Of a stretch of DNA of 64,000 bases, positions 1-64,000 are shown piece by piece. The position numbers were made by a program, and so were the translations under genes. This DNA is from a virus. Taxonomy: Duplodnaviria > Heunggongvirae > Uroviricota > Caudoviricetes. Location: positions 44,631 through 108,630 of the IMG/VR virus record IMGVR_UViG_2724679237_000005. One strand, written 5' to 3'. Positions within the stretch are counted from its first letter, which is position 1. Each line of letters opens with the position of its first letter. The notes beneath the pieces were generated by a model. It made no database searches, was not told where the DNA came from, and worked only from the letters and a program-made list of their open reading frames with translations.

Positions 1-406
1 ACCGGCTGTGTTTCCGCAACATTTCGTCTACTGGGCCTGAGTAAACCTTGTCTACTTTCCCAAAACGGATGATTTTCCCTGTGTCTGCGGATACGAGGCA
101 AATCAGCTTGTCTGGTGATAAACGATCTCGCCACGTCACACCTGAACGGAGTGTGTTGAAGTAGGGAGCATCCAATCCGATGATCGGTTTACGAAATGCG
201 AGTAATGGAACGTACCTGATGCAACTGTTTAAATGAAAATTCACACCAGCCTTATCAAGTTTAATTCTGGTTTCGTAGATCGGGCACTTCGCCGCTATAC
301 CGCAGATGTCACAAAGCAACTTCTGCTTATTCAGGTTGGAATTTGATTCGATAGTGTAGGAGCCGTCTTCAAGACGACGAACCCAGCGCGTGCGTTTTAG
401 ATCCAT
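1..406 (-). CDS. hypothetical protein, 3' end truncated by window edge
   Basis: Minus-strand frame open from ATG (complement of 404-406) to position 1 with no stop; Cys-containing stretch LLCDICGIAAKCP; not in ORF track because it lacks a stop inside the window. Confidence 0.45.
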   Translation of the reverse strand, partial: MDLKRTRWVRRLEDGSYTIESNSNLNKQKLLCDICGIAAKCPIYETRIKLDKAGVNFHLNSCIRYVPLLAFRKPIIGLDAPYFNTLRSGVTWRDRLSPDKLICLVSADTGKIIRFGKVDKVYSGPVDEMLRKHSR

Positions 407-484
407 ATGTCATTTTTCTGTGATTGTTAGCCGAGGCAACGATAACCCACCAGGTGCGCCGAAGGTAGTAAATGCCTGTTTTAA

Positions 485-501
485 TTATTCACATATCCAC
501 A
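485..501. promoter_or_regulatory. two adjacent DnaA-box-like 9-mers (TTATTCACA, ATATCCACA)
   Basis: One mismatch each to DnaA box consensus TTATCCACA; located immediately left of GATC cluster and iterons. Confidence 0.5.
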
Positions 502-505
502 GGAT

Positions 506-565
506 AGATCCTAATAAAGAGATCCATAGATAGATCCTTGTATAGATCAAATAAGATCCCCGATC
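506..565. repeat. cluster of six GATC (Dam) sites in short AGATCC-type repeats, origin-like
   Basis: AGATCC at 506, 520, 532, 554; AGATCA at 544; GATC at 562; spacing 8-14 bp; same arrangement as methylation-sensitive origins of P1-type replicons. Confidence 0.5.
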
Positions 566-605
566 GCTGTAAGCCGCTCCACGACTGGTCTGAAGCCATG
601 TTCAT

Positions 606-710
606 GTATGCTGCCAGCGGTAATTGATAGTCTGTCAACGGTTCGCCGTATGCTGCCAACTGTTTTTGGTATGCTGCCAGCGGCAAATCAAGTATGCTGT
701 CAGCGGTTGA
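606..710. repeat. upstream iteron set, 4 copies of ~18-19 bp GTATGCTGYCAGCGGYDA
   Basis: Copies at 606-623, 648-660 (degenerate), 669-686, 692-710; same repeat recurs downstream of repA. Confidence 0.7.
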
Positions 711-727
711 ATGACAAAGGTGTCCAC

Positions 728-1822
728 ATGTCCACAAAAAATAAAAAAGGTAAAAATAACAAAGAAGTAGAAGATAATCTCGACAACTTTGAAGAAGGTT
801 CCCTTGAATTGTACACAGGGGAACTTGTCCCTAATAGCAACAATACAGTCCAACCAATTGCGTTGATGCGGCTGGGGTTGTTCGTGCCCACGCTCAAGGG
901 GACAAAATACAGCAAGCGTAACAAGCCAAATGAGATCGATGCTTCAAAGGAGCTTGTTCAGCTCGAAGTAGCCCGTTCTGAAGGCTATTCCGATATCAAG
1001 ATAACCGGTCCTCGTCTCGACATGGATCATGATTTCAAAACGTGGGTGGGCGTTGTGCGTTCGCTGGCAGAATACGGCGAACCTAACGGTCGTGTCGAGT
1101 TAAGCATCACGAAATTTGCGAAGTTTTGTGGCTATCCATCGTCACAGATCCGCAAAACACTCCGCGACCGGCTTACAAACAGTCTTTTGAAGATCATGCG
1201 TACAACTCTGTCTTTCCAGAGAACGTATGAAGAAAAGAACGTCGACGGCTCTAACAAGATCTCGCTTCTGATGGTGCACCTCATCAATAGCGTGGACTAC
1301 AACGAGCAGAAAGATACGGTGGTGTTCTATGCAGAACCGAAGCTGGCCGAACTATATCGCTTTGACCATAAGGTTCTTTTGCAGTTAAAGGTTATCAATA
1401 AGCTACCACGCAAAGAAACAGCACAGGCTCTGTACACCTTCATCGAAAGTCTTCCAACCAAGCCTGCGCCGGTATCGCTTGCTCGATTGCGTGCGCGACT
1501 CAATTTGAGTAGTAGGAATGTCAGCTCGCAGAATCAGACTATACGTAACGGCTTAAAAGCTCTCCAAGATTTGGGCTATCTCGAATACAGCGAGATTAAG
1601 CGTGGGCGGTCGATCTATATCCAGATTCACAGCCGCAATCCAAAACTCAAAGTCGCACCGCCAAAACCTGAAGACATCGAACCCAAAAAACCAGATGAGA
1701 AAGCTGGGGAAATTGATGCCAAACAGAACATTATCAACAAGATAACCGAACTTTCGCAGAATTTGACGCCTGAAAATATCAAGATGATTGAGATCCTTTC
1801 CAATAGTCTCAAACTGCTTTGA
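728..1822 (+). CDS. repA: RepA-like iteron-binding replication initiator
   Basis: Plus-strand ORF flanked on both sides by iteron arrays; ORF-track start at 608 lies inside the iterons, so the ATG at 728 (MSTKNKKGKNN) is the likely true start. Confidence 0.7.
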   Translation: MSTKNKKGKNNKEVEDNLDNFEEGSLELYTGELVPNSNNTVQPIALMRLGLFVPTLKGTKYSKRNKPNEIDASKELVQLEVARSEGYSDIKITGPRLDMDHDFKTWVGVVRSLAEYGEPNGRVELSITKFAKFCGYPSSQIRKTLRDRLTNSLLKIMRTTLSFQRTYEEKNVDGSNKISLLMVHLINSVDYNEQKDTVVFYAEPKLAELYRFDHKVLLQLKVINKLPRKETAQALYTFIESLPTKPAPVSLARLRARLNLSSRNVSSQNQTIRNGLKALQDLGYLEYSEIKRGRSIYIQIHSRNPKLKVAPPKPEDIEPKKPDEKAGEIDAKQNIINKITELSQNLTPENIKMIEILSNSLKLL

Positions 1823-2356
1823 TATGCTGTCAGCGGTGAAATGTATGCTATCAGCGGCTATTTTTCTGAAAAGTATGCTGTGAACGGTTAAAGATATGCT
1901 ACCAGCGGTATAGTGAGATGAACGTATGCTGTGAGCGGTAAATCATCTATCACCACTCAATGCTCTGTCATACCTCCCCAGTGGTTACTAACCTCGAAGA
2001 GTGCATTCCATATAGGTTTGCGCTCACTAACATTCTATTGCTATTGCGCTGATTGCTTGTAGTGAAAGGCATTTATTGCCTGCTGCTCCTGATAGAACGT
2101 ATGCTGTCAGAGGTGTTTTATTGAGGAATTTTTGTTTGGATATGCTATCAGCGGTAATTAATGGCATATGTCAGACCTTCGTATGCTGCCAGCGGTAATT
2201 TTGTTCTGGTTATACCCATACCGGTACATATTATTCATGCAATGTCTTAAGTATGCTGTCAGCGGTAAAAAATCGAGTAAAGTATGCTGTGAGCGGTGAG
2301 ATAGACTCTCGATATGCTATCAGCGGCAGTTGATTGTGTATGCTGTCAGCGGTGAC
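1823..2356. repeat. downstream iteron array, about 12 copies, incA-like copy-control locus
   Basis: Copies of (G/A)TATGCT(G/A)(T/C)(C/G)AGCGGT at 1823, 1844, 1874, 1896, 1924, 2099, 2141, 2182, 2252, 2282, 2313, 2338; irregular spacing, first copy overlaps repA stop. Confidence 0.7.
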
Positions 2357-2400
2357 GACTATGAAATATGACTGCGGAACGAGCCGCAGTCAGTTTGCAT

Positions 2401-2613
2401 TTAGTGTATTTTCTTCAACAGACCCCAAAGTGTTCCGGCTTTTGTAGTCAGTTTTCCTGTTTCTGGATCGTACATACGCCATTCACGCCGCTGGTGGACG
2501 ATATACCCATCTTCACGTTCCAGACGCTCAAGAACGCCAGGCTGCTTGAAACCCTTAGCACGCCAGTATCCGCTTGTTTTCTCGATTTCCAGACCTGCTA
2601 GTGTTAATGCCAT
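2401..2613 (-). CDS. hypothetical small protein (70 aa)
   Basis: ORF in same orientation as and overlapping (ATGA-type junction) the next gene; no recognisable motif. Confidence 0.4.
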   Translation of the reverse strand: MALTLAGLEIEKTSGYWRAKGFKQPGVLERLEREDGYIVHQRREWRMYDPETGKLTTKAGTLWGLLKKIH

Positions 2614-2948
2614 TATCCAACCTCCTTGCAGTCATCGAAAAGGTAGCTTTGCTGAGAAGCGTGAACGCCATAGAAGCCCTTGTATTTGTTGTATACGAAG
2701 TGATCTTCTCCGACGCCGGTTAATTTGCCATTACGGTTTGTGAGATATGGGGATGACAATACTCGATCGTCACGCACAACATAGAACTGGTCGCCGCTGT
2801 CTACGACCATCGCGCCATATGGTGCTTTTATGACGTCGGTAAGAGCGCCATTCTTAACGTCGGCTACAGACATTTCACACTGATAAACAGTGGTGTCGGC
2901 CACAACGATCGAAGAAAGGAACAACAGCGCGAATGGGATGGCCTTCAT
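2613..2948 (-). CDS. hypothetical secreted protein (111 aa)
   Basis: N-terminal signal-peptide-like hydrophobic segment MKAIPFALLFLSSIVVA; no recognisable domain. Confidence 0.5.
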   Translation of the reverse strand: MKAIPFALLFLSSIVVADTTVYQCEMSVADVKNGALTDVIKAPYGAMVVDSGDQFYVVRDDRVLSSPYLTNRNGKLTGVGEDHFVYNKYKGFYGVHASQQSYLFDDCKEVG

Positions 2949-3124
2949 GCTGCCACCTCTTTGATTACATCAAATGCTGAATTAAATACGAGCACGATAG
3001 CCAAAGCGTTTATGACTACGTCGTTCACCGGGGAAAAGACTTTACGAATGACACCAGTGAAAATGCTGTCGATGACAAAAGCTATTGACACGATGAGTAA
3101 CAAGTATTCAATAAAAATCTTCAT
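2945..3124 (-). CDS. small membrane protein (59 aa), below ORF-track size cutoff
   Basis: ATG at complement 3122-3124, stop overlaps start of 2613..2948 gene (ATGA); two hydrophobic helices (MKIFIEYLLLIVSIAFVIDSIF...). Confidence 0.35.
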   Translation of the reverse strand: MKIFIEYLLLIVSIAFVIDSIFTGVIRKVFSPVNDVVINALAIVLVFNSAFDVIKEVAA

Positions 3125-3163
3125 GATAGGTAGATACTAACTTATATAAATTTTACTGTAAAC

Positions 3164-3439
3164 TCACTCAAAAGTGCTGATGCTTAAAATACGCTCAAGA
3201 TGTGCGGCATCTTCATCACTGATTTGTTGAGTCTCTTCTACGTACCAACAGTTGCCGTTATGCCAACAAACACCATCATCATCAACCATCACTGAATCAG
3301 CGTCATGACCTGTATATTCAACGAGAATACGCTGGATCAGCGCGTCAGTTTCCTCGTCGTTAAGGCCATTGGCTTTGACCATAAAAAGCGGAAACACGTC
3401 ATAGACAGTGCTGGTAACGATTCGAACTAAAACTCTCAT
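3164..3439 (-). CDS. hypothetical protein (91 aa)
   Basis: ORF with upstream ATAAGTA-type intergenic motif; acidic, no recognisable domain. Confidence 0.45.
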   Translation of the reverse strand: MRVLVRIVTSTVYDVFPLFMVKANGLNDEETDALIQRILVEYTGHDADSVMVDDDGVCWHNGNCWYVEETQQISDEDAAHLERILSISTFE

Positions 3440-3494
3440 GTATTTTTCCTTTTGTGGTTAGTGTTTACTTATTTTGTTAGTTATGAATAGGCGA

Positions 3495-3920
3495 TCAATC
3501 TTCTTGTTTAGGGAAAAACTGTTCAATAACTCTGTCAACGGCTGTGTCTATATGGAGTAGATGCCACACAACCATATCTTTGCTCCCCATGCCTTGTGTG
3601 AATATCACGTCATACTTACGCCATGCGCAGTGGAACCAATATGCTGAGTCATCAATTGGTAAATCCTCTCCCGCCTCTTTGAAGTATTTCAGCAGCATTG
3701 CTTGCTCTGCCGTTGGCGTTGGGCCTATTTCCTGAGCGTACATACGGATAAATCGCTGCCAGTCTGTCTCGTCGGTGGTCGGATCTGGTGGATTCATTTC
3801 GGCGATAGCGTTTCGTAGCTGATGCGCCCAATCAGGTTCAGGAAAGCCTTTTGATACTTCATCATCAATAACATCCAGAGCCGCGTTTGCGGCATCGTAG
3901 AGTTTCTTAATTGCTGCCAT
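3495..3920 (-). CDS. hypothetical protein (141 aa)
   Basis: ORF in operon orientation; no recognisable domain. Confidence 0.5.
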   Translation of the reverse strand: MAAIKKLYDAANAALDVIDDEVSKGFPEPDWAHQLRNAIAEMNPPDPTTDETDWQRFIRMYAQEIGPTPTAEQAMLLKYFKEAGEDLPIDDSAYWFHCAWRKYDVIFTQGMGSKDMVVWHLLHIDTAVDRVIEQFFPKQED

Positions 3921-3983
3921 GTTTTACTTCTCCTTATAAATAGGAAAATAATCACCTTTGAAAAAAATAAAGCAAAGATATAT

Positions 3984-4250
3984 TCACTCCGATACAAGAC
4001 GTTTATATGCTTCAATATCTCGCCGTGCTTCACCGAGCTTCCTCCTTAGATCCATATTTTCCAATTCAAGTTTCTCCATGTCTTTTTGGTATCGATCGCG
4101 GTGTTCTTTCCATGCTTTTCGATACGCCTTCATGTATGTCGTATTAGCTTTTCTCTTTGCCTGACGAACAGCATGGTGGTTTTCTATAAACCAGTCAGGG
4201 TCGTTAAATGCGACCAACGCCAACCACTTCACCAATCCCTTTGTCTTCAC
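3984..4250 (-). CDS. hypothetical coiled-coil protein (88 aa)
   Basis: Charged heptad-like C-terminus (EKLELENMDLRRKLGEARRDIEAYKRL); overlaps the small lipoprotein ORF, so one of the two starts may be wrong. Confidence 0.35.
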   Translation of the reverse strand: MKTKGLVKWLALVAFNDPDWFIENHHAVRQAKRKANTTYMKAYRKAWKEHRDRYQKDMEKLELENMDLRRKLGEARRDIEAYKRLVSE

Positions 4251-4359
4251 CTAATTTGTTTACTTTGATGCCAACGTATCCAGGCTCCACGCGATCGCAG
4301 CCAGTAAGACCCATTGTGCAAATAGCCGCCAGAGCAACTGCAAGTAAACCTTTCTTCAT
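4204..4359 (-). CDS. small lipoprotein (52 aa), below ORF-track cutoff
   Basis: MKKGLLAVALAAICTMGLTGC: signal peptide with lipobox LTGC; ATG at complement 4357-4359. Confidence 0.3.
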   Translation of the reverse strand: MKKGLLAVALAAICTMGLTGCDRVEPGYVGIKVNKLGEDKGIGEVVGVGRI

Positions 4360-4362
4360 TAC

Positions 4363-4563
4363 TTATTTCCCCTTTGCTTTGATTAATGAGTTGATAAACT
4401 TACGACCAGCAATAAGACCGATTACAGGAGCACCAAAACCAACGATAACTCCAAACATGACGGCTAAATCACTCTTGGTAGAAATCAGCGACGGAACCAG
4501 TAAACCGTAGATGAGAGCCACTGAAAGGCCTGTGGCTACTGCCAATAGATAGATTTTGATCAT
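4363..4563 (-). CDS. small membrane protein (66 aa)
   Basis: Two predicted TM helices; preceded by ATAAGTA-type motif at 4596-4611. Confidence 0.45.
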   Translation of the reverse strand: MIKIYLLAVATGLSVALIYGLLVPSLISTKSDLAVMFGVIVGFGAPVIGLIAGRKFINSLIKAKGK

Positions 4564-4655
4564 GTGTTTTCCTATGTGGTTGTTATGCGAAAATAATAAG
4601 TAAGTACTTATATATTTTCAAGAGATAAAAAAGGCGTCCTGTGGACGCCTTGTGT

Positions 4656-5729
4656 TTACTCTTCTACTGACTCGGTGGGGTTGTCTTTTGCTCTTCGGTC
4701 GTCGATTGCCTGCAAAGCCGCAATGATTTCAGCCAGTGGCTTCTCCCGATACATCTCGACGATCTGCGATTTGGTGTATTTCTTGTCACCAATTTCAACT
4801 CGCCCGCTGGCGTTCTTTGGCAGGTATCCTTCTTCCAGCATGTACTCGACGAGCGATTCGATAACGTCGAGGCCACGAGTAGGATCGAAGTAGAATTTCC
4901 AGGTGCATTTGCCATACGGTGGTGCAACTTTGTTTTTGATGCATTCTGCGCCTACGTCCTGGCCGATCTTCTCTTTACCATCCTTCATCACCGATGCACC
5001 AAGACGGATACGTACAGAAGCGTAGAACTTCGGTGAATCCCCACCTGGCGACGTAGTAGGGTCGCCAAACATTACACCGATTTTTGTGCGAACCTGATTC
5101 AAGAAGATGATGCAGGCGTTGTATTTGCGTGCCCACAAAGCCAGAGTAGGGAAGTTCGCACTCGTCGCACGAGCCAGTGCCGTATTGTCGTTCATGTTTA
5201 GCTGATCTTTGTCTTTGGCAGTGCCTTCAGCCATCTTTTCGAACTTCTCGGCTTTGGAGTTCGGAACCATAGACGCAAGAGAGTCAGCCACGATACAGAT
5301 TGGTGCTGATTCGGGGATAAGCTCTTCATCACGAACCAATTTAAGTATTGTGCCGATCAACTCTACAGAGTCTTCGAAGGTATCTGGCTGCTTGTATACC
5401 CACTGACCGTCATCCTCATCTGCGTTCAGGCCATTGGCGACAGCCAGGCCAACGTCAAAACTGTTTTCATGATCGAGGAATACCGCCAGACCATCTTGTT
5501 TTTGAGCGGAGATCATCGCTGCTGTTGCAAGGAACGTTTTCCCTGCACTTGGAGGACCGAATACTTCGACGATACGACCACATGGGAAGCCGCCATCGTA
5601 ACGACCAGAAATAGCTTTGTTTAACGGTGGAAAGCCTGTATCAATCCAATGAGTTACTTTCTGAATTTCGTCGTTGCTACCGATTTTCTTTTTCAGAGCA
5701 AGTGCCAGTGCGGATTTTCCTTTTGCCAT
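4656..5729 (-). CDS. RecA-like recombinase ATPase
   Basis: Walker A GPPSAGKT and RecA-like Walker B region ICIVADSLASMVP; RecA core length. Confidence 0.75.
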   Translation of the reverse strand: MAKGKSALALALKKKIGSNDEIQKVTHWIDTGFPPLNKAISGRYDGGFPCGRIVEVFGPPSAGKTFLATAAMISAQKQDGLAVFLDHENSFDVGLAVANGLNADEDDGQWVYKQPDTFEDSVELIGTILKLVRDEELIPESAPICIVADSLASMVPNSKAEKFEKMAEGTAKDKDQLNMNDNTALARATSANFPTLALWARKYNACIIFLNQVRTKIGVMFGDPTTSPGGDSPKFYASVRIRLGASVMKDGKEKIGQDVGAECIKNKVAPPYGKCTWKFYFDPTRGLDVIESLVEYMLEEGYLPKNASGRVEIGDKKYTKSQIVEMYREKPLAEIIAALQAIDDRRAKDNPTESVEE

Positions 5730-5731
5730 GA

Positions 5732-6004
5732 TCAGGCTCCTTTTGTTTCGTTGATTCGTTTTAAAGCGGCGGATTCATCGAATACAATCGCATCGTGGTT
5801 AAGGAGTCTGGATACACGAGCGAGGATTTTTACGACCTGCTCGCTGACTAATCCAAACTCGCGATCTGTCGCTTTCATTCCGGCAGCGCCTAGAATTGAC
5901 GGCAGTGCGATGACAGCGTACTCACCGTGATAAAAGACAATCTCTTTTGCCAGTTGGGCAGGGGTGGTTGTAGCGCCATTGATAATCGATTTAAGCATTA
6001 GCAA
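5732..6004 (-). CDS. hypothetical protein (90 aa)
   Basis: ORF tightly packed between RecA-like gene and exonuclease gene. Confidence 0.4.
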   Translation of the reverse strand: MLMLKSIINGATTTPAQLAKEIVFYHGEYAVIALPSILGAAGMKATDREFGLVSEQVVKILARVSRLLNHDAIVFDESAALKRINETKGA

Positions 6005-6993
6005 TACCTTTCGAATGGAAGAACAAACACTTCAAGGTCTTCAAGGAACGAACGGAAATTCAGCTCGTAGCACAGTTGCTCGAATGCTTTCACGTCACGA
6101 TTGCCTTTGATTGTTTCGATTTCGGTAGGCGGAAACTTCGTCTCAATCAGGTTCATTAGCGTGATGTTTCTCTTGAACGCTTCGAGCATTCGACAGCCTG
6201 TTTTCTCGTTGAAGGCATTCTTCGCTAGTTTGTTGAAGGCGGTCTTATGACGCCCTTTATTAACCACGATTGAGCCGTCGTTGATGCCGCGTACCATCGT
6301 TGCGACACTTCCCCATTCATGCAGCAGCTCTTTCGCACCGCCAGCACCAATGCCACCAACACCGCTAATGTTGTCCGAGTTATCGCCTTGTAATGCTTTT
6401 GCTTCCAAAAATGCGCGAGGCGTGGCGAATCCTGTCAGCTCCGCAAATTGCTCAAAATTAACCTGCTTGTTTTTGGCGTCTTCACGCAGGCTTACCCAGC
6501 TTACGTTTTCACGAACTAACTGAAGCCAGTCGCTATCGCCTGTTAACAGATAGATGTGTTCAACGGTTGGCTGCGGTGCCATGCGGGATACCAGCAGCCC
6601 GGCCAGATCATCCGCTTCTGCATCTTTTGCAATGAGTTGGGTAACTCCAAGCGCGGTCATCATTTTGAGGATGTATGGCTTCTGGATAGCAAAGCCTTCC
6701 TTCATCTTTTTCATATCAGGATCGTCGTCGCGATTTGCTTTGTAGTCCGGGTAAAAGTCGCGACGCTTGTCACTAAATCCATCCCAAAGAATCATAGGTC
6801 GGGCATGGAGGATGGAGGCATAACGACGGACGTTCTTAACAAAGCCGAAAGCAGCCTGTACTTCCATTTCGCCGTTGTGCAATTTGTCAGATTGTTGGTG
6901 GTAATAACCCAGGCTATTGCCATCTACGAAGAGATAATTCACCGGTACATTCCTTCCAAAAAGTAAGGCGTCCGTAGACGCCTTACTGGTCAC
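5998..6993 (-). CDS. 5'-3' exonuclease / flap endonuclease (Pol I N-terminal nuclease family)
   Basis: LFVDGNSLGYY and LQGDNSDNISGVGGIGAGGAKELL match the conserved 5' nuclease and helix-hairpin-helix motifs. Confidence 0.7.
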   Translation of the reverse strand: MTSKASTDALLFGRNVPVNYLFVDGNSLGYYHQQSDKLHNGEMEVQAAFGFVKNVRRYASILHARPMILWDGFSDKRRDFYPDYKANRDDDPDMKKMKEGFAIQKPYILKMMTALGVTQLIAKDAEADDLAGLLVSRMAPQPTVEHIYLLTGDSDWLQLVRENVSWVSLREDAKNKQVNFEQFAELTGFATPRAFLEAKALQGDNSDNISGVGGIGAGGAKELLHEWGSVATMVRGINDGSIVVNKGRHKTAFNKLAKNAFNEKTGCRMLEAFKRNITLMNLIETKFPPTEIETIKGNRDVKAFEQLCYELNFRSFLEDLEVFVLPFERYC

Positions 6994-7002
6994 GTAATGG
7001 GA

Positions 7003-8031
7003 TTACAGAGAGTCCAGCTCTCTCAGTAGGTCATCCAGACCTTCATCTTCCGTCGCAGATGCGGTTGCTACAGATGTCGCTGCGACTGCTTCAGACTCTT
7101 TGACTGATACGGCAACGGCAGCGGAACTTGCCTCTGGTTTAAATTCAGTTTCAACGGCACGGAGGATTTCTTCATCAACCAGACTGGTTGGTTCAGAAGC
7201 CGGTGTGTGCGCGGTTGCTACAGCCGTCGCTCCTTCTGTATGACCAGTGACAGAGCCAAATCCAGGTAGTGCCGCAGCCGATGTTTTCGCGGTTGAGGAA
7301 ATTGCTGGTGCAGATGCTGCGGCAGTTGGTGCAGCGATGCCAATCAGACGACCCATAGTGCGAACTGTCGACAGAAGACGAGTTTCATCAGCCTGATTTG
7401 CGTATGCGATCAGATCATGCTGGGTGTTCCAGAATTTATCTTCGATATCGCCTTTGTAGACTTTACGCTTAGGCGAGACGTCATATTTGGTATCGCGACC
7501 AGAGCCAGTACGTTTAATCAGGAATGCGTAGCCTTCCTCTTTGCTCAGTGGATTGCCGATATCATCAGCGATGTCTTCGGTGATTGCTTTGCAGATATCA
7601 TCGAATACAGTAGACGGCAGCTCGATTAACTGGCATTTCTCAGCATCTGCGAAATCCTCACGAGCAGAAAGAATGCCGTTGACCAGGTAGCGAGGAGTGG
7701 CACGCATTTGACCGATGCGTTCTTCCATTGCTTTGTTACCCTTGTGACGAGCGCGACCTTCCATCACCATTTCGCATAGCTGACAAGCGCGACCGTGAGT
7801 ATGTTGCTCACAAATATAAGCGTTGGTTGCTTCTTTACCTTCCTCGTTCTGATACTTAACGTAGTGCATACCGAAAGTCTGGAAGAACTTACCGTTTGGG
7901 TCGTCTTTATTCGGGAAGATGCGGATATAGTTGACGCCGTCTTTTAAGCGAGTCAGATCAACGTTGTTACCACGTTTGGCGGCAATGTCTTCACGAGTTT
8001 TGTTAAGCAAATCAAGTAATGTCTTAGACAT
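7003..8031 (-). CDS. putative ssDNA-binding protein (gp32-like)
   Basis: Cys/His cluster CEQHTHGRACQLC suggestive of a zinc site, Ala/Ser-rich linker and acidic C-terminal tail EDEGLDDLLRELDSL; position between recombinase and polymerase genes. Confidence 0.4.
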   Translation of the reverse strand: MSKTLLDLLNKTREDIAAKRGNNVDLTRLKDGVNYIRIFPNKDDPNGKFFQTFGMHYVKYQNEEGKEATNAYICEQHTHGRACQLCEMVMEGRARHKGNKAMEERIGQMRATPRYLVNGILSAREDFADAEKCQLIELPSTVFDDICKAITEDIADDIGNPLSKEEGYAFLIKRTGSGRDTKYDVSPKRKVYKGDIEDKFWNTQHDLIAYANQADETRLLSTVRTMGRLIGIAAPTAAASAPAISSTAKTSAAALPGFGSVTGHTEGATAVATAHTPASEPTSLVDEEILRAVETEFKPEASSAAVAVSVKESEAVAATSVATASATEDEGLDDLLRELDSL

Positions 8032-8148
8032 GTGTTTCTCCTTGTTGTGATTTGGCCGATGGCGCTATGCGCGTTGGGCTTTCGTTCATTCGTGGCTCTT
8101 TCGAGCTGTTAAATGATAGATCAGTACTTACTTATTATCTATCAAAAA

Positions 8149-8604
8149 TCAACGGGGAGTAATAAAGCGTTCAGAGCCTAATCGCTCTAATTCAACGATG
8201 GCCATCTTTGACGCCTGAACGATCATGTCTCGGCGATGCGAAAAGGCGGCGACAGCATGTTTGTATATGTCTGCGATGTGCCGTGCTTCATCCAACTTCT
8301 GCCGTTTAGACAGATACTGTGGGTTTGTTTTAACCTTAGCGTCCAGTACAGATTCGTTGAACTTAATGCCGTTCATACTCAAGTTCTTACGCTCTGTGTC
8401 GTATAGCTTTGCTTCAACAGCTTCAAGGTTAAGTTTTGCTTCTGCGACACTTCTTTCTGCATGGGCGAGTTTTGAGCCATATTCCATCAACAGGCGGGGT
8501 TGTCTACGCCAGACTTCTTCCAGATTGTCTCGGTCAAACTCGAGATCAGACATTATTTTCTCGTAAATATCGGCGATCATGCGCATTTCCTTATCACTTA
8601 TCAT
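8149..8604 (-). CDS. hypothetical protein (151 aa)
   Basis: ORF; coiled-coil-like; could be a recombination mediator by context only. Confidence 0.4.
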   Translation of the reverse strand: MISDKEMRMIADIYEKIMSDLEFDRDNLEEVWRRQPRLLMEYGSKLAHAERSVAEAKLNLEAVEAKLYDTERKNLSMNGIKFNESVLDAKVKTNPQYLSKRQKLDEARHIADIYKHAVAAFSHRRDMIVQASKMAIVELERLGSERFITPR

Positions 8605-8674
8605 TTTGTATTGATTATATCATTGTAATGATGAGGCAATGAGCTTGAAGATAGGGGGGGGAGGGGATAAGGGA

Positions 8675-8700
8675 AAACATGGCCTTTATGGCCATGTTTA
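8675..8700 (-). terminator. hairpin downstream of dnaE C-terminal fragment
   Basis: Perfect palindrome AAACATGGCC-TTTA-GGCCATGTTT; on minus strand stem is followed by UUUU. Confidence 0.45.
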
Positions 8701-8705
8701 TTGGA

Positions 8706-9875
8706 TCACGTCTTAATAGTTTCTGCTACGTCGGCTAATATCGCTTCTAGTCGTTCTCCCTCTTCAGGTCTGAAGTAAAGAATGTTGGGGTTAAACCCGT
8801 AAAAGACAGTAACGTCAAGGTCTGGAAGATACTCCTTCCTGCCGACCAAATCGGATGGCTTGTTTTTGTTGTTAAACAATGCCGTTGCCCGGCTGCCACA
8901 CGTCAGCACATAGGTCGGACGCACCAGATTGATCTCTTCACGTATAAAGTCGGTGAACTGGCCGATCTCGTCTTTGGTGTAGTCTTTTTCTTTGTCTTTA
9001 ACCTTCTTGCAAACGCCTGTGACATAGAGATCGCCCATGCGTAAATCTCCAGCCGTCAATAGCTTGGCCTTAAAGTCGTCGTATCCGTTCTCCATAAAGT
9101 AACCGGTTCGAGCATCATTGCCGTTCGCATTGTCCAGAATGATCATGATTTTCGGCTTAATACCAATGCTGGGGCGGATTAGTTCATCACCTAAGCCCAT
9201 TTCAGCCGCCATCCGCGTCATGAGTACGTTAATTTCAGCCGAACGTTTGGGGTTCATCTCAAACGAACGTGAGGCTTTAACTGCGTCTATGACAAGATTT
9301 CCCATCAATTCAGCCTGGTCGCGTAGGCGCTCTGGAGCAGTTGCTGGCAGACTACCTGGCTCGATGGATGCAAACGCCCCTACTTTTTGCAGCGATTCGC
9401 GCACTCGACTATTACAGGCACGTTTCTCGACAGCTTCTTCGAATTGCGCCAGTGACTCGAATTTGCCGCCAACTTTTTCTCGCGCTCTCATGATGGCTTG
9501 GCAGCCATTCTCAGAACACCCCTTCACAGCAGAGAATGGCGCATACAGCACCTGGCTGCCATCTTCAAGCGTGCGGATCTCGATTCGGTTAGATGACACG
9601 TTAACGTCTGGTGGCAATACGCGAATTCCATAGGTCAGCGCATCTTTAACCAGCCCTTGGTGTTTATCTTCGCCAAGAATAGTGAGAGCAGCAGCGAAAA
9701 ACTCTGCGGGATAATGAGTTTTCAACCACATAGATTGATAACTGATTAAGGAGTAAGCAACAGAGTGTGATTTGTTGAAGGCATACGCGCCGGATTTCTC
9801 AAACATATTCCAGATTTCTTCGGCTCGTTCGTGCGTCAGGCCATTGCTCTCTTCAACTACACTGGTAATTTTCAT
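8706..9875 (-). CDS. dnaE: DNA polymerase III alpha (DnaE), C-terminal fragment
   Basis: Contains the DnaE fingers signature AYAFNKSHSVAYSLISYQSMWLKTHYPAEFFAA; own ATG overlapping stop of HNH ORF. Confidence 0.8.
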   Translation of the reverse strand: MKITSVVEESNGLTHERAEEIWNMFEKSGAYAFNKSHSVAYSLISYQSMWLKTHYPAEFFAAALTILGEDKHQGLVKDALTYGIRVLPPDVNVSSNRIEIRTLEDGSQVLYAPFSAVKGCSENGCQAIMRAREKVGGKFESLAQFEEAVEKRACNSRVRESLQKVGAFASIEPGSLPATAPERLRDQAELMGNLVIDAVKASRSFEMNPKRSAEINVLMTRMAAEMGLGDELIRPSIGIKPKIMIILDNANGNDARTGYFMENGYDDFKAKLLTAGDLRMGDLYVTGVCKKVKDKEKDYTKDEIGQFTDFIREEINLVRPTYVLTCGSRATALFNNKNKPSDLVGRKEYLPDLDVTVFYGFNPNILYFRPEEGERLEAILADVAETIKT

Positions 9876-10606
9876 TCAGTCACCTCATCAATCTTCACGA
9901 ACTCATACCCATTGGAGGCCAGCCAGTCCCGCTGGCGCTCCCAGCTCCATACCTTTTCACGCATTTCGCTATGCAGGCGAATGTGGGCGTCTTCTGGAAG
10001 TGCCACCAGATTCCCAGGGGCGTTATCTACCGTATCGCGGTTAATATGGTGGACATGTTCATCGTCACGTAGCTCCCGACCGAGACGTTCTTTCGCTATC
10101 AACCGATGAACGTATTCGTATTGCGAAACGCCATTGTTACCAACCAGCTGCATCATGTAGCCGTTGGTTTTTACGATGATGCCATCTTTGTAGTTGTTCG
10201 CTTCTTCTCCGATCTTTCCGCGTTTGGCAGCCGCCAGCTTTTCCTTCGTCTCCGCGCGGATTGTTCTGCCGGTTAGCTTTTTCGAAACGGTGGCCACTCG
10301 CTCATCGATATCAGCACGCAGACCGGCATTCCACGAGGTTTTCCCATACATAGGGTTGCCAGTGCCAGTCCGGGCTTCGGAGAGTCGCTTCATACGTTCG
10401 TCATTATTTTTGTTTTTGCCACGATTCCAGGCTGGGGTAGCGGAGATCCGCGCGTTTCCGCGCCTGATCCCCCATTTGGCTAATAAGCGGTCAATATTTG
10501 CCTTGCTGCAACCAGCTTCGGCGGCAATGTCTTCTTTTCTCATCAGGTCAACCATGTAACGCTGACGTAACCATTCTTCTGTGATTTTGTACTTCGTACT
10601 CGGCAT
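9872..10606 (-). CDS. HNH homing endonuclease inserted within dnaE
   Basis: C-terminal HNH motif EHVHHINRDTVDNAPGNLVALPEDAHIRLH; N-terminal NUMOD-like stretches (GKTSWNAGL, RAETKEKLAAAKRG); sits between the two dnaE fragments. Confidence 0.8.
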   Translation of the reverse strand: MPSTKYKITEEWLRQRYMVDLMRKEDIAAEAGCSKANIDRLLAKWGIRRGNARISATPAWNRGKNKNNDERMKRLSEARTGTGNPMYGKTSWNAGLRADIDERVATVSKKLTGRTIRAETKEKLAAAKRGKIGEEANNYKDGIIVKTNGYMMQLVGNNGVSQYEYVHRLIAKERLGRELRDDEHVHHINRDTVDNAPGNLVALPEDAHIRLHSEMREKVWSWERQRDWLASNGYEFVKIDEVTE

Positions 10607-10654
10607 TTCTAAGACTCACTAAACAAATTGTTTTCTTATCTTATAAATTAATTC

Positions 10655-13018
10655 TCAAATATCGAAGCTCGTTATGTCGGCATTTATTGCCATTGCTTCG
10701 GCATAAGTGCGACGCTCACCATCAGCACAAAGTAGGCGTGCTGCTTTATGGATTTTTCTCGTAGAACCGTCATCCAGTGACACTGTCACCCAGCCTTCCT
10801 CCGCTCGCTTAATGAAGTCGCCGCCAATGGATTTCATTTTCTCCATATCTTTTTTCCCGATCGCTTTCCTGACCGAGTCTGCTTCCGCCATTGAGAACCC
10901 CGCCAAGATTCGCGTAGCAGCCATGATCTGTTCCTGATAAATCAGAACACCGTTTGTGTCGCGAGAGATGTCGTCCAGCATAGGGTGTAAGGAATGTGGA
11001 GCCATGAAGCCTTTGGCCACGGAGACATAGTCGTCCAACATGCCGGATTGAATCGGGCCTGGTCGGAAGAGTGCGGTCGTGGCGACAACGGTCTTGAAGC
11101 TCATTGGCTCGATGCCACCGCCCAGATCTTTAAGCAACTTACGCATGGGGCCGGACTCCAGCTGGAATACGCCCTGCGTGTACCCTGCAGCGAACCCATC
11201 CAGAACCTTGCGATCGTCCAGTGGGATAGCGTCGAGATTGATATCTTCACCTGTGTTCTCTTTTATGTAGCGTTTTGCACTATCGAGCAAATCGAGAGTT
11301 GCCAGGCCAAGCACGTCCAGCTTAATTAGGCCCATAGCCTCGCAGTAACGCTTGTCAAATGCGATACAACGCGCGTCACCACGTCGTTCAACCGGTGTAC
11401 GTTCTGTCAGAGGAACACCTGCTACGATCATCCCTGCCGCATGTCTACCAAAGCCACGCATAAGGCTTTGTAACTTGCAGGCTGCATTGAATGCATCAGG
11501 ATATTTTGTTGCGTATTTGTCGAGACTTGCCAGTTGTTCGCGCAGTTCTTCCAATGGAAGGCTATCATCCTCAGCGTTCTTCAGTTCTTTTGATACCGCC
11601 ATATCTGCGGACTCCACACCATAAATACGAGCGGTGTCACGTAGTGCAGAGGCTGCGCCCAGGTAGGTGAAGTTCGGAATGCCTGCAACGTAATCTTCGC
11701 CGTAGCGTTCATTCAGATACTCGATCACCTCATGGCGACGTGCCTGGCTGAAGTCCAAATCCGCATCTGGCAAGTCGAGACGCTCAGGGTTGATGAAACG
11801 CTCAAACAGAAGACCGTGACGGATTGGGTCGACGTTGGTTATGCCTATGCACCACGCCACCAGAGAACCGGCAGAGGAACCACGACCAGGCCCAACGGGA
11901 ATGCCAGTTTCACGACTATGATTCATCAGATCGCGCACCATCAGGAAGTAACCACAGAATCCCAGGCGAGTCAGCGTGTCCATTTCGTACTTTAGCCGCT
12001 CAACATAAACCCTGTTCTCAGAAGCAGGTGGTGTGTATCCAAACTCTTTTGTGGTAAGACGTTTACGCAGCCCTGCAACAGCCAGTTTCATCAGCGTTGC
12101 AGGTTCGTCGTCTGCCATCTTGGGCAGTGCTGGTGGCAATTCATGCCAGCGCCATGTGCAGGAATCGATAATGGTATCCTGCGTTGTTGAGGCCATTGCA
12201 GCTGTTACAGGCACATCCATGCGAACGGAGAAGGCTTTAAGCGCCTCAAGGAGATGGCGGCGACCATTGACGGCGTTATCTCGCTGGTGGGGGATACGCA
12301 GACGATGCGGCTGGTCGATTTTGATGTTGTTCGTAACCATGTGCGCAATGTCTTTAATGTCTGCATCGTCGATCGATTCGTAATAAGCGGGATAGAACGC
12401 CACTGGCTCTATTTTCAATGCGCTGGCGACTTTCATCGCCCGGACGTTAATCTGGTCGTAGAATGGGGTAGGGTGCGGATAAACCACACTATAGAAGTTG
12501 TCTTTTCCACCCGCTGTAATCAGTGTGCTTATGATTTTTGCAAAATCGTTGCGTTGGAACACGCTACCGATGTCGGAAGTAAGCAGGATGATGTTGCCTT
12601 TGGCATATGTAGAAACCAACTGTTCGAGCGAGAGACGCGGTACAAAGTAGAACTGTTCTCGTGTGTTGGCCGCCGTCATTAGTTCGCAGATGTCGCGATA
12701 TCCTTGCTCATTTTTAATTAGAGCGGTAAACGAGTAGTTACGTCCCCGCTCTAATGATTCCATACATCTCATAGATTCTTTAGCAAGTTTAGCCCGGTGC
12801 TCGTATGTGGGATCATCAACAATGTTTAGTTTCACACCACAAATAACCGCCATGTCGTCACCAGCGGCACGTTGTAGTGGAATAACGCTCGCAATATTCA
12901 TGCTATCTGCTGAAATTACAGCGGTGTAGCCAGCTTCTCTGGCAATCTTCACCGCGTTTTCTGCTTTTAGAGCCGACTCCCCAAGTGAGAAGTCAGTTCG
13001 AACCATCAGTGCCTTCAT
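10655..13018 (-). CDS. dnaE: DNA polymerase III alpha (DnaE), N-terminal fragment (PHP and polymerase core)
   Basis: Palm motif GYFLMVRDLMNHSRETGIPVGPGRGSSAGSLVAWCIGITNVDP and LFERFINPERLDLPDADLDF; ends just before the fingers FNKSHS motif, which is found in the downstream fragment. Confidence 0.85.
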   Translation of the reverse strand: MKALMVRTDFSLGESALKAENAVKIAREAGYTAVISADSMNIASVIPLQRAAGDDMAVICGVKLNIVDDPTYEHRAKLAKESMRCMESLERGRNYSFTALIKNEQGYRDICELMTAANTREQFYFVPRLSLEQLVSTYAKGNIILLTSDIGSVFQRNDFAKIISTLITAGGKDNFYSVVYPHPTPFYDQINVRAMKVASALKIEPVAFYPAYYESIDDADIKDIAHMVTNNIKIDQPHRLRIPHQRDNAVNGRRHLLEALKAFSVRMDVPVTAAMASTTQDTIIDSCTWRWHELPPALPKMADDEPATLMKLAVAGLRKRLTTKEFGYTPPASENRVYVERLKYEMDTLTRLGFCGYFLMVRDLMNHSRETGIPVGPGRGSSAGSLVAWCIGITNVDPIRHGLLFERFINPERLDLPDADLDFSQARRHEVIEYLNERYGEDYVAGIPNFTYLGAASALRDTARIYGVESADMAVSKELKNAEDDSLPLEELREQLASLDKYATKYPDAFNAACKLQSLMRGFGRHAAGMIVAGVPLTERTPVERRGDARCIAFDKRYCEAMGLIKLDVLGLATLDLLDSAKRYIKENTGEDINLDAIPLDDRKVLDGFAAGYTQGVFQLESGPMRKLLKDLGGGIEPMSFKTVVATTALFRPGPIQSGMLDDYVSVAKGFMAPHSLHPMLDDISRDTNGVLIYQEQIMAATRILAGFSMAEADSVRKAIGKKDMEKMKSIGGDFIKRAEEGWVTVSLDDGSTRKIHKAARLLCADGERRTYAEAMAINADITSFDI

Positions 13019-13202
13019 GTGTTTTTACCTTTCTGGTTTTTTTGATTTTGTCATTGGGGAAGCCTACGAACTTCCCATGCATCGAAATCGCAACTTCTTT
13101 TGCTGATTGGTGACAATCGGGCTTGTCTGGACACACCAGACAAGCCTTACCAGTTTCAGAAGCAGCGATAAGAGAGCCGAAACATCCTTTACGCACGATC
13201 AA
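12993..13202 (-). CDS. small Cys-rich hypothetical protein (69 aa)
   Basis: CLVCPDKPDC cluster; overlaps dnaE start by 25 nt so its start may be internal. Confidence 0.3.
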   Translation of the reverse strand: MIVRKGCFGSLIAASETGKACLVCPDKPDCHQSAKEVAISMHGKFVGFPNDKIKKTRKVKTHEGTDGSN

Positions 13203-14434
13203 CCAAATATTTTTTGAACAACTTCACGAGCCGCTTGTGCAGAAGCTGAAGGGAGTTTGTTAATGAAAGAACGCTCAATACCTGTCACAAAGTCGCCTCG
13301 CATCATTCCAATCTTGGCCGACAACAAAAGTTCACGAGGGCCAATTGGCTGACTGATAAGGTGTTCTTCGTATCCATCGCGAACGATACCGGCAAACTTA
13401 ACCATCTTTTCTGCGTATTCATCCACGATACCGGCATTTATCAACATGTTGATCTCTGCCTCTTTGCTCATGTATTTCACATTCGAAACGATGCCAAAAC
13501 GCGAAAAGTTCGCGGCGTTCTGGATGTTTGTACCCTGGTACAAGCCGGTTTCATCACCAGATCCGTTCGTGTTGCCAGTGCCAATGAAAGCAAACCGTTC
13601 ATGCGGAGTAATGCGACGCCATTCTGGAGTCGCCTCTTTGATGACCAACGCTTCACCTTCCAGCACTGGCTGATACACGCCAAGAATCTGTGGAAACGCA
13701 AAGTCGTATTCATCCGCGAGGTAAACCCAGCCATGCTTCATTGCGAGCGCAAGCAAGCCAGGTTCGAAATACGTAGAGCCATCACGCGCCAGAATTTGCC
13801 CCGTAACATGTGCCTCTTCCATTGATGCTGTATGTTGGGCACGGATCAACGGACGATTGAGCAAAGCACATAGCTGTGTAGGCAATGACGATTTGCCTGT
13901 TCCTGCATGACCCCACAAATAGCCAGGTATGCCAAGTTCAAGCATCATGAAAATATCTTTGATCAGTTCGAAGTCGCCATATACGTAGCCTTTCTTCACT
14001 TCGGGAACGAACTCTGGAAACGGCGTATTGACGTTGACGCTAACCATGAGCGGCGTCCCACGTTTTGTTCCGAGTTCTTCCACCGTTACGTCTAGCAGTT
14101 CGTGAGCTGCGACCAGATCTGTCTTGTACTCAACTGTGCCTGTGTAGCCTGGGCTACTGGTCACGCCAGATGATTTGGCCATTTCGCTTTTTTGCTCGGC
14201 ACGTTTAGCTTGAATTGCATCAAGTGCCTTTTTCGATAGCGTTGGCTCATCTGGAAACTGTGTTGTGTACATTTTCAGTACGGTGTCAGGATCGGCATCT
14301 TTTACTGACTCAGGAATGCCCTCGCAATTACCATTGGCTACATGGGACTTAAAATAGTGAAATGATTTTCCGCACCACTTGCAAACAAGGTAATCAGAAG
14401 GATTTTTTTCATTTTGCAGTGCAGTAGTCGTCAT
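13199..14434 (-). CDS. AAA+ ATPase, MoxR/CobS-like
   Basis: Walker A GHAGTGKS, Walker B LADEYDF; followed by a VWA-domain partner as in CobS/CobT pairs common in phages. Confidence 0.7.
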   Translation of the reverse strand: MTTTALQNEKNPSDYLVCKWCGKSFHYFKSHVANGNCEGIPESVKDADPDTVLKMYTTQFPDEPTLSKKALDAIQAKRAEQKSEMAKSSGVTSSPGYTGTVEYKTDLVAAHELLDVTVEELGTKRGTPLMVSVNVNTPFPEFVPEVKKGYVYGDFELIKDIFMMLELGIPGYLWGHAGTGKSSLPTQLCALLNRPLIRAQHTASMEEAHVTGQILARDGSTYFEPGLLALAMKHGWVYLADEYDFAFPQILGVYQPVLEGEALVIKEATPEWRRITPHERFAFIGTGNTNGSGDETGLYQGTNIQNAANFSRFGIVSNVKYMSKEAEINMLINAGIVDEYAEKMVKFAGIVRDGYEEHLISQPIGPRELLLSAKIGMMRGDFVTGIERSFINKLPSASAQAAREVVQKIFG

Positions 14435-14529
14435 GCGTTTTTCCTTTGTTTTCTAATGAGCGTTCAACTTCTTATATAAATATATCATTAACTATCGTAA
14501 GTGGTTACTTATCATTAAGGCTGTTTTGT

Positions 14530-16638
14530 TCACTTTAAAATGATACGAGATAGTTCAGTAACTACAGATGAACCAAGACTATCAACGCTCGTTACCAGGG
14601 CATGATTTGAGTAAAATCTCTCCGGTGCGTCAGTCATGATGCCAATTGCCATCAAATCAATGTCAGTCTGCGTTTCAATTTGTTTCGCAACCGAACGCAA
14701 ATGAGCGTCAAAACCTCTCCCAACAGCCCACGGCGCGCCATCACTCAGAACAAGCATGATCTTCCTGTCCTCCATGCGACCGGAAAATAACGATGCAAGG
14801 CTGGCTATGCTTTCACCATCCACGTTATTAAGAAGTGGGAATGTGTAGCCTACGCACCCCATACGTGAGCGAACTTCGCGAGAATTTACCTTTTCATTCC
14901 AATTTTTGATGATAGGTAGCATTAAAGATTCAAAGCGAGAGAACTCATACTTGACAGCCTTAAGTTCTCCTGCCGCCATATGACTACCAAATGTAGTGAA
15001 GCCGGTGATAATGTTGGGAACATTTATTCGATCAAGGGCATCGGCGATGGTATATGCACTTGCAAGAGCCAATTGTATCGTTATACCACTCATTGAACCT
15101 GATAAATCAATCACTTGTTGAACACAGGCGTTAACGGCTTTAGATTCTTCTTTTTTACGAAACACGCGATCATCATTCATTGCTAATCTGTAGATACTAG
15201 AACCATGAATGCGCCCCCGACGCTGGCCCGGTATAAACTGAACTCTGTTTCTGCTTGCTATTGCTCGCTCTAGGTCTTTTGCCAGCGTCGACGAAACACC
15301 TGACGAAAGATGCTTTTCAATATATTTGTCGAAGAGCTGGTTGCCTTCAGGAACGATGCGATAGCGGCTGATTGGATATCCTCCCAAATCAATATCGGAG
15401 AATGTTTTAATAAGCCGTTTGATATGGGCTTCTGCCTGATCAATCGAGCCGATGAAGTCGTATGAGCGATTGTATGGCCTGTATTCGCTTTTCGAGCTTT
15501 CTGTTAACTCGCTTTTAATCGTTTCGGATAGAGCATCTTCTGTCATGCCTCCGACTTCATCTTCTATGCTATCCAGCTCCTCTAAAGCCTCTTCCAGACT
15601 CATTTTTGACGGAGTTGGAATATCTGAAGAGCCGTCTTCTGTCGTTTTTCTTTTTTCGTGGTCAGCGGTTAATGATTCTGACGCCGCGTTATCAGAAGCA
15701 TCAGAATCTGATACCTCTTCATCATTTTCTGTATCATCGAATATTGTTTCTGATGATTCAGAATTATCTGAATCATCACTGTCGTTATTATCATGTTTGT
15801 GCTTACTGTGTGATTCTGGTTTGATAGATTTGTGATTATCTAACGCTGAGGGTGTCTCATAATCTTCGTTATCTTCATTGTTTTCTCCAGAGGCATCCGT
15901 CTGGTCAGCGTCTGAAGGATCGGAAGTTTTTCCCGGAGCTGACTCCTTACCTTTGCTTTCACTTTCAGTGTCTTTGAGGATCTTAGCTATGGTCGCAGCC
16001 ACCTTTACACAATCCTCGGTGCAAGACATGTTACGCACAGCCACATCGATACCATGTTCTTTTAATAATGAAATTGGTTTCTCAATGACAGGCCAGTATT
16101 CATCCATGAAATCTACGAACGGTGCTTGGCCATCCCAGGCTCTTACAACCGGACAGAGAAAGAAGTTTAGAAAAAGCGCGCGCTGATCTTTGCCACAATA
16201 AGCAATAGCCTCTGAAGCCTTTGGTTTAAAGACTTTTTCGATTATAAGGCGCTGAGTTGCCATCAGATTACGTCTTGTTCCGTTAAAGACCTGCCCCATT
16301 TTTCGCTCGATGAACACGTCTTCTAAGGCATTCCATAGCGACCAGGAAGGAACGCGTCCTTTTTCTCTCATTTTGTTGGACACACGAATATCGGTAAACA
16401 AAATGTGAGCAACCTCATGATCGAGAAATCCGCGCACAGCATTCATCAATGCCGGTGTTGCGTTATCCGGGATTGATGGGATGTTTACGAGAATTGGCTC
16501 TCCATCATCGTTATAGCGTACATAAGCGTCGTCCCCTCGTTCTGCAACAGGGATGTTTTTACCTGAAAGGAGAGCGACAACTCGTTTTACACTGTCACGG
16601 AAGTCCTGAACCTCTTTGATGGAACGTTTTTTAGACAT
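14530..16638 (-). CDS. von Willebrand factor A domain protein, CobT-like partner of the AAA+ ATPase
   Basis: MIDAS motif DLSGSMSG; long acidic Ser/Asp-rich low-complexity region. Confidence 0.65.
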   Translation of the reverse strand: MSKKRSIKEVQDFRDSVKRVVALLSGKNIPVAERGDDAYVRYNDDGEPILVNIPSIPDNATPALMNAVRGFLDHEVAHILFTDIRVSNKMREKGRVPSWSLWNALEDVFIERKMGQVFNGTRRNLMATQRLIIEKVFKPKASEAIAYCGKDQRALFLNFFLCPVVRAWDGQAPFVDFMDEYWPVIEKPISLLKEHGIDVAVRNMSCTEDCVKVAATIAKILKDTESESKGKESAPGKTSDPSDADQTDASGENNEDNEDYETPSALDNHKSIKPESHSKHKHDNNDSDDSDNSESSETIFDDTENDEEVSDSDASDNAASESLTADHEKRKTTEDGSSDIPTPSKMSLEEALEELDSIEDEVGGMTEDALSETIKSELTESSKSEYRPYNRSYDFIGSIDQAEAHIKRLIKTFSDIDLGGYPISRYRIVPEGNQLFDKYIEKHLSSGVSSTLAKDLERAIASRNRVQFIPGQRRGRIHGSSIYRLAMNDDRVFRKKEESKAVNACVQQVIDLSGSMSGITIQLALASAYTIADALDRINVPNIITGFTTFGSHMAAGELKAVKYEFSRFESLMLPIIKNWNEKVNSREVRSRMGCVGYTFPLLNNVDGESIASLASLFSGRMEDRKIMLVLSDGAPWAVGRGFDAHLRSVAKQIETQTDIDLMAIGIMTDAPERFYSNHALVTSVDSLGSSVVTELSRIILK

Positions 16639-16736
16639 GGCTAATCCTTTGTTATGAAAACAAATTATTTACTAGTGTGTTTAATGTAGCACTGCGCGAA
16701 CAGGGAACTAAGCCATTCGCGCAGGGAGAAGAGGGG

Positions 16737-16949
16737 TTAACAGATTCTGACGGCTAAAGACCCGGAGCCGGTATTGAGAAGCGTGAAGCGTTTGTTGTTA
16801 AGTTCGAATATAAAGCCAGTTGTGTCATTCACACCAACCTGAATCTGCTCATTCGGTAGATCGGTGAGGATGTCAGCTACACACTCATCAGCTAATTTCT
16901 GTACGTGTCCGATCTCAAGAGCGATTAGGCTGGAAATAGTGGTTTTCAT
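16737..16949 (-). CDS. hypothetical protein (70 aa)
   Basis: ORF only; divergent from the HTH regulator gene. Confidence 0.35.
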   Translation of the reverse strand: MKTTISSLIALEIGHVQKLADECVADILTDLPNEQIQVGVNDTTGFIFELNNKRFTLLNTGSGSLAVRIC

Positions 16950-17126
16950 TCAATCAATCCATTCTAACTTATACTATGGTAAGGAATACTACTAAAATTT
17001 GTATCAATACTGAATACATCTATATCAGATGCAAGTTAATTTTCTTACCTATTTTGGGCTGGTTTTTCTCCATGCATGGACCTTTGCTCGGTCTTACAAG
17101 TGCCTGCCGAAAAAAATGATAATAGC

Positions 17127-17154
17127 TTTACAACCCTAATCTTTGATGTAATAT
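17127..17154 (+). promoter_or_regulatory. sigma70-like promoter for the HTH regulator
   Basis: TTTACA (17127-17132), 16-nt spacer, TAATAT (17149-17154); followed by palindrome GGTAAGCACTTACC at 17157-17170 and an AGGT Shine-Dalgarno. Confidence 0.45.
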
Positions 17155-17200
17155 CGGTAAGCACTTACCAGAGAGAATTAAACGCGCAAAGGTTGTAATA

Positions 17201-17587
17201 ATGTCTGACAACAAGATTGAATTTATAGAAAGTCGCTATGCTGCTTTTATCGCAGGGCTGATTGAATCCTCACCTATGAGTCAGGCCCAAATAGCCAGAC
17301 TTATTGGTTATAAAAATGCCAACAACCTTTCTTTAATTAAAAGTGGCAAAATTCCTTTGCCTATCGATAAGGTTCGTCCGCTGGCGCTGGCGCTGGGTAT
17401 TGAGCCAAGTCGTCTTATGATGATGGTGCTGGAAGAACGCCAACCTGAACTCGCAGCATTTTTATACAAAGAAGGCACCGCTCCTCTTAACGAGGACGAA
17501 AAACAGGTTCTTGCTGCATATAACGAGCGATTCGGTAAAGAGAAAGGCGCATCACAAAAGGTTGTTGAGGCCATAAAGTCTCTATGA
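17201..17587 (+). CDS. XRE-family helix-turn-helix transcriptional regulator (repressor-like)
   Basis: HTH segment SQAQIARLIGYKNANNLSLIKSG; convergent with the recombinase gene. Confidence 0.6.
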   Translation: MSDNKIEFIESRYAAFIAGLIESSPMSQAQIARLIGYKNANNLSLIKSGKIPLPIDKVRPLALALGIEPSRLMMMVLEERQPELAAFLYKEGTAPLNEDEKQVLAAYNERFGKEKGASQKVVEAIKSL

Positions 17588-18685
17588 AAAATTTACACGA
17601 ATAAGCTCTGTTGATAGACGATCTCCCTTGAATTTGTGGTCAATTTCGTCTAAATCCGGTTGCTCTACGATTGATGCGATGTACGTCGAGAAACTTTCTA
17701 AGGCGTCTCGCATCTCGTCCATATAATCGTGCCGGTCGTAGACCCGATCTATCCCCTCAAGACTGTGGTTCATGATTTTGCGTGATACCTCCTGGCTTAT
17801 GCCTAATGCTGGGAAGTAACTACGCGCAGTACGGCGCAAATCTCGGGGTGTAAATGGCTCAAGCTCCATCAGTTCTGGTCGTTCCAGAATACGACGTAAT
17901 GCCTGGGCTATTGCCACTTTAGACATAGGAAGGTCTTTCCCGATTTTTTTATTCGAAGGCACGAGCCACTGGCTATCTTTACCGTATTCGAACAACTCTT
18001 CAATGCATGTGCGCATTAATGTGCTTAAAGGCAGCGAATGCTCACGTGCTGACTTGTTTCTTTTGCCTTGATTCCAAACCCCACGCTTAAGATTGAACTC
18101 ACTTTTTTTAGCCCGCAGTACTTCGTCAGGTCGTCTTGCTGATACAAGACACAGCCTGGCCGCCCATTTTGTACCAGCGCACACATTGAAGTAGTCCCAT
18201 ATATTCCAGAACACCCATACCTCTGCGTCGGTCAGCTTCCGCTCGCGAGGTGTGGGCTTTGCGCCACCGGCAACTTTGTTTAGTGACATATCGTTTAACG
18301 GTGACACGTCTATCATTCCCTGGAAGGCGCACCAGCTAAGGAACTGCTTCATCAGAGAGAAAACGCGGCGGCCCATAACAATTTTGCCATCCAGTATTAG
18401 TGGGTTGACCAGTTGGTTCACCATGAACCTATTAATGTCACTTACTTTTACATCGGCAATGTGCGGCAAAACATGTATCAAAATACAATGAACAGCGATC
18501 TCTGGCCGACGTCTTGTTATCAGCAGAGATAAGCGAGTGAATAACATGAATGCGTCCGAGAATCTCATGTCATTGCTGACCTGGGAGATCATAACGGCCT
18601 GCATTTGAGATGCTCTTTCGAGATACTCAATCGCCTCTTTTGAGGTGTTCTCCGCAGCGCGTGCTCTGTCAAAGCTATTTTTCAT
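17582..18685 (-). CDS. tyrosine site-specific recombinase (integrase/resolvase family)
   Basis: C-terminal catalytic region with RDLRRTARS, HSLEGIDRVYDRHDY (His-x-x-Arg and Tyr nucleophile pattern). Confidence 0.75.
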   Translation of the reverse strand: MKNSFDRARAAENTSKEAIEYLERASQMQAVMISQVSNDMRFSDAFMLFTRLSLLITRRRPEIAVHCILIHVLPHIADVKVSDINRFMVNQLVNPLILDGKIVMGRRVFSLMKQFLSWCAFQGMIDVSPLNDMSLNKVAGGAKPTPRERKLTDAEVWVFWNIWDYFNVCAGTKWAARLCLVSARRPDEVLRAKKSEFNLKRGVWNQGKRNKSAREHSLPLSTLMRTCIEELFEYGKDSQWLVPSNKKIGKDLPMSKVAIAQALRRILERPELMELEPFTPRDLRRTARSYFPALGISQEVSRKIMNHSLEGIDRVYDRHDYMDEMRDALESFSTYIASIVEQPDLDEIDHKFKGDRLSTELIRVNFS

Positions 18686-18783
18686 ATGACAATCACCGAG
18701 TTACGCCGATGTACTGTATAAGTAAACAGTATATTAGGCATAGATTCTTATAGGATCAAGAGTAAAAGTAACTCATTTTCAGT

Positions 18784-18816
18784 AATGATTCCATACATAG
18801 TAGGTATGGAATCATT
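18784..18816. repeat. perfect 13-7-13 palindrome AATGATTCCATAC-ATAGTAG-GTATGGAATCATT
   Basis: Read directly; about 100 bp upstream of the recombinase start; followed on plus strand by a T-rich run, so it could alternatively act as a terminator hairpin. Confidence 0.6.
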
Positions 18817-18895
18817 TAGACGTTGTTTTTTGAATTTTAAGGGAAACAGGAGTGAGTTTGGTGGGAATAAAAACGGCTCCTGTGAGCCGTTTAAA

Positions 18896-19141
18896 TCAGA
18901 GGGTGCTGACGTATGCAGCCAGTTCTGTGTATCCGCCAATCGGTTGGCCATCGATCAGTACCTGGGGGATAGTCTCTACCGGTTTACCAACAATTTCACT
19001 AAGTTTTTCCTTGTCGATACCGGCAGTGGTGATGTCGATGTACTCATAATCACCGTAGCCATGTCCCTTTAGTTGCTTCGCCAGCTCGACCGCACGTTTG
19101 CAGTATGAGCAGTTATCTCGTCCGTAGATAGTGATCGTCAT
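18896..19141 (-). CDS. glutaredoxin-like protein
   Basis: Active-site CSYC in MTITIYGRDNCSYCKRA; ORF-track start at 19219 is probably too far upstream, the ATG at complement 19139-19141 gives an ~81-aa protein. Confidence 0.7.
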   Translation of the reverse strand: MTITIYGRDNCSYCKRAVELAKQLKGHGYGDYEYIDITTAGIDKEKLSEIVGKPVETIPQVLIDGQPIGGYTELAAYVSTL

Positions 19142-19315
19142 TGTTACCTCATAGAATTGATATGCAACTTTACTTACAAAGAAGATAGGTATGTGCATAC
19201 TTATCATTGCAGTCTGCATTATAAAGCTATTAAAGCCTCGATCAATCTATTAATTAAGGCATTGTTTGGTTAACATTACCCTAATATTTTATAGTTAGTA
19301 GAGTGAAATACATAC

Positions 19316-20578
19316 ATGCCTTTTTTAATTTTCATTATTATACTACTGCTCACCGTGATTTTTTGGGATTGGGTTGTTTTAAATGGTCAAATTGTTGGAA
19401 CATTGGCTACAGCATTTGCTTTTATAGCAACAGCATGGAATGCCTACGAAGCGAGAAAAAGTGCAAAAGCAGCTTTTTCAGCCCTTCAATTAACAACAGA
19501 ATCATTGTTCGAAATGCGAAAGAGTGCATTTAAACAATGGTTTGATTCCTTATTAAATCAACATGATGAGCTATGTCTTCTTGCAAAACAAATTATCGAT
19601 AAACGCAAAGTTAATTTAAACAGCGATGAGTTACATAGACTATATTACCCATTGGTAAAACAGCATGAGGTAATACAGTATGTGAAGCATATTATTAATA
19701 TTTTTGAGTATGTGGATAGTTCATTTTATATTGATGGGGAATGTCTAAAGGAAAAAAGAGCGTATGTGTCACAATTAATTTTCAAAATCCCACCTCAGAT
19801 GAAGTTGATCATTGCTATCTTTGGATTAAAAATCGATTATTGTGAACATATTAATTCGGGAAAACTGTGTTGTTTATTGAATAAATATGATTTTTTCAAT
19901 GATGAAATATTTTTTGATGATGCTTATTCAGATATGCCTTATCTGGATGCATTCATAAACCTTAGATTCAACAAAATATTCAAATCTCGAATGATAAATT
20001 ATTTTGATAATATCATTAAAAGTTATTATGTTCCATCGGACGTTAAAAGGGACTGGATGTTTCGAAACCCAAAGCTCGTGCCGTCGGTTCTTATGAATTA
20101 TAAAACTCCTTGTTCTCCTATAATTAATGATTACTTTGAGAAGTTGCCTTTACATGTAAGAAACTACTTTGAGGAACTACTTAAAACCGCGAATGATAGA
20201 GTTACTCATTTTGACGTTTACATCCCACGCCTTATTGGTTGTTCAATCGTGCAACATTACGAAGATGTGCCTTCCGAAAAAAACAGGTTAAATGACAGGA
20301 ATGATGTAATAGCTATGGCTGAAGATTACATCGAGAAAAGAAAATATAATCAACTGGATTACATACTTGAAGATATATACTTCAAGAGTGACGAAGATAT
20401 AATCCCTGGCCACCATTTGATTGTGGCATTTGATGACTATGAATTTAAATTATCACTCATTAAGATAAATGAGAATAAAGATAGCGATAATCTTTTAAAT
20501 CGAATTTATACTGAATCCAGTAGCATGGTTAAAGAATATAAGCGCGAAATATTAAAACTGGGCGACTATGTAAAGTAA
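19316..20578 (+). CDS. AT-rich accessory gene: membrane-anchored 420-aa protein of unknown function
   Basis: Plus-strand among minus-strand genes; markedly AT-rich codon usage; two N-terminal hydrophobic helices (FLIFIIILLLTVIFWDWVVL, IVGTLATAFAFIATAW); own terminator; no recognisable catalytic motif. Confidence 0.6.
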   Translation: MPFLIFIIILLLTVIFWDWVVLNGQIVGTLATAFAFIATAWNAYEARKSAKAAFSALQLTTESLFEMRKSAFKQWFDSLLNQHDELCLLAKQIIDKRKVNLNSDELHRLYYPLVKQHEVIQYVKHIINIFEYVDSSFYIDGECLKEKRAYVSQLIFKIPPQMKLIIAIFGLKIDYCEHINSGKLCCLLNKYDFFNDEIFFDDAYSDMPYLDAFINLRFNKIFKSRMINYFDNIIKSYYVPSDVKRDWMFRNPKLVPSVLMNYKTPCSPIINDYFEKLPLHVRNYFEELLKTANDRVTHFDVYIPRLIGCSIVQHYEDVPSEKNRLNDRNDVIAMAEDYIEKRKYNQLDYILEDIYFKSDEDIIPGHHLIVAFDDYEFKLSLIKINENKDSDNLLNRIYTESSSMVKEYKREILKLGDYVK

Positions 20579-20595
20579 ATTGCACTGTTCAACAA

Positions 20596-20624
20596 AAAAG
20601 GGGCCGAAGCCCCTTTGAATTTTG
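20596..20624 (+). terminator. rho-independent terminator of the AT-rich gene
   Basis: AAAAGGGGC-CGAA-GCCCCTTT stem-loop followed by TTTGAATTTT. Confidence 0.6.
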
Positions 20625-20690
20625 CGCTGAAAAAAGTGTTGCTAGGATGTTAGCAAGCTATGGTTAAGAACGTCTGCCGTAATTATCTAT

Positions 20691-20768
20691 CACAGCGTTG
20701 AGCGGTCTGGTTTATGTTAGCGGAGTCTTAATCGAGTTGATTAAAAGGCCAAACCGCTCAACGCTGTG
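20691..20768. other. long hairpin (20-bp arms, one mismatch) adjacent to the 3' end of tRNA-Ser
   Basis: CACAGCGTTGAGCGGTCTGG at 20691-20710 pairs with CCAAACCGCTCAACGCTGTG at 20749-20768; inner hairpin TTAATC/GATTAA in the loop. Confidence 0.5.
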
Positions 20769-20770
20769 TC

Positions 20771-20857
20771 TGGCGGAGAGTAATGGAATCGAACCATCAT
20801 CGTTTGCACAATGGGACGGTTTTCAAGACCGCTTGAGCACCATGCTCCCTACTCTCC
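20771..20857 (-). tRNA. tRNA-Ser (anticodon TGA)
   Basis: Hand-folded: acceptor GGAGAGT/ACTCTCC, anticodon arm GCGGT-CTTGAAA-ACCGT, long variable arm, T-loop GGTTCGATTCC, 3' GCCA encoded. Confidence 0.75.
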
Positions 20858-21177
20858 AGCTATTGTGATGGTCGGTGCTGAACTCCGACACAGGGTTGTA
20901 GCAAGCCCCGCAAAGCGCGCACTACTGTAGTTGCGGCACATCAGCCTGTGCATTCATCACAATGGTAAGATCACTACCTTTCGACCAGTCATTGTGCACA
21001 TGAACGACGATTAACCGTAATGATATTATCGTTGTGTTGTGAAGCCAGATGCTTATCTTCTGGTTGCTTCAAAGAGCTGCACTTCCTCACAACGGTAAGA
21101 GCACTGGTCTGACTCTATCGATTTACGGCCTTGTGGGTCAGTATCGCCGATTCGCCCAATGCTCTTACCTGTTGTGT

Positions 21178-21253
21178 TGGTGCCGGTTAACGGACTTGAA
21201 CCGCTGGCCATTCGCTTACAAAACGACTGCTCTACCAACTGAGCTAAACCGGC
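21178..21253 (-). tRNA. tRNA-Thr (anticodon TGT)
   Basis: Hand-folded: acceptor GCCGGTT/AACCGGC, D-arm GCTC-AGTTGGTA-GAGC, anticodon loop TTTGTAA, T-arm AGCGG-TTCAAGT-CCGTT, CCA encoded; one mismatch at top of anticodon stem. Confidence 0.7.
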
Positions 21254-21257
21254 AATT

Positions 21258-21344
21258 TGGTGGGGAGTGATGGAGTCGAACCACCCGAGTCGCCATGACA
21301 GTAGATTTACAGTCTACACCGCTACCTCTACGGACTAACTCCCC
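21258..21344 (-). tRNA. tRNA-Tyr (anticodon GTA)
   Basis: Hand-folded: acceptor GGGGAGT/ACTCCCC, anticodon arm GTAGA-CTGTAAA-TCTAC, long variable arm, T-loop GGTTCGACTCC, CCA encoded. Confidence 0.8.
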
Positions 21345-21349
21345 TAAAT

Positions 21350-21424
21350 TGGCGATGGTGGGTGGATTCGAACCACCGACCAGTTGGTTAACAGCCAACT
21401 GCTCTACCGCTGAGCTACACCATC
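21350..21424 (-). tRNA. tRNA-Asn (anticodon GTT)
   Basis: Hand-folded: acceptor GATGGTG/CACCATC, D-arm GCTC-AGCGGTA-GAGC, anticodon arm GTTGG-CTGTTAA-CCAAC, T-arm GGTGG-TTCGAAT-CCACC, CCA encoded. Confidence 0.8.
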
Positions 21425-21609
21425 AATTCAGCACTGCCAGTATTTATTACTCAACAGTGCCAATCGCGACGGTTTAGTTTCTGCCAGGAAACGCACCGCT
21501 ACTTGCACTTTTCGTTAGTGCCAGACGCTTTCGACTTCGCTCAATAGTAGAAGGCAAAATCTTTAAGTAGATGATGTTTCTGAGGACAGCACCTACTTTG
21601 TAATTTATA

Positions 21610-21632
21610 CAATGTGATGTATGGAATCATTT
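21610..21632. repeat. copy B of 23-bp repeat CAATGNGATGTATGGAATCATTT
   Basis: Shares 14 bp (GTATGGAATCATTT) with the right arm of the 18784-18816 palindrome and 22 of 23 bp with copy C. Confidence 0.6.
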
Positions 21633-21639
21633 GTTGTGA

Positions 21640-22160
21640 AAACAGGCACCAATGGCAACAGTGGTTAAACCTACACAACAATCCCGTCTTCACAACGTTG
21701 AGGCCACTACTCCGATTGAATGTTTGCCCAACATGTTACATATCAACGCTCGCCGGTATCTCTGTGAATAGAACCTTAGAATTGATAAAAATGTAATGGC
21801 CTCAACGTTGTGTGCTGGCTAACCATACCAGCCGGGCTACGTCGCCGCTTTTTAACCCAGTATAAACGACATAATTGAACAAAATGACGTAACAGGATGG
21901 GCGGTCAGTGGCTAAGAATCCGGGAGTCATATGGAGTTGAAAATATACCAACCGCCCATTCTGTTACTTCATCGGAGGGAACATGAATGTTCCCTCCTGC
22001 GTTCTGCAATCACACTCGCTCAGTGTGTCCCATTTCGGTAACGAGGCTGGAAACTGACCTCGCTGGTGTTTGGCTTATTAGGCTACTGCCAGATAGACTT
22101 CTTCGTTTGCACTTGTATTTAAGTTCAAACAGTCGCGTCTCAACGAAAACAAAGTCATCT
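21640..22160. other. ORF-poor, highly structured ~0.5-kb region; candidate noncoding RNA or cis-acting element
   Basis: No ORF with a credible start; inverted repeats 21691-21705/21798-21812 and 21897-21905/21951-21959; perfect hairpin GGAGGGAACA-TGAA-TGTTCCCTCC at 21975-21998; ATAAGTA-type motif at 22172-22193. Confidence 0.4.
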
Positions 22161-22202
22161 TATACATAAAAGATAAGTAAGTAAACACTTATCGCTGTGT
22201 TT

Positions 22203-22493
22203 TTATTCGGTTGTGACTTTTTTGATCAAGGCCACTCTACGACTAGGTGTTCTTGTGATGGTGGCAGTGAATCGTTTCGCTTGGATAGTAATGGTTTCGT
22301 TCTCCTTAAGTTGCCCGTAGCGAGTTTCAACCAGGGTGCCAAGACGCCACAGACCATCATCGATACGTTTATGACTAGCAAATTTAATCAGCAACAGTTT
22401 TACGACTAACTGACCTACGTAAAAGGCGAATGCGACTCCGGCCGCTAAGAAATAGGTGGCCAACCACCATTCCCAAGAAGTTAACTTGCTCAT
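22203..22493 (-). CDS. small membrane protein (96 aa)
   Basis: N-terminal TM helix WWLATYFLAAGVAFAFYVGQLVV; start overlaps stop of upstream small ORF (ATGA). Confidence 0.45.
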   Translation of the reverse strand: MSKLTSWEWWLATYFLAAGVAFAFYVGQLVVKLLLIKFASHKRIDDGLWRLGTLVETRYGQLKENETITIQAKRFTATITRTPSRRVALIKKVTTE

Positions 22494-22642
22494 TTTTTCA
22501 CCTTTGTTTCATGAACTACCCGATACACGCGCTTTCCGATGCACAGTGTTTTGGTTTTAAGTTCCTGCTTAATCAAATCACGACAGATGCCGAAGCCGAT
22601 AAGGAAGCCACCCATAAAAGCCAATGAGATGTATGGAATCAT
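22490..22642 (-). CDS. small membrane protein (50 aa) starting inside repeat copy C
   Basis: ATG at complement 22640-22642 within the repeat (MIPYISLAFMGGFLIGFGI...); stop overlaps next start; below ORF-track cutoff. Confidence 0.3.
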   Translation of the reverse strand: MIPYISLAFMGGFLIGFGICRDLIKQELKTKTLCIGKRVYRVVHETKVKK

Positions 22643-22647
22643 TTCAA
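22625..22647. repeat. copy C of 23-bp repeat CAATGNGATGTATGGAATCATTT
   Basis: Read directly at 22622-22644 region; provides the start codon of the 50-aa ORF on the minus strand. Confidence 0.6.
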
Positions 22648-22854
22648 CGCTCCTGACTCTACTAGTTGCTGTAGCAATACTTTCCCTTTATCAGTTAACT
22701 GGTAGTTGGCCGAACACTTCGTTTCAGAAACGTTTGCAACCAACCCTAACCGCTCTAACTTAGCCCGCGTTTTAGGCTTCCAGTACTCAGGGAACTCTGA
22801 CCACTTACTGATTTCATGAAGTGTTTCCTTCTCCCGTTTACTTAATACGATCAT
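22639..22854 (-). CDS. hypothetical small protein (71 aa)
   Basis: ORF; stop overlaps start of the next gene (ATGA). Confidence 0.45.
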   Translation of the reverse strand: MIVLSKREKETLHEISKWSEFPEYWKPKTRAKLERLGLVANVSETKCSANYQLTDKGKVLLQQLVESGALK

Positions 22855-23017
22855 CCTTAATCTCCTTCACGGTGTTGGTTATTTCTACAATGCGATAAAT
22901 ACGACCGCGTCTTTCTATAACACCGCTTTTAATGTAGTCATTGATGCAACTGGACATCACCACAATACCTATGAAAAAACCAACTGCTAAAAATGCAATC
23001 ATCCAACCGAGCATCAT
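22838..23017 (-). CDS. small membrane protein (59 aa), below ORF-track cutoff
   Basis: GGAGATAAAG Shine-Dalgarno then ATGATG at complement 23012-23017; hydrophobic MMLGWMIAFLAVGFFIGIVVM. Confidence 0.35.
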   Translation of the reverse strand: MMLGWMIAFLAVGFFIGIVVMSSCINDYIKSGVIERRGRIYRIVEITNTVKEIKDDRIK

Positions 23018-24336
23018 TCTTTATCTCCGATTCGATCTTCTGTATCGCGTAAGCAACGCGGCCATTTCAGTCGTGGGTGGCGTAAGCTGCCATCCGGCGT
23101 TTTCTCGTGACAATGAACCTCGACAATACGACCACGGTACTTCTCTTTGTTGTTCCAGATCTCGTCCAGATATTTATGCTTAATGCCGCTCGCACGAACA
23201 ATCACACCGTTTTCAAGGCGAATAACAATTTTTCCAAGCGTGTTGGCAAAACCAGAGTCCGGGTCGCCCGGCTCAAAGTCGATAATTTCACCATCTTCTG
23301 AATCTTCGTCTTTTAACTTCCACCAGCTGCGGGTACGTTTAAACTCGTAAACAGAGTTCGGATCTTTGCCCATCTCCCCTTCTTCGTTATCGTCCAGGCG
23401 TTTCATGAAGCGTTCGATGAAGTCTTCGTGGCTATGGATGATATAGAACGGATGCAGGTGAATGTCTTGTGTGTAGCCTTCACTGCGATCGTTTTTGAAC
23501 AACGCCACCAGCATAGCCAGGCGCTCTTTCAGCTTCATACCTGTCTTTGCATACTCTTTGGATTTAGCCTGTGCTCGCCATTCCGGTAGGAAGAAGTCGA
23601 AAACATGATAAATAGCGCCAATTGCCTGCACGTTCTTTTTGCGCAATGCAGATACGGACTGGTTAAATGAACCGGCTGTTCCTTCACCATCGAAGAAGAT
23701 GTGTTTGTGGCCTGAAAGTTTGCCTAATTCGAGCATGGCTGGCTTTAGGTGATCGAGAGACGTGATTGGATTACCAGTACGAGAAAGGAAGTTAACCTCT
23801 TCCTCGTCAACAATAACCTCACAAATTACTCGCAAACCATCGAGCTTAAGGCTGCCAATCATCGGCCATTTGGCTTTAGGATTTGGCTTGAAGGGGTATT
23901 TGTCGCCTTTTTCTTTATACGGTGACGCCAGCTGCACCTCGAATTTCGGAATGGGATTTTCAAAAACCTTGTTGCATAGGCTAATCCCAACGCCAGCTTT
24001 CGGATCTTTTAAGAGGAAACGACGGAAGACGTCCTGCCCATCGGCGCACATTGACGCAACGATAGACTCAACAGCAGCTATTGCTGCGTTCCCCGTCAGC
24101 TCGCGAGAGGCCAGCTTATTCAGTATATCAATGGCTTTTTCGTCACTAGGGACGGACTCACTAAGCGGCTCTGCCACTTTGTATTTCTTTACCCCAAAAC
24201 GGATGAAAGGGTTGAGCATCAATGAAACCATGCTTTGCTCGAAGTCATCCATGTTGGCTAATGCCTCTTTTTTTGCATTGGTTCCCATAGCTTTCATTTC
24301 GTCCAGCTTATGCTTAAGTGCGATCAACTTTTTCAT
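23014..24336 (-). CDS. ATP-dependent DNA ligase (phage type)
   Basis: Adenylation motif I KLDGLR in GSLKLDGLRVICEV (KxDGxR); size typical of T4-like ligases. Confidence 0.7.
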   Translation of the reverse strand: MKKLIALKHKLDEMKAMGTNAKKEALANMDDFEQSMVSLMLNPFIRFGVKKYKVAEPLSESVPSDEKAIDILNKLASRELTGNAAIAAVESIVASMCADGQDVFRRFLLKDPKAGVGISLCNKVFENPIPKFEVQLASPYKEKGDKYPFKPNPKAKWPMIGSLKLDGLRVICEVIVDEEEVNFLSRTGNPITSLDHLKPAMLELGKLSGHKHIFFDGEGTAGSFNQSVSALRKKNVQAIGAIYHVFDFFLPEWRAQAKSKEYAKTGMKLKERLAMLVALFKNDRSEGYTQDIHLHPFYIIHSHEDFIERFMKRLDDNEEGEMGKDPNSVYEFKRTRSWWKLKDEDSEDGEIIDFEPGDPDSGFANTLGKIVIRLENGVIVRASGIKHKYLDEIWNNKEKYRGRIVEVHCHEKTPDGSLRHPRLKWPRCLRDTEDRIGDKE

Positions 24337-24815
24337 TGTTGTTTTGCCTCCATATGTTGATCGATTTGCTCATGTGTTTCTTTTGTTGTTTCTTCAAGCA
24401 ACGCCGCATACACGTCAGTGATCGCTGTTTGTGATGTGGTGCTCTTCTTAACCATGCTATTAATCGTTACACTGTCACGTTTTCGTTTTATAGTTCTGGC
24501 TTGTTTATTCCGTTCTTCAACCTCCTTAATGAGTGCGGTCATATCTTCAAAATACAGAGATTCTCCTTTACGAATCTCTTCAACCATCATTTTTAACGCC
24601 TTGCATTTGCCTGCTTTAATAGCGGTTGCGCACGACTGGAAAGAAGTTCGAGGAAGACGGTTTTCTTTGAAGGCAAGAATGGTGTGCTGGCAAACGGAAT
24701 AGCTGCAATATGCCGACTCACCGTTTATCTTTACTTCCTCACAACGAAGTGAATAACCGTTATTTCCTGAAATAGAAGGGATTTTTGACAAATCAGCTTT
24801 CACAATTACCGCCAA
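24333..24815 (-). CDS. hypothetical Cys-rich protein (160 aa)
   Basis: ORF with CEEVKINGESAYCSYSVCQH and SCATAIKAGKC cysteines; no recognised family. Confidence 0.45.
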   Translation of the reverse strand: MAVIVKADLSKIPSISGNNGYSLRCEEVKINGESAYCSYSVCQHTILAFKENRLPRTSFQSCATAIKAGKCKALKMMVEEIRKGESLYFEDMTALIKEVEERNKQARTIKRKRDSVTINSMVKKSTTSQTAITDVYAALLEETTKETHEQIDQHMEAKQQ

Positions 24816-24870
24816 AAATAATCTTGTGCTTACCTATCATTATTTGCGTAAAAAACGACACACTGAGAGC

Positions 24871-25653
24871 TTACCAACTTCCCCAGCTAATCATCTTGCG
24901 CTGATCGCTTTCTAAGCGATAGGGGGCAAGAAGCTCTGTGACATGATTGGTGGCGTATGATTTAGCCTCTTGCTCTATCATCGGTAATTCGTTAGCAATC
25001 CTGACCATCTTCCCAGCAAATTCCGCCATTACGCCATCACATGCCTTACCCGCATCAACAACGATATGCACCAGATCCAACTGGCTTTTGCACATGTCCC
25101 AAAGAGTCGAATATTCGCTCTCCCTGATTAGGTTTACAGCATCATTAGCCCCTTTATTAATCAAAACCTCCAACAGATTTGTCGGGGTGACGAAATCGGC
25201 TTTCAGAGACAATGTTGGTTCAGCTTTTACCGACAGCAAGTAATCTTCAAAGTTTTGCTTGTCTTCCAGCAAAGCTAAACTACGCATAGCTCGAATTGAT
25301 TCTCGAATAACGGCTTCAATATGTTCGTCACCTGGAGGACAGATAATAGTATCTGTATAGATGACTCTGCCATCAAACCACGCCCCAACCTGCACTTTTA
25401 GAGTTCGTAAGTTTTCTTTGCGTACAAAAACAACTAATGCAGAACGTCGTGCATGTGCAGGTTCGCCCCATACGCACAACTTAACCTTCAGATAAGGTAG
25501 CCCCGGTAGAGGGATCTCGACCAAACGAGTGGCGATATGATCCATTGCCGTATTGACGGCTTTTTCAATGATGTCTAGCCGATTGCTCTCGCTGATTTCT
25601 AAACCAGTTTTATCAATGATGTTGCAGGCTAATCTCTTAATTTCTTCTTTCAT
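24871..25653 (-). CDS. hypothetical protein (260 aa)
   Basis: ORF with upstream ATAAGTA-type motif; no recognised domain. Confidence 0.5.
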   Translation of the reverse strand: MKEEIKRLACNIIDKTGLEISESNRLDIIEKAVNTAMDHIATRLVEIPLPGLPYLKVKLCVWGEPAHARRSALVVFVRKENLRTLKVQVGAWFDGRVIYTDTIICPPGDEHIEAVIRESIRAMRSLALLEDKQNFEDYLLSVKAEPTLSLKADFVTPTNLLEVLINKGANDAVNLIRESEYSTLWDMCKSQLDLVHIVVDAGKACDGVMAEFAGKMVRIANELPMIEQEAKSYATNHVTELLAPYRLESDQRKMISWGSW

Positions 25654-25778
25654 ACCAACTCCTAGCTAACGGATGAAAGTATTCTTACAAAAACTTAAGT
25701 ATGTATCTACTTATCATTTTAGATGCAATAGTTCTTTATACTAAGATGCCGGGCATATCCTCAGCCCAGCATTCACCT

Positions 25779-26192
25779 TTAATGAGCTACAGCCTCACTG
25801 TTGCACATCTTTCTGTAGACCTGCTTATAACGCTGTAAATCATGAGGATCATTAGGTGCCAACGACTTCGATAGGATTTTGTATACCACCCCTTTTGAAA
25901 ACATGCCCTTTGGCTTCATTTCGAGTTCAACAACATATGAGTGATAGCCCACGTATGCACCAAAGCCATTTTTGGCGTTTAATTCACCACACACAAAGCC
26001 TGTCACACTCCCATCATCATGATCAGTCCTGACAAACTTATCTTTCCTAAACATCACCGACGTGGGATCTTTCATATCATCCGCAATTGCCTGTTGGCCC
26101 AGAGTAATAGCCTTCTCGTCTGTAGGCTTACACCCAACTAATGCAAACAAAGACAATAAAGCACCTGTTAAAATCAACTTCTTTTTGCTCAT
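25779..26192 (-). CDS. lipoprotein (137 aa)
   Basis: Signal peptide with lipobox LVGC (MSKKKLILTGALLSLFALVGC). Confidence 0.55.
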   Translation of the reverse strand: MSKKKLILTGALLSLFALVGCKPTDEKAITLGQQAIADDMKDPTSVMFRKDKFVRTDHDDGSVTGFVCGELNAKNGFGAYVGYHSYVVELEMKPKGMFSKGVVYKILSKSLAPNDPHDLQRYKQVYRKMCNSEAVAH

Positions 26193-26422
26193 TTTGACTT
26201 CCCTTTATTTATATTTATCGTAGGTATTAGTTAACCAAAACACGAGCCGTGTCACAATAATTCCATAGCTCATTATCTCTATCGGTGATTAATATCACAT
26301 CAACTTTACAGTCCATAAATTAAATTATCAAAGCTGACAGATTAACTAAATTTAAGTACCCTTTTCGCACACTTGACGCTTGCCGCGTCTAAACTATTCA
26401 TCCTATATCAACAGAAAAAAAC

Positions 26423-27568
26423 ATGAAATACATAAAACCTTCATCGTTGCTGGCATTAACTTTGCTTTTTAGCTCTGGATTCGTTAACGCAGACAATAAA
26501 CAAACGCTGATAGAAGCCGCTAACGCAGGTGATACCGCAGCACAAAGTGAGTTAGGGACAAATTATTTGGATGGTGTCAATGGTTTTGATAAGGATGTAG
26601 TTGAGGCCAAGAAGTGGATTGATCTCGCTGCAGAAAAGGGAGATAAAGTAGCATATTATGCACTTGGAGTTATGTACACATTTGGCGAGGGTGTAGATAA
26701 AGACCTAAATAAAGCTGTTGAGTACTACAAACTTGCGGGGGATGCTCGTGAAGGTAGAGCCTACAACAATCTTGGTGCTATTTATCAAAAGGGGATGCTT
26801 GGTAAAGTAGATCATGCACTCGCCATTAAATACTTCAAACTAGCCTCTGATGCCGGGTATGTTAAAGCAACTTCAGTTCTTGGGGCGTATTACCAATATG
26901 GTAAAGGCGTTCAAAAGAATTATAAAAAGGCTTTTACTTATTACAAAAAGGCGGCAGACCAAGGCAGTTCAGAAGCTATGATAGGATTAGGAATACTATA
27001 CGATGATGGGTTAGGCGTTAAACGCAATGATGCAGAAGCAGTTAAGTGGTATAAAAAGGCAGCGGAACTTGGAAACGCCGACGCCATAACCAATCTTGGC
27101 ATTATGTATGAGAATGGGGAAGGAGTAAAAAAGGACTATAAAAAAGCAGCCGACCTTTATCAGACTGCTTGCAATAAAGGAGAAAAAAGAGGCTGTGAAT
27201 ACATTACTGAACTGAAAGAAAGCGGAAAATATCGAGTATCTGATTCCAAAGCCAAATCAAAATCAGATGTACAGCGACTTATTGCTAAATCCATTGATAA
27301 AGGCGTTAACGCAACTTTTACCTGGCAAGGTGATGACGCCACATTCACCGCTAATGGCGGCAAAATTGACTGCACTTTCCTAAAGGATTTTTCAGAGAAA
27401 GGAGGCAATCTGGCTACCTCGTTTGTTTGCACCGATAACGTTCAAATCATCCTGAAGCAATTCAGAGATACCAAGAATGCCTACCTCGCGGTAATGACTG
27501 ACAACTTCAACACAGAAGTTAAATCATTTTCGGTCAATGTTTACGTGACTAATACTGGTTCAAACTAA
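26423..27568 (+). CDS. secreted Sel1-repeat (TPR-like) protein with unknown C-terminal domain
   Basis: Signal peptide then at least six Sel1-like repeats (e.g. AYYALGVMYTFGEGVDKDLNKAVEYYKLA, AMIGLGILYDDGLGVKRNDAEAVKWYKKAA); plus-strand, lower GC. Confidence 0.7.
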   Translation: MKYIKPSSLLALTLLFSSGFVNADNKQTLIEAANAGDTAAQSELGTNYLDGVNGFDKDVVEAKKWIDLAAEKGDKVAYYALGVMYTFGEGVDKDLNKAVEYYKLAGDAREGRAYNNLGAIYQKGMLGKVDHALAIKYFKLASDAGYVKATSVLGAYYQYGKGVQKNYKKAFTYYKKAADQGSSEAMIGLGILYDDGLGVKRNDAEAVKWYKKAAELGNADAITNLGIMYENGEGVKKDYKKAADLYQTACNKGEKRGCEYITELKESGKYRVSDSKAKSKSDVQRLIAKSIDKGVNATFTWQGDDATFTANGGKIDCTFLKDFSEKGGNLATSFVCTDNVQIILKQFRDTKNAYLAVMTDNFNTEVKSFSVNVYVTNTGSN

Positions 27569-28813
27569 TGCTGCTATGCCTTTTACCTTGCTTAAAAGTT
27601 CAAGCTGTCGTGAGTAAGGTTTTGCGCAATAGTAGGCTTTGATAATCTTCCCCGGTGTCGCATCGCCGGGGTCGAGTCCTTCCTCGCCCAAACACGCAAC
27701 TTTGACATTAAGACCGATACTGGTCAGTCGCCTGGCTGCGGCCATAGTGTTGCGTATAGCTTGCTTTTCACTATCCCACATCATGATCACATTACGTAAC
27801 CCACGCGCCTTGAGCGTCAGGAACGCGCCTAACTGATCTTCTGCATCCTGAGTGGTGTTACCAGATAGATGCATCCCGAACGTTCCTATTGGTTCCACGT
27901 AATCACGTAATGTTTCTTCGTCAAAAATAGCTCGTTTAACCCCCATAACATCGAACGCCCCCTCACAGACAACTACAGTCTGTTTGCCGACTGCATTATG
28001 GCCGTTGTAGAGAAACTTACCTGAAGCTGGAAGCTGCATAGGAAAGAGGTAGCGGCGTTCTGCTGTACCGGTAATGTCTCGTCCCTGAAATGTCTTCATT
28101 ACCCCATCCAGATCGTAAACCGGTATCAGTATTCGCATATCGAATATCTGCCCTTTTACCTGATCTGTATACGGATCTACATAAGCGTGCTTGCCTTCGA
28201 CGCAGTATCGTAGGTCAAAATACTTTGCCATTTCAGGTGATATGTTTCGTTCAACCAGATAGTCTGGAAGACGGCCATCTATAGGAAGCTCGTAATGACG
28301 AGGGAGTGCAACTGGCCCCTCTAACTCGACTGTGCTTGCAAGCACTAGCTCTTCTTTCTTTGGTGCCCACCCCTGGGAAAGAAGGGCGTTCTGCACATAT
28401 TCCTCGAACTGTCGTCGTGATTTGCCGCTGTAGTGCTTGAGGAAGACCAGCTTATTGAACTGAATCTCTTCGGGATGATCACCAGCGAAGCATTTACCGA
28501 CGCCACTGGTCAGATTGAAATATACCTTCCAGTTGGAGCTGCCGCATACCGGACACTCTTTGATATTCACTTCACGACCGCGAGCACTCACGCCTCCACG
28601 TCGATAAACGATACCTTCAGTATCCAACCATTGTTCAAAATCTAATTCGGCAATTAGCTCTTTCAGCTCGCTCACGATAATTCCACTTTTAACAGGCAAT
28701 ATTGTGACCAACCTAAATGTTGATATAACATAAAGGCTCATGTGTTTTTCTTTTGTGGTTTGGCAAAAGAAAAGTTGTTTCACCAATGAATCAAGCGTGG
28801 AGGTGTTCTCCAC
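27560..28813 (-). CDS. DNA primase (zinc finger plus TOPRIM)
   Basis: CPVCGSS...CFAGDH zinc-binding motif and TOPRIM VVVCEGAFDVMG; track start is GTG inside a hairpin, true start uncertain. Confidence 0.65.
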   Translation of the reverse strand: MENTSTLDSLVKQLFFCQTTKEKHMSLYVISTFRLVTILPVKSGIIVSELKELIAELDFEQWLDTEGIVYRRGGVSARGREVNIKECPVCGSSNWKVYFNLTSGVGKCFAGDHPEEIQFNKLVFLKHYSGKSRRQFEEYVQNALLSQGWAPKKEELVLASTVELEGPVALPRHYELPIDGRLPDYLVERNISPEMAKYFDLRYCVEGKHAYVDPYTDQVKGQIFDMRILIPVYDLDGVMKTFQGRDITGTAERRYLFPMQLPASGKFLYNGHNAVGKQTVVVCEGAFDVMGVKRAIFDEETLRDYVEPIGTFGMHLSGNTTQDAEDQLGAFLTLKARGLRNVIMMWDSEKQAIRNTMAAARRLTSIGLNVKVACLGEEGLDPGDATPGKIIKAYYCAKPYSRQLELLSKVKGIAALV

Positions 28814-28822
28814 GCTTATTTT

Positions 28823-30163
28823 TTAGGTAACGTCTAAGATTCGCTCAATGAAGCGCATTTGTTCGAGGTTTTGTTTAACGCGAATGCTGATCCCTCCCTG
28901 CTGGTTACGCGAACCAGCAAAGTAGAGACGAGCCTCTCCTTTCGCTTCTTCTTCTTCGGTTTTGTTGATCGTTATTACCAGGTCAGCAATACGTACTTTT
29001 TCGATGTTGTCGGCAGCGTGCATCATTGTGGCAACTTCTGACGCGCCACCTTCACGGTTTGTTTGCGACGCCGTGATACCAGCAACGTTATGCTTGTCAT
29101 AAAGAGCACGTAAATCGGTGTAGATACTACGAATGTTGGCGCGATCATCACGAAGGTCATAACTGGCACGCATCAAATCTGCGTAGTCGACAACAACCAT
29201 GTCAGGCACCATGCCATTGGCTTTCATACTGTTAAGCATACGGTCCAGATCTGCCGGTGACATACTTCCTGACGGACGCTCAACAACCCACAAACTACCA
29301 ATCCCCTTAGAGGCTCCCAACTCTGCCAACTTACGATGAACTTCATCGCGCCGTTCCACCAACTTGGACATTTCCGTCTCCGACAATCTTGCATCAAAAC
29401 GGTCGGACAAAATGTTGGTGTGAACCTCCAGCGAGAGATACAGAACATTGTAGCCAGCAAGCGTTGCGTTTATGGAAAACTCACCCATTGCGGTCGATTT
29501 ACCGGATTTAGCGAACCCCATGAAGAGCACCATTTCGCGCTTTGCCCAGCCTTTTTGGTACAGCAACCTATCGAGAAGAGGGAGTCCAGTTGTAATACTG
29601 TTTGGTACATACTCCTCTGAAGCCTCATATTCACGCGCTTTCAATCGCTCACTTGCGGAGGTGTAGTAGTCATAGATTCCGGTCGCTTCGTTCGATCCAA
29701 TCTGCTGAACCTTGGCCATGATTGCCATCGCCCCCTGAAAGTCGCCCTTCTCTTTCAGTTCAGCAGCCTTAATCAGAGCATCATCAAACGCTACGCTTTT
29801 TGCGAAGGTTGATACCTGGTCAACCATGTACGAGGTATCGGACAATTTTTCTGCAAGGATGCGCTTAAACGCAGCAACAACATCGGCGAATAGTTCCTCA
29901 CGGATAGTCTTATCGCGTTTCGCACGCTTAAGCATATCCAGAATTGCAGATGAAGAGGGCGCGCTCTTGTACATACGGTAATAGCCCGAAACCATATTAA
30001 CCAATATGGCATTGGCCGCATTGGCAAATTGGCTAGGCACAACCAGATCTCCCGCACGAGTAAGAAACTCGTGATCACGACAAAAATATGCCGTCAGTCT
30101 GTTCTGGAAATCTTCATCAAACTCTTCGGACAGCCCGCGTCCTGTATGGCAAAGTTCGGTCAT
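28823..30163 (-). CDS. dnaB: DnaB-family replicative helicase
   Basis: Walker A GFAKSGKST, C-terminal Arg-finger region AGSRNQQGG; ORF-track start at 30190 is TTG, the ATG at complement 30161-30163 has a better Shine-Dalgarno (AAAGGAAAG). Confidence 0.75.
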   Translation of the reverse strand: MTELCHTGRGLSEEFDEDFQNRLTAYFCRDHEFLTRAGDLVVPSQFANAANAILVNMVSGYYRMYKSAPSSSAILDMLKRAKRDKTIREELFADVVAAFKRILAEKLSDTSYMVDQVSTFAKSVAFDDALIKAAELKEKGDFQGAMAIMAKVQQIGSNEATGIYDYYTSASERLKAREYEASEEYVPNSITTGLPLLDRLLYQKGWAKREMVLFMGFAKSGKSTAMGEFSINATLAGYNVLYLSLEVHTNILSDRFDARLSETEMSKLVERRDEVHRKLAELGASKGIGSLWVVERPSGSMSPADLDRMLNSMKANGMVPDMVVVDYADLMRASYDLRDDRANIRSIYTDLRALYDKHNVAGITASQTNREGGASEVATMMHAADNIEKVRIADLVITINKTEEEEAKGEARLYFAGSRNQQGGISIRVKQNLEQMRFIERILDVT

Positions 30164-30208
30164 GTGCTTTCCTTTGTTTTTTTTAAACAAATTGTTTTCT
30201 AGTATTAG

Positions 30209-30958
30209 TTAATTAGATAGGGGATCAATAAACCGCCGTGCTTCTTCCAGTTCTTCTGGAAAGTGGGCGGAAATAAGGCGCTCTGGAACGATTTCCATTA
30301 GCCAGATAGCGGAGAAAATTGCGCGTATGCGCTTGCTGCGGGGGATGGTGCGTAAACGCTCCAGAATCCACTCAAAATAGCTTTCCTGAATCGGGTTGAA
30401 CTGCATGTCTCCCATATGCTTAAAGCTAACCAGAGAGTCATCCAGACGGGTTGTTGCGCGTCTGGCTAATTTCTCTTCGAATATCTCAATCAACTCTGGC
30501 TGCCACAAATGCTGTGGGCGCGGCAGCTTGTCCCACAGACGTCGTGCAGCTGCGGAAAGAACGGTGGAAATAAAGTAGTCGTATGAGCAGCAATAGCGGT
30601 CAGCAAACTGGCGTGCTTTCCATAGCGACGTTTTATTGGCAGTCGACAACTCCTGATAAGGCAGGCGTTTTAACCCGGTGGTGAACGGAGCTGTTTCAAA
30701 GTGTTCGCGACCGTGCGTCAGCATGATATTTGAGTACTGACGTTTGTATGCCTCCGTAAAAAGACAGGTGGCCATGAGAGGATGCATGTCGCGGTAATCA
30801 AACCACTTCGTCTCGAAGAGTTCAGCCTCGTCTTTACAGCGCGACAAACCAATGTTTTCAGCGACCCACTTGTCCATAACAGCGGTATTCCACTCTGTCA
30901 TGAAGTCGTACTGGTCGTTGTCGATGGTATCGAAAAAGATTTGGCTCATGTGGCTCAC
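30209..30958 (-). CDS. hypothetical protein (249 aa), possibly replication-associated
   Basis: ORF immediately upstream of dnaB in the same operon; no recognised motif. Confidence 0.45.
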   Translation of the reverse strand: MSHMSQIFFDTIDNDQYDFMTEWNTAVMDKWVAENIGLSRCKDEAELFETKWFDYRDMHPLMATCLFTEAYKRQYSNIMLTHGREHFETAPFTTGLKRLPYQELSTANKTSLWKARQFADRYCCSYDYFISTVLSAAARRLWDKLPRPQHLWQPELIEIFEEKLARRATTRLDDSLVSFKHMGDMQFNPIQESYFEWILERLRTIPRSKRIRAIFSAIWLMEIVPERLISAHFPEELEEARRFIDPLSN

Positions 30959-31065
30959 CTGGTAGGTAGTTACTTACTTATCACAATGAGCGGATGATAG
31001 CGACTGGTGGCAGTTTTTGGAAGTGGAAACGGAAGGGAGTTGTTCTGGTGGTGTCTTTTAAAAGA

Positions 31066-31120
31066 CCTGCTTCCGTATATATTTAATAAGTTACTTATTA
31101 TTTATATATACAGAAGCAGG
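31066..31120. repeat. 55-bp AT-rich near-perfect palindrome with GC clamps
   Basis: CCTGCTTCCGTATATATTTAATAAGT / ACTTATTATTTATATATACAGAAGCAGG; lies in divergent intergenic region between the 249-aa gene and the GIY-YIG gene. Confidence 0.6.
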
Positions 31121-31230
31121 CATAACTTGTCGTCTTAGACGCCCAGAAGCTCTACACTTTGAGCCTGTTAAATTGATTAAAACCTATGTGTAAAATAGAA
31201 CGCATTAGTCAGTAGCAAAGAGATGCAATA

Positions 31231-31998
31231 ATGGACGATTTATCGGTATACGCGAGATCATTGGATAAGGCTAAATACTATGTTTACTGTCTCTATGATA
31301 CAGAAGACAAGATGAAAAGACCGTTTTACATAGGAAAAGGCAAATCGACTCGTTGTCTCGATCACATCAAGTATCCCGATGACTCTCCCAAATCCATGCG
31401 GATCAAAGAACTTTTGGCTAATAAAAAATTAGGCATAGATATTCTTCGTCATGGTATGGATGAAACCACAGCCAAACTTGTTGAGGCGACATGCATCGAC
31501 CTTATGGGGGTCGGAGAGCTTACGAATAAGGTTCGAGGAAGTGGTTCCATGATGGGCAGAATATCACTGGACGCCTACCATCACTTAGTGCTGCAAGAGG
31601 AAACTGAAATTGCTCCTGAGCACGCCGGTCTTGCCTTCCTGCTAAACAGCACCTACAAGTCAGGAATGTCCGCTCTGGCATTATATGAAGCTACGCGTGG
31701 CGTATGGGCAAAGGTTCCAAGAGACGAGAATCTCAAATATGCCTACGCTACATATGGTGGGCTGATAATGGAAGTTTATCAGATTGAATGCTGGGTCAAA
31801 GCCGGTTCTCAGCAGTACTTTACAAGGGATATAGCTCTTGGCCCCGACACAAAACGTTATGAATTTGTTGGCAGAATAGCCGATGAGCATATTAGAAAAC
31901 TGTATGTAGGCAAATTAATCAAGAAGCCACCAAGCTACGGTAGCCCTTTTGTGAAGGTTGGGATGGTTAGGACTGAACATAGTGTTAGCGCGGCATAA
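31231..31998 (+). CDS. GIY-YIG nuclease domain protein (free-standing homing-endonuclease-like)
   Basis: YVYCLYD...PFYIGKGKS...R...E motif arrangement of GIY-YIG domain at N-terminus; plus-strand, own terminator. Confidence 0.6.
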   Translation: MDDLSVYARSLDKAKYYVYCLYDTEDKMKRPFYIGKGKSTRCLDHIKYPDDSPKSMRIKELLANKKLGIDILRHGMDETTAKLVEATCIDLMGVGELTNKVRGSGSMMGRISLDAYHHLVLQEETEIAPEHAGLAFLLNSTYKSGMSALALYEATRGVWAKVPRDENLKYAYATYGGLIMEVYQIECWVKAGSQQYFTRDIALGPDTKRYEFVGRIADEHIRKLYVGKLIKKPPSYGSPFVKVGMVRTEHSVSAA

Positions 31999-32014
31999 AG
32001 CTGACACTGTAGTT

Positions 32015-32052
32015 ATGCATTGGCGCAATGTACGCGCCAATGCATGATTTTT
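32015..32052 (+). terminator. rho-independent terminator after GIY-YIG gene
   Basis: ATGCATTGGCGC-AATGTAC-GCGCCAATGCAT perfect 12-bp stem followed by GATTTTT. Confidence 0.55.
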
Positions 32053-32410
32053 AACCTTTCTTCATCAACTCTCGTTTGATTTCATCGGTACGCATCGTGA
32101 CATCGGCAGCGGTGATCGCCTCATTCAATTTCACGATGTCCTCGATTTCCTGCGGTGACTTCTCTGCCAGATGGAAAATGGCTGCTCGAATCACGTCAGA
32201 ACGAGTGAACTTCTCGAAGCGAGGGATGAACTTCATCATCTCCAGCAGTTCGAAGTATTCGTCCTCCAGTGACATTGTGCGGCTTTTAATTTTCTCTTTG
32301 CCACGAGTCGGGCGTCCCTGTGGTCTGACTGGTTGGCGCAAAGGAGTTGTGTTCTTAGCCGGTGCATCAGGCTCTTTGCGCTTTGCTAGGTCACCCATTT
32401 TCATGGACAT
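32051..32410 (-). CDS. small partition protein, ParG/ribbon-helix-helix-like centromere binder (putative)
   Basis: 119-aa basic N-terminus, translationally coupled directly downstream of parA as in type Ib partition systems. Confidence 0.45.
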   Translation of the reverse strand: MSMKMGDLAKRKEPDAPAKNTTPLRQPVRPQGRPTRGKEKIKSRTMSLEDEYFELLEMMKFIPRFEKFTRSDVIRAAIFHLAEKSPQEIEDIVKLNEAITAADVTMRTDEIKRELMKKG

Positions 32411-33078
32411 TATTCTTCTTCCTCCAGACTCAACAGATAATCTACAAATTCTTCAAACTCGGCTTCCGCCTTTTTGTCGCGCTCGCTACCGGTCATTTCA
32501 AAGATAGAACGACCAGACTCTTCCGCATCATCATAGACGTTGCGGTTATATAGATTGACTGGCGCAGACTCGATTCCAAACGTCTCAACAATCTCTTTAG
32601 CCGCCAGAATGCGAGACACTTGTGATGGCAAAGCCGGGCACTGGTTCATGACCGCGCGGACCTTCACTTTATCGTTTACATTGCGAACATTGTCGATAAT
32701 AGGATCGATGTCACGTAAAGATTTCAAATCACGACGCTTAGGACGCAGCGGGATAATGATAACGTCAGCCATCAGCATCGCTTGTCGCTGAATTTCGGAG
32801 TCAAAGCCACCAGCATCTACCACTACATACTCAGCTCTACCCTGAAGCGATTTTAGGTGCTTAATGATGTCATCCTGAACGTATGCAAAAGGAATCAGCT
32901 CAAGGTCTTCGTTCTGTCGACGGTCTTCACACCAGCTCGTTGTCGTGCGCTGAATATCTATATCGGTGATATAAACCTTCTTCTTCTTTTTGACTTTCAG
33001 GCAAACGGCAATTTGCTGGGCAACGGTGGATTTGCCAGGCCCGCCCTTTGTGCCGCCAACCACAAAGATCTTGGTCAT
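32410..33078 (-). CDS. parA: ParA partition ATPase (small, type Ib)
   Basis: Deviant Walker A GGTKGGPGKST; 222 aa. Confidence 0.8.
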   Translation of the reverse strand: MTKIFVVGGTKGGPGKSTVAQQIAVCLKVKKKKKVYITDIDIQRTTTSWCEDRRQNEDLELIPFAYVQDDIIKHLKSLQGRAEYVVVDAGGFDSEIQRQAMLMADVIIIPLRPKRRDLKSLRDIDPIIDNVRNVNDKVKVRAVMNQCPALPSQVSRILAAKEIVETFGIESAPVNLYNRNVYDDAEESGRSIFEMTGSERDKKAEAEFEEFVDYLLSLEEEE

Positions 33079-33231
33079 TGGAGAGTTCCCTTTGCGTATA
33101 TAATTATCGTCTGAAACAACTTGTTTTCTTATATGTGATATAGCCTAAATGCCTACGGCTGTGGTGTAAAGGTTAAATGGTAGGTGCTGCCTTAGAATTT
33201 TTAGGCGAGAATCAATGGCTGTTAACAAAAA

Positions 33232-33249
33232 AGGCGACCAAAGTCGCCT
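33232..33249 (-). terminator. rho-independent terminator for 33255..34007 gene
   Basis: AGGCGAC-CAAA-GTCGCCT hairpin flanked by A6 and T5 runs (bidirectional geometry). Confidence 0.5.
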
Positions 33250-33254
33250 GATTT

Positions 33255-34007
33255 TTAATCTTTTAGGTATAAACCTACTGGAGTTCTTGTTTTGCGGGAG
33301 ATGATAAGTACGATAAATTTCTGAACGTTAACTTGCACTTTGTTTGGGAGCCAAGAGCTTAACTCTGCATCAAGCAACAATCCTCTGTTCCACGGCAAAA
33401 ATCCGGTTTCTTTCCCCATCCCGTACTCGCCTAACACATCCTCGAACGTTTCTGTTTTGGCATTGTATATACGCACATCGCCGGTTCGCATGAGAGGCCC
33501 TGCCCAGATCTTAGCACCAGGAATGGTTTGTGTATCGTCGCAGACTAAATGCTCATACCAATGAAGAAGAAAGAGATAGGTACGGTGACACAATCCTCGC
33601 TGACGACGCTCTCTGACAGTTTCGACACCAGCTACCTGGTAACATTCGATCTCATTACCGTCTTCAACAAAACTATATTCACGCAGAGCTATCCTACCAG
33701 CGATCGTATTTTTGTTTTCGTCCAGAAGCCCGGACTGGAGCACCTCTTTGATAATCTCTTCTTCAGGGGCATCTTCATCCGCTCGATCTAAGATGAATTC
33801 GCTCAGGTCGCCTTGGTCGCGCGCACCTACACGTTCCATAGAGACATACAGGCAAATGTCATCTTCTGGTTCAATGATTTCAATTTCTGAGATTTTATAG
33901 AGGGAGGCTTCATTGATAAGAAAGCCAAAACGAACAACACGAGTCTCCCCTTTATGAGGAAACTCGCTTAGATCTTTTGAATATGCGCTATCTAGTGTAG
34001 GAGCCAT
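33255..34007 (-). CDS. hypothetical protein (250 aa)
   Basis: ORF followed by terminator; no recognised motif. Confidence 0.5.
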   Translation of the reverse strand: MAPTLDSAYSKDLSEFPHKGETRVVRFGFLINEASLYKISEIEIIEPEDDICLYVSMERVGARDQGDLSEFILDRADEDAPEEEIIKEVLQSGLLDENKNTIAGRIALREYSFVEDGNEIECYQVAGVETVRERRQRGLCHRTYLFLLHWYEHLVCDDTQTIPGAKIWAGPLMRTGDVRIYNAKTETFEDVLGEYGMGKETGFLPWNRGLLLDAELSSWLPNKVQVNVQKFIVLIISRKTRTPVGLYLKD

Positions 34008-34375
34008 TTTGTAGCAGAATCATCAGCCTTAACCGTGCTGACAATGCTACCATGATTGCGTAAGAAGCGGCGAATAGAATGTTCAATAACCTCCGAAAAA
34101 GCCTCGATAAAACGAGACAGCTCAGGGTACTGTTTAGCTGGCTTGACTACAAAACGAACACGACCATTCAGGTAAATTGCTTCAGCTAATGGCTTCACGC
34201 TTGCACCAGCGCGCTCAACATCGTCTTTGAAGGTAACGATGAAGCGTGAGTCTTCCGGTTCAATAGCGTCATTATTGAGCTTACGTACTTCAAGCTTGTG
34301 CTGATTCAGCACATGAGTCTCGATAATACTCGTGCAATCGCGAATAGTTTGTATAGAACGTTTCTCGTTCAGCAT
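33992..34375 (-). CDS. hypothetical protein (127 aa)
   Basis: ORF; overlaps next gene start by 16 nt. Confidence 0.45.
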   Translation of the reverse strand: MLNEKRSIQTIRDCTSIIETHVLNQHKLEVRKLNNDAIEPEDSRFIVTFKDDVERAGASVKPLAEAIYLNGRVRFVVKPAKQYPELSRFIEAFSEVIEHSIRRFLRNHGSIVSTVKADDSATKWLLH

Positions 34376-34599
34376 GTGTCCACCTTAGCCGTTAACACAA
34401 GTGTCATTGCGGCACCCCTCTCGGGGTTGAAGGCTACGAGGATGCGTAGCCTGTATGTGCCCACTTACGTGGATGCCTAATAAATCTACATCAAATTACT
34501 AAATGATTCAACATGAGCTTGAGTGAACAGGCGTGTATATGAGTGAAGATGCCATCTTTAGGATAAAAGGTAAACTGAGACCACTCATCAATCATCGAC

Positions 34600-34836
34600 T
34601 CAGTTCAGGTGCCCCCACTCACACAGCCTTTCACCTATCGTATTGTGGATAAGCAACTGTCGCTCCGTTTCCTCAGTCATAAAATCCTCTCTACTCACAT
34701 AGATAGGATTTGCAGCATCGCAGAATAGCACGCCTGGAGCCTGCGTCTTAATCACGCACCCATTTATCAAACAGCTCGCGATGAACACCAGAGGCATCTT
34801 TTTGCCGCACTTCATTAACCGTTTCATTTTTGACAT
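34600..34836 (-). CDS. o-spanin (Rz1-like outer-membrane lipoprotein), embedded in Rz frame
   Basis: Lipobox-like FIASC after short signal sequence, Pro/Cys-containing, encoded in alternate frame overlapping the Rz-like gene; start uncertain. Confidence 0.45.
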   Translation of the reverse strand: MSKMKRLMKCGKKMPLVFIASCLINGCVIKTQAPGVLFCDAANPIYVSREDFMTEETERQLLIHNTIGERLCEWGHLN

Positions 34837-34999
34837 CCACTGTGCTTTGAAGTCGTTTTCTGTCTTCCTGTTTTGCCTTCTCTTCCATTGCTCGTCGCGC
34901 CGCATTTCCGCCCATCGTGTAAGCGCCGACCAGAACGAAAAGAACGGCAGCCAGCGTAATCAAAGCAACTTTTAGCTTTGTCATCAGGCTGCCTAGCAT
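34748..34999 (-). CDS. i-spanin (Rz-like)
   Basis: N-terminal TM helix ALITLAAVLFVLVGAYT followed by charged coiled-coil region; sits with embedded lipoprotein ORF next to lysis genes. Confidence 0.55.
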   Translation of the reverse strand: MLGSLMTKLKVALITLAAVLFVLVGAYTMGGNAARRAMEEKAKQEDRKRLQSTVDVKNETVNEVRQKDASGVHRELFDKWVRD

Positions 35000-35000
35000 A

Positions 35001-35720
35001 TTAGACCATCCCTTTCTGGTGTCTTCTTACCTGCGACCAGGCGATAAATCCAGCCACAACAATAGTGGCAATACCGAAGATGATGCGTACTGTATCCCCG
35101 CTAGAGATATGACCTTGTGCTTTATCCATAGCAGCGGAAACCTGCGGCATAACATCGGCCAGCTGCGCCAGACCAATACCTGCTGTAACAGTTGCGCCTG
35201 CTGTTTCTTTAGTTACAGGAACAGCCTTCACGGTTTTCACCGGCTTAACGACGCCAGCTCGACGCAGACCTTCCTCAATAACTTCTGCCGCATACCAGGT
35301 GTTCAGCGTTTTTAGCGGACCTCGCCCATTCTCATGGCGAATGATTGCCTCAACCAAAGGTCGAAGAATGTCGTAATCATGCAGATCGATAATCATGTCT
35401 GCGGTTACACCAACGGCTTTAGACACCTCATTAATGTAGGCGTCAGTATTGTTTTCATTCGGCGGTGCCCAGCGTTCAATAACTTCACGAATGGTATCGA
35501 TACTTGAGCCGTCTTTTGCGCGACGTTTGTCGTGGTAGGTAATTAGAGTCACCGCCAGCGCACGAATCCCCCAAACAGGGTCTTTAAACGTGCAAAAGCG
35601 CGGTTCGTCTGGATTCGCAACCAGACCTTGCCACGGTGATCCTTTATCAAGATTACCGGGGTTATTATTACGAATGCCTCTCGGAGTCTTCATCCTTGAT
35701 CTCCTGTTATTGCAGTCCAT
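35001..35720 (-). CDS. putative endolysin or lysis-associated protein with C-terminal TM helix
   Basis: Position between holin-like and spanin genes; conserved-looking motif GIRNNNPGNL; C-terminal hydrophobic helix; enzymatic class not determinable by eye. Confidence 0.35.
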   Translation of the reverse strand: MDCNNRRSRMKTPRGIRNNNPGNLDKGSPWQGLVANPDEPRFCTFKDPVWGIRALAVTLITYHDKRRAKDGSSIDTIREVIERWAPPNENNTDAYINEVSKAVGVTADMIIDLHDYDILRPLVEAIIRHENGRGPLKTLNTWYAAEVIEEGLRRAGVVKPVKTVKAVPVTKETAGATVTAGIGLAQLADVMPQVSAAMDKAQGHISSGDTVRIIFGIATIVVAGFIAWSQVRRHQKGMV

Positions 35721-36042
35721 TTTTTACGCCATACGCGGCTAACCCCAAAAGCAGTGCAGTAATAATGAACGACGTTATTTTAGAAACAATGCCGCCAAAG
35801 AACCCACTGGAGATGGAATCTAACCGGTTAAGGAGCTTGTCCAGGTTGGAGTGTTGAATACTATGTTGCGCTGGGGTCATATCACCAAAGTAGGTTTTCA
35901 GCTGATCATTGACCTCCTGGCCAATTTCTTCACGTAGCTCTTTGCCTAATTTGCCAACAACCTCCCGAGCAACGATCGCGGCAATACGCTCAACTTGCTC
36001 TGTTGTAACGCCCGCCATCTCGTTCGACATGTTTTCCTCCAT
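35707..36042 (-). CDS. putative holin / small membrane protein
   Basis: C-terminal TM helix ITSFIITALLLGLAAYGV; lysis-cassette position. Confidence 0.35.
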   Translation of the reverse strand: MEENMSNEMAGVTTEQVERIAAIVAREVVGKLGKELREEIGQEVNDQLKTYFGDMTPAQHSIQHSNLDKLLNRLDSISSGFFGGIVSKITSFIITALLLGLAAYGVKNGLQ

Positions 36043-36108
36043 GAAAAGTCAAATCGGGATGGCGGATTTATATCACATTTCACCCTTTTGTTGTAGGTGT
36101 GTACTTAC

Positions 36109-36345
36109 CTACCATTCAGCATTGCAACGGACTGATGAGAAAGCACCTACTCCTACCCATCGCCAGTTATAGATGCTACCCGCTTTGTATAAGGTATAGT
36201 CGTTCACTTTTTTAACAGCATATATGGGTATGACTGTCTCCTGTCCACCAATGATAGCCTCACCATAACATATAGGTGTCGGCAATTTCTGGCAGCCAGT
36301 AAGAGAGAGAACAACAGCTATTGTTAGAAATAATCTTTTCATCAT
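36109..36345 (-). CDS. Cor/Llp-like small outer-membrane lipoprotein (candidate superinfection exclusion)
   Basis: 78 aa, signal peptide with lipobox LTGC, encoded directly downstream of tail fibre genes. Confidence 0.45.
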   Translation of the reverse strand: MMKRLFLTIAVVLSLTGCQKLPTPICYGEAIIGGQETVIPIYAVKKVNDYTLYKAGSIYNWRWVGVGAFSSVRCNAEW

Positions 36346-36352
36346 TTACTCA

Positions 36353-36961
36353 TCAGTTATACAGATTTCTATTTATTACCGGTACTCTGCCATTTACGCT
36401 AAAACTATGGCCGCCATTAAGTTGGTTTACGAATATAGAGCTAACAGTATTTCCATATGCCGCATATCCATAAACCATTGTCATGGCCCCGCCCGGTACT
36501 GGAACCGCGAACACATTTGCATATGTTGGGATTATCGCTGGCGGGTAATCAAAAACATGCCCTCCAGAACTGTTCCACTCCGTATTATTAAGAAAGGTAA
36601 ATGAAAGTGGGATATTTGCCGTATTATAGATCTCCTCTCCTCGCGCATTGAAAAAACTCATGCCCCAAGTTTCTTTTTTGGCTATACCTTTCGAAAATAC
36701 GTATATCGTGGCACTAGAGTCGCTACCCTGACCTCCGAAACTGTAAATCACCTGGTTGTTACGCACTATTCTGTTGGCTATTAATGAAACAGCTTTCGAA
36801 TAGGCAACAAAAATCATCGGTGAACGATCTGGAGATATTTGGGTGTTAAACTCTGTCCCGCCGGACAAAGAAACAACCTGCTTTCTCTGAAAAACGATAG
36901 GAGACAAAGAAGGAGACATCCAGACCTTCCCGTCAGATCGATATATCTTGCTTCCGTACAT
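36353..36961 (-). CDS. tail fibre-associated protein (202 aa)
   Basis: Gly/Ser/Asn-rich, translationally coupled (TAATG) to upstream gene, downstream of side tail fibre. Confidence 0.45.
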   Translation of the reverse strand: MYGSKIYRSDGKVWMSPSLSPIVFQRKQVVSLSGGTEFNTQISPDRSPMIFVAYSKAVSLIANRIVRNNQVIYSFGGQGSDSSATIYVFSKGIAKKETWGMSFFNARGEEIYNTANIPLSFTFLNNTEWNSSGGHVFDYPPAIIPTYANVFAVPVPGGAMTMVYGYAAYGNTVSSIFVNQLNGGHSFSVNGRVPVINRNLYN

Positions 36962-37215
36962 TATTTTTGAAAAACCAATATGTTTAAATTACCACTAGCT
37001 CCAGACCACGAAATGGTATTTCCAGAAACCGTAAGACTTGTGTATTTTCCATTGGTTACGTCCATTATGTAATAGTCGATTCCCAATCCCGCCTCAACCT
37101 CATATGTTCTACTTCCTGAACCAGAGGGAGTAAAATAATCGAGATAATAAACAGGGGCCAACGCATCGACCATCTCCTGTCTTGATGGCGACCAAACCTG
37201 TGCACCATAGCTCAT
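36961..37215 (-). CDS. hypothetical tail-associated protein (84 aa)
   Basis: ORF between fibre gene and 202-aa gene. Confidence 0.4.
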   Translation of the reverse strand: MSYGAQVWSPSRQEMVDALAPVYYLDYFTPSGSGSRTYEVEAGLGIDYYIMDVTNGKYTSLTVSGNTISWSGASGNLNILVFQK

Positions 37216-37275
37216 AAATATATCCTTATACTTTTAAGCAGGGGCTGGTTTAGTTCCAGCCCCGATTGAAGTTGT

Positions 37276-40200
37276 TTATTCTTTAGGTGAATTTAACTTC
37301 GTTTCAAGCTCCTCAACCCTTTTGGTCAATTGCTGAATATGATGAATGAGTGGTACAACCAAACGCTCATACATCACTCCTTCAGCGACCATACCATTTG
37401 AGGAAATATCTCCTGGAGAATCATTATTTGTTGGTTCACGCCAATGGACATATTGCGGGGCAATCTCACCAACCTCTTCAGCAATAAGGCCGTAATACCC
37501 CCAATCCTTTCGGTCACCTCGACAAATTGAACGATACCAAACAGGTCTTAATGACAAAAGTTCATCAGCATATCGATCTTGTAATGTTTCAATATCCTTT
37601 TTATAGCGCCTTGAAGATGTTGAACGCCAAACTGTATTGATACCTGGGTTTGGATCAATGTACATATTGGCACCGCTAGTAGTTGTGCCAATATCCCATA
37701 TAGCAAACCCTCCACTACCGCCTGATTTGACAACCAGTGTTTCAGCAATAATATCCAGGTTGCCACTATAGCCTGTCAGTGATGATCTGCTTGCATAGGA
37801 ACTTAGAAGGTTTGTTACCTCTGTTTTCGTATAAGCATTAAGGTTAGCCGCAGTCAAAGTAATATCGGCAGAGCCATCAAACGCCACACCAGCAATTTTC
37901 CTTGCTGTCTGCAATTTTGTGGCTGTTGCGGCATTACCAGTAGTATTCTGATTACCGGTTGTATTCACACCAGGGATTGAATCCTTAGCGGTATATACCT
38001 GCGCCCACGCTGACCATGCCGCATCAGTGGTATCTCTTCTGGAGCGAATGAAAACCGGCGCATGTGCACCGCTCGTACCACTCCAGCCAATAAGCAACTC
38101 GCCCTCACCAGCAGCACTCGCACCTTTCATGTGCAATACGTTGCCATACGTGGTCGGGTAGCTATTGTTGTACGCCTCGTACATTTGAATGCCAGCAGTA
38201 CCTTGAGTAGAACCGCTTAAAGCCGTAACTCGACCACGAGAAACCAATGTATTAATATTGATATCACCTGAACCATCAAACTTAACACCATTGATGTTTC
38301 TCGCTGTTTGCAACTTCGTAGCTGTTGAAGCATTGCCATTCAAGCTACCATTTACGCCACCAGTAACATTTAGTCCATTACCAATAGACACAACACCGCT
38401 GCTATTATTAATTATAATCGGTCGCAAACTGTTCCATGAACCTAACGTATCTCCTGATGCTGTTAGCATGAAATATGTGCTGCCGCCGTCATTACGGATA
38501 AAGAACCCGTAGTTACCGTAAGCAATGCGGAAACCATTTGCATATTTTGAAACGATCTCACCAGAAGACGTTAACCCTCCAGATAATGTGCCACCTGAAA
38601 GCGGTAATGCTCCTACATCAGAAGCTGTTGGTTTGTTTCTAGTGTTATAAGAACGACGCCAGCCTGGTGCATAATCACTTCCATTGTACACATAAATAAA
38701 TTCCGCATTGTTAACACCACCATGACCCGATGTTGTTGTCGTTGTAACACGAATAGTGTAGTGGCTTGTTGCCTTATTACTAAACACCTCAATCACGGAA
38801 CCAGATAGATCGATCCTACCGCAACCAGTGTCGTCTATATAATTATTGTTGGCGTAAGTCCATGAGCACCGTGCGATCCAATGTTTGTTTGTAAATGCCC
38901 CCTGATTATTTAGCCAAGTTATAAATTGAGCAGTCGTAAATGCCGTTCCGTTACCACTATTTAACCATCCAGCGGCAGCGGTTGGCGCGTTTATATCAGC
39001 CGGCTGAGGCATAAATCCAGTCGTGTAAACCTGCTCCCAACCACTTTCAAAACCATAGCCATCTCTTGAGGAACGGTAGAACAGACCACCATTTTTATAG
39101 TGAGCTTTAATTTGAAGCGTACGGCAACTACCTACACCGGTATAAAAGTTGGCAAGAATATAACTGTCGCCTGTTCTAGTTACATTGTAAGCACCAGATT
39201 CAGCATTCCACGGCACGCCACCATCAGCATCCGCATATGACCCTGTTGCCCTTCTTGCGAAAGCGGCAACATGCGCAGCGGTTAAAGTGATATCAGTAGA
39301 ACCATCAAATGGAACACCGGATATTTTTCTTGCAGTCTGAAGTTTTGTAGCAGTTGCAGCATTACCAGTGGTGTTCTGATTACCCGTAGTGTTTACACCT
39401 GGAAGGTTGATATTTGCAGAACCGTCGAAACCAACTCCACCGATAGATCTTGCCGTCTGCAATTTCGTTGCTGTACTTGCATTACCATTTAATGTTCCGG
39501 TGATCCCACCAGTAACAGACAACGGACCTGAAACTGTTCCTCCGGTTGTTGGCAGTGCTCCAATATCTAACGGCGTCGGTTTCTGATGTGTGCTATACAT
39601 CGTATAAACAACACCATCGGTAACGCTGGAAGGCTTACTCGCTGAATATGTTGGCGATGTATAAATAGAAACTGACGCATTTGCAGTACAATCCCAATGG
39701 ATATTTACACTCGTCGCATAATTGCCAATTTCAACGTAAATATCATATGTATCGCCGGATGTGTTGATCCAGGCGAAATTCGTTAATCCGACAGCTGTAC
39801 GCTTCCACAAAGCACCTGTAATCCCTTTGGGGTTTCCATTGCCTGCTCGTAGAACCAGTTCTGAAATGCCTGCCTGATGTGGGGAGCCGACGTTGTAACC
39901 AGCGCCACCAATCAATGCGATGTAAACGATGGAACTCGCTTGTGGCATTGTAACAGTAGCCAGTTTGAACCACCCGGCCCCGCCAGAGAAAGACATCGTT
40001 ATTGAATTTAAAGTACCAATATCTTTCGGCGTTAATGTGATATCCGCAGTCAGTGCTTTCCCGTTAATTTTTCGGTTAGATGGCACCCTGCTGTTCGCAT
40101 TGTCATTGACTACTTTAACTGCTTTTGGCGTTGCGGCCAGCGATTCACTGGTGCTGTCGACAGCACTGCTAAGTTTCACAACACCTTTAGTTGTAAGGCT

Positions 40201-41574
40201 TGCGTCTTCCATCGCAACTGCACCGGCAATCTCTTCAGCACGATCAGCAGCAGCTTCCGCACGGGTCGCAGCGGATTCAGCAGCAGTTTTGCTCTGAGAT
40301 GCTGCCGTCGCACTGCCTGCCGCCTCTGTTGCTTTCGTGGATGCCGTCGTGGCGCTGCCCTTCGCTGCTGACGCCTGTCTGGTCGCCTCATCTTTTGAAG
40401 CAGACGCAGATGATGCCGATGACGCTGCCGAACTGGCGGACGATGCGGCTGCCGTTTTTGAGGATTCTGCACGGGTTTCCGACGCTTTCGCGTTCGTTTC
40501 GGATGTCTTCGCTGCGGAAGCAGACCTCGCTGCTGCGCTGGCCTGTTCAGTGGCTTCGCCAGCCTTCGTTGTGGCTGTTGAAGCAGACGATGCGGCACTT
40601 TCTGCCGATTTTCCGGCGGCGGTGGCACTGGCTGAGGCCTGCCCGGCACTTGTTGACGCGGCACTGGCAGACGACGCAGCCGCTGTTTTTGAGCCTGCCG
40701 CAGCCGAGGCGCTCTGTCCCGCTGCCGTTTCAGAAGACCTGGCGTTCGTCTCGGACGTTTTTGCCGCCTTCGCGGAATTTCCTGCCGCCGTTGCCGAGGA
40801 AGCGGCATTACTGGCGCTCGAGGCTGCGCTCGTTTCTGATGATTTCGCTGCCTCTTTTGAGGCCGCCGCATCCCGGGCTGAGGTGGCAGCTTCTGACGCC
40901 TTCGTGGTCGCGGTGGATGCAGAAGTGGCTGCAGATTTTTGTGACGCTGCAGCATTCGTTTCAGACGTTTTCGCGGCACCGGCACTGGTGGCCGCCGCGC
41001 TTTTTGAGGACTCTGCAGCGGATGCACTTTGAGACGCTTGAGAGGCTTTTTCTCCAGCGGTATTGGCGCTTTCTGCTGCTGCGGCAGCACTGGCCGCCGC
41101 CTCACGAGCTTTGTCGCCAGCAGCATCAATCGCGTCAGTGTTATTTTTATACCACTCAACGTTTTCGTTGTGCTCGTTGACGATCTGCATTAGCGGCTTA
41201 ACGGTCACTTCTGTACCGTCTTCACGCTCGATTGTCACCTCATCCAGAGCAGTCAACCAACTGCGCATGGACTTGGAATCAGCCGACATACGCGACATTA
41301 GTGCTGTAAAGCGCGCGCTAAACTGTGTTAAGTCGCCTTCATAGGTCGTAATGATTCGGCACGGAACTTCAGACTGAGTTTCGCCGGTATAAGGTTCTGA
41401 GAGAACAATGTTCGTATCACTGGTTACGCGCTTGATCTCATACAGCTTATTGTCGGGGCCAATGACGATCATCCCCGGCAACACACCATTAGCTGTTACG
41501 TTCCAGGCTGTCCCTGCCCCAACCAGAGTATTGCTGCCCTGTGTAAATGTGATAGTACCTTCCCTGTACCACAT
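37276..41574 (-). CDS. stf: side tail fibre (lambda Stf-like) with C-terminal intramolecular chaperone domain
   Basis: Long Ala/Ser/Thr-rich segment closely resembling lambda Stf (AAKTSETNAAASQKSAATSAS...), five or more fibre repeats GNASTATKLQTAR-IxGV-FDGS, C-terminal SSRRYKKDIETL...YGLIAEEV chaperone-like domain. Confidence 0.85.
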   Translation of the reverse strand: MWYREGTITFTQGSNTLVGAGTAWNVTANGVLPGMIVIGPDNKLYEIKRVTSDTNIVLSEPYTGETQSEVPCRIITTYEGDLTQFSARFTALMSRMSADSKSMRSWLTALDEVTIEREDGTEVTVKPLMQIVNEHNENVEWYKNNTDAIDAAGDKAREAAASAAAAAESANTAGEKASQASQSASAAESSKSAAATSAGAAKTSETNAAASQKSAATSASTATTKASEAATSARDAAASKEAAKSSETSAASSASNAASSATAAGNSAKAAKTSETNARSSETAAGQSASAAAGSKTAAASSASAASTSAGQASASATAAGKSAESAASSASTATTKAGEATEQASAAARSASAAKTSETNAKASETRAESSKTAAASSASSAASSASSASASKDEATRQASAAKGSATTASTKATEAAGSATAASQSKTAAESAATRAEAAADRAEEIAGAVAMEDASLTTKGVVKLSSAVDSTSESLAATPKAVKVVNDNANSRVPSNRKINGKALTADITLTPKDIGTLNSITMSFSGGAGWFKLATVTMPQASSIVYIALIGGAGYNVGSPHQAGISELVLRAGNGNPKGITGALWKRTAVGLTNFAWINTSGDTYDIYVEIGNYATSVNIHWDCTANASVSIYTSPTYSASKPSSVTDGVVYTMYSTHQKPTPLDIGALPTTGGTVSGPLSVTGGITGTLNGNASTATKLQTARSIGGVGFDGSANINLPGVNTTGNQNTTGNAATATKLQTARKISGVPFDGSTDITLTAAHVAAFARRATGSYADADGGVPWNAESGAYNVTRTGDSYILANFYTGVGSCRTLQIKAHYKNGGLFYRSSRDGYGFESGWEQVYTTGFMPQPADINAPTAAAGWLNSGNGTAFTTAQFITWLNNQGAFTNKHWIARCSWTYANNNYIDDTGCGRIDLSGSVIEVFSNKATSHYTIRVTTTTTSGHGGVNNAEFIYVYNGSDYAPGWRRSYNTRNKPTASDVGALPLSGGTLSGGLTSSGEIVSKYANGFRIAYGNYGFFIRNDGGSTYFMLTASGDTLGSWNSLRPIIINNSSGVVSIGNGLNVTGGVNGSLNGNASTATKLQTARNINGVKFDGSGDININTLVSRGRVTALSGSTQGTAGIQMYEAYNNSYPTTYGNVLHMKGASAAGEGELLIGWSGTSGAHAPVFIRSRRDTTDAAWSAWAQVYTAKDSIPGVNTTGNQNTTGNAATATKLQTARKIAGVAFDGSADITLTAANLNAYTKTEVTNLLSSYASRSSLTGYSGNLDIIAETLVVKSGGSGGFAIWDIGTTTSGANMYIDPNPGINTVWRSTSSRRYKKDIETLQDRYADELLSLRPVWYRSICRGDRKDWGYYGLIAEEVGEIAPQYVHWREPTNNDSPGDISSNGMVAEGVMYERLVVPLIHHIQQLTKRVEELETKLNSPKE

Positions 41575-41666
41575 GTTGAATATGCTCCTTGATTTGGTGG
41601 GCTATCCTTGCCCACCATTAAGTATGTACCTACTTATTTTTACCGATATAAATATTTTTTTCTACA

Positions 41667-44600
41667 TTACAGAAGGCCAATTCTTACTCGTAGGACGTTG
41701 TTATCGTCATAAACGTCAATCCGCTGACCATTTATGACCAGTCGCCCATTACCCCCGCTATTACCGTTGATCTCAAGCGTTCCATTTTTGCCGAACCGCC
41801 ATCCAGATCTACCGCTAACAAAATTGGTAGATTGCAGATCGCCTACTTTTGCATTGGTGATTGTGCCATCCTTGATATACGCACCATTCATATAGGCGAT
41901 ACTGTTTTCGATAACAAATGGCGTGGTGATCTTCCCGTTAACAGAGTTGACCAAACCAAACCTGTCAGCCTGCACCAAAAACTGAGAAAGGCCAGTGGTG
42001 TCGATACCAAGCGCAATACCAGCAACATACTTCTGCCCTCCGCTCGTTGAAGTTTCCATTTTCAACGTCCACGCGGTTGACACTTTTTTGTTGGTATCAG
42101 CAATAGCTGTTGCCTGCTGTTGAATTGTCGCGGTATTTCCATCCACCTCTGCTTTCAGAGTATCGATTCGCCCACTCAGAGCATTATCTGCCTGCGTTCT
42201 CGCTGTCGTTTCAGTTGTTACCGCCGCGGAAATGTTGGCTGCCGTTTGAGACTCTAAGTTTGTGATTTGAGTCGCCAATGCAGCATCTTGCTCTGTACGC
42301 GTTTTCGTTTCGGTTGCTACAGCCGCTTTAATATCCTCTTTGTATTGAGAGGTCAGCTTGGTGATCTGAGACGACAACGCCGAGTCAGCATCAGTTCGAG
42401 CCTGCGTTTCAACTGCAACGGCCGCACTAATATCTTTCGCTGTCTGTGCTTTTAAACTTGAAACCTCTTTTGTTAAAGCGGTATCACCATCAGCACGAGC
42501 CGTTGTTTCTCTGGCAAGAGATGCCTCGAGATCATTAGCTTTTGCTGTAAGAGACGAAATCTGAGTGGACAATGCACTATCGGCATCAGTCCTTGCCTTT
42601 GTCTCTACAGCAACCGCTGCGGCAATATCAGTTCCGGTTTGTGCTCGCAGGCTGTTAATTTCTCGTGAGAGCGCCTGGTCAGCACTTGCTCTGGCCTCCT
42701 GCTCCTGAGTGATGGCAGCGGATATATCACCGTCAACCTTTGACTGAAGCTGGTTTATTTGTTTGGCTAACGCAGAGTCCCCGCTTGCTCGGGCCTCCTG
42801 CTCACTACGTATTGCAGCAGAAATATCATCATCAACCTTTGCCTGAAGTTGGGTGATCTGGCTTGCCAGAGCCGAATCTTCCGTTGCTCGGGCTTCTTGC
42901 TCTTCCTTAATAGCTGCGACGATATCGTTGCTTACTTTCGACTCAAGCTGAGTGATCTGTGTCGTCAGAGCTTCATCGGCAGATGTGCGAGCCTCCTGCT
43001 CTGTACTAATCGCCGCGCTGATATCTCCTTCAAACTTAGATTGCAGCTGAGTGACACGCTTTGCCAACGCTTCATCGCCATCGGCACGAGCGGTGGACTC
43101 TTCCAGAATACTGGCCTTAATGTCTTCGCCAATTTCTACGCGAATTTCCTCAACCTTCGTGGCCATTGCAGACATATCATCAGCAAAGGTTTTCTGTGTT
43201 GTTGCGATCTTCGCGTTATTGACCATCTGCTTGTGCTGGTCTTCATCTTGACGAAGAGCCAGGTCAATATTTGTTTTGGCTAACGCCTCAATGTTCGTAG
43301 TCAGTTCTGCACTGGCACGATCGACCTCTGCAACCGTCTTTTTCATTTCTTCAACGGCAGCGGAGCTTTCCTCTACCGTTGACTGCAACACTTCCAGTTG
43401 TTTAGCGTTTGCAGCATCGCCTTCAACACGAGCCTCGCTTTCCTTAGCAATAAGAGCCGCCGCTTCATCTCTTGCAGCCTTTATTGCCTCGACTGTATTA
43501 GCGAGAGCTTTATCGTGTTCAGATACGGTGTTTTCGATTTCAACAATTGCAGCATCAGTAGCATCAATTTTTTCAAACGCTTCATTGACCTTGTCGATCG
43601 TTGCCGAAACCTCACCTTTAAGCTCGGTTTGTGCGTTCTCCAAAGCATCGCTACGCTCGTTGAATTTTATTTCAAAACCCGCGAGGTTATCGCTGAACTG
43701 CTTATCTAATTCAGCTATATCTTCCTTAACGTCGTTTACCGACCCCTCCAAAGATTCGACGCTCTGGTTGATATGCTCATTTAACTCGTCAACTGCTTCT
43801 TGAGAGGCTTTGCTGTTGATGTCCTCAAGCAGAGCCTGACCAAGCTCGGAAGATGTAATTTTGCCAGCCAGGAACGACAGTACATCGCGAGTTGTCGCCT
43901 CTGTACCCAAGTTTGAGTTCGGAGGGCTTAACATACCTCGCTTGTTCGATGCTCGAACCCAGTAATACCACGTTTCGCTATCCCCAAGACCAGCATGTGT
44001 AAAGGTGGTGCTTGCAGACTCTGCGATCAGTTTCGCCGTATCCAGATTGTTGGTCTGGGATGCGTAAACATTAATGTGATCAAGGTCTACCGAATCTGGA
44101 TTAACCCAATTCAGTATCACATTACGATAGTCTCCAACGGCCGTTAATGACGTTGGTGCATCCGGCGGTGTCATTGTGCCCAGCACCTGATAAACGGTAC
44201 TGATAATTTCTGTTTTTTTACCGTTGAATGAAACCGCATACAGTTGGAAGTCGTAGCGTCCATTCTCCGCGACATTAACGATTTCGTATTGCTCTTCGGT
44301 TACACGCGCCGATTGCCAGTTCGATACATTGTTTTCATCAGAACGTCGCCAACTGATCCAATACTCTGGAGATTTTCCTTCCCATGTTGCAGTCAGTTTT
44401 ACTGACAGGTTGCCCGGGCTTGAGAGATAAGTCCCTTCAGTGATTTGCAGATTAGATGGCTTGGAGTAAGTTGGGTCCAATACCGTCGTATTCTGCGGGA
44501 TCAGCGTTGCGCCATTGTCGATTGCCTCATATTTAGACGGATTGTTCTCAACAGCGGTGATGTCAAAGCTACCCGGCGTTTCCCCCTGCGCGATGTTAAC

Positions 44601-46400
44601 GATGCGAACGCGCATAGGTTCGAGATCTGGTTCTGTAATTGTCCAGACACCGTTCAAAACAGGCGTTTCCGCTGACGACAGGGCTTTTGAAAACGTAACC
44701 TTTGTTATGTTTTCGCCAGTTTCAAGAACATCGCGTTCAACGATTTTGCCTTCCTGATTCAATATCCGAATAAAGCTGCCGCTTTTAGCTAACGACACAG
44801 GCGCATCGAGAGTGATGCTGTTTTTGGTAAACTCCACAATTCGACCGGAGTTACGTTTACCTGCACGATATTTGTTCTGAATCAGAACGGTTTCACCAGG
44901 CATCAGAAATGAGGCGTCTAAGCCGGCAGTAAATGTAATTACATCCGACTCCATTCTGGCGGTATACAAAAGCCACAAACCAACTCGGTGAGCCTGGCCT
45001 CGGCTTGTACATCCAAATGCTACGACTTCTGTTTTACGCTCACCATAACGGCGCATTGCGTCCTGATCTTCAACGTATTCGATGTTTTGCTTATAACCGT
45101 CCTCCTTGTTGTTGTAGGTTACGAGCGCAACGGATGGGCGATCTTTACGCGCAGAACCTTTATAGGTAAACAGTCCATCTTTGACGTTGGAGTTGGTAAA
45201 CATCATTACCGGATCTGATGGGCTATCCTGCATGATGTTAACCATGCCACCAGCCCAAAACACCATGCCGCGGAATGCACCGGCAATATCCTGAATTAAT
45301 CGGTATGCGTCTTGTCGACTGGTGATCTGCGTATTGATTGCAAAGCGTTTCTCTTTACCCCCAAAGCCATCATCGACCTCTTCGTCACAATATCGACCAA
45401 TCTGGTAGAGCTGGCCGAGGTCAATCATGGATTCCGACACAAATTGCCCAAGACCATACCGAGTATTGGTAAGCAAATCGTAGAGAATCCACGCAGGGTT
45501 TGAAGAAGACAACAGCTTAAAAGTACCGTCCCATACGCCGACATAAGTATTGGTGTATTCGTTGTAGTTTGACGGTACTCGGATTTTGATACCGCGCACC
45601 AAATACGAACGGGAAGGCATTGTGCTACCAAACTGCTCTGAATTGACCTTCAAGCCAACAAGAGCAGAGTTAGGGTAGTTCATTGGCGTGTCGACAATCT
45701 CACCTATGGAATCAACCCATGTGTCGTTGTAGAGGTACTGGCTACTGTTATCATCTGTAAGACGAATCACCCTAACCTTGTATGCACGACCAGGCTTAGG
45801 TAGTTTCAGCTCATAGCTACGGTAATACACGCCTGTTTTCTTTGCCGTTAGCGTGATATCAACGCTTTTTTCACCTTCAGCGACCACATCTACAAATGTT
45901 GAGTCGCCATTTGCTATCTGGAACTTGTACTCAACAGTCGTACCGTTCGTGTCACCAGTTTTTTTATCTATGCTTCGCAAAGAAGGAAACTTCATGATGA
46001 CACGAACCCGATCAGCTTCATCGTTATCGATTGAAACCGTTACATAATGTGTTTTTTTTAACTGGATATTGACGGATTTAGGCGTTTCAACGAAATCAAA
46101 GCCAGACATTGGAGTCTGGTCTTGTGAACCGTCGCGAAAATCCCATGTGATTCCGCTGAAGTTGGAGGAACCGTCTTCATTTACAATCGGCAGATCGTCG
46201 ATAAAAATAGATCTTGCGCCATTTACTAAGCCGCCAATTACCCCTTCCCCAAGAAGATCGAGGATAGCGGCCATTGCACGAGAATTTACGGTATCGTCGG
46301 CTTCAACCGGTGTACGGCTGGAGCTTTTGCTGCTTTTTTTACCACCCGCACCGGCAATAAACAGCGGTAGCTTTTTCTTCTTGAACTGTTCCATGTTCAA
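41667..46400 (-). CDS. J: central tail fibre / tip attachment protein J-like
   Basis: Strong similarity to lambda J core (ALVGLKVNSEQFGS, AFGCTSRGQAHRVGLWLL, KYVAGIALGIDT...SQFLV); contains a run of 33-aa coiled-coil repeats. Confidence 0.8.
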   Translation of the reverse strand: MNMEQFKKKKLPLFIAGAGGKKSSKSSSRTPVEADDTVNSRAMAAILDLLGEGVIGGLVNGARSIFIDDLPIVNEDGSSNFSGITWDFRDGSQDQTPMSGFDFVETPKSVNIQLKKTHYVTVSIDNDEADRVRVIMKFPSLRSIDKKTGDTNGTTVEYKFQIANGDSTFVDVVAEGEKSVDITLTAKKTGVYYRSYELKLPKPGRAYKVRVIRLTDDNSSQYLYNDTWVDSIGEIVDTPMNYPNSALVGLKVNSEQFGSTMPSRSYLVRGIKIRVPSNYNEYTNTYVGVWDGTFKLLSSSNPAWILYDLLTNTRYGLGQFVSESMIDLGQLYQIGRYCDEEVDDGFGGKEKRFAINTQITSRQDAYRLIQDIAGAFRGMVFWAGGMVNIMQDSPSDPVMMFTNSNVKDGLFTYKGSARKDRPSVALVTYNNKEDGYKQNIEYVEDQDAMRRYGERKTEVVAFGCTSRGQAHRVGLWLLYTARMESDVITFTAGLDASFLMPGETVLIQNKYRAGKRNSGRIVEFTKNSITLDAPVSLAKSGSFIRILNQEGKIVERDVLETGENITKVTFSKALSSAETPVLNGVWTITEPDLEPMRVRIVNIAQGETPGSFDITAVENNPSKYEAIDNGATLIPQNTTVLDPTYSKPSNLQITEGTYLSSPGNLSVKLTATWEGKSPEYWISWRRSDENNVSNWQSARVTEEQYEIVNVAENGRYDFQLYAVSFNGKKTEIISTVYQVLGTMTPPDAPTSLTAVGDYRNVILNWVNPDSVDLDHINVYASQTNNLDTAKLIAESASTTFTHAGLGDSETWYYWVRASNKRGMLSPPNSNLGTEATTRDVLSFLAGKITSSELGQALLEDINSKASQEAVDELNEHINQSVESLEGSVNDVKEDIAELDKQFSDNLAGFEIKFNERSDALENAQTELKGEVSATIDKVNEAFEKIDATDAAIVEIENTVSEHDKALANTVEAIKAARDEAAALIAKESEARVEGDAANAKQLEVLQSTVEESSAAVEEMKKTVAEVDRASAELTTNIEALAKTNIDLALRQDEDQHKQMVNNAKIATTQKTFADDMSAMATKVEEIRVEIGEDIKASILEESTARADGDEALAKRVTQLQSKFEGDISAAISTEQEARTSADEALTTQITQLESKVSNDIVAAIKEEQEARATEDSALASQITQLQAKVDDDISAAIRSEQEARASGDSALAKQINQLQSKVDGDISAAITQEQEARASADQALSREINSLRAQTGTDIAAAVAVETKARTDADSALSTQISSLTAKANDLEASLARETTARADGDTALTKEVSSLKAQTAKDISAAVAVETQARTDADSALSSQITKLTSQYKEDIKAAVATETKTRTEQDAALATQITNLESQTAANISAAVTTETTARTQADNALSGRIDTLKAEVDGNTATIQQQATAIADTNKKVSTAWTLKMETSTSGGQKYVAGIALGIDTTGLSQFLVQADRFGLVNSVNGKITTPFVIENSIAYMNGAYIKDGTITNAKVGDLQSTNFVSGRSGWRFGKNGTLEINGNSGGNGRLVINGQRIDVYDDNNVLRVRIGLL

Positions 46401-46411
46401 AAAATCCTTGT

Positions 46412-47005
46412 TTACATTAGCTGGTCAATCGTGATTGAAGAACTCACAACCTGTGAGCCAACCAGAATTTCCTCGCCATAGATAAGTTGTACTGGGTTGC
46501 CCTGGTTTTCTGTATTTTGAGGGCCGTCGAAATAATAAGAGTTCGAGTTATCTGCCTGTCTCACACTTTCGTTAGTGGCTTGCGGCGATATGATTTGTGA
46601 TATGCCGCCCATCATCAGTGACAAACCGAGAGGTGCTAAAGCAGGCATCACTACCGCCGATACAACCAACAAAGCGGCCCCTACTACCGTCTGAAACCAC
46701 CCAAAAGCAGATCCACCGCTTCCTCGCGGAACAGGTGTAATGCGGATTTTGGCAATGTTGTCAGACTGCCCCATCATCTGATATTCACTCTCGTCCACAG
46801 ACCACTTGTGGCCCTGTTTATTGGTGATCTGGATGTGGTATCTGTCATAGGTTTTGATGTTGCGCTTCATCCATGCTTTAAACCCTGGCTTGTTGGCCTC
46901 AATTAAATCCAGAGCCTGTTTTGTATTGCGCACCTTTAGATGCCAGTGGCGGCCAAAATGTTTGGCCATAGGGCCGCCAAGCTGCACATGAACTAACTCA
47001 GACAC
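46412..47005 (-). CDS. I: tail assembly protein I-like
   Basis: Size, position after J, C-terminal hydrophobic segment as in lambda gpI. Confidence 0.7.
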   Translation of the reverse strand: MSELVHVQLGGPMAKHFGRHWHLKVRNTKQALDLIEANKPGFKAWMKRNIKTYDRYHIQITNKQGHKWSVDESEYQMMGQSDNIAKIRITPVPRGSGGSAFGWFQTVVGAALLVVSAVVMPALAPLGLSLMMGGISQIISPQATNESVRQADNSNSYYFDGPQNTENQGNPVQLIYGEEILVGSQVVSSSITIDQLM

Positions 47006-47817
47006 GTCTCATCTCCCTTGAGCAAGTCTCTGTGACGCAAGTGATGCGTCGTATGTTTCTGATACATCCCGCCGTAATAAGCACGACAACTAAGGCGGTC
47101 GATCTGGTGATGAAGAATCATTCCATCGCCGATATAAACCGCACAGTGGTCAGGCATTTTTCCGTATTGGATAAAGAAGACGTCCCCACGTTGAGGTTCT
47201 GTTCCGGACGCAAGCCGTACCAATCCTTCGTTTCGGTAGTTCTGATCGAGAATGTCGTTATCGCCGGTGTACCACGATGGAATATGCAGGTGTGCGTTCG
47301 GGTTTAGTTCGACGTTAAACTCACGCTTCAAATAGTCCCGACACAACATCCAGCAATCAAATACGCCAAATACATACGGTCTGCCCAGGTATGGCATTTC
47401 GAAACCATCAGGTGTGATCACATTCATCTCGCTAAAATGGAAAGGGGCATCTCCCTCAACATTCTTGCGAATAGCCAGAATCATCCACGGAACTTCCGTC
47501 GCTTCGCAGCCTGCACGATCGGCATAAGATGCTTCTGCTGATTCATCAGTATGTGAATGCCAGATTGCGATAACATCACCCGCATCCTCTGCCGCCATAA
47601 TGTCGTCAACGTGCATTACAAAAGTGTTCTGCGGGTTCTCCGAAACATTCCGCGCTTCCATAAAGCGATATTTGTCGCCATTAGTTCTAACCAGAAAGCC
47701 ACACGCTTCATTAGGGTAGCGATTTATGGCGCAGAGATAGATTTGCTGCATAACGTCAGAGCCAAGCTCAGGGATTGCTTTATTACCCATACCGCGTAGC
47801 TCCAATAAATCCGCCAA
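46993..47817 (-). CDS. K: tail assembly protein K-like (JAB/MPN plus NlpC/P60)
   Basis: JAB metalloprotease motif around IWHSHTDESAEASYAD, position between L and I. Confidence 0.75.
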   Translation of the reverse strand: MADLLELRGMGNKAIPELGSDVMQQIYLCAINRYPNEACGFLVRTNGDKYRFMEARNVSENPQNTFVMHVDDIMAAEDAGDVIAIWHSHTDESAEASYADRAGCEATEVPWMILAIRKNVEGDAPFHFSEMNVITPDGFEMPYLGRPYVFGVFDCWMLCRDYLKREFNVELNPNAHLHIPSWYTGDNDILDQNYRNEGLVRLASGTEPQRGDVFFIQYGKMPDHCAVYIGDGMILHHQIDRLSCRAYYGGMYQKHTTHHLRHRDLLKGDETCLS

Positions 47818-48514
47818 AATGGATCACACCGTCGGCAAAATAATTCCGACGCGCATTACAGGCGTCATAACGTTTTGTGCAGTAATCCGCACCAGACATA
47901 GACGTCTGCTGGTTATTTTTGTCGAAATATGGACCGGTATAGCCGCATTCTGGCCCTCGGTATTTCCACGGGCAGGTGTTTTTAATGATCTGACGATACG
48001 GCAGTTGCACCCCCATCAAATCGAACACACTGGACAATTCAAACTCGACAACCTGATGAGTTTCGAGAGTTTTCTGTTCGATAAACCACATTTCATCCGG
48101 AAAATGTTGGTTTGGATCTGCTGTTGGGTTGCCGTCTTTAAAATTAACGGCATCGAGGAAGCGAGCCAGCGTCATCTTGCGAATAATGCGGCAGCCAACA
48201 AGATCGTCGTTCGCCTGAACTTCCGCAGAGACGGTTCCGGCAAAGTTCGATACCTGAATTTTTGGACGTGGCAACGTTCCCTGGCCAGTTTTGTCAAAGC
48301 CTGATGCTTTGATTGGCCACGGCTCGTATGTCACTCCTTGCCAGACGACCGGTTGCATCAGTTCGTTTGTTCCGGCGTGGAAGAATAGCTTTCCCCCTGA
48401 AGTTGTGTTCGACATATCCAATACGAACAACTCAATGAGTGCAGAGGGAGATAAGCTCTGAATATCAGCTTTAATTCCCATTGTTTCATCCTTGAAATAA
48501 GTAGGCGCTAACAT
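47783..48514 (-). CDS. L: minor tail protein L-like
   Basis: C-terminal Cys cluster CPWKYRGPECGYTGP...C...C as in lambda gpL. Confidence 0.75.
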   Translation of the reverse strand: MLAPTYFKDETMGIKADIQSLSPSALIELFVLDMSNTTSGGKLFFHAGTNELMQPVVWQGVTYEPWPIKASGFDKTGQGTLPRPKIQVSNFAGTVSAEVQANDDLVGCRIIRKMTLARFLDAVNFKDGNPTADPNQHFPDEMWFIEQKTLETHQVVEFELSSVFDLMGVQLPYRQIIKNTCPWKYRGPECGYTGPYFDKNNQQTSMSGADYCTKRYDACNARRNYFADGVIHFGGFIGATRYG

Positions 48515-48563
48515 CCTGTCAGCGCCACAATGATAGTAAATTAGTACTTACTTATCCAGATGC

Positions 48564-48899
48564 TTAAGCCTCAAATACTTGTCTGAATGTGGCAGTTAAG
48601 ACACAGTACCCCTGATATCGCTTGACCGTATGACTGTCACATACAACTACAATCTGCTTGCCTCTTGGATTAACCCAATAGAACGATTCAACACCTGATC
48701 GCTCAGTCAGGAAGTCATCGATTGCATTAATTTCGTTGTATGATCTGGTAAAGGTTAACGACCATTCTTCTTTAATACGATTAAGACCTTGAGCCTGTCG
48801 CTGCTCGTAGTCATCACCAAAATTAAGTACCGTTACATTCGGTTTTACGCTCTTTTCAGATTCGTAATCTGGATACCAATTAAACGTTTGTCTTTCCAT
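48564..48899 (-). CDS. M: minor tail protein M-like
   Basis: 111 aa, position immediately downstream of tape measure gene. Confidence 0.65.
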   Translation of the reverse strand: MERQTFNWYPDYESEKSVKPNVTVLNFGDDYEQRQAQGLNRIKEEWSLTFTRSYNEINAIDDFLTERSGVESFYWVNPRGKQIVVVCDSHTVKRYQGYCVLTATFRQVFEA

Positions 48900-48941
48900 C
48901 TCACATCCTTGTGAGACTGCCCCGGTCGGGGCAGTCGATAG

Positions 48942-51900
48942 TTAGTTACGTTGAGTGTTTGGGTTGAGTGATCCGCCAGGGCGTTTCTCTTGAGCGATAG
49001 TCTCAAGCGCGATTGCTTTCATCCGTTGAGCGGCATTGTTCCATATGCTTTCTGTATCGCCGGATTCTGTCGTGCTACCGTCACTATGGACGTTGATCTC
49101 AATTGATACAGGAGAAAGAACATTTCCGCCTCCACTCATACCATCGGTACTGAGCGTTACAGGGATTGTTCGGCCATCAGGCAATGGAACATACGCCTCA
49201 TTCATAGAACCTTCCCCAAACAACGCTAATTGAGGCGAGTTAGCAATACCGCCTTTCTGGTATGCCCGGAGCGGGATCACGCCGTCTTTTCCGAATATTC
49301 CTCCATTTGCAAACTTCGGGATTGCAGGAATGCCTTTAGTTCCGTCAGCCACACTGCTGGTTGCGGTTTTAGCAGAGCTTGATGTCACGCTGTCGAAACC
49401 ACCGCCAGTCCAAGCTGAAACAAGACCAGATGCAACCGTTGCTCCAAAACTCAACCACTTATTACCAGAGCCGGAAGCATTAGCTCCAAGCATTGCAAAC
49501 GCGGCAGACAGAGCGCCGGTAACAGAGCTGAGGTTCTGCATCGAGAAGATGGAGTCCTTCACTGCTTTTGTCTCAGCATCTTTGGCTTCGGTGCTATCAA
49601 ATAGCCCCGATACCCAGCTACCAATCGCATTTGTTGCAGTGCCAATTGCGCTGGTGGTCTGCTGTGTTGTTTGCCCCAATCCAGTTACCGAACTGGACGT
49701 CTCCTTCGTGGCTTCTCCTACTGACTTGTCGCCGTTAACAGTGTTGCCCATTCGTACCCCTTGATTGGCAACGGCGGAAGCAACCCCGGCCAGCAAATTA
49801 CCACTCTGTGAACTACCAGCTGCGGTGGTTCCCATCCCCAACATGTTCATTAGAGGCAGCGTGATCTGCGACTTCACGACCATATTGGTGATATCTTTCA
49901 AAATGGACTGAGACAGGCTGGAGAAGCTCATCTTCCCGTTAATAACGAAATCAGTCAGGACATCAGTTAAGCCACTAAACAAATCAGTCCAGGTGCTTTC
50001 GATCTGCTCTGCCAAGTTTTCGTATTCCAGTGCCAACTTCTGCGTCGCAATCCCCGTCTCTTTAATAAGCGCGGTATTGCCAGCAGCAATAAGTTGATTG
50101 ATTTTCTTTGTATAAAGCGCCACGACTTTAGGATCAGACGCCTTATCACGAAGTTCTATCAACGCTTTGAGATTGCGGTTGTAAGTGTCTTCGAAATCAG
50201 CAACTTTCTCTTCACGAGACGGCGTATAGCCAGCACTAATAATGGAATCCGCCTCCGGTGCCCAAGTGGAGATCATCTGCTCAACATTGCGGCGATTAAA
50301 CATCTCGCGATATTCAGGTGTCGCATTTTTGAGGTCTTCAAGACGTTTTTTCGCCTTGTCGATCATCTCTTGAGTGATGAACTCGTTAGGAATCGCATTA
50401 GCCAAATCAGTTAGCGATTTTGTTGTATCGCGAAGAGACTGATCAAACGATACCGTAGCCTTAGAGCTTTCACCCATTTGCCCCATAAGCTGATCGGCTT
50501 TATCCAGAGCCTTCTGATATCCGGCCGCCAGTTTCTGTTGCGCTGCCTGTTCTTTCTTGGCCGCACGCTGCGAGGCATTAGCTGATCGTTGGGCTGCTTT
50601 CTCGGCGGCTGCGGCATCCTGTTCACGAGCTTTAGTAAGTGCGGCAATGGCTGCGGCACGCTCTTCATCGCTCATTTTCTCCAGAGAGCTGGCACTGGAT
50701 GCTTTCTGCAAATTAAGCTGCGTCTTGAGTTGTTTAGGCCCAATAATCGGCTTACCTTCGAAGTCCATCATCGGAGTGCCGTCAGGCAAAGTACGTTGAT
50801 AAGTCGCAGAATCCATCTGGTTTCGCATATATTGCGCCAGCGCCTTCTGAGCAGCTTTATCAGTTGTACCTAACCCCAGAACAGTCCCCTGGTTTGACAT
50901 TACGCCCTTACCAGTTTTGGCAGCGTTATCTCTCTCGAACTCTGCCTGAGTCAGTTCCTGAGCGACGACTTCCAAATTCTCCTGATAACCACGAATACTG
51001 CCTTGCAGTTTCTTGATCTGCTCGGTGTTTCCTTCCTTTTTCGCTTTTTCAAGCTGATCATTAAGAGTGGCTATTTGCCCCTCGACAGCATTCTTACGAG
51101 AAGAAAGTGAATCAACCAGTTTTTGCGCAGGCTCCAGATAGCTTTTGTTTACCGTTTCACGTAACGGTGCCAATAGCTTGTTCTTTTCGTCATCTGAAAG
51201 TGAACCGTCATCATTGATTTTCTGGATCTTATCCAGAGCCTCCTGCCGGGCTTTCACGAATGTTGCCGCAAAGTCTCTATTCTCTTCCCGTATTTTCTCT
51301 ATCTGTGATTCTGCCGCATCTTTTGCAAGACGTTTGGCTACAGCAATGTCTCCGCGTTCAATTGCCCCAGTAGTTTTATCGCGTTTCTTACGAAGGTCAT
51401 TTAGCTCATTTTCTATACGCTTACGTTCATCCTGATTAATCTTTACTGTAGTTCCGGCCATACCCGGCCCATAAACCACCTTTTCGCCAGATTTTAACTC
51501 TTGTTCCTTTTGCGTGATTTGTTGCTCAAGACGCGCTTTATACTCCGCCATCTGTGCACGTTTGGCCGCCGTCATCGCCTCTGGTATTTTCCTAATCTCG
51601 TCAACGACCTTTGAAGTTTCGCTGCGGAGCATGGTCATGTACGTGATTAGGCCAGCAACAGCTACAGTGGCAACTGTAAATGCTGCCCCTATAGGGTTTG
51701 CTGCAATGAACGCCGTTAATCCAGCAAAAGCGCCTTTAAGCCCCGTAATCGCCCCACGGATGGCGAAAATAAGAGAGGGGATCGGAGCCAGCCCCATACG
51801 TGCCGCACGATTGAATCGAGTTACTGCTGTAGCGCCGAGGTTAAATGGAGTCTGTATGGCGGTCGCCATCGTGGCAAAGGTGCTAACCATCTGGCTGCCT

Positions 51901-53522
51901 GCGCCAACTACCCCCATGATCCCTGCTCGCATCAGTTTGAACGCAACCATCGCGGCCACTACCTTACCGAGATTAATTACCAGCTCTTGGTTCTTTGCTA
52001 ACCATTGAGCAAGCTGACGCAACCCATCGATTGCCGTCGTTAACCCCGAGCCTAAAGAATTGGCAAACGAAATCCCTTCGGCGCTATTCATGATTGAAGC
52101 CAGTTCTTTCATCCCCTTCGATAGAGAATCCAGATATCCGGCCTGACCAACCCGATCAGCAAATAACGTGAATGACGTCTGAAGTTGCGCCAGCGCACCT
52201 GTGTAGGTTTGCATCATGTCTTTCGCTGCGTTCTCATTCTCCGCACGCAGACCAACAAACATCAGAGACAACGCCTGTTTTGCCTCAACCGTACCGCTGG
52301 CAACGGCTTTAGTCAGTTCCCCCATAGTGATGCCTGCGGCGTCTGCCATTGCCTGCATCGCGTTAGGAACGGCTTCACCTAATTGCTGACGTAGTTCTTC
52401 CATTGACACAACGCCCTTACCGGACATCTGCTGAACGGCCACAGCCGCACGTTTCAACAGCTCACTATCACCACCAAAACGAGCAACGGAGTCCACCAGC
52501 GCCTTCAGAGAACCATCGGTTGGATCTAAGCCAGCAGAACGAAACTTCACGAAGGAATCTGTTAACGCCTGCATCGCGAACGGCGCATTTTGCGCCATGT
52601 CTACGATGTACTTCATATCATCAGCGGCAGCCTGGCCCGGGTTGGACTTCTCCTTATTCAACCCTCGAAGCATCACCCGCATACGTTCCATTTCGGCCGC
52701 AGCTTCAACAATAGGCTTCTGCCACCCAAACATGATGTCAGTAACCGTTCTGGCTGCATCTCCGATCTCGCCAAGCAGGAAAATGTTGCCACGAAGGCCA
52801 GAGAACATACCTCCTTCGTTACTTTTACCGCTATGGCCAGAAGCGCCGCTACGCCGCCCGCTACCACCATCGCCACTTCCAGATGTACGAACGCGTACCG
52901 GCTTGCTAATCAGTTGCTGACGTCCGATAACTTCGTCCATCTGCTCACGAACCTTTTTCAGTCCCTCGGCAGCCTGACTCGTTGTGACACCCCAATTACT
53001 GAGTCGCTTCGTCGTGGTATTAAGGCGCGTATTCATGCCACTCACGGACGCAGAGACTTCTTTGGCCTCCGTACCAAAGCGGCTTGCGCTTTTGCTTGCA
53101 TAGGTCGCCCAATCAGAGAAATCATTTAGCTCTGATTGCACTTTACGTAATGACGCGGTGAGTTTATCTACTGAAGAAGTTGTCGTATCGACGCGCTCAA
53201 TCAGGGCTTTAAGACCAGAATTGAGGCTGGTGATGTTGCCACGCATTTTACGCGTAGCATCTGAAGCAAGCTCAAAACCGGCAGCTACATCCTGTAGTTT
53301 ATCTGCCGTAGAATCGAGCTTGCTTTCCAGAACGCCAATGATACGGGCGACCGAACCCAAAGAGCGTTCAAAGGTTTGGATTTTTTGAGCAGGCTTTGTT
53401 ACCTGCTCACCAAATCGAGTAAGCAGTTTCCCCGCACGATCGATTGACGCTGTAAACTGTTTGTCTTCCAGCGACAGGATAAACTCTACGTTTTGTGACA
53501 TTCCCTTGTCATCCTCTGCCAA
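48942..53522 (-). CDS. tail tape measure protein
   Basis: 1526 aa, extended alpha-helical/coiled-coil composition, Gly-rich hydrophobic segments, position between chaperones and gpM. Confidence 0.85.
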   Translation of the reverse strand: MAEDDKGMSQNVEFILSLEDKQFTASIDRAGKLLTRFGEQVTKPAQKIQTFERSLGSVARIIGVLESKLDSTADKLQDVAAGFELASDATRKMRGNITSLNSGLKALIERVDTTTSSVDKLTASLRKVQSELNDFSDWATYASKSASRFGTEAKEVSASVSGMNTRLNTTTKRLSNWGVTTSQAAEGLKKVREQMDEVIGRQQLISKPVRVRTSGSGDGGSGRRSGASGHSGKSNEGGMFSGLRGNIFLLGEIGDAARTVTDIMFGWQKPIVEAAAEMERMRVMLRGLNKEKSNPGQAAADDMKYIVDMAQNAPFAMQALTDSFVKFRSAGLDPTDGSLKALVDSVARFGGDSELLKRAAVAVQQMSGKGVVSMEELRQQLGEAVPNAMQAMADAAGITMGELTKAVASGTVEAKQALSLMFVGLRAENENAAKDMMQTYTGALAQLQTSFTLFADRVGQAGYLDSLSKGMKELASIMNSAEGISFANSLGSGLTTAIDGLRQLAQWLAKNQELVINLGKVVAAMVAFKLMRAGIMGVVGAGSQMVSTFATMATAIQTPFNLGATAVTRFNRAARMGLAPIPSLIFAIRGAITGLKGAFAGLTAFIAANPIGAAFTVATVAVAGLITYMTMLRSETSKVVDEIRKIPEAMTAAKRAQMAEYKARLEQQITQKEQELKSGEKVVYGPGMAGTTVKINQDERKRIENELNDLRKKRDKTTGAIERGDIAVAKRLAKDAAESQIEKIREENRDFAATFVKARQEALDKIQKINDDGSLSDDEKNKLLAPLRETVNKSYLEPAQKLVDSLSSRKNAVEGQIATLNDQLEKAKKEGNTEQIKKLQGSIRGYQENLEVVAQELTQAEFERDNAAKTGKGVMSNQGTVLGLGTTDKAAQKALAQYMRNQMDSATYQRTLPDGTPMMDFEGKPIIGPKQLKTQLNLQKASSASSLEKMSDEERAAAIAALTKAREQDAAAAEKAAQRSANASQRAAKKEQAAQQKLAAGYQKALDKADQLMGQMGESSKATVSFDQSLRDTTKSLTDLANAIPNEFITQEMIDKAKKRLEDLKNATPEYREMFNRRNVEQMISTWAPEADSIISAGYTPSREEKVADFEDTYNRNLKALIELRDKASDPKVVALYTKKINQLIAAGNTALIKETGIATQKLALEYENLAEQIESTWTDLFSGLTDVLTDFVINGKMSFSSLSQSILKDITNMVVKSQITLPLMNMLGMGTTAAGSSQSGNLLAGVASAVANQGVRMGNTVNGDKSVGEATKETSSSVTGLGQTTQQTTSAIGTATNAIGSWVSGLFDSTEAKDAETKAVKDSIFSMQNLSSVTGALSAAFAMLGANASGSGNKWLSFGATVASGLVSAWTGGGFDSVTSSSAKTATSSVADGTKGIPAIPKFANGGIFGKDGVIPLRAYQKGGIANSPQLALFGEGSMNEAYVPLPDGRTIPVTLSTDGMSGGGNVLSPVSIEINVHSDGSTTESGDTESIWNNAAQRMKAIALETIAQEKRPGGSLNPNTQRN

Positions 53523-53778
53523 ATATTTGCATCAGTTGCTCTTTGGCGTCAGGGTCTGCCTTATCCTGGCTTGGATCGTAGACTTTATCTGTTACGACTG
53601 GTCTTCCAATCCTGAGTTGCAAACCCTCCATGAACGCCTTCACAGCCTCGCCATCCGCCTGGGACGCACGAGCGACTTGTAAGTTGCGGACATCCTCTTC
53701 CGCACGCAGACGGTCTATATTGCGACTGAGCATCCAGAACATCGTGAGAGGAACGTTCAGTAGCTCTAATGGCGACAC
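53509..53778 (-). CDS. tail assembly chaperone extension (T-like), probable frameshift product
   Basis: ORF in alternate frame directly downstream of G-like chaperone and upstream of tape measure. Confidence 0.4.
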   Translation of the reverse strand: MSPLELLNVPLTMFWMLSRNIDRLRAEEDVRNLQVARASQADGEAVKAFMEGLQLRIGRPVVTDKVYDPSQDKADPDAKEQLMQIFGRG

Positions 53779-53858
53779 GGCGTAGTGAGCAACTACACGA
53801 CTGAAATAGAATCCGAGATCTATTGAGACGGTCCTTGTCCCGGATTCATCGCGGGAAA

Positions 53859-54176
53859 TTACTTTGCCCCTTCGCCAGCCGCTTTTTCGTTTTCTTCATC
53901 AATCACTTCCATAGCGAAGGTGAAGATCTGCTGGAGTTGCGGAACAGTCAGTTTTTCAAGAACTTCGTCAGGTACTGAAGGGATAACCTTACGAACCAGA
54001 TCTGCATAAGCTGTCACTTGCTCAACAGGAGACATGTTCATGAGATCTTTGCCTTCCATCTGCTTGATGGAAACGAACAGACCTACCGTCATTTCAACGA
54101 TGGGATATTCCTGACCGCCAAATTTGATGCTTTTCTTCGGAGGCAGAATGGAATCTAGATCGAGTAATTTGGTCAT
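53859..54176 (-). CDS. tail assembly chaperone (G-like)
   Basis: 105 aa acidic protein between major tail and tape measure genes. Confidence 0.55.
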   Translation of the reverse strand: MTKLLDLDSILPPKKSIKFGGQEYPIVEMTVGLFVSIKQMEGKDLMNMSPVEQVTAYADLVRKVIPSVPDEVLEKLTVPQLQQIFTFAMEVIDEENEKAAGEGAK

Positions 54177-54231
54177 TGGTTAAAATCCTTTTAAAAGAGA
54201 GGCCCATCCTGAGCCTCTGCTTAATTACTGA

Positions 54232-55014
54232 TTAATCTGCGGGGTTAATCGTTACTGACTTAGTTGCCTTCTTACCACCGCTATTGCTGGTGAAGGAGAT
54301 ATTTGTAGAACCCTGCGCCACACCACGTACCAGACCCGTTTGATCTACCGTGGCCTTTTCCTGGTCTTCAGATTCCCAAACACCGGTTTTGTCTGCGGCA
54401 TCAGCTGGAGTGATTTCGGCTGTCAGTTGCACAGTCTCCCCTGCTTTTACAGTTGGAGATTCCGGTTTGATCGACACGGTTTTTACCGGTTTAGGGCCGC
54501 TCATTCTTCCCAGAACGCCTTCGTCATCAGGGTATGCGCTGAACTGAACAGAGAACACACGAACATCATCAGACTGGTAAGTCATGGTGAAGTTACCTGC
54601 GGTCGCAGCTTTCGGGATGGTCAGAACGTAGTCGGTAGTGTCCTGCGGAGTCAGAACCAGCTCTTTGGCTACGTCGATCAGGTTGACACCCTGTGCGGAA
54701 GTGATGGTCACAGCGTTGTCGTCTTCGTTCAGAGTAGACCCCGGCATCAGATCGACCATATTTTTCAACACAGACTCGGCCAGCGGCGCAGTAATGGTAA
54801 TGTTACGACCCTGCACCAGCTCTGACATAATTGTCTGGCCGTGCTGGTCGACAGTGACTTTCAGCGTTTCAGTGGCTACTTCAACCTGAACACCACCTTT
54901 GGTGTAACCCAAATCCACACCACCAAACGACACCTTACAGGCACCAAGTTTGATGTTTTTTACATGGGTATTAGACATTGATGGAAAACTCCTTTTTCCG
55001 TTAATTCTACGCAT
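54232..55014 (-). CDS. major tail protein with C-terminal Ig-like (Big_2) domain
   Basis: C-terminal Big_2-like segment VKTVSIKPESPTVKAGETVQLTAEITPADA; position upstream of chaperones. Confidence 0.7.
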   Translation of the reverse strand: MRRINGKRSFPSMSNTHVKNIKLGACKVSFGGVDLGYTKGGVQVEVATETLKVTVDQHGQTIMSELVQGRNITITAPLAESVLKNMVDLMPGSTLNEDDNAVTITSAQGVNLIDVAKELVLTPQDTTDYVLTIPKAATAGNFTMTYQSDDVRVFSVQFSAYPDDEGVLGRMSGPKPVKTVSIKPESPTVKAGETVQLTAEITPADAADKTGVWESEDQEKATVDQTGLVRGVAQGSTNISFTSNSGGKKATKSVTINPAD

Positions 55015-55052
55015 TCATTGCGCTAATAGTAAGTATATACTTACCGATTAAC

Positions 55053-55409
55053 CTAATTCAATAAATAGCCAGCAAATTCAACAGGAATGCCTGCTTCTAT
55101 TAATGCTCCATCATTTTTGGGATAAATGATTGGCATCGCCATCGGTCGTACCAGTCGAAAATAAACACCACCAGATTCCGTTTCCTCTACTGGAAACATC
55201 TCAATGATTTTATTGGCTTTCTCAACCGTCGTAGTAATTGACGAACCACGCACAATTATTGTGAATGATTCGTGGTAAAAGCCCTGTAGCTCATGATCGA
55301 TGCTGATACCGGTATTTGGGTTAATAAGCAGGACGCCAGATTTCACATTGGCAGGCAAGTAGTGACAGAAAATGTCAGTCCCGACCGTGCCAATCTTTGC
55401 CTTCTGCAT
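55053..55409 (-). CDS. tail completion / tail terminator protein (putative)
   Basis: Position; ORF-track start at 55559 overlaps upstream gene by 120 nt, internal ATG at complement 55407-55409 used. Confidence 0.4.
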   Translation of the reverse strand: MQKAKIGTVGTDIFCHYLPANVKSGVLLINPNTGISIDHELQGFYHESFTIIVRGSSITTTVEKANKIIEMFPVEETESGGVYFRLVRPMAMPIIYPKNDGALIEAGIPVEFAGYLLN

Positions 55410-55437
55410 CAAACTTGCAAACGCTTCAATAAACACA

Positions 55438-55911
55438 TTAACCTCTCGTAAAACCGGCTTTTCTGGCAGCCTCAAGAATCGCTTCTGAGAACTGCTTCTC
55501 GCTAATTTCCACCGCTCTTTCCAGAAAGTGTGGCCCAACACGAGGTTTAACACCGGCAATTGGTGGGTTTGTCACGTTCTTCATTCGAGAAAGATAACCG
55601 AGTCGGTATTTACCCAGCTCCATGTACTTAGCATAGTCACCGACTTCTACGCCCGGATGCCCCTGACGTGGTTTTGCTCCAGACACAGAAAGCTCAATGC
55701 GCAGCCCTGAATAACCTTCTTTAATCACCCTGGCAAAGATGGCTGTCTCCAGAGATCCGGTTTCCAGCGGGGCCATTGCACGGCTGAGACGCTCAACCAA
55801 ACGCGCCAGCTTTTCCATGTCCCGAATAAGATATCGCTTAAATGCTTTCTGGCTGTTATTGAGTCTATTCCCCGCACGTTTGAACTGATGCGCATCGTAT
55901 TTCAGACCCAT
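55438..55911 (-). CDS. head-tail joining protein (putative)
   Basis: Position between head and tail modules. Confidence 0.45.
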   Translation of the reverse strand: MGLKYDAHQFKRAGNRLNNSQKAFKRYLIRDMEKLARLVERLSRAMAPLETGSLETAIFARVIKEGYSGLRIELSVSGAKPRQGHPGVEVGDYAKYMELGKYRLGYLSRMKNVTNPPIAGVKPRVGPHFLERAVEISEKQFSEAILEAARKAGFTRG

Positions 55912-56342
55912 ATATTCGCCCCCACTTCAAGATGCCCAGGTCTTCCTCGTAGCCCCCAGCGGCGATGAACACTGGACACCTTTAATTTTTGACCTTCAAG
56001 GATCAGCACATCATCAAGTTGTACAGCCGCTTCTAAAGGGACAACTAACACAGCATCAAACAGCTCCAGACTCGCCTTACCACGACTACCAGAGCTATCA
56101 GCACGAACTGACGATTTCTCATTACTCTGTTCGAACTTAACCACGCCGACATTCGTCTTCCTGACGAATTGTAATTGCGCCTCGCCGTAAACGTTCTTTG
56201 CGCCAAAGCGGTAGATCGCAATTTCTGTTTGCCATGAAATATTCATGCTCTCTCCCTGTTGTTGTCGGTCGCTCTCATTACTGGCCAAAAACCCTTTCGA
56301 CCAAAAGTAAATAATGCGACTGGCGTTACGCACGGCGAACAA
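55902..56342 (-). CDS. head-tail adaptor / head closure protein (putative)
   Basis: Position only. Confidence 0.4.
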   Translation of the reverse strand: MFAVRNASRIIYFWSKGFLASNESDRQQQGESMNISWQTEIAIYRFGAKNVYGEAQLQFVRKTNVGVVKFEQSNEKSSVRADSSGSRGKASLELFDAVLVVPLEAAVQLDDVLILEGQKLKVSSVHRRWGLRGRPGHLEVGANIWV

Positions 56343-57159
56343 TCATACGGTTGTTGATGTAACTGACCAGCAAGCGCCAGGTACTACGAGCCACATGCAC
56401 GTTTGCAGCTTTACCGGTACGGTACATGTTGGTTGTTTCACCGATGGACTCTGACAAAATGCCATCCTCTCGTGCTGCGGCAACATCATTGCCATTTGCG
56501 ATCTCACACGCTTCGTTGACAACGGCAAGCATCAACGCTTCTTTGAAGTAGTCAGGGAACTCTTCAAACTTCTCCTGCGTCATCTTTTCCCAATCGACTA
56601 AATCATGCCGGTACGCTCCATCTGCTCCCCACGGAATGTCATACACATTCAGCATATTTTGAGGGCGATCGTATCGGTCAAAGTCGATACGTAGAATTTT
56701 GCGGATTGAGAACGGTAAAGTTTTAATTCGTCTGGTAGCCTCAATGAGACGCTTGCGCATTAAGCCTTCACCATCCGACAGCAAAGTGTCCCCATTCAGC
56801 ATATCGATCGCCTGCATTTGAGCATCAGCGACAGTTGCAAACGACTGTTCTGGTATCGACAGTTCAAAACTATTCAGCAGAACATACATTTGCCGCTCTT
56901 CATGCGTCAGACCCGATGCAACAGCCTTCACAATGACGTACCGCAGATCTCGCTCTTTCTCAGAGAGCTGGTTATATTCAGCCGACACGACAACCGGAAT
57001 CGACATTTGACCGCTGGTAATTTCTAGCGGCTCGCCATCAACGAGAATAGCCCCGGTGCTGTCCTTTACTGTGTAGGTAGCAGATTCGATATCCAGCACG
57101 TTGAAGGCAAATGAAAGAGAAACAGCTTCACCGCTACGATACGAGTCGATCTGCGCCAT
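56326..57159 (-). CDS. hypothetical structural protein (277 aa)
   Basis: ORF in head module. Confidence 0.4.
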   Translation of the reverse strand: MAQIDSYRSGEAVSLSFAFNVLDIESATYTVKDSTGAILVDGEPLEITSGQMSIPVVVSAEYNQLSEKERDLRYVIVKAVASGLTHEERQMYVLLNSFELSIPEQSFATVADAQMQAIDMLNGDTLLSDGEGLMRKRLIEATRRIKTLPFSIRKILRIDFDRYDRPQNMLNVYDIPWGADGAYRHDLVDWEKMTQEKFEEFPDYFKEALMLAVVNEACEIANGNDVAAAREDGILSESIGETTNMYRTGKAANVHVARSTWRLLVSYINNRMIVRRA

Positions 57160-57593
57160 TACTCACCGCCTTGTGCTTTCAGGATGCCGTCAATCATTTC
57201 GACAATTCCTTTCGCTTTAACACCAACCTGATTACCAATAACTCGTAGACCGGCAATACCTTCGTTGTCTGCAATGGACTCCAGCTCTTCTCGTGTGAAA
57301 GTCTGAATCTGTTTGGCCGGTTCATCTGGTGTCCCACGTTTCATTGGCACAATGTCAGGCGCTGCTGGCTCGGTAATCAGGTCTGCGGTCAATTCACCAC
57401 GATCACTGTATGCGGCAGACGGAGAAACATTTTTGCCCTCTACTGTTGACGCTCGCATTGAAGCACAAATCCTCTGCTGATCGATAAAAGGCAACTCTGC
57501 GACGGACACCCCATTCTCGAACTGAACGCCGCACAACATTCCCGAATAACCGGAAAATTGCGGTTCTAATAAAACAATTTTTGCTGGTTTCAT
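57159..57593 (-). CDS. hypothetical structural protein (144 aa)
   Basis: ORF in head module. Confidence 0.4.
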   Translation of the reverse strand: MKPAKIVLLEPQFSGYSGMLCGVQFENGVSVAELPFIDQQRICASMRASTVEGKNVSPSAAYSDRGELTADLITEPAAPDIVPMKRGTPDEPAKQIQTFTREELESIADNEGIAGLRVIGNQVGVKAKGIVEMIDGILKAQGGE

Positions 57594-57637
57594 AACGCTT
57601 TCTCTCTACATGGGCGGCGAAAGCCGCCCAATATCGG

Positions 57638-58558
57638 TTATTCCTGTGCGACAGTAACTTCTACAGTCGCTGTCGCTTTGTGGCTACCATCTTGGGTAGT
57701 AACCTCGATTGTGGCAGTGCCAGCCGCAACACCAGTTACAACACCGGTTTCGCTGTCCACCGTTGCAAACTCGGTATTTTTGGATTCCCAAGTAACGGTT
57801 TTATTTGTTGCTCCTGCCGGCTCGACATTTGCGGTCAGCTGAACAGTTTTGTTTGCCTCAACGGTTGTGCTATTTGGGTCGATTTCGACACCAGTAACAG
57901 CCACAACAGGCGCAGTTACTTCCACCGTTGCAGTTGCCTTTTTGCTGCCATCTTGGGAAACGATCTCAATCGTCGCAGTGCCAACTTCTACACCAGTAAC
58001 GTTCCCGCTCTGGTCTACCGTTGCCTTGTCTTCATTTTTGGAAGACCAGGTAACTGCCTTATTCGTCGCATTTGACGGCTGAACATTCGCTTTCAGACTG
58101 ACTGATTTCCCTTTCTCAACAGAGGTTGAGTCTGGCGTTACCGTTACGGATTGAACGGCTACCGGATTTACGGTGACTTCCACTGACGCGGAAAGCTGGG
58201 TTTCCTGATCAGTTGCGGTAATTTTCACTTTGCCTGGTGCTACGCCAGTTACTAATCCAGTGCCGTTGACGGTTGCAATTTGATCATTGGCTGACTTCCA
58301 GGTGAATGAACTGGCACTCTTACCCATAGTAATACCTGCACTAAGTTGAACAGTTTTCCCAACCAAAACTGACGGTGAAGCCGGGGTTATGTTTACGGAT
58401 TGGGAGAAGGGAACCGCCTGCAAACAAGCAGATAGCTGACTTTGTTGTCGCTCGGTTAAAGGTTCATCGGAGATAGAATTGGTAAATCCGGCACGGCACA
58501 TATGCCCCGTAAAATCCGAAAATGCCTCTTCCGTAATCTTCATCTTTTGTTCTGGCAT
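57638..58558 (-). CDS. Ig-like (Big_2) repeat protein, probable capsid decoration protein
   Basis: Three tandem Big_2-like repeats (e.g. VTGVEIDPNSTTVEANKTVQLTANVEPAGATNKTVTWES). Confidence 0.6.
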   Translation of the reverse strand: MPEQKMKITEEAFSDFTGHMCRAGFTNSISDEPLTERQQSQLSACLQAVPFSQSVNITPASPSVLVGKTVQLSAGITMGKSASSFTWKSANDQIATVNGTGLVTGVAPGKVKITATDQETQLSASVEVTVNPVAVQSVTVTPDSTSVEKGKSVSLKANVQPSNATNKAVTWSSKNEDKATVDQSGNVTGVEVGTATIEIVSQDGSKKATATVEVTAPVVAVTGVEIDPNSTTVEANKTVQLTANVEPAGATNKTVTWESKNTEFATVDSETGVVTGVAAGTATIEVTTQDGSHKATATVEVTVAQE

Positions 58559-58573
58559 TTCTCGCTCCTACAA

Positions 58574-58600
58574 AAAGGGTGGGCGTATAGCCCACCCTTT
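58574..58600 (-). terminator. rho-independent terminator after putative major capsid gene
   Basis: AAAGGGTGGGC-TATAC-GCCCACCCTTT followed on minus strand by TTTTTG. Confidence 0.6.
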
Positions 58601-58631
58601 AACATAGATAATTACTTATCTACTGCACTGA

Positions 58632-59507
58632 TTAAATTTTTACATTGGTCAATGCAGCGATAGCCTTATCGTGCTTATTCGCCAGAGAGCAGTACCACTT
58701 CACACGGGTACGTACTGCGTCTTTGTTCTGTACAGTACCAATGTTTTCAACAACGATACCTGCGTTGTCGCCGCCATACAGACCTGTAACGCCGTTCTCT
58801 TCTGACAGATGCAGGCAGTAGATGCTTGCTTTGCCAGAATCGGTCGGGATGAAGTCGTTGATGATGAACGGAACGCCGTTATGACACAGCATCGGACGAC
58901 CGAAGTTCTCCATCATGATTTCAGACGGGCCTACGTTTACTGTACGCAGCAGCGCACGGTAAGCACGCAGGTGCTCTGAACGCATCATGATGCAGTCAGC
59001 ACCAAGATCTTTCACCGCATCGACCAGTTCGTCGAACATAGAGAAAGTCATAGATGCACCGGCGATATCGATCTTCTGATCTGCGTGCATCAGGCGTGGA
59101 ATGCCGTCAAACGCTTTGTTGTTGGAGCTGGAGTCACCCAAAATCAGGTTGCGACGGAACGCACGAGCCAGACCTTTAACTTTCTGACGAACCTGAATAG
59201 CCAACTGGTTGTTGGTGTCGGCCATAGTGGTCGCCAGGAATTTATCAACGTCTACGTCACCAGCCAGAATACGCAGTTTCGCAACGCATTCTTCGAAGGT
59301 TGCTGCACCTTCAGGGATGGTGTCGTTAACGTCGATGAAGGTAGCTTCACTCAGCGTTTTTTCACGGTTGTACAGATATGCCTTTGAATTAATTTTCATA
59401 AAAGGCAAGATGGCAAACAGGTCATCGCGATCGATGATAGTTTCGATCACACCCTGTTCAAGTTCGTTGTTAGACAGCTTTTCAGCTTCTTCACGCAGTA
59501 ATGGCAT
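58632..59507 (-). CDS. putative major capsid protein
   Basis: Position after scaffold-like gene, followed by strong terminator; no motif verified. Confidence 0.5.
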   Translation of the reverse strand: MPLLREEAEKLSNNELEQGVIETIIDRDDLFAILPFMKINSKAYLYNREKTLSEATFIDVNDTIPEGAATFEECVAKLRILAGDVDVDKFLATTMADTNNQLAIQVRQKVKGLARAFRRNLILGDSSSNNKAFDGIPRLMHADQKIDIAGASMTFSMFDELVDAVKDLGADCIMMRSEHLRAYRALLRTVNVGPSEIMMENFGRPMLCHNGVPFIINDFIPTDSGKASIYCLHLSEENGVTGLYGGDNAGIVVENIGTVQNKDAVRTRVKWYCSLANKHDKAIAALTNVKI

Positions 59508-59532
59508 CTATCAATTCCCTTTGATTTAGATG

Positions 59533-60420
59533 TTACTTAAGTCCAATTTTCCCCAGACCGGAGGCCAACTTATCCATAGTCGACTTGTTCTTCGGTTGGG
59601 ATATTGTGTAGGTCGATTTGGAATGTGAGCCTACACCCTGCTTGGCTTCGCTACGCATCAATGCGTCAGCTTCCGGATCTGCCCGCACAATGCGTTCAAT
59701 CGCGGATTCAAACGGCAACGGCTTACCTTCACCGTCAACCAGAACAGCTCGTTCTTTGTGACCTGCCGGTTTGTCATAACCCACTACGCTACCGTCTTCA
59801 CCCACTTCAAAATGAGAACCGTAGATCACGCGGGCTTTTGCCGGAGTCATCAGAACTTTGTCACGTAGGAAGAGAGAGTTACTGAAGGAAGCGCCCACGG
59901 TCATCTCGACTAATTGAGATTTCAGTGATGCGTTTTCACTTTCCAGTGCTGCATAACGTTCGTCACGCTGTGCCAGCTCTGCCTGGTGTGCTTCGATCAT
60001 CTGTTTTTTAACAGCATCGAACTCACCACGACGCTCCAGTTCAGCTTGCTCCGCCTCACGACGTGCGTTTTCTGCGGCCTGTTCAGCTTCTAAAAGCTGG
60101 CGAGCACGCGCCGGGTCGATTTCACCGTACTGAGCAAGCTGATCGGCCAATGTGCGCTCTTTCTCTTTGCGCTTCATGTTCTCTTTCAGCAGTTCAGCAC
60201 CAGCTTTCTTGGTTTTGCGAAGTTCGGCCAGTAACTCTTCATGAGTCATGCCAGCGTATTCGTCATCACCCTTCGGCTGCTCTTTTTGTTCACCCTGTTT
60301 GTCAGGATCTTGTGTACTCTGCTCATTATCAGCAGCTACACCGCCAGCGCCTCCACGCTCATGCGCTTCAGCGACATCCATCAGACCACGACGGGCCAAA
60401 AGCATTTGCCACAGATTCAT
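59533..60420 (-). CDS. scaffolding protein (putative)
   Basis: Highly charged coiled-coil composition (EAEQAAENARREAEQAELERRGE), between portal and capsid genes. Confidence 0.5.
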   Translation of the reverse strand: MNLWQMLLARRGLMDVAEAHERGGAGGVAADNEQSTQDPDKQGEQKEQPKGDDEYAGMTHEELLAELRKTKKAGAELLKENMKRKEKERTLADQLAQYGEIDPARARQLLEAEQAAENARREAEQAELERRGEFDAVKKQMIEAHQAELAQRDERYAALESENASLKSQLVEMTVGASFSNSLFLRDKVLMTPAKARVIYGSHFEVGEDGSVVGYDKPAGHKERAVLVDGEGKPLPFESAIERIVRADPEADALMRSEAKQGVGSHSKSTYTISQPKNKSTMDKLASGLGKIGLK

Positions 60421-60441
60421 AAAAATTCCTTTTGTTACTTA

Positions 60442-62016
60442 TCACTCGTTCTCTTGAGTAGATGAGTCCCCATTCCCTCGGGGTTGATCTTGCCCGCTTT
60501 CTTGGGCCGCACCACGATCATAAGTAAGTGCTGACTTATTTTCAAGGGTATTTAGATCATTTTTTGGAGGAAAATTCAAGAGATCTTTATCAAATTCCTT
60601 TTTCATCGCCTCAGTAATGTTCGGGAAAATCTTCTCAATAAGCATTTCCATCTGGTGACGACGTACAGAGTCCGGTGCCTGAAGTAATGACAGTTTCTCG
60701 GCAACAGAAAATTCATCAGTAAGGCCACGAATATCGAAACTTTCTGGATACGCAATTAAAGAGTGGTCTTCGTCCAGATCTACCCCCATCCATTTCGCAA
60801 CCAGTAGCATGATTTGGCGTTCAGCCCTTTCCAGACGCTCTGCTTTTGTGACAAGCAAGCTATTTACACGCTGGAAGTCATACATTTTTGCGGCACCAGA
60901 TGAATTATCGATTCCCTGTGCGTTGTCCTGCTTCGTTCGCTCACCAGCTACACCAACTGAATGGTAGATTTCGTTAATCACCGTCTTAATCGTAGTGATG
61001 ATCATCTGAGCTTGTTTCGGGTCTGGTGACAGATAAAACGGCTGGTTTCCACCTTCAGAATCGTAGGTGAAGACTCGCTTTGTGCCCATTTCAAGCACTT
61101 TAGTGTGGTTTTCATCACCAGGTAAAAGCGACTGTACCGGTATAGCCAACTGGCTAAATGTCTGATCCTGAATAATGGCATCAAGGTTTGACAGATAGTT
61201 TGCAACCGCACGATCAAGATAAGCGATATCATCGATCAACGATGGGCTGAAATACGGTGATTCACTTTCTCCAATACAATCAACAGGAAACACAGGAACT
61301 ACGCCGAGATTATGCTCACCGCTATCCTCTAAAATAACTTTTGCCTGACGGCGACCTGCTCCACCAGCGCCCTTCTTCACTTCCTCACGGAACAGATACC
61401 ACTCGTTTTGTGTCCACAGACGATAACGTTGGTATTCCTGACCTGTAGAAGTAAAAGGATCTGCGTCATCACGAGCGACTTCCACAATTAACGCCCACAA
61501 CATATTCCCGTCGTCGTCCCATGCCACATCCAGCATTTGCTGAGGTGAAATCCAGTAGGCGTAGGCGCGAGCATCTTTCTTTTTCTCGTCAGCTACTGAC
61601 TCAACATCACCACTCATCGTGCTATCGACAACAACCCATATGCGACCGTAAATAGACGACTGCAAATCAATAGCGGCCATAAATGAGTCAATAGAGGCAT
61701 TCTGGCGAGTCGCACGTTTCCAGAAATTGCGGATCTGCTCTGGTGCCTCTTCGATATTTCTATGAATGTCTTCTTTAAAGAGATATTTGTTGATGAGGTT
61801 TACCACCTCACGAGTGTGGTTGAAGCGATAAGCACGTTCAACTCGCTCCTTAAACTCCTGATCTCCCTCTTTAAAGTAACGAAAGATATTGTCTGTAAAC
61901 CAACCACGCCCGCCAGCGTAAGTGCTGGCGAGGAAGTCCCAATGTTCTTTTTTCTTTTCGTATTCCGGGTGGCGTCGCGCCACCAGATCCTTAATTTGTT
62001 TGTCGTTCAATTCCAT
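60442..62016 (-). CDS. portal protein
   Basis: 524 aa, immediately downstream of terminase large subunit. Confidence 0.7.
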   Translation of the reverse strand: MELNDKQIKDLVARRHPEYEKKKEHWDFLASTYAGGRGWFTDNIFRYFKEGDQEFKERVERAYRFNHTREVVNLINKYLFKEDIHRNIEEAPEQIRNFWKRATRQNASIDSFMAAIDLQSSIYGRIWVVVDSTMSGDVESVADEKKKDARAYAYWISPQQMLDVAWDDDGNMLWALIVEVARDDADPFTSTGQEYQRYRLWTQNEWYLFREEVKKGAGGAGRRQAKVILEDSGEHNLGVVPVFPVDCIGESESPYFSPSLIDDIAYLDRAVANYLSNLDAIIQDQTFSQLAIPVQSLLPGDENHTKVLEMGTKRVFTYDSEGGNQPFYLSPDPKQAQMIITTIKTVINEIYHSVGVAGERTKQDNAQGIDNSSGAAKMYDFQRVNSLLVTKAERLERAERQIMLLVAKWMGVDLDEDHSLIAYPESFDIRGLTDEFSVAEKLSLLQAPDSVRRHQMEMLIEKIFPNITEAMKKEFDKDLLNFPPKNDLNTLENKSALTYDRGAAQESGQDQPRGNGDSSTQENE

Positions 62017-62042
62017 TTGAATAACCTTAGATAATTACTTAC

Positions 62043-63299
62043 CTATCGAGAACCACCAAGAATAACACGGTTTTTGACTGGATACCTACGATGTACTGGA
62101 TAGCCCAATGCGTCTGCACTATGCTCAATGCCACCTGTCTTATCCATATCTCGTGTTCCAGGCTTGTAGATGACTTTTTCCAGTGAATCAATCAAATGCT
62201 TGCACTTCGGATCGATATACAGCCGGATATCTCCAGATGCGGTCATCAGCATTCGGTTAACAGCATTAACACGATCCGCAATTGGCGGGTGCTTTTTCGA
62301 ATAATCGACACGTAAGAATCCCTTCTCTTTGAATATGTCGACGTCAGACTCCCCGCGAGCATGTTGGCGATAAGCACCTGCCGGATCTGGAAATACCGTT
62401 ATCTGTGATTTCCAGCGCCAGAAGCGTCTCTCAAGCTCATCACAAACCTCTGCCGTGTTAGAGGAAAAGAGCACCAATTCATCAATTGCCCATAGCTCAC
62501 CATTTGGCTGAGGTTGCAAAATTACTGAAGACATCGGGTCAATGTTGAAGTCCTGCCCTACCCATATAGGCAACCGAGGGTTGAACTGAAGCGGTTTTAC
62601 ATGCACGTTACGATCGAACGGGTAGTAAACGCGCCCGGACATGTTCTCAAAGCTCGCCAGGTACTCCTGAGCGAACGATTTCGGGTCCATATCGTTCTTA
62701 GCAGCTTCAATTTCCGCCGTAGGTACAAACGGAGAATCGGCAGTTACAAACTGCCAGCTCTTCCACTGTCCCTTTCTTTGCAGCTCTACATTCTGGCCTA
62801 TAGTCCACAGTTTGTGAAATTCCGAGAAGCCTTTTGGCGTACCAATGATCAGTGCACCGCCGCGTGTCGATGAAAGAGTAGGTCGTAACACCTTGTACCA
62901 GGTGTCAGCCTTCATATCCTGAAATTCATCAAGCACTACAAAATGCAACGCTACGCCGCGCAGAGTGTCAGGCTTATCAGCACCTTTGAGGGCGATCTCC
63001 GAACCGTTCTTCAACACGATTGTCATCGTGGTGTCGTTCTTTTTCCTAACCCACTTACGAGGCAGAACTTCCTGTAGATCGTCCCACAAAATCTGGCGAG
63101 CCATCTGGTAAGTAGGAGCGACATACCAGACCCTTTGCTTTTTTTCCTTTGCCGCCGCACGAATAATAGTGGAGATCGACAACCGGGATTTTCCCCAGCG
63201 TCGACCAGCACAAACAACTTTAAATCGATGCGGAGACTGGAAGACTTTCATCTGTCCAGAATGCAGTTGCACAAGACTGAGCGAGGACGGGATTGCCAT
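62043..63299 (-). CDS. terminase large subunit
   Basis: Walker A VVCAGRRWGKS and Walker B-like VVLDEFQD in N-terminal ATPase domain; C-terminal nuclease-sized domain. Confidence 0.8.
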   Translation of the reverse strand: MAIPSSLSLVQLHSGQMKVFQSPHRFKVVCAGRRWGKSRLSISTIIRAAAKEKKQRVWYVAPTYQMARQILWDDLQEVLPRKWVRKKNDTTMTIVLKNGSEIALKGADKPDTLRGVALHFVVLDEFQDMKADTWYKVLRPTLSSTRGGALIIGTPKGFSEFHKLWTIGQNVELQRKGQWKSWQFVTADSPFVPTAEIEAAKNDMDPKSFAQEYLASFENMSGRVYYPFDRNVHVKPLQFNPRLPIWVGQDFNIDPMSSVILQPQPNGELWAIDELVLFSSNTAEVCDELERRFWRWKSQITVFPDPAGAYRQHARGESDVDIFKEKGFLRVDYSKKHPPIADRVNAVNRMLMTASGDIRLYIDPKCKHLIDSLEKVIYKPGTRDMDKTGGIEHSADALGYPVHRRYPVKNRVILGGSR

Positions 63300-63931
63300 T
63301 ATTCGTCCTCCCCTTCACTTCCATCATCTGTCGCATCAAATTCGCTTAGAGCTTCTTCTTCCAACGTCTCAAGCAATTCGTCATCGATGATTTCAGGCTC
63401 GTCGTCTTCCTGACGTAATTTCGCCACCTGGGAAGGCGTAAGCTCACCAAATACCAGGTTCGGAATTTCTTCCTCGTCATTTTCCGCATGATCCATGCCC
63501 AATGCTTTGGACGAAACTTCAAAGCATTTTGCAAGGGTATTACTTGCTCTCTGTAAGCTCTTGAGAGAATCCTCAATCGCCCCTAAAGGCTTACCCTCAC
63601 GTTTGGCCGTAGTGACTTCGACCATCACCATCTGCCCCAACGCATACGCCCAGCCGTCATAACGTGTACGACGTTCTTCTATCTTTTCCGCACGGGCTTT
63701 AGCGCGAAGCTCTGCGTCAGATTTAAGAGACTCACGAACCATCTTCCCAACAGAGTCCGCGCCTTTCTCTAATCCTCGCTTTTTGAAATGTCTGGAGAGT
63801 GTTTCACGACGAATGCCGTACTCTTCCTCCAGCTTTGAGAGTGTATATTCGCCTGACGTCCATTTGGCTTCAGCTTCGGCCCACTCCGCTGGTGTCAGGC
63901 GAGTTTTTACCTCGTCTTTTTCGACCGTCAT
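63299..63931 (-). CDS. terminase small subunit (putative)
   Basis: Directly upstream of large subunit with overlapping stop/start; N-terminal HTH-like segment, acidic C-terminus. Confidence 0.55.
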   Translation of the reverse strand: MTVEKDEVKTRLTPAEWAEAEAKWTSGEYTLSKLEEEYGIRRETLSRHFKKRGLEKGADSVGKMVRESLKSDAELRAKARAEKIEERRTRYDGWAYALGQMVMVEVTTAKREGKPLGAIEDSLKSLQRASNTLAKCFEVSSKALGMDHAENDEEEIPNLVFGELTPSQVAKLRQEDDEPEIIDDELLETLEEEALSEFDATDDGSEGEDE

Positions 63932-64000
63932 AGATCCCTCTAAAACACACAGAGCGCGTCCATGCGCTCTAAAACAACTTGTTTACTGCATCTGCTAACC

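Follow-up and report, generated by a model that had tools for sequence, protein, structure and literature searches.

The window analysed here, a stretch of 64,000 nucleotides, belongs to an E. coli SSU5-like phage-plasmid, and five strong copies of a short palindrome, AAACAAnTTGTTT (motif 1), lie in it, all on the minus strand and all 14–40 nt ahead of start codons (Table 1). Read on this gene strand, the motif is AGA-AAACAA-n-TTGTTT. The genes that follow the copies encode an HNH endonuclease, a cobT/VWA protein, DnaB, ParA and a small-terminase-like protein; the HNH gene (phrog_21964/PF13392) is free-standing and splits dnaE. Where the window has the segment 10775–9826, phage Cyrano, with dnaE intact, has 144 bp. 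In the Cyrano annotation, the 71-aa open reading frame of the dnaB operon is named a 'putative transcriptional regulator'.

Table 1. Motif-1 sites and associated features of the window (positions in the window)
Feature	Position	Strand	Remarks
Motif-1 site, HNH	10621..10636	-	Exact, AGAAAACAATTTGTTT; 14 nt to the HNH ATG at 10606
Motif-1 site, cobT/VWA	16658..16673	-	Weaker, AGTAAATAATTTGTTT; 19 nt to the cobT/VWA ATG at 16638
Motif-1 site, dnaB	30185..30200	-	Exact; 21 nt to the dnaB ATG at 30163
Motif-1 site, parA	33114..33129	-	Exact; 35 nt to the parA ATG at 33078
Motif-1 site, terminase entry	63972..63987	-	Second of a tandem pair 25 bp apart; 40 nt to the small-terminase-like ATG at 63931
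Terminator-like hairpin	63942..63970	-	AGAGCGC-atggac-GCGCTCT, then GTGTGTTTT
XRE-type HTH gene	17201..17587	+	Adjoins the integrase gene; presumed prophage repressor
71-aa ORF	22639..22854	-	dnaB-primase-ligase operon; winged-helix-like pattern; candidate early feedback repressor
ParG-like gene (119 aa)	32051..32410	-	After parA; candidate binder, at least of the parA site

The original prediction had reported the palindrome ahead of the HNH, dnaB and parA genes, and all three copies are exact. The 13-mer AAACAANTTGTTT occurs four times in the window (10621–10633, 30185–30197, 33114–33126 and 63972–63984) against an expected count of 0, being absent from 100 of 100 dinucleotide-preserving shuffles; the fourth exact copy, at 63972, had been overlooked. 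The coordinates first given were right to within 1–2 nt, the parA site lying at 33114–33126 instead of 33115–33127, and the degenerate copy described upstream of the VWA gene is present with a single mismatch within the 13-mer, at 16658–16670 and not at 16656–16670. Extended to the 16-mer AGAAAACAANTTGTTT on the minus strand, the HNH, dnaB and parA sites show no mismatch, the terminase site one and the cobT/VWA site two. In a position-weight scan trained on SSU5 sites, with a cut-off of at least 11 bits, the window yielded nine matches against a shuffle mean of 3.7, and the five strong sites scored 16.8–22.4 bits, the cobT/VWA site being the one at 16.8 bits. Two further copies, at 36871–36883 and 36973–36985, have two mismatches apiece and are no more than chance would give. 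A shorter motif core with one mismatch allowed is not enriched alone in the window, which places the signal in the full 13-mer; no 9-mer is as frequent in the closest complete plasmid as AGAAAACAA, which has 15 copies there, and all six of its occurrences in the window are on the gene strand.

The motif has dyad symmetry around a central base that is free to vary. No fold is predicted for the 16-mer (0 kcal/mol), the leaders are no stabler than shuffles, and variant copies alter one arm only, without compensation; these features point to a protein site and speak against an RNA or DNA hairpin element.

The inferred promoters in which the motif is embedded are of different build. A putative promoter TTTACA-17-TAGGCT lies 15 nt ahead of the parA site, with a terminator-like hairpin (33232–33249) directly upstream of the promoter region, and a TTGATC-16-TAGTAT-like promoter lies ahead of the dnaB site; both fell below the calling threshold of a consensus promoter scan. 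Since the dnaB site begins only 3–4 nt past the putative -10, it overlaps the expected transcription start. The cobT/VWA site is preceded, at a gap of 12 nt, by an extended -10-like element (TGnTACATT, here TGcTACATT). That such differently built promoters carry motif 1 argues that it is not merely part of one duplicated cassette.

A copy-by-copy placement was carried out in one E. coli plasmid, the closest complete relative, for copies with at most one mismatch. All 20 are intergenic and oriented with the main gene direction; most follow a -10-like hexamer and precede the ribosome site, and some are paired with a copy 51 bp upstream. A GATAAT-like hexamer, often preceded by TG, stands 13–14 nt upstream of 10 of the 17 downstream-type copies, and an ATG follows such copies by 11–40 nt. 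Overall, the copies lie 3–15 nt past the inferred -10-like hexamers or over the -35 zone, and some, upstream of the -35 and after terminators, should escape transcription.

At the terminase entry, a sixth copy, the first of the tandem pair ahead of the terminase gene, is severed by the end of the window; relatives place it 25 bp upstream of the 63972 copy, and the pair is also found in the closest plasmid, in Cyrano and in SSU5. The terminator-like hairpin follows the tandem sites and precedes the ribosome site of the terminase gene. This leader folds at -18.5 kcal/mol (z = -1.7), and its hairpin is kept in SSU5 and Cyrano.

A search of relatives found the motif conserved at the same positions, so that the loss in close relatives which would have refuted the original prediction is not observed. 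The complete relatives (the E. coli plasmid, Cyrano, SSU5 and a divergent Klebsiella lineage) carry 18–20 copies each, and the motif and its architecture recur in SSU5 (82% DNA identity), pHCM2, pFra and two Klebsiella lineages; in the second Klebsiella lineage, 15 of 20 copies are perfect despite protein identities of 36–75%. By lineage, Moellerella and Acinetobacter relatives are without motif 1. SSU5, pHCM2, Y. pestis pFra and Klebsiella have the orthologous cobT/VWA site in perfect or almost perfect form, and the parA site is kept in 24 sequence variants from 52 relatives. For dnaB, 32 upstream-sequence variants from 80 IMG/VR relatives were compared: 31 have invariant arms, the exception being AAACAAATTATTA, found at 2 loci; variation is seen at the central base (A/T/C) and in the spacer, and there is little change in the -35 TTGAT(C/T), the -10 or the ribosome site. 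Invariant arms around a free centre are the signature of a dyad protein site. Most copies in the complete relatives lie outside the window, before small early and nucleotide-metabolism genes, and the remaining targets include the terminase operon and the mobile HNH gene. The scope first implied, replication and partition genes, is therefore wrong, and motif 1 is better described as a putative dispersed operator that is not specific to replication or partition.

Transcription in the lysogen was taken from the RNA-seq of LF82, a Cyrano lysogen (PMC9928086, table S1; background 9.8). Eight motif-1 units are at background, among the values being 7.1 for terS, 7.8 for cobT, 12.9 for nrdB, 7.0 for tciA, 5.7 for CYRAN_58 and 7.5 for CYRAN_101, and dnaB is at twice background (21). 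The parA operon is moderately expressed, at 5–9 times background (parA 50, the ParG-like gene 89).

The analysis shows where the sites lie, that they are conserved and that the genes behind them are silent in the lysogen. These findings are most likely explained if motif 1, which marks about 20 promoter-leader regions, is the operator of one element-wide repressor; as a whole explanation for the SSU5 super-family phage-plasmids, this operator model appears probable. We infer both that a factor binds the site and that this binding is repressive. About 20 transcription units of the early and middle classes would carry motif 1 at or just past their transcription start, and five of them (HNH, cobT, dnaB, parA and the terminase-operon entry) are in the window. 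Some promoters have either an additional copy over the -35 zone, 51 bp farther upstream, or a copy in tandem. A single element-encoded factor, either a symmetric or an internally duplicated protein, would bind the motif and keep these units off in the plasmid-prophage state, and the parA operon, with its stronger conventional promoter and single site, would only be damped. A missing activator could instead account for the silence of the motif-1 units. The common trans-acting regulator of the original prediction is thus supported by the dyad, by the placement between -10 and ribosome site and by conservation, but the binders proposed for it were not established.

Among the candidates for the binder, a FljA-family protein encoded outside the window is the likeliest, although this choice is tentative. 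Its gene lies in an antisense operon and encodes a tandem Hfq-like protein with a full-length PF03614 match (E = 1e-80); the structure model shows two Hfq-like units (pLDDT 81), and a genuine flagellin repressor shares 40% identity with it from end to end. The gene is core to 831 related plasmids, including those of Klebsiella and Y. pestis; these hosts are non-flagellate, so that in them it cannot serve to silence flagellin. It is missing from exactly the two lineages without motif 1, Moellerella and Acinetobacter, but this distribution offers only two contrasting lineages, and two small open reading frames of the window have the same profile. FljA itself is a post-transcriptional repressor of fliC (PMC2652032; bioRxiv 10.1101/2025.10.27.684867). 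In the fliC leader of Salmonella and Citrobacter, the 8-mer CAAGTTGT, which is the core of motif 1, stands immediately 5' of the ribosome site, whereas the E. coli fliC leader, when inspected, was without it; as a rough estimate, the 8-mer shared with fliC would arise at random with a chance of about 2–3%.

The likeness to FljA and fliC comprises a PF03614 protein of the element, a putative target between promoter and ribosome site, and a core shared with the Salmonella and Citrobacter leader. The FljA-family protein would act on the leader as FljA acts on fliC, at the level of RNA, DNA or both. Provided that the promoters are correctly inferred, the target feature fits the copies of the downstream type, but not the copies upstream of the -35, some of which lie past terminators, where no transcription is expected. 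Moreover, FljA has one known target, on mRNA, against about 20 here; motif 1 is an exact DNA dyad, whereas the fold of the protein suggests single-stranded nucleic acid; and the hosts are partly non-flagellate. Expression in the lysogen is also modest (18, about twice background, in overnight LB), being higher in other conditions. In a fuller proposal, which is on the doubtful side, about 20 early operons of this large and clinically widespread phage-plasmid family would be silenced by one master regulator, the FljA-family protein, through motif 1 in their leaders, and the flagellin repressor would be a domesticated offshoot of a phage regulator.

It is unlikely that the binder is instead the ParG-like protein, named first in the original prediction, which, as a ribbon-helix-helix protein, would autoregulate parA and act as global repressor, the copies of motif 1 being also centromere-like. 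The organization is suggestive, since a small ParA without HTH is followed by a 119-aa strand-helix-helix protein with a basic tail, and in the type Ib partition systems studied the small partner autoregulates the operon. Motif 1 is the sole dyad seen at the parA promoter, and its half-sites, about 7 bp apart, resemble the paired heptads of omega. The gene is expressed at nine times background in the LF82 lysogen, the pattern IKSRTMSLEDE-helix-helix is invariant across four lineages, so that the predicted DNA-reading strand is as invariant as motif 1, and the Moellerella parA promoter retains ATAAGAAAACAA. The Moellerella relative nevertheless keeps the ParG-like protein, with an unchanged predicted DNA-reading strand, and has no genome-wide motif 1; for the parA site, the protein is still a candidate. 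No centromere-type repeat array lies beside parA, where a single palindrome stands upstream, and the other symmetric element at the par operon is an unrelated 31-bp inverted repeat after it. The monomer model has low confidence (pLDDT 63), with a weak, sub-threshold match to the aCcr1 family of ribbon-helix-helix proteins; comparison with PDB sequences gave no match, and no homologues were found outside the SSU5-type phage-plasmid family.

Rather improbable is a role for the 71-aa ORF as an early lytic, Cro-like regulator that shuts off the early genes, the silence in the lysogen being otherwise caused. It is encoded downstream of a motif-1 promoter, that of the dnaB operon, its presence and absence match those of motif 1, and its pattern ..RAKLERLGLV..YQLTDKGKVL resembles, by eye, a winged helix. 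Searches, however, gave no family or structure match, the protein is 56–71% conserved against an invariant motif, and it is silent in the lysogen (6.4), so that the silence of the units is left unexplained.

Very improbable, too, is that the palindrome lacks a dedicated binder and belongs passively to a duplicated promoter/leader cassette, whether as initial transcribed sequence, translation enhancer, site for host Hfq or another host factor, or RNA hairpin or processing site. Many copies of the early region do lie in paralogous cassettes (CCTTwT-N9-GATAAT-N13-palindrome), the A-rich and U-rich halves of motif 1 resemble Hfq-preferred tracts, and the ATAAGA portion survives in Moellerella promoters without the palindrome. 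Yet promoters unrelated in build carry motif 1 at differing offsets, the dnaB arms are invariant in all but one variant around a free centre, neither a stable hairpin nor compensatory change is seen, and the upstream copies fall outside transcripts. We know of no host regulator with the motif-1 consensus.

The XRE-type HTH protein, the other binder of the original prediction, is the least probable. It would read motif 1 as P1 C1 reads dispersed operators; its gene is core in about 790 plasmid-state relatives and expressed at 10 times background in the lysogen, phage SSU5, a virion isolate, lacks the gene yet keeps the sites, as a repressor-less derivative would, and the recognition-helix core NANN-SLIKSG is kept in the motif-bearing lineages. 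The protein is, however, present in every lineage, including the motif-less Moellerella and Acinetobacter, and the recognition helix of the first Klebsiella lineage, which keeps motif 1, is as far from that of E. coli as is that of Moellerella. Its own region carries a different palindrome, GGTAAGCACTTACC, at 17156–17169, right after a TAATAT -10 and with further GGTAAG half-sites. The protein pairs better with this second family, GTAAGTAnnTACTTAC (GTAAG..CTTAC), which is found, as the protein is, in all lineages and has half-sites about 10 bp apart, typical of HTH dimers. Motif 1 is absent from the divergent control region of the HTH gene (16950–17200), which speaks against CI/Cro-type immunity operators, as these cluster between the divergent repressor and cro-like genes.

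The proposed element-wide operator recalls several known systems. As with C1 of P1, one site is repeated at many promoters of a plasmid prophage of about 100 kb, one of which serves a DnaB-type helicase operon, the sites overlap the core promoter or adjoin it, and lytic units are silent in the lysogen; the operators of P1 are, however, 17 bp long, asymmetric and bound by the 283-aa C1, whereas motif 1 is a 13-bp perfect dyad and includes the partition operon. Omega of pSM19035, ParG of TP228 and KorB of RK2 are proteins of partition that serve as global repressors as well; the likeness is that a small partner of ParA could read short symmetric promoter sites, and the KorB site is a 13-bp 6-N-6 palindrome; repeat arrays or a ParB-type HTH are found there, against one or two copies per promoter here, and the Moellerella relative keeps its ParG-like protein without the regulon. 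In the linear phage-plasmid N15, palindromes are scattered close to phage promoters, and partition and phage gene expression influence each other; its centromere sites number four and are bound by a SopB-type protein, against about 20 sites here, for which a role in partition would be hypothetical.

SSU5-like phage-plasmids comprise the groups pSLy3, pHCM2, pKpn and pMT1, with hundreds of sequenced plasmids of Escherichia, Klebsiella, Salmonella, Enterobacter and Yersinia, and are reported in published surveys to carry resistance genes. No description of their lysis-lysogeny control was found in the searchable literature. A 13-bp site at about 20 promoters defines a regulon and predicts co-control of its units, including parA and the entry of the packaging operon, and it leaves only a few named genes among which to look for the regulator. 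The PF03614/FljA family is known solely as the repressor of flagellin phase variation; if the FljA-family protein binds motif 1, this would explain the presence of a 'flagellin repressor' homologue in non-flagellate hosts.

The window matches the Escherichia phage-plasmids of the SSU5 super-family, with 98-99% identity to phages CMS-2020a, PhiR41_1 and Cyrano, 99.3% to plasmid NZ_CP070135 and 82% to Salmonella phage SSU5, and its minus strand holds almost every gene. Motif 1, a 13-bp palindrome read as AGA-AAACAA-n-TTGTTT on the gene strand, occurs in the window in four exact copies (AAACAANTTGTTT; 0 in 100 shuffles) and in a further copy with one mismatch. The original prediction had placed near-identical palindromes before the HNH, dnaB and parA genes and a degenerate one before the VWA gene, and these four sites are found; its list missed the copy before the terminase gene, the second member of a tandem pair that the window end interrupts. 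Its restriction to replication and partition genes was too narrow, as the regulon is far wider: scanning of assembled complete relatives gives 18-20 copies per element with at most one mismatch, that is, 20 in the E. coli plasmid NZ_CP070135 (9 perfect), 18 in Cyrano (9 perfect), 20 in SSU5 (11 perfect) and 20 in Klebsiella lineage 2, NZ_CP101792 (15 perfect). In NZ_CP070135, where AGAAAACAA is the commonest 9-mer, copy-by-copy examination places every motif-1 copy between genes and in the orientation of the main transcription; the early region outside the window holds most copies, 5' of small ORFs and nucleotide-metabolism genes. Single copies have been gained or lost between close relatives, since one site absent from the window is perfect in Cyrano and present with one mismatch in NZ_CP070135.

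Coordinates of motif copies, genes and neighbouring elements (window positions unless another record is named)
Feature	Position	Gene downstream or remark	Distance to start codon (nt)
Motif 1, exact	10621	HNH endonuclease gene	14
Motif 1, one mismatch	16658	CobT/VWA protein gene	19
Motif 1, exact	30185	DnaB-like helicase gene	21
Motif 1, exact	33114	parA	35
Motif 1, exact	63972	small-terminase-like gene	40
Interval without motif 1	3921-3990	gene 3495-3920	
Motif 2 (16-mer starts)	55029, 48536, 41618-41637, 36093, 30962, 25699, 22177, 17156, 14497, 4596		
FljA-like gene	L089 1781-2302; NZ_CP070135 14304-14828	CYRAN_114 in Cyrano	
ParG-like gene	32051-32410		
HTH gene	17201-17587		
Winged-helix-like ORF	22639-22854		
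Cra-like ORF	2401-2613		
HNH cassette	9826-10775		
HNH gene	9872-10606		
dnaE parts	10655-13018, 8706-9875		
420-aa ORF	19316-20578 (+)	beside integrase	
Inverted repeat	32015-32045	directly 3' of ParG-like gene	
Terminator-like hairpin	63942-63970 (minus strand)		
RepB-family initiator gene	608-1822		
CCGCTGACAG repeats	697-706, 1827-1836, 2256-2265, 2343-2352	flank initiator gene	

In the downstream-type placement, a GATAAT-like hexamer, in many cases with TG before it, is followed by 13-14 nt, the palindrome, 11-40 nt and the ATG; in the upstream-type placement, a further copy stands exactly 51 bp upstream, where it overlies the -35 zone and immediately follows a terminator hairpin. The gap from the inferred -10 to motif 1 is 15 nt at parA, 3-4 nt at dnaB and 12 nt at cobT; these promoters differ in build yet share the site, so that the palindrome is not merely part of one duplicated cassette. 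A scan for consensus promoters returned none of the inferred ones. The terminase gene has a terminator-like hairpin with a T-run between its ribosome site and the tandem palindromes, conserved in SSU5 and Cyrano, a hint that entry into the packaging operon may be controlled by read-through or antitermination.

Motif 1 is also kept at the same positions in relatives, so that the original prediction withstands the refuting check it had set, absence of the palindrome from close relatives. Across 80 IMG/VR relatives, the -35, -10 and ribosome site upstream of dnaB are largely conserved, and TAGAAAACAAnTTGTTTAA is constant except in one variant (...AAACAAATTATTA, 2 loci), while variation occurs at the central base (A, T or C) and in the promoter spacer. 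Conservation extends to the parA site, across 24 sequence variants, and to the cobT site of pHCM2, Y. pestis pFra and Klebsiella. A reading of the palindrome as an RNA or DNA hairpin is rejected, given that one-arm changes are uncompensated and the 16-mer has no stable fold; the motif-1 leaders fold no better than shuffles.

The copy before the HNH gene belongs to a free-standing HNH/NUMOD3 endonuclease cassette, with its own perfect motif 1, that splits dnaE (DNA polymerase III alpha). The dnaE of Cyrano is intact, with 144 bp where the window has 950 bp; in the Acinetobacter relative a NUMOD4 gene, whose ATG follows AAACAGGTTGTTT by 2 nt, interrupts dnaE at a comparable position.

Among the candidate binders of motif 1, the FljA-like protein is the leading one, at somewhat less than even odds. 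This protein of the FljA family ('repressor of phase-1 flagellin'; PF03614 match, E = 1e-80) is encoded in the antisense operon outside the window by a core gene found in 831 related plasmids, among them plasmids of Klebsiella and Y. pestis; as these hosts are non-flagellate, it must have a function for the element itself. All lineages with motif 1 have it and both lineages without motif 1 lack it, and CAAGTTGT, the motif core, adjoins the ribosome site in the fliC leader of Salmonella and Citrobacter. Its structure model (pLDDT 81) consists of two tandem Hfq-like units, and FljA is described as a post-transcriptional repressor of fliC (PMC2652032; bioRxiv 10.1101/2025.10.27.684867); motif 1, however, is an exact DNA dyad, its upstream copies are presumably untranscribed, expression of the FljA-like gene is modest, and the contrasting lineages are few. 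A search for FljA-like genes in unrelated phages returned, as the best 80 of 96 matches, only sequences at least 54% identical, the longer contigs among these 80 loci measuring about 100-114 kb, as would fit SSU5-like elements. The probability that the named candidates leave over falls to some other binder, or to none; CYRAN_117, a 92-aa ribbon-helix-helix-like protein expressed in the lysogen, was demoted: E. coli and SSU5 do not share the strand with which it is predicted to read DNA, and no counterpart is detectable in Klebsiella lineage 2.

The ParG-like protein encoded after parA is an unlikely binder. It has a strand-helix-helix sequence pattern, its gene is expressed in the lysogen, and autoregulation of parA is expected of such a protein; nevertheless, in Moellerella its predicted DNA-reading strand is unchanged, yet the parA site persists only in half-degenerate form and a regulon is absent, and the low-confidence monomer model does not confirm the fold. 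A search for homologues in unrelated plasmids found only SSU5-family relatives. Next to its gene is a perfect inverted repeat with 12-nt arms, ATGCATTGGCGC-N7-GCGCCAATGCAT, which may act as a terminator or be bound by a protein, possibly as the real centromere. Around the RepB-family initiator gene, the CCGCTGACAG repeats, part of a 16-mer found 7 times in the closest plasmid, are probably iterons. The small winged-helix-like ORF is a quite improbable binder: it and the Cra-like ORF share the lineage distribution of motif 1, but both are silent in the lysogen.

The HTH protein, which the original prediction had offered as one possible regulator, is a very doubtful one, as the Moellerella and Acinetobacter elements encode it but lack motif 1, and its control region carries another palindrome, GGTAAGCACTTACC, directly 3' of a TAATAT -10. 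Its gene is absent from phage SSU5 and is core in about 790 plasmid-state relatives, so that this absence proves nothing; SSU5 may be no more than an isolate without the repressor. Motif 2 (GTAAGTAnnTACTTAC; consensus (g)ATA-GTAAGTA-nn-TACTTAC-TAT) occurs in all lineages at about 13-20 copies per genome, 5' of tail, lysis and many other late or middle genes as well as next to the HTH gene, Moellerella included, with an Acinetobacter form, AGTAAGnnCTTACT, in 11 perfect copies. The HTH protein therefore pairs better with motif 2, which probably serves a separate regulator, as a late-promoter site or else as the operator of the HTH repressor. A search of the Moellerella element for a replacement operator found no clear motif. 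Beside the integrase the gene content varies: the window has a 420-aa ORF, and Cyrano the 184-aa gene CYRAN_43, by far the most expressed lysogen gene (7084 vs background 9.8; PMC9928086). This locus is likely a slot for cargo or defence genes.

In a published transcriptome of LF82 lysogenic for Cyrano (background 9.8; PMC9928086, supplementary table), motif-1 genes are near background (terS 7.1, cobT 7.8, nrdB 12.9, tciA 7.0 and others), dnaB stands at 21 and the parA operon at 50-89. These values fit repression at motif-1 sites, with a missing activator as the alternative. A search of the accessible literature found no description of motif 1 or of regulation in the SSU5 group. No host transcription factor is known to have the motif-1 consensus. 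The palindrome is probably a genuine, conserved and dispersed operator-type site of early and middle phage-plasmid promoters, resembling in kind the dispersed operators of P1.

What the first reader, a model, noticed from the sequence alone, without database searches (positions are those of the whole stretch)
18784..22647. 13-7-13 palindrome beside the tyrosine recombinase, with two further copies of its arm
AATGATTCCATAC-ATAGTAG-GTATGGAATCATT at 18784-18816 is a perfect palindrome with the geometry of a tyrosine recombinase core site (two 13-bp arms around a 7-bp spacer) and sits ~100 bp upstream of the recombinase gene. A 23-bp sequence containing one arm recurs at 21610-21632 and 22622-22644 (22 of 23 identical). 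On the minus strand each copy begins ATGATTCCATACAT, giving small ORFs that all start MIPYI, so the copies may also be remnants of a duplicated gene start. The three copies lie at the edges of the accessory region (glutaredoxin, AT-rich gene, tRNAs, structured region). Alternative reading: the palindrome is simply a terminator, since it is followed by a T-rich run on the plus strand.
Basis: partly seen in the sequence, partly recalled or inferred. Interest (0 to 1): 0.5.

Follow-up and report, generated by a model that had tools for sequence, protein, structure and literature searches.

The report
Phage-plasmid recombinase's palindromic target site
The 33-bp palindrome is most likely the DNA site where this phage-plasmid's own recombinase cuts and rejoins DNA, much as loxP serves Cre in phage P1. 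It is conserved across hundreds of plasmids, including Yersinia pestis pMT1, and no searchable paper contains its sequence.

Summary
AATGATTCCATAC-N7-GTATGGAATCATT (18784-18816) is the longest perfect short-spaced inverted repeat in the window.

The window is an SSU5/pHCM2/pMT1-type phage-plasmid. All 84 relatives fetched through the recombinase protein have the palindrome 95-99 nt upstream of int. The arms are invariant while the 7-bp spacer takes at least nine forms. Recombinases only 43-52% identical carry a palindrome of the same geometry but with a changed arm (GTGACTCCAGAC), altered symmetrically, even where int is the only shared gene.

The protein folds like the core-binding and catalytic domains of lambda Int and lacks the arm-binding domain. 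In 248 complete E. coli genomes the element is never chromosomal. A conserved LexA box abuts the predicted int promoter. Backbone homology ends at the palindrome, next to a hypervariable cargo region that holds caf1 in pMT1.

Best reading: a simple core recombination site, probably used for multimer resolution. This rests on comparison, not on a binding or recombination test. The terminator and duplicated-gene-start readings are rejected. The three single arms are under DNA-level selection, but their function is unknown, and no rearrangement at them was found.

The parts
18784..18816 (.). Candidate core recombination site. Left arm 18784-18796, 7-bp spacer (overlap region) 18797-18803, right arm 18804-18816.
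   Evidence: Read directly. Longest perfect short-spaced inverted repeat in the window. Present 95-99 nt upstream of int in all 84 loci fetched through the Int protein. Mean column identity is 1.00 and 0.98 for the arms, 0.70 for the spacer and 0.46-0.71 for the flanks. Class-2 homologues have the same geometry with symmetrically changed arms.
17582..18685 (-). int: a 367-aa tyrosine recombinase with core-binding and catalytic domains and no arm-binding domain.
   Evidence: Pfam PF00589, E = 4.7e-10. It matches only positions 137-393 of the 413-position P4-type integrase model NF007246. AF2 model has pLDDT 82. Best Foldseek hits are lambda Int(75-356) on its core site and Tn1549 Int. It is the only site-specific recombinase annotated in the near-identical plasmid NZ_CP117002.1.
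18712..18731 (.). LexA (SOS) box TACTGTATAAGTAAACAGTA, abutting the predicted int -10 element.
   Evidence: It is the only match to ACTGT-N8-ACAGT (up to 1 mismatch allowed) in the window, and it matches exactly. CTGT-N8-ACAG is kept, with a variable N8, in 171 of 181 loci whose Int is at least 82% identical, and in 0 of 12 class-2 loci. That LexA acts here is inferred from the consensus.
18731..18759 (-). Predicted int promoter on the minus strand: -35 TTGATC (18759-18754), 17 nt, -10 TAATAT (18736-18731).
   Evidence: Read from the sequence. The block is conserved in the 82-100% clades. It scores 8/12 and falls below the scanner's threshold, so this is inference only.
18817..18840 (.). Semi-conserved right flank: about 9 variable bases, then a T run and GAAWTCTG-like bases. 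Unrelated cargo begins after it.
   Evidence: Positions +10 to +24 have column identity 0.71, against 0.46 further out. The motif recurs next to unrelated cargo and near some class-2 sites. Function unknown.
18841..21155 (.). Hypervariable cargo region. Here it holds grxA (18896-19141, -), an AT-rich 420-aa ORF (19316-20578, +) and tRNA-Ser.
   Evidence: Homology with relatives stops at 18815-18834 and resumes at 21156-24308. There are at least 27 unrelated right-flank clusters, seven of them next to a 98-100% identical Int. No arm-like remnants lie inside the cargo.
12753..12768 (+). Single arm (a), AATGATTCCATACATC, inside dnaE and antisense to it. On the dnaE strand it encodes C-M-E-S-L.
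   Evidence: The codons TGT ATG GAA TCA TT are identical in the E. coli, Klebsiella, Kluyvera and Yersinia elements, while the flanking codons and residues vary. Class-2 DnaE has a different loop here.
21616..21631 (-). Single arm (b), between the tRNA cluster and a structured non-coding stretch.
   Evidence: It is kept at the same position in other clades, with unrelated sequence beyond the 16-mer.
22628..22643 (-). Single arm (c), overlapping the stop of the 71-aa gene and the start of the 50-aa gene (22490-22642, -).
   Evidence: The gene is real (phrog_6302, E = 1.4e-36). The N-terminus MIPYI is nearly invariant, while residues 6-25 vary among homologues down to 54% identity.
17201..17587 (+). 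128-aa HTH gene convergent with int. It is a neighbour, not a required part of the system.
   Evidence: Weak Pfam HTH_19 hit; phrog_8 transcriptional regulator. It is absent next to int and the palindrome in the Erwinia, Pantoea, Rahnella and jgi loci.

Best explanation
The palindrome is the core recombination site of the adjacent tyrosine recombinase. Two Int monomers bind the two 12-13-bp arms. Strand cleavage and exchange take place across the asymmetric 7-bp spacer, which sets the site's polarity and must match between partner sites.

The replicon is an extrachromosomal phage-plasmid and Int is its only site-specific recombinase. The most likely job is therefore to turn plasmid multimers back into monomers, and perhaps also to circularise or resolve replication products. 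This is the role Cre/loxP plays in P1.

Int is probably kept low by LexA and rises in the SOS response. Recombination at the site, or simply the need to keep the site intact, makes it a sharp mosaic boundary next to a cargo region.

Shown: the anatomy, co-occurrence, conservation pattern, symmetric co-variation, plasmid-only state and protein family. Inferred: binding, cleavage positions, the resolution function and LexA control.
For: 1. Co-occurrence. All 84 loci fetched through the Int protein (at least 82% identity) have the palindrome 95-99 nt from the int ATG. All nine homologues of 43-62% identity looked up (seven class 2, two class 1) have an arm-7-arm palindrome 20-109 nt upstream. Seven of eight class-2 palindromes found by pattern in viral contigs lie next to an Int homologue.
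2. Conservation typical of a protein-read site. The arms are 100% and 98% identical across Int of 59-100% identity, while the spacer takes at least nine sequences at a constant length of 7.
3. Co-variation. Class-2 sites read (T)GTGACTCCAGAC-N7-GTCTGGAGTCAC(A). Four arm positions changed on both sides, and 95.7% of cells are symmetric.
4. Int is the only gene shared by all contexts. The Erwinia, Pantoea and Rahnella loci are not phage-plasmids and lack the HTH neighbour.
5. Protein. It hits PF00589. Its fold is closest to lambda Int(75-356) bound to its C-O-C' core site, which has a 7-bp overlap by established knowledge. There is no arm-binding domain, whereas relatives below 35% identity have PF13356.
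6. Extrachromosomal state. 250 places in 248 of 5,426 complete E. coli genomes are all on plasmids. Int is the only site-specific recombinase annotated in NZ_CP117002.1.
7. Boundary. Backbone homology ends at 18815-18834. Between clades, nucleotide identity jumps from 75-77% left of the site to 85-93% right of it.
Against: There is no biochemical or genetic test. Symmetric co-variation would equally preserve a hairpin or the operator of any dimeric protein.

The canonical first His of the HxxR box is Arg (R281) throughout the family, so activity is unproven.

No natural product of site-specific recombination was identified, such as a resolved cointegrate or a spacer-matched exchange. The only record fetched whole that has two copies is an unclosed linear assembly with redundant ends.

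A LexA-repressed promoter is not what one would expect for constitutive dimer resolution. pMT1 also carries a serine recombinase gene. The cargo next to the site is often brought by transposons, so the boundary does not require Int action.
Confidence: 0.65

Rival explanations
1. The palindrome and the single arms are binding sites only. Int, or another protein, acts there as a regulator or architectural factor, for example in autoregulation of int, and no strand exchange occurs.
For: The site lies just upstream of the predicted int promoter. Single arms that cannot recombine are conserved elsewhere. No recombination products were found at them. The family has Arg in place of the first His of the HxxR box.
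Against: The distance from palindrome to int ATG ranges from 20 to 109 nt across the family, so there is no fixed promoter geometry. The 13-7-13 layout, about two helical turns centre to centre, with a spacer that is free in sequence but fixed in length, is that of a recombination core site. The other catalytic-motif residues are invariant. A plasmid-borne recombinase with no other candidate site would be left without a substrate.
Confidence: 0.14
2. The site is an attP-like site used to integrate the phage-plasmid into a chromosome or into other replicons.
For: Int descends from P4-type integrases. From my own knowledge, pMT1 has been reported to integrate into the Y. pestis chromosome.
Against: None of 250 places in complete E. 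coli genomes is chromosomal. Int has no arm-binding domain and there are no arm-type sites. The site is fully symmetric, as in resolution systems. In the one large fusion plasmid examined at this point (NZ_CP064259.1, 394 kb), ordinary phage-plasmid genes lie on both sides of the palindrome.
Confidence: 0.07
3. It is an integron-like capture platform. An SOS-induced Int inserts circular cargo at the palindrome, which creates the hypervariable region.
For: The layout resembles intI-attI: a LexA box at the int promoter, the site next to it, then variable cargo. Homology breaks at the site. Cargo identity is decoupled from backbone identity.
Against: There is only one full site per genome. No arm remnants or attC-like site pairs separate the cargo genes. 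The right-hand boundary of the variable region is diffuse. Some cargo is plainly transposon-borne. Int is not of the IntI type.
Confidence: 0.08
4. It is an intrinsic terminator or RNA hairpin that insulates int from neighbouring transcription.
For: As RNA it forms a 13-bp hairpin of -16 kcal/mol on either strand. On the plus strand a T run follows it.
Against: The T run starts 10 nt after the stem, and the minus strand, which carries all neighbouring genes, has none. The terminator scan does not call it. Several relatives lack the T run. grx has its own terminator-like hairpin at 18865-18890. The stem shows no compensatory drift in about 190 sequences although the flanks diverge by 30-50%. 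The same 13-mer is conserved as single copies that cannot fold.
Confidence: 0.03
5. The repeats are leftovers of a duplicated gene start (MIPYI...).
For: One copy does begin a conserved 50-aa gene.
Against: The dnaE copy is antisense and would encode MIPYIS followed by a stop. The copy at 21630 gives a 29-codon ORF in non-coding DNA. Similarity between copies ends after 15-16 nt in other clades. The single arms are invariant across clades whose surrounding sequence is unrelated.
Confidence: 0.03

Closest known systems
Cre/loxP of phage-plasmid P1 (also Dre/rox of D6)
   Same: One tyrosine recombinase acts on one site made of two perfect 13-bp inverted arms round a short asymmetric spacer. The site lies close to the recombinase gene on an extrachromosomal phage-plasmid. 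The expected role is multimer resolution or circularisation.
   Different: The spacer is 7 bp, not 8 (or 4 in rox). There is no sequence similarity to Cre (no PDB sequence hit; Foldseek E of at least 0.04 for Cre against 1e-6 for lambda Int). This system also has a LexA box at the promoter and extra single arms. It is untested experimentally.
Lambda/P4-type integrases and their C-O-C' core sites
   Same: The core-binding and catalytic domains have the same fold. The overlap region is 7 bp. Relatives below 35% identity are P4-type integrases.
   Different: The N-terminal arm-binding domain (PF13356) is missing and there are no arm-type sites. The arms are long and perfectly symmetric. The element is never found integrated.
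Single-recombinase Xer systems (XerH/difH, XerA/dif) and plasmid resolution sites such as cer and psi
   Same: A near-palindromic site bound by one recombinase species serves to resolve replicon dimers. XerH and XerA are among the fold hits.
   Different: The recombinase is encoded by the element itself. No FtsK or accessory-protein dependence is known. The arms are longer, 12-13 bp against 11.
Rci/sfx of the R64 shufflon; XerD-only sites (XDS) of Bacillus subtilis
   Same: These are precedents, recalled from my own knowledge, for sites with only one conserved arm next to a 7-bp spacer (sfx), and for lone recombinase half-sites with a non-recombination role (XDS). Both resemble the three single arms here.
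   Different: No inversion or deletion products were found at the single arms. Their 'spacers' differ from each other in most clades and from the palindrome's. They lie inside genes and kilobases apart.
Integron intI-attI platform
   Same: A LexA box sits at the int promoter, the recombination site lies beside int, and variable cargo starts at the site.
   Different: Int is not of the IntI type. There are no attC-bounded cassettes. Cargo includes transposons and tRNA genes.

Membership tests
Tyrosine recombinase superfamily (the protein) | Catalytic-domain sequence signature (PF00589) | tested here: met
   E = 4.7e-10, 39.9 bits against a cut-off of 27.1.
Tyrosine recombinase superfamily (the protein) | Two-domain fold: core-binding plus catalytic | tested here: met
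   AF2 model pLDDT 82. Foldseek probability 1.00 to lambda Int, Tn1549 Int, XerH, IntI and Cre.
Tyrosine recombinase superfamily (the protein) | Catalytic R-K-H-R-H/W-Y residues | tested here: inconclusive
   R184/R185, K211, R284, Y316 and Y321 are invariant, and H307 is present in at least 90% of 25 homologues. The first His of the HxxR box is an invariant Arg (R281). Only R185 was mapped onto a solved structure, XerH.
Simple inverted-repeat core site (loxP/FRT/dif type) | Two inverted recombinase-binding arms of 11-14 bp | tested here: met
   13-bp perfect arms here; 11-14 bp (up to 17 with one mismatch) in homologues.
Simple inverted-repeat core site (loxP/FRT/dif type) | Asymmetric spacer of 6-8 bp: fixed length, free sequence | tested here: met
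   The spacer is always 7 bp, with at least nine sequences in class 1 and at least ten in class 2.
Simple inverted-repeat core site (loxP/FRT/dif type) | The site's specificity co-varies with its recombinase | tested here: met
   There are two arm classes, which follow Int identity: at least 59% against 43-52%. The changes are symmetric at four positions.
Simple inverted-repeat core site (loxP/FRT/dif type) | Recombinase binding, cleavage at the arm/spacer borders, and recombination between two sites | not testable with these tools
   Needs gel-shift or footprint assays and in vivo recombination assays.
Cre family | Sequence or closest-fold relationship to Cre | tested here: not met
   No PDB sequence hit. 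Cre chains rank 37th and below, with E of at least 0.04.
P4/lambda-type phage integrase system | N-terminal arm-binding domain and arm-type sites | tested here: not met
   No PF13356. Only positions 137-393 of NF007246 match, at 33.7 bits against a cut-off of 434.
P4/lambda-type phage integrase system | The element is found integrated, flanked by hybrid att sites | tested here: not met
   0 of 250 places are on chromosomes in 5,426 complete E. coli genomes.
Intrinsic terminator | G+C-rich stem followed at once by a T run on the transcribed strand | tested here: not met
   The scan does not call it. The stem has 4 G-C pairs in 13. The T run lies 10 nt downstream on the plus strand only.
Integron | IntI-type integrase and attC-bounded cassettes | tested here: not met
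   Int is P4-like. There are no arm remnants or repeated sites in the cargo.
Shufflon-type asymmetric sites (Rci/sfx), tested for the single arms | DNA inversion between oppositely oriented single-arm sites | tested here: not met
   No inversion junction between sites a and c in 372 plasmids.
LexA (SOS) box | CTGT-N8-ACAG palindrome at a promoter | tested here: met
   Exact match at 18713-18730. Kept in 171 of 181 loci with a variable N8. LexA binding itself was not tested.

The most novel reading that the evidence does not exclude
Besides recombining at the palindrome, the SOS-inducible Int, or an RNA duplex formed by the same 16-mer, uses three single arms as a second, non-recombination network. 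These arms are overprinted on coding DNA: a DnaE loop, the start codon of a 50-aa membrane protein, and the leader of the tRNA cluster. The network would couple the DNA-damage response to the expression or DNA architecture of the phage-plasmid's replication module. The nearest precedent is XerD at its XDS sites, but here the sites lie inside genes of a mobile element.
Probability: 0.2. Interest if true: 0.7.

Novelty: new member of a known kind. Interest (0 to 1): 0.5.

Why it matters
- **Prevalence.** SSU5/pHCM2/pMT1-type phage-plasmids are common. The int-palindrome region is in 248 of 5,426 complete E. coli genomes and in 795 PLSDB plasmids of Klebsiella, Escherichia, Enterobacter, Yersinia and Salmonella. 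Their only site-specific recombinase has no described target in any paper I could search.
- **What a defined site allows.** A 33-bp site makes the maintenance and recombination biology of these elements directly testable.
- **Cargo hot spot.** The site marks the exact edge of a region that carries the F1 capsule operon (caf1) in Y. pestis pMT1 and tet(A)/blaTEM-1 in an E. coli plasmid.
- **Possible tool.** If active, the system would offer two natural specificity classes and about twenty natural spacers as a compact, Cre-like genome-engineering tool from a different recombinase lineage.
- **Open question.** The conserved single arms inside genes remain unexplained.

Tried and rejected
- **Terminator.** Not called by the scan, and the T run is misplaced.
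- **Duplicated gene start.** Only one copy starts a gene.
- **The HTH neighbour as the binder.** That gene is absent in four class-2 loci that keep int and the palindrome.
- **Partition site or iterons.** The motif does not look like the P1/pMT1 parS boxes I recall from memory. It is dispersed rather than clustered.
- **Replication-terminus analogy.** GC skew is uniformly negative and uninformative.
- **Single arms as degenerate full sites.** At most 4/13 matches to a second arm at 7-bp spacing (6/13 at 8 bp), judged by eye.
- **Single arms as recombination partners.** No inversion or deletion junctions: 0 of 372, 0 of 194 and 0 of 198 plasmids.
- **Cassette structure in the cargo.** No arm remnants.
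- **A fifth 'half-site' inside int (82-87% clades).** It is explained by the codons of the invariant V-W-N-Q motif and is absent here.
- **A plasmid with two copies (NZ_CP033700.1).** It is an unclosed linear assembly with redundant ends.
- **Large fusion plasmid.** In NZ_CP064259.1 (394 kb) ordinary phage-plasmid genes lie on both sides of the palindrome. In NZ_AP027746.1 (183 kb) the cargo slot holds transposon-borne resistance genes.
- **Flipped spacers with identical flanks (L004 against L049).** Hairpin template switching could produce these, so I treat them as neutral.
- **Rfam.** Only the tRNAs were found.
- **Literature.** No paper contains the class-1 13-mer arm or both class-2 arms; papers matching the 11-mers were unrelated by title. 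The SSU5 papers mention the recombinase but no site. The older pFra/pHCM2 paper (Prentice et al. 2001) was not held.

Full report
**Observation.** The sequence at 18784-18816 is exactly AATGATTCCATAC-ATAGTAG-GTATGGAATCATT. It lies 98 nt from the start codon of a minus-strand gene (17582-18685) whose product is a tyrosine recombinase (PF00589, E = 4.7e-10). It is the longest perfect inverted repeat with a spacer of 12 nt or less in the 64-kb window. Twenty first-order Markov simulations gave maxima of 9-12 bp.

The 12-mer ATGATTCCATAC occurs five times exactly, against 0.36 expected; 0 of 100 shuffles reached five. A complete 107.6-kb relative (CP053388.1) has the same five copies within 10.5 kb and nothing else within two mismatches.

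**What the replicon is.** The window is an SSU5/pHCM2/pMT1-type phage-plasmid. Its closest records are Escherichia phages CMS-2020a and Cyrano, at 96-98% identity. The int-palindrome region is found in 248 of 5,426 complete E. coli genomes. All 250 places are on plasmids and none on a chromosome. It is also in 795 PLSDB plasmids: Klebsiella 314, Escherichia 230, Enterobacter 92, Yersinia 63, Salmonella 49. In the near-identical annotated plasmid NZ_CP117002.1, this tyrosine recombinase is the only site-specific recombinase annotated.

**The palindrome travels with int.**
- A pattern scan of viral contigs returned 100 stretches. Every one with enough sequence encodes an Int homologue of 59-100% identity beside the palindrome. 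That scan fixes the arms by design, so I also fetched loci through the protein.
- All 84 loci fetched that way (Int at least 82% identical) have the palindrome 95-99 nt upstream of the ATG.
- Over 84 distinct sequences anchored on the site, mean column identity is 1.00 and 0.98 for the arms, 0.70 for the spacer and 0.46-0.71 for the flanks.
- Oriented with int on the left, the spacer takes at least nine sequences: ATAGTAG, CTAAAGA, CTAAGGA, TTAATAG, CTTACAA, TTTATAG, CTACCAA, TTACATA and TATATAA. It is always 7 bp long.

**Co-variation in distant homologues.** I looked up nine homologues of 43-62% identity.
- The seven at 43-52% are from Xenorhabdus, Providencia, Erwinia, Photorhabdus, Rahnella, Pantoea and one metagenome. 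Each has an arm-7-arm palindrome 20-108 nt upstream of int, but with a different arm: (T)GTGACTCCAGAC-N7-GTCTGGAGTCAC(A).
- The two at about 60%, one Nissabacter-like and one from Serratia, keep the class-1 arm.
- Eight more class-2 sites came from viral contigs, seven of them next to an Int homologue.
- On an alignment of 16 sites, four arm positions show changes on both sides and 95.7% of cells stay symmetric.
- Such symmetry would also preserve a hairpin or any dimer's operator. What points to Int is that it is the only gene shared by all contexts. The Erwinia, Pantoea and Rahnella loci lie among ordinary plasmid or chromosomal genes and lack the convergent HTH gene found in the phage-plasmids.

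**The protein.**
- Int matches only positions 137-393 of the 413-position P4-type integrase model.
- It has no PF13356 arm-binding domain, whereas relatives below 35% identity do.
- The AF2 model has pLDDT 82.
- Its fold is closest to lambda Int(75-356) bound to its core site and to Tn1549 Int. Cre ranks far lower.
- By established knowledge, lambda-type core sites have a 7-bp overlap region, which matches the spacer here.
- Most residues at the catalytic motifs are invariant among 25 homologues, but the first His of the HxxR box is an invariant Arg, R281. Activity is therefore plausible but unproven.

**Regulation.** TACTGTATAAGTAAACAGTA (18712-18731) is a good LexA box. It abuts a predicted minus-strand promoter, TTGATC-17-TAATAT.
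- CTGT-N8-ACAG is retained, with a varying N8, in 171 of 181 loci whose Int is at least 82% identical. It is absent from all 12 class-2 loci.
- SOS control of int is thus inferred for this clade.
- The promoter scores 8/12 and is not called by the scanner.

**Boundary of a cargo region.**
- Homology with six relatives ends at 18815-18834 and resumes at 21156-24308.
- Among 182 loci there are at least 27 unrelated right flanks, seven of them next to a 98-100% identical Int.
- Between the E. coli clade and the 85% clade, identity is 75-77% left of the site and 85-93% right of it.
- The first 24 bp to the right keep a loose T-run/GAAWTCTG motif.
- The cargo has no arm remnants, and its right edge is diffuse.
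- The slot holds caf1R-M-A-caf1 in Y. pestis pMT1 and Tn3/tet(A)/blaTEM-1 in an E. coli plasmid.

The site is therefore a sharp mosaic boundary, but cargo turnover does not need Int.

**Rejected readings.**
- Terminator. The stem has 4 G-C pairs in 13. The T run begins 10 nt after the stem on the plus strand only, while all neighbouring genes are on the minus strand. The scan does not call it, and several relatives lack the T run.
- Duplicated gene start. Only 22642 starts a gene (phrog_6302).
- Chromosomal attP. No integrated copies were found.
- Integron-like cassettes. Not seen.

**The single arms.** Three orthologous single arms, all reading (A)ATGATTCCATACATC, are kept in every class-1 clade.
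- Arm (a), 12753-12768, lies antisense inside dnaE. The codons TGT ATG GAA TCA TT (C-M-E-S-L) are identical in the E. coli, Klebsiella, Kluyvera and Yersinia elements, while neighbouring residues vary. Class-2 DnaE has a different loop at this point.
- Arm (b), 21616-21631, follows the tRNA cluster. Its surroundings are unrelated between clades.
- Arm (c), 22628-22643, spans a stop/start overlap. The 50-aa protein keeps MIPYI while residues 6-25 vary.

These arms are under DNA-level, or possibly RNA-level, selection.
- They have no second arm.
- The three bases that follow them (ATC) differ from those at the edges of the palindrome spacers, which are mostly YTA.
- They have no counterpart near class-2 sites.
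- No inversion or deletion junction at them exists in PLSDB: 0 of 372, 0 of 194 and 0 of 198 plasmids.
- The left arm is on the plus strand and the right arms on the minus strand. With three independent sites this has no statistical weight.

Their function is unknown. Int monomer binding is the most economical guess. A 16-nt complementarity between dnaE mRNA and the transcripts carrying (b) and (c) is not excluded.

**Verdict.** The palindrome is most likely (0.65) the core site of the phage-plasmid's own simple tyrosine recombinase, used mainly for multimer resolution. It is functionally like Cre/loxP but comes from the lambda/P4 lineage, and it may be SOS-tuned. It is a new member of a known kind and, as far as the searchable literature shows, undescribed. 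No biochemical evidence exists, and older subscription papers on pMT1 and pHCM2 could not be read.

Noticed in passing
window 8706-13018: dnaE is split. 10655-13018(-) encodes the PHP, NTPase and finger domains. 9872-10606(-) is a free-standing HNH_3/NUMOD3 homing endonuclease. 8706-9875(-) encodes the HHH_6 C-terminal part. Relatives have one 3.5-kb dnaE, and homology to them breaks at 10776.
   Followed up: partly
window 14487-14516, 19179-19208, 22167-22196, 24812-24841, 25689-25718: A five-member family of a 30-nt, partly palindromic motif (AAGATAGGTATGTGCATACTTATCATT). At least three copies lie just upstream of a minus-strand gene start. It is a candidate shared promoter or operator (family D1).
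   Followed up: no
window 32015-32045: A second 12-7-12 perfect palindrome, G+C-rich (ATGCATTGGCGC-aatgtac-GCGCCAATGCAT), followed by a T run. It may be a terminator or a partition-related site.
   Followed up: no
window 20691-20768, 21691-21812, 21884-21972: Long imperfect hairpins. Two of them share the motif CACA(G/A)CGTTGAG. One lies directly 3' of tRNA-Ser on the minus strand, the other next to single arm (b). Rfam finds nothing there.
   Followed up: no
L218 (NZ_CP033700.1, Y. pestis pMT1) 15393-22384; L221 (NZ_AP027746.1) 12586-24003: The cargo slot next to the palindrome holds the F1 capsule operon caf1R-caf1M-caf1A-caf1 in pMT1, and tet(A), Tn3 and blaTEM-1 in an E. coli IncFIB/IncY plasmid.
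   Followed up: partly
L004 9285-9317 against L049; L051/L175 and L110: The 7-bp spacer is flipped. L004 has CTACTAT where L049, with identical flanks on both sides, has ATAGTAG. L051 and L110 have CTATTAA where other loci of the 85% clade have TTAATAG. This could come from hairpin template switching or from recombination.
   Followed up: partly
L214 5271-5299: An orphan class-2 palindrome (spacer CTCGTGA) with no Int homologue within 5 kb.
   Followed up: partly
window 21258-21344: The tRNA cluster here is Ser, Thr, Tyr, Asn. Cyrano and NZ_CP117002.1 lack tRNA-Tyr, so the tRNA set is itself variable cargo.
   Followed up: no
L005 8483-8495 and the same position in the 82-87% clades: A near-arm, TTGATTCCATACAT, lies inside int itself, at the codons of the invariant V-W-N-Q motif. 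It is absent in this window (GGG GTT TGG AAT CAA) and is probably a by-product of coding.
   Followed up: yes

Follow-up and report, generated by a model that had tools for sequence, protein, structure and literature searches.

The analysed stretch of DNA (the window, 64,000 nucleotides) belongs to an SSU5-like E. coli phage-plasmid and carries, in the interval from grxA to a tRNA cluster, an open reading frame (ORF) for a protein of 420 amino acids. This ORF is present exactly as stated in a preliminary description of this DNA (Table 1). The simple gene call retained ORFs of at least 120 amino acids with an ATG start. On the plus strand it contained, besides this gene, the ORFs 608–1822, 17201–17587 (128 amino acids), 26423–27568 and 31231–31998 and no more.

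Composition and Selection

The GC content of the ORF is 32.1% and its GC3 is 29.7%, at a GC content of 46.4% for the window. The 43 window ORFs of at least 120 amino acids showed a mean GC of 46.9% (sd 3.3) and a mean GC3 of 46.8% (sd 5.5). The ORF is also the 1263-nt stretch with the lowest GC content in the window (z = −4.2), followed by a stretch of 38.9% GC at about position 26141. Thus, the per-gene values across the window confirmed that the gene is AT-rich relative to its neighbours. The further proposal of a compositionally foreign island was correct with respect to the deviant GC content but not with respect to a one-off insertion. Low GC is common to all alleles, down to those of 30% identity. 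Since all alleles found in this slot are AT-rich, low GC is a trait of the family and not the mark of a recent import. Among close alleles dN/dS values of 0.23–0.34 indicated purifying selection, and the reading frame was unbroken in all four sequenced alleles examined.

Upstream Region and Downstream Hairpin

The start of the island had been placed at position 19142, which is the base directly after the grxA start codon. The AT-rich upstream region that had been ascribed to the gene itself is indeed AT-rich (27% GC between 19220 and 19315), but it also houses a promoter-like site for the divergent grxA and a recurrent palindrome. The promoter-like site is a sigma-70-like sequence on the minus strand (19245 to 19218, TTGATC-16-TATAAT, 10 of 12 matches). 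A plus strand promoter scan of the intergenic region yielded no site above threshold and none that was convincing. The palindrome precedes the grxA start codon by 43 nt and the ATG of the abiC-like gene by 111 nt. Its pattern GATARGTA-N6-TACYTATC was observed five times in the window where 0.01 occurrences were expected. None of these sites falls within a gene; each precedes a minus-strand gene or the tRNA cluster, which is likewise on the minus strand. Moreover, the palindrome is retained upstream of each divergent allele examined.

Downstream of the gene a clean terminator of its own had been postulated. The terminator scan assigned this GC-rich hairpin to the minus strand, on which its tail reads TTTTTTGTTG; the tail on the plus strand is TTTGAATTTTG. 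The hairpin is likely a bidirectional intrinsic terminator, and the better one on the minus strand. It lies outside the exchanged segment and is a feature of the backbone, not a private terminator of the gene, because homology with relatives carrying other cargo already resumes at 20591–20594. An Rfam scan of the region detected tRNAs alone.

Table 1: Features of the region between grxA and the tRNA cluster (positions refer to the window).
Feature	Position	Strand	Remarks
grxA	18896–19141	−	annotated with 246 nt in relatives
Divergent intergenic region between grxA and the abiC-like gene	19142–19315		AT-rich
Replaceable cargo cassette, grxA to tRNA cluster	19153–20590		delimited by blastn against relatives with other cargo
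Operator-like palindrome	19184–19205		GATAGGTATG-TG-CATACTTATC
abiC/abiP-like gene	19316–20578	+	ATG start, 420 aa, 49.8 kDa, pI 6.0
Two-helix membrane hairpin	19319–19447	+	TM1 about aa 2–22, TM2 about aa 24–44
Juxtamembrane stalk helix, aa 45–83	19448–19564	+	YEARKSAKAA...FKQWF..LLNQH; most conserved part
Region matching the Pfam putAbiC core, aa about 113–200	19652–19915	+	PF16872 matches of relatives at aligned positions
Variable middle and C-terminal alpha/beta part, aa 201–420	19916–20575	+	proposed sensor
GC-rich hairpin	20597–20616		8 pairs; candidate bidirectional intrinsic terminator of the backbone

Architecture and Conservation of the Protein

The hydropathy profile of the protein peaked at residues 1–28 and 19–38. 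An AlphaFold2 (AF2) model calculated with 51 sequences (pLDDT 91.6) contained helices at residues 2–15 and 17–22 (TM1) and a long helix at residues 24–97 which comprises TM2 and runs on into the stalk. Thus, hydropathy and model both support the two N-terminal hydrophobic helices noticed before. A previous AF2 model based on seven sequences had a pLDDT of 62 and was dropped. Strands were modelled at residues 310–312, 355–357 and 362–364, and the soluble part has a slightly acidic pI of 5.9.

TM2 is among the best conserved segments of the protein, and in the subfamily alignment most invariant columns fall within residues 32–75. For the stalk the mean identity to the window protein was 0.62 in the 15-member subfamily and 0.42 among 51 members. 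Divergent alleles could be aligned as DNA solely across positions 19408–19566. Small residues recur every three to four positions in TM2 and the stalk (T32, A35, A38/T39, A43, A46, S49/A50, A53, A56, T60), a spacing that points to closely packed helices and oligomerisation. In the region matching the putAbiC core, PF16872 matches of relatives span residues 132–207 (P0009), 122–200 (P0014) and 130–210 (P0029), and Y122, F193 and F194 are invariant across the 51 sequences. The lowest identity within the protein was found for residues 201–420, with 0.19–0.21 in the subfamily and 0.13 in the family. A search of PDB sequences with the profile of 51 members gave nothing significant. One relative showed a faint and insignificant match to SLATT_1 (E 0.23).

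Relationship to the AbiC/AbiP Family

The 420-aa protein itself had no direct match in Pfam, NCBIfam, PADLOC or PDB sequences, in agreement with the preliminary description, which had found no recognisable motif. The Pfam search returned ATP-synt_I at an E value of 0.34 alone; for PF16872 (putAbiC) there was no match even at E ≤ 1, and the gathering threshold of 22 bits was not reached. PADLOC gave 0 families at E ≤ 10, so that the AbiC HMM was not matched either. A tblastn search of 50,697 phage records resulted in zero matches. The protein matched phrog_18168 (2.5e-214), whose function is unknown.

An exhaustive search with a profile of seven close homologues retrieved 67 clusters out of 1.84 billion proteins. 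PF16872 was matched by 39 of the 51 aligned members (best 1.4e-11), and the PADLOC models for AbiC and AbiP were matched by eight and five members, respectively. One of these, P0029, matched the PADLOC AbiP model at 1.1e-4 across profile positions 113–211 of 223. The full-length relatives P0024, P0028 and P0029 exhibited E values of 6e-36 to 1e-24 against the window profile and PF16872 scores of 32.7, 36.2 and 45.1 bits, respectively, all above the cut-off of 22. Closer relatives scored at this cut-off or slightly below it (P0009, 22.0 bits; P0016, 19.5 bits; P0014, 19.2 bits; P0007, 18.0 bits). When the window subfamily was aligned with the members above the putAbiC threshold using hhalign, a probability of 100% and an E value of 7.9e-51 were obtained over 314 columns, corresponding to residues 1–315; residues past about 315 remained unaligned with this canonical group. 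The consensus of the canonical group matched the window allele directly (E 2e-4), and tblastn with the window protein reached a Pantoea gene labelled "putative phage abortive infection protein" (E 6e-8). Little more came from a second protein search, word-indexed and run with the alignment. The similarly named "Abi_C" domain (an AbiJ-type HEPN RNase) is a different family and irrelevant to this protein.

Consequently, transitive and profile-profile homology across the core domain connects the protein with proteins that pass the putAbiC threshold. The N-terminal transmembrane anchor followed by a helical soluble domain, as seen in the hydropathy profile and the AF2 model, also corresponds to this family. 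By this homology the protein is of a described kind, although it had been ranked before as a candidate for an undescribed function.

The window protein is a divergent member. It retains 19 of the 46 columns that reach a conservation of 80% or more in more canonical members. The core motifs GH..SPYMR.LYH, KKY.S..RS.I.ND, N and FFEH of the canonical group are not preserved in it; the conserved polar residues are replaced at positions H116, R124, H128, R155, S156, N160, D161, N169 and H196 of the window protein. Family residues that are kept include Y122, Y150, S152, F193, F194 and Q82-H83. Judged from these replacements, any activity that relies on the polar residues is probably changed or lost.

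An Exchangeable Cargo Slot

Homology with relatives carrying other cargo stopped at 19130–19152 on the grxA side. In the near-isogenic element L013 the flanks are 98.3% and 98.2% identical and the gene product shows 31% amino acid identity, with junctions at about 19176 and 20591. Overall, the junctions are fixed at about 19141–19176 and at 20591; with its conserved backbone and its alternative cargo, part of which is recognisable as defence genes, the slot matches the pattern of a defence hotspot on a mobile element. Nearly identical backbones thus carry either alleles of 31–55% identity or unrelated cargo. Direct or inverted repeats were sought at the cassette junctions and none were found; homologous recombination in the flanks is therefore the simpler explanation of the exchange.

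Of the plasmid records and E. coli genomes with the same flanks, 37 of 243 and 39 of 168, respectively, contained the gene, which was plasmid-borne in every case. At an occupancy of about 15–25% it is dispensable. This presence and absence among relatives bears out the variable cargo position within a phage-plasmid that had been assumed. About 785 plasmid records contained an SSU5-type integrase and 138 contained an AbiC-like gene. In many SSU5-like phage-plasmids of Escherichia, Klebsiella, Enterobacter and Salmonella the slot is filled by a divergent allele of this family; alleles with 31–36% identity were located in E. coli, in Klebsiella and in another SSU5-like element from metagenome assemblies.

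One alternative cargo protein matches PADLOC PDC-M68A, CBASS endonuclease effectors and SduA (5.9e-25) and is accompanied by a 193-aa ORF. Other elements carry one or more Gp49-family genes, which in Klebsiella and further elements stand alongside phoH and an abiC-like allele. A 302-aa orphan in L002 was considered as a truncated homologue and ruled out (BLASTP E 0.97). Outside the slot, a distant homologue in a P1-like phage-plasmid adjoins darA and ddrB, and another lies in an integrase-bearing island together with an AAA_15/21 ATPase, an HNH protein and DndB. The 15-sequence alignment led to three chromosomal loci. Chromosomal homologues adjoin a SEFIR/TIR protein, an AAA_15/21 ATPase or a DNA methylase, and further homologues reside on non-phage plasmids. 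Taken together, the gene probably represents a divergent member of the AbiC/AbiP family which serves as exchangeable accessory cargo in the grxA/tRNA slot of an SSU5-like E. coli phage-plasmid.

Proposed Function and Alternative Explanations

Family membership and cargo context make a membrane-anchored anti-phage protein, composed of a conserved membrane/stalk effector part and a variable sensor part, the most likely prediction, in line with the defence or abortive-infection function that had been favoured before. The proposed division follows from the distribution of conservation, which is highest in TM2 and the stalk and lowest in the C-terminal half. A lysogen would be protected by this protein from infection by heterologous phages. 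The variable cytoplasmic part (residues about 201–420 and the tip at 84–112) would recognise a phage product, the signal would travel via TM2 and the juxtamembrane stalk, and a late-stage block of infection would result. That this block is brought about by a compromised membrane is purely conjectural, since no mechanism of action has so far been established for AbiC or AbiP, which also lack structural relatives (PMC13064643). Alternatively, production of late (capsid) proteins or the early-to-late switch might be curtailed, as reported for lactococcal AbiC and AbiP. A lactococcal AbiC-like protein with 38% identity to AbiC conferred no resistance against the phages tried (PMC11381338).

In a more specific and rather speculative reading, which we consider possible, the slot holds an unrecognised, fast-diversifying clade of AbiC/P-like proteins with two transmembrane helices. 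TM2 and the stalk would form an oligomeric effector, and the C-terminal halves would set the specificity for phages or rival phage-plasmids. The mechanism would differ from that of canonical putAbiC proteins because the canonical polar motif is lost.

The same features were weighed against three other explanations. The protein could act in superinfection exclusion or kin discrimination at the entry or membrane stage, with competing SSU5-like phage-plasmids or phages as targets and the alleles as specificity types. The membrane location provided by the conserved hairpin, the highly different alleles in nearly identical backbones, as specificity types would predict, and the restriction of the gene to phage-plasmids within E. 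coli are consistent with such a role. However, known exclusion proteins (T4 Imm, P22 SieA, HK97 gp15) are small, whereas the soluble part here comprises roughly 375 residues. Homologues in chromosomal defence-like neighbourhoods and on non-phage plasmids also fit poorly. Furthermore, lactococcal AbiC leaves phage DNA replication unaffected and thus acts after entry (PMC13064643). Altogether, exclusion seems quite unlikely. An accessory membrane protein without a role in defence, such as a lysogenic-conversion factor for host envelope physiology or a helper in the life cycle of the element, is likewise an unlikely explanation. It would agree with a clade that has no member of demonstrated function, with the missing canonical polar residues and with the upstream palindrome, which links the region to the element's own regulatory circuit. 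Against it stand the replacement of the dispensable gene by unrelated cargo including a defence-type nuclease, the defence genes next to its homologues, and an allelic diversity, conserved at the N-terminus and variable at the C-terminus, whose extent would be typical of conflict genes.

High AT content, the lack of a strong plus strand promoter in the scan and the loss of canonical family residues could also be read as signs of a decaying or silenced relic without current function. The intact alleles under purifying selection, the confident AF2 model and the low GC shared by all alleles argue against decay, as do 95 tblastn-matched plasmid records that span at least 80% of the protein. Consequently, a relic is highly improbable.

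Significance

The description of AbiC dates from 1992 (Durmaz et al. 1992, as cited in PMC13064643). The clade brings the AbiC/AbiP family into E. coli phage-plasmids, where genetics is easy and phage panels are at hand. If the speculative reading of a distinct clade held true, it would offer the first genetically tractable E. coli model for this family. The allele series in near-identical backbones constitutes a natural experiment for mapping the part of the protein that sets specificity. Current defence finders overlook this cargo, although it recurs across a clinically widespread set of elements; AbiC was not reported in a DefenseFinder survey of SSU5-like elements (10.1101/2025.09.12.675607). 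Should the gene have no anti-phage effect, the finding would shrink to the annotation of a divergent orphan.

Comparison with Known Systems

With its N-terminal two-helix hairpin as the conserved part, which would be expected for an effector acting on the membrane, the protein may be likened to 2TM effector modules such as those of SLATT proteins and CBASS. The neighbouring genes include neither a cyclase nor another signalling partner, and the resemblance is one of analogy only.

One of the closest counterparts is AbiC (Prf) of Lactococcus lactis pTN20, which is also a single, AT-rich gene on a mobile element and encodes two N-terminal transmembrane helices followed by a helical soluble domain without an assignable fold. 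In contrast to AbiC, the window protein stays below the threshold of every published model, about 105 C-terminal residues are unaligned with the canonical group, and its host is an enterobacterial phage-plasmid instead of a lactococcal plasmid. A tblastn search with the canonical-group consensus gave no match in Lactococcus, and the link to the founding L. lactis AbiC/AbiP runs indirectly through the PADLOC AbiC and AbiP models that match relatives. AbiP of L. lactis, which is grouped with AbiC as "AbiC/P", shares the membrane anchor and the AbiC-related soluble domain. It differs from the window protein by a single transmembrane helix, where AbiC has two, and by a documented RNA/ssDNA-binding activity (PMC13064643).

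The slot itself resembles the P2/P4 defence hotspots (PMC13586616) and the accessory loci of P1, which combine a fixed position and conserved junctions with alternative, mostly AT-rich anti-phage cargo that is swapped between near-identical backbones. Unlike these loci, it belongs to the SSU5 supergroup, with grxA on one side and a tRNA cluster on the other, and beyond unrelated systems it often holds very different alleles of one family.

Genomic Setting and Composition

The region around the abiC-like ORF is 96–99.7% identical to non-mobilizable E. coli plasmids of roughly 105–120 kb and likewise to the Escherichia phages Cyrano and CMS-2020a. The surrounding genes comprise CobT/CobS-like genes, an HTH regulator, a tyrosine integrase and grxA; a tRNA cluster, a DNA ligase, a primase and a DnaB-type helicase are located nearby. 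These matches and this gene set identify an SSU5-like phage-plasmid. All 169 matches found in complete E. coli genomes were borne by plasmids.

The preliminary description had claimed a plus-strand gene for a protein of 420 aa, more AT-rich than its neighbours. Position, strand and length of this ORF were all found to be exact (see table), and per-gene calculation confirmed the composition: its GC content is 32.1% (GC3 29.7%) compared to 46.4% for the window and to means of 46.9% (sd 3.3; GC3 46.8%, sd 5.5) for the 43 ORFs of at least 120 aa. No other stretch of that length in the window is so AT-rich (z = −4.2; runner-up 38.9%). Hydropathy analysis also revealed the two proposed N-terminal hydrophobic helices, a strong one at residues ~2–22 and a milder one at ~24–44. 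As described before, no motif was recognisable: searches of Pfam, NCBIfam, PADLOC and PDB sequences yielded no above-threshold match. The sole strong match was phrog_18168, a family with function unknown (2.5e-214).

Coordinates of features in the window and in related loci
Feature	Location	Strand	Remarks
abiC-like ORF	19316..20578	+	ATG start, 420 aa
Left end of homology with relatives	19130–19152		at grxA start codon
Right restart of homology	20591–20594		just ahead of hairpin
Sigma-70-like site	19245 to 19218	−	TTGATC-16-TATAAT, good match
Palindrome	19184–19205		GATAGGTATG-TG-CATACTTATC; directly downstream of minus-strand −10 box
Further GATARGTA-N6-TACYTATC sites	3125–3146, 22172–22193, 25694–25715, 30961–30982
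GC-rich hairpin	20597–20616	−	called by scan; T-run after it on this strand
33-bp near-perfect palindrome	18784–18816		AATGATTCCATACATA-T-TAGGTATGGAATCATT; between integrase start and grxA
Second slot, window	18686–18895		between integrase and grxA; empty
Second slot, relatives	L009 5083–6111; L013 6450–7478; L019 749–1786; L001 (Cyrano) 4952–5506
Inverted repeat	20691–20710 / 20749–20768		20 nt, 95% complementary, 38-nt loop
tRNA cluster	20771–21424	−	Ser, Thr, Tyr, Asn
Spacer lacking in Cyrano	20873–21171		tRNA-Ser to tRNA-Thr
Segment lacking in L004	20976–21155
AT-rich gene	26423–27568	+	381 aa; GC 40.7%, GC3 35.6%
GC spike	40001–41000		58.4%; AT skew −0.317
ORF containing GC spike	37276–41574	−	1432 aa
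Slot cargo, E. coli relative	L004 2280–3068	−	262-aa nuclease-type protein
Slot cargo, E. coli relative	L004 3100–3681	−	193-aa orphan
Canonical putAbiC homologue	L018 8001–9317		P1-like phage-plasmid; 36 bits
Chromosomal homologue, Siccibacter	L007 4037–5506	−	SEFIR/TIR protein adjacent
Chromosomal homologue, Lelliottia	L006 7746–9777	−	AAA_15/21 ATPase and 331-aa partner adjacent
Chromosomal homologue, Pantoea	L008 4842–5579	−	N6/N4 DNA methylase adjacent

Assignment to the AbiC/AbiP Family

A word-indexed protein search retrieved only seven clusters. An exhaustive HMMER search with the alignment of these seven as query revealed 67 clusters among 1.84 billion representatives. Pfam PF16872 (putAbiC) was matched by 39 of the 51 full-length family members (best 1.4e-11), the PADLOC AbiC model by eight and AbiP by five. 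Three whole-length relatives, P0024, P0028 and P0029, match the window profile full-length at E 6e-36 to 1e-24 and reach PF16872 scores of 32.7, 36.2 and 45.1 bits, respectively, all passing the gathering cut-off of 22 bits; the closest relatives of the window protein score 18–22 bits, around this cut-off. The window's subfamily (15 members) was compared, profile against profile, with 12 members having a recorded PF16872 match; the probability was 100% (E 7.9e-51) across window residues 1–315. The alignment spans the TM hairpin, stalk, putAbiC core and middle region, with the C-terminal ~105 residues unaligned. Using tblastn, the window protein matched a gene on a Pantoea plasmid whose annotation reads "putative phage abortive infection protein" (E 6e-8), and in the reverse direction the canonical-group consensus matched the window allele (E 2e-4). 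Judged by this transitive and profile-profile homology, the window protein is a divergent variant of the known AbiC/AbiP family with unsolved mechanism, and not the protein of undescribed function for which it had been taken. It is undetected by PADLOC, and a DefenseFinder survey of SSU5 elements contains no AbiC report (10.1101/2025.09.12.675607).

A Variable Cargo Slot with Divergent Alleles

The gene occupies a variable cargo slot of the phage-plasmid, as fixed junctions enclose different cargo in relatives. Phage Cyrano and a Shigella sonnei plasmid contain a Gp49-family gene in operon with grxA; a 302-aa orphan unrelated to the abiC-like protein was also found, and an E. coli relative carries two minus-strand genes. 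The 262-aa protein of the latter matches the PADLOC candidate PDC-M68A (5.9e-25), CBASS endonuclease effectors and the SduA N-terminus. Where the flanks are shared, 37 of 243 plasmid records and 39 of 168 E. coli genomes also carry the window allele (identity of 86% or higher). A search for repeats at the cassette junctions found none marking them; thus, cargo exchange is most simply read as homologous recombination in the flanks. Since homology restarts before the hairpin, the latter belongs to the backbone. On the plus-strand side its tail is interrupted. Most plausibly it terminates the minus-strand tRNA transcript, and it can also be used by any plus-strand cargo. The terminator claimed at 20596–20624 is hence a real hairpin, but it lies in the shared backbone flank and does not belong to the abiC-like gene.

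In other SSU5-like elements the same slot holds alleles of 55% (P0005, E. coli), 36% (Klebsiella), 33% (P0008, metagenome-assembly contigs of ~108 kb) and 31% identity (P0007, E. coli). The P0007 element shares 98.3% and 98.2% identity with the window in its flanks, whereas the gene is alignable at the DNA level only at 19409–19473, encoding TM2 and stalk. The comparison pool comprised ~785 records with an integrase at least 80% identical. Homologues were detected by tblastn in 138 plasmid records, with less than 60% identity in 101 of them; most are non-mobilizable plasmids from Escherichia, Klebsiella, Enterobacter and Salmonella, and among the matches listed many are 105–115 kb in size. Each allele examined is AT-rich (GC 31–39% versus 43–51% in the remainder of its locus), so low GC is a trait that the family maintains and does not signify recent import. 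The initial picture of a lone foreign island is consequently wrong. The dN/dS ratio among close alleles (0.23–0.34) corresponds to purifying selection. Within the subfamily, identity peaks in TM2 and the juxtamembrane stalk (0.58–0.62) and is lowest at residues 84–112 and 201–420 (0.19–0.23).

Putative Regulatory Sites and Other Variable Features

The 174 nt upstream of the abiC-like gene contain a minus-strand sigma-70-like site; no comparable plus-strand site was found there. The adjacent palindrome conforms to GATARGTA-N6-TACYTATC, which occurs five times in the window (0.01 expected). Each of the five lies between genes, upstream either of minus-strand genes or of the minus-strand tRNA cluster, and at three a start codon is 12–45 nt away. 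The palindrome is conserved in relatives and kept upstream of every divergent allele examined. The sites look like the operator set of a phage-plasmid-encoded regulator; the putative operator next to grxA would control the grxA-side promoter and possibly also the divergent abiC-like gene.

The 33-bp palindrome, conserved in all relatives checked, may be a recombination/resolution site of the integrase or its operator. The second variable slot contains a YafO-family toxin and a 202–205-aa ORF in other SSU5-like elements and a 184-aa orphan in Cyrano. The tRNA cluster also varies, with Ser, Thr and Asn in Cyrano; the inverted repeat is situated between tRNA-Ser and the hairpin terminator, immediately on the 3′ side of this minus-strand tRNA. 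The second most AT-rich gene (26423–27568) has a counterpart with Sel1 repeats in relatives. This gene is missing from some of them and may therefore be accessory. The GC spike probably reflects biased composition or repeats within a large virion protein.

Defence Context and Proposed Mechanism

The P1-like phage-plasmid homologue adjoins ddrB, darA and lydB. Therefore, AbiC-like genes are recurrent cargo in at least two phage-plasmid groups. Another homologue shares an integrase-bearing island with genes for an AAA_15/21 ATPase, an HNH protein and DndB; this island is also present on a Pantoea plasmid. The three chromosomal loci look like defence islands. The neighbours support a defence role of the family through guilt by association, which is not proof. 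The earlier interpretation is thus right in part, namely on defence-type cargo in a variable slot, with the defence role itself predicted by association.

The data show the superfamily-level membership, the architecture, the behaviour as a cassette, the constraint by selection and the genomic context. We propose that the protein would guard lysogen populations against infection by other phages. Its variable cytoplasmic half would act as the sensor of a phage product, and the conserved TM2 and stalk as the part that carries out the response at the membrane. Small residues recur every 3–4 positions in TM2 and stalk, suggesting tight helix packing and oligomerisation. An AbiP-like nucleic-acid-binding mode is a less favoured alternative, as the soluble part is mildly acidic (pI 5.9). 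The outcome of the proposed membrane response may be a late block, by analogy to lactococcal AbiC, which is reported to reduce capsid-protein production (PMC13064643). An AbiC-like lactococcal protein, 38% identical to AbiC, showed no activity against the phages tried (PMC11381338). The value of the finding is moderate and lies in the series of alleles carried by near-isogenic backbones and in the chance of studying AbiC/P in E. coli.

Compared with 36 more canonical putAbiC members, the window protein retains 19 of 46 columns that are each at least 80% conserved, mostly hydrophobic or aromatic: A43, F72, L79, L80, Q82, H83, L113, Y122, Y150, S152, I158, I166, A167, L188, F193, F194, F199, Y262 and P265. 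In contrast, the canonical polar set H116, R124, H128, R155, S156, N160, D161, N169 and H196 (window numbering) is substituted, which is why published HMMs miss the protein. Activities relying on these polar residues in canonical members are probably altered in the window protein.
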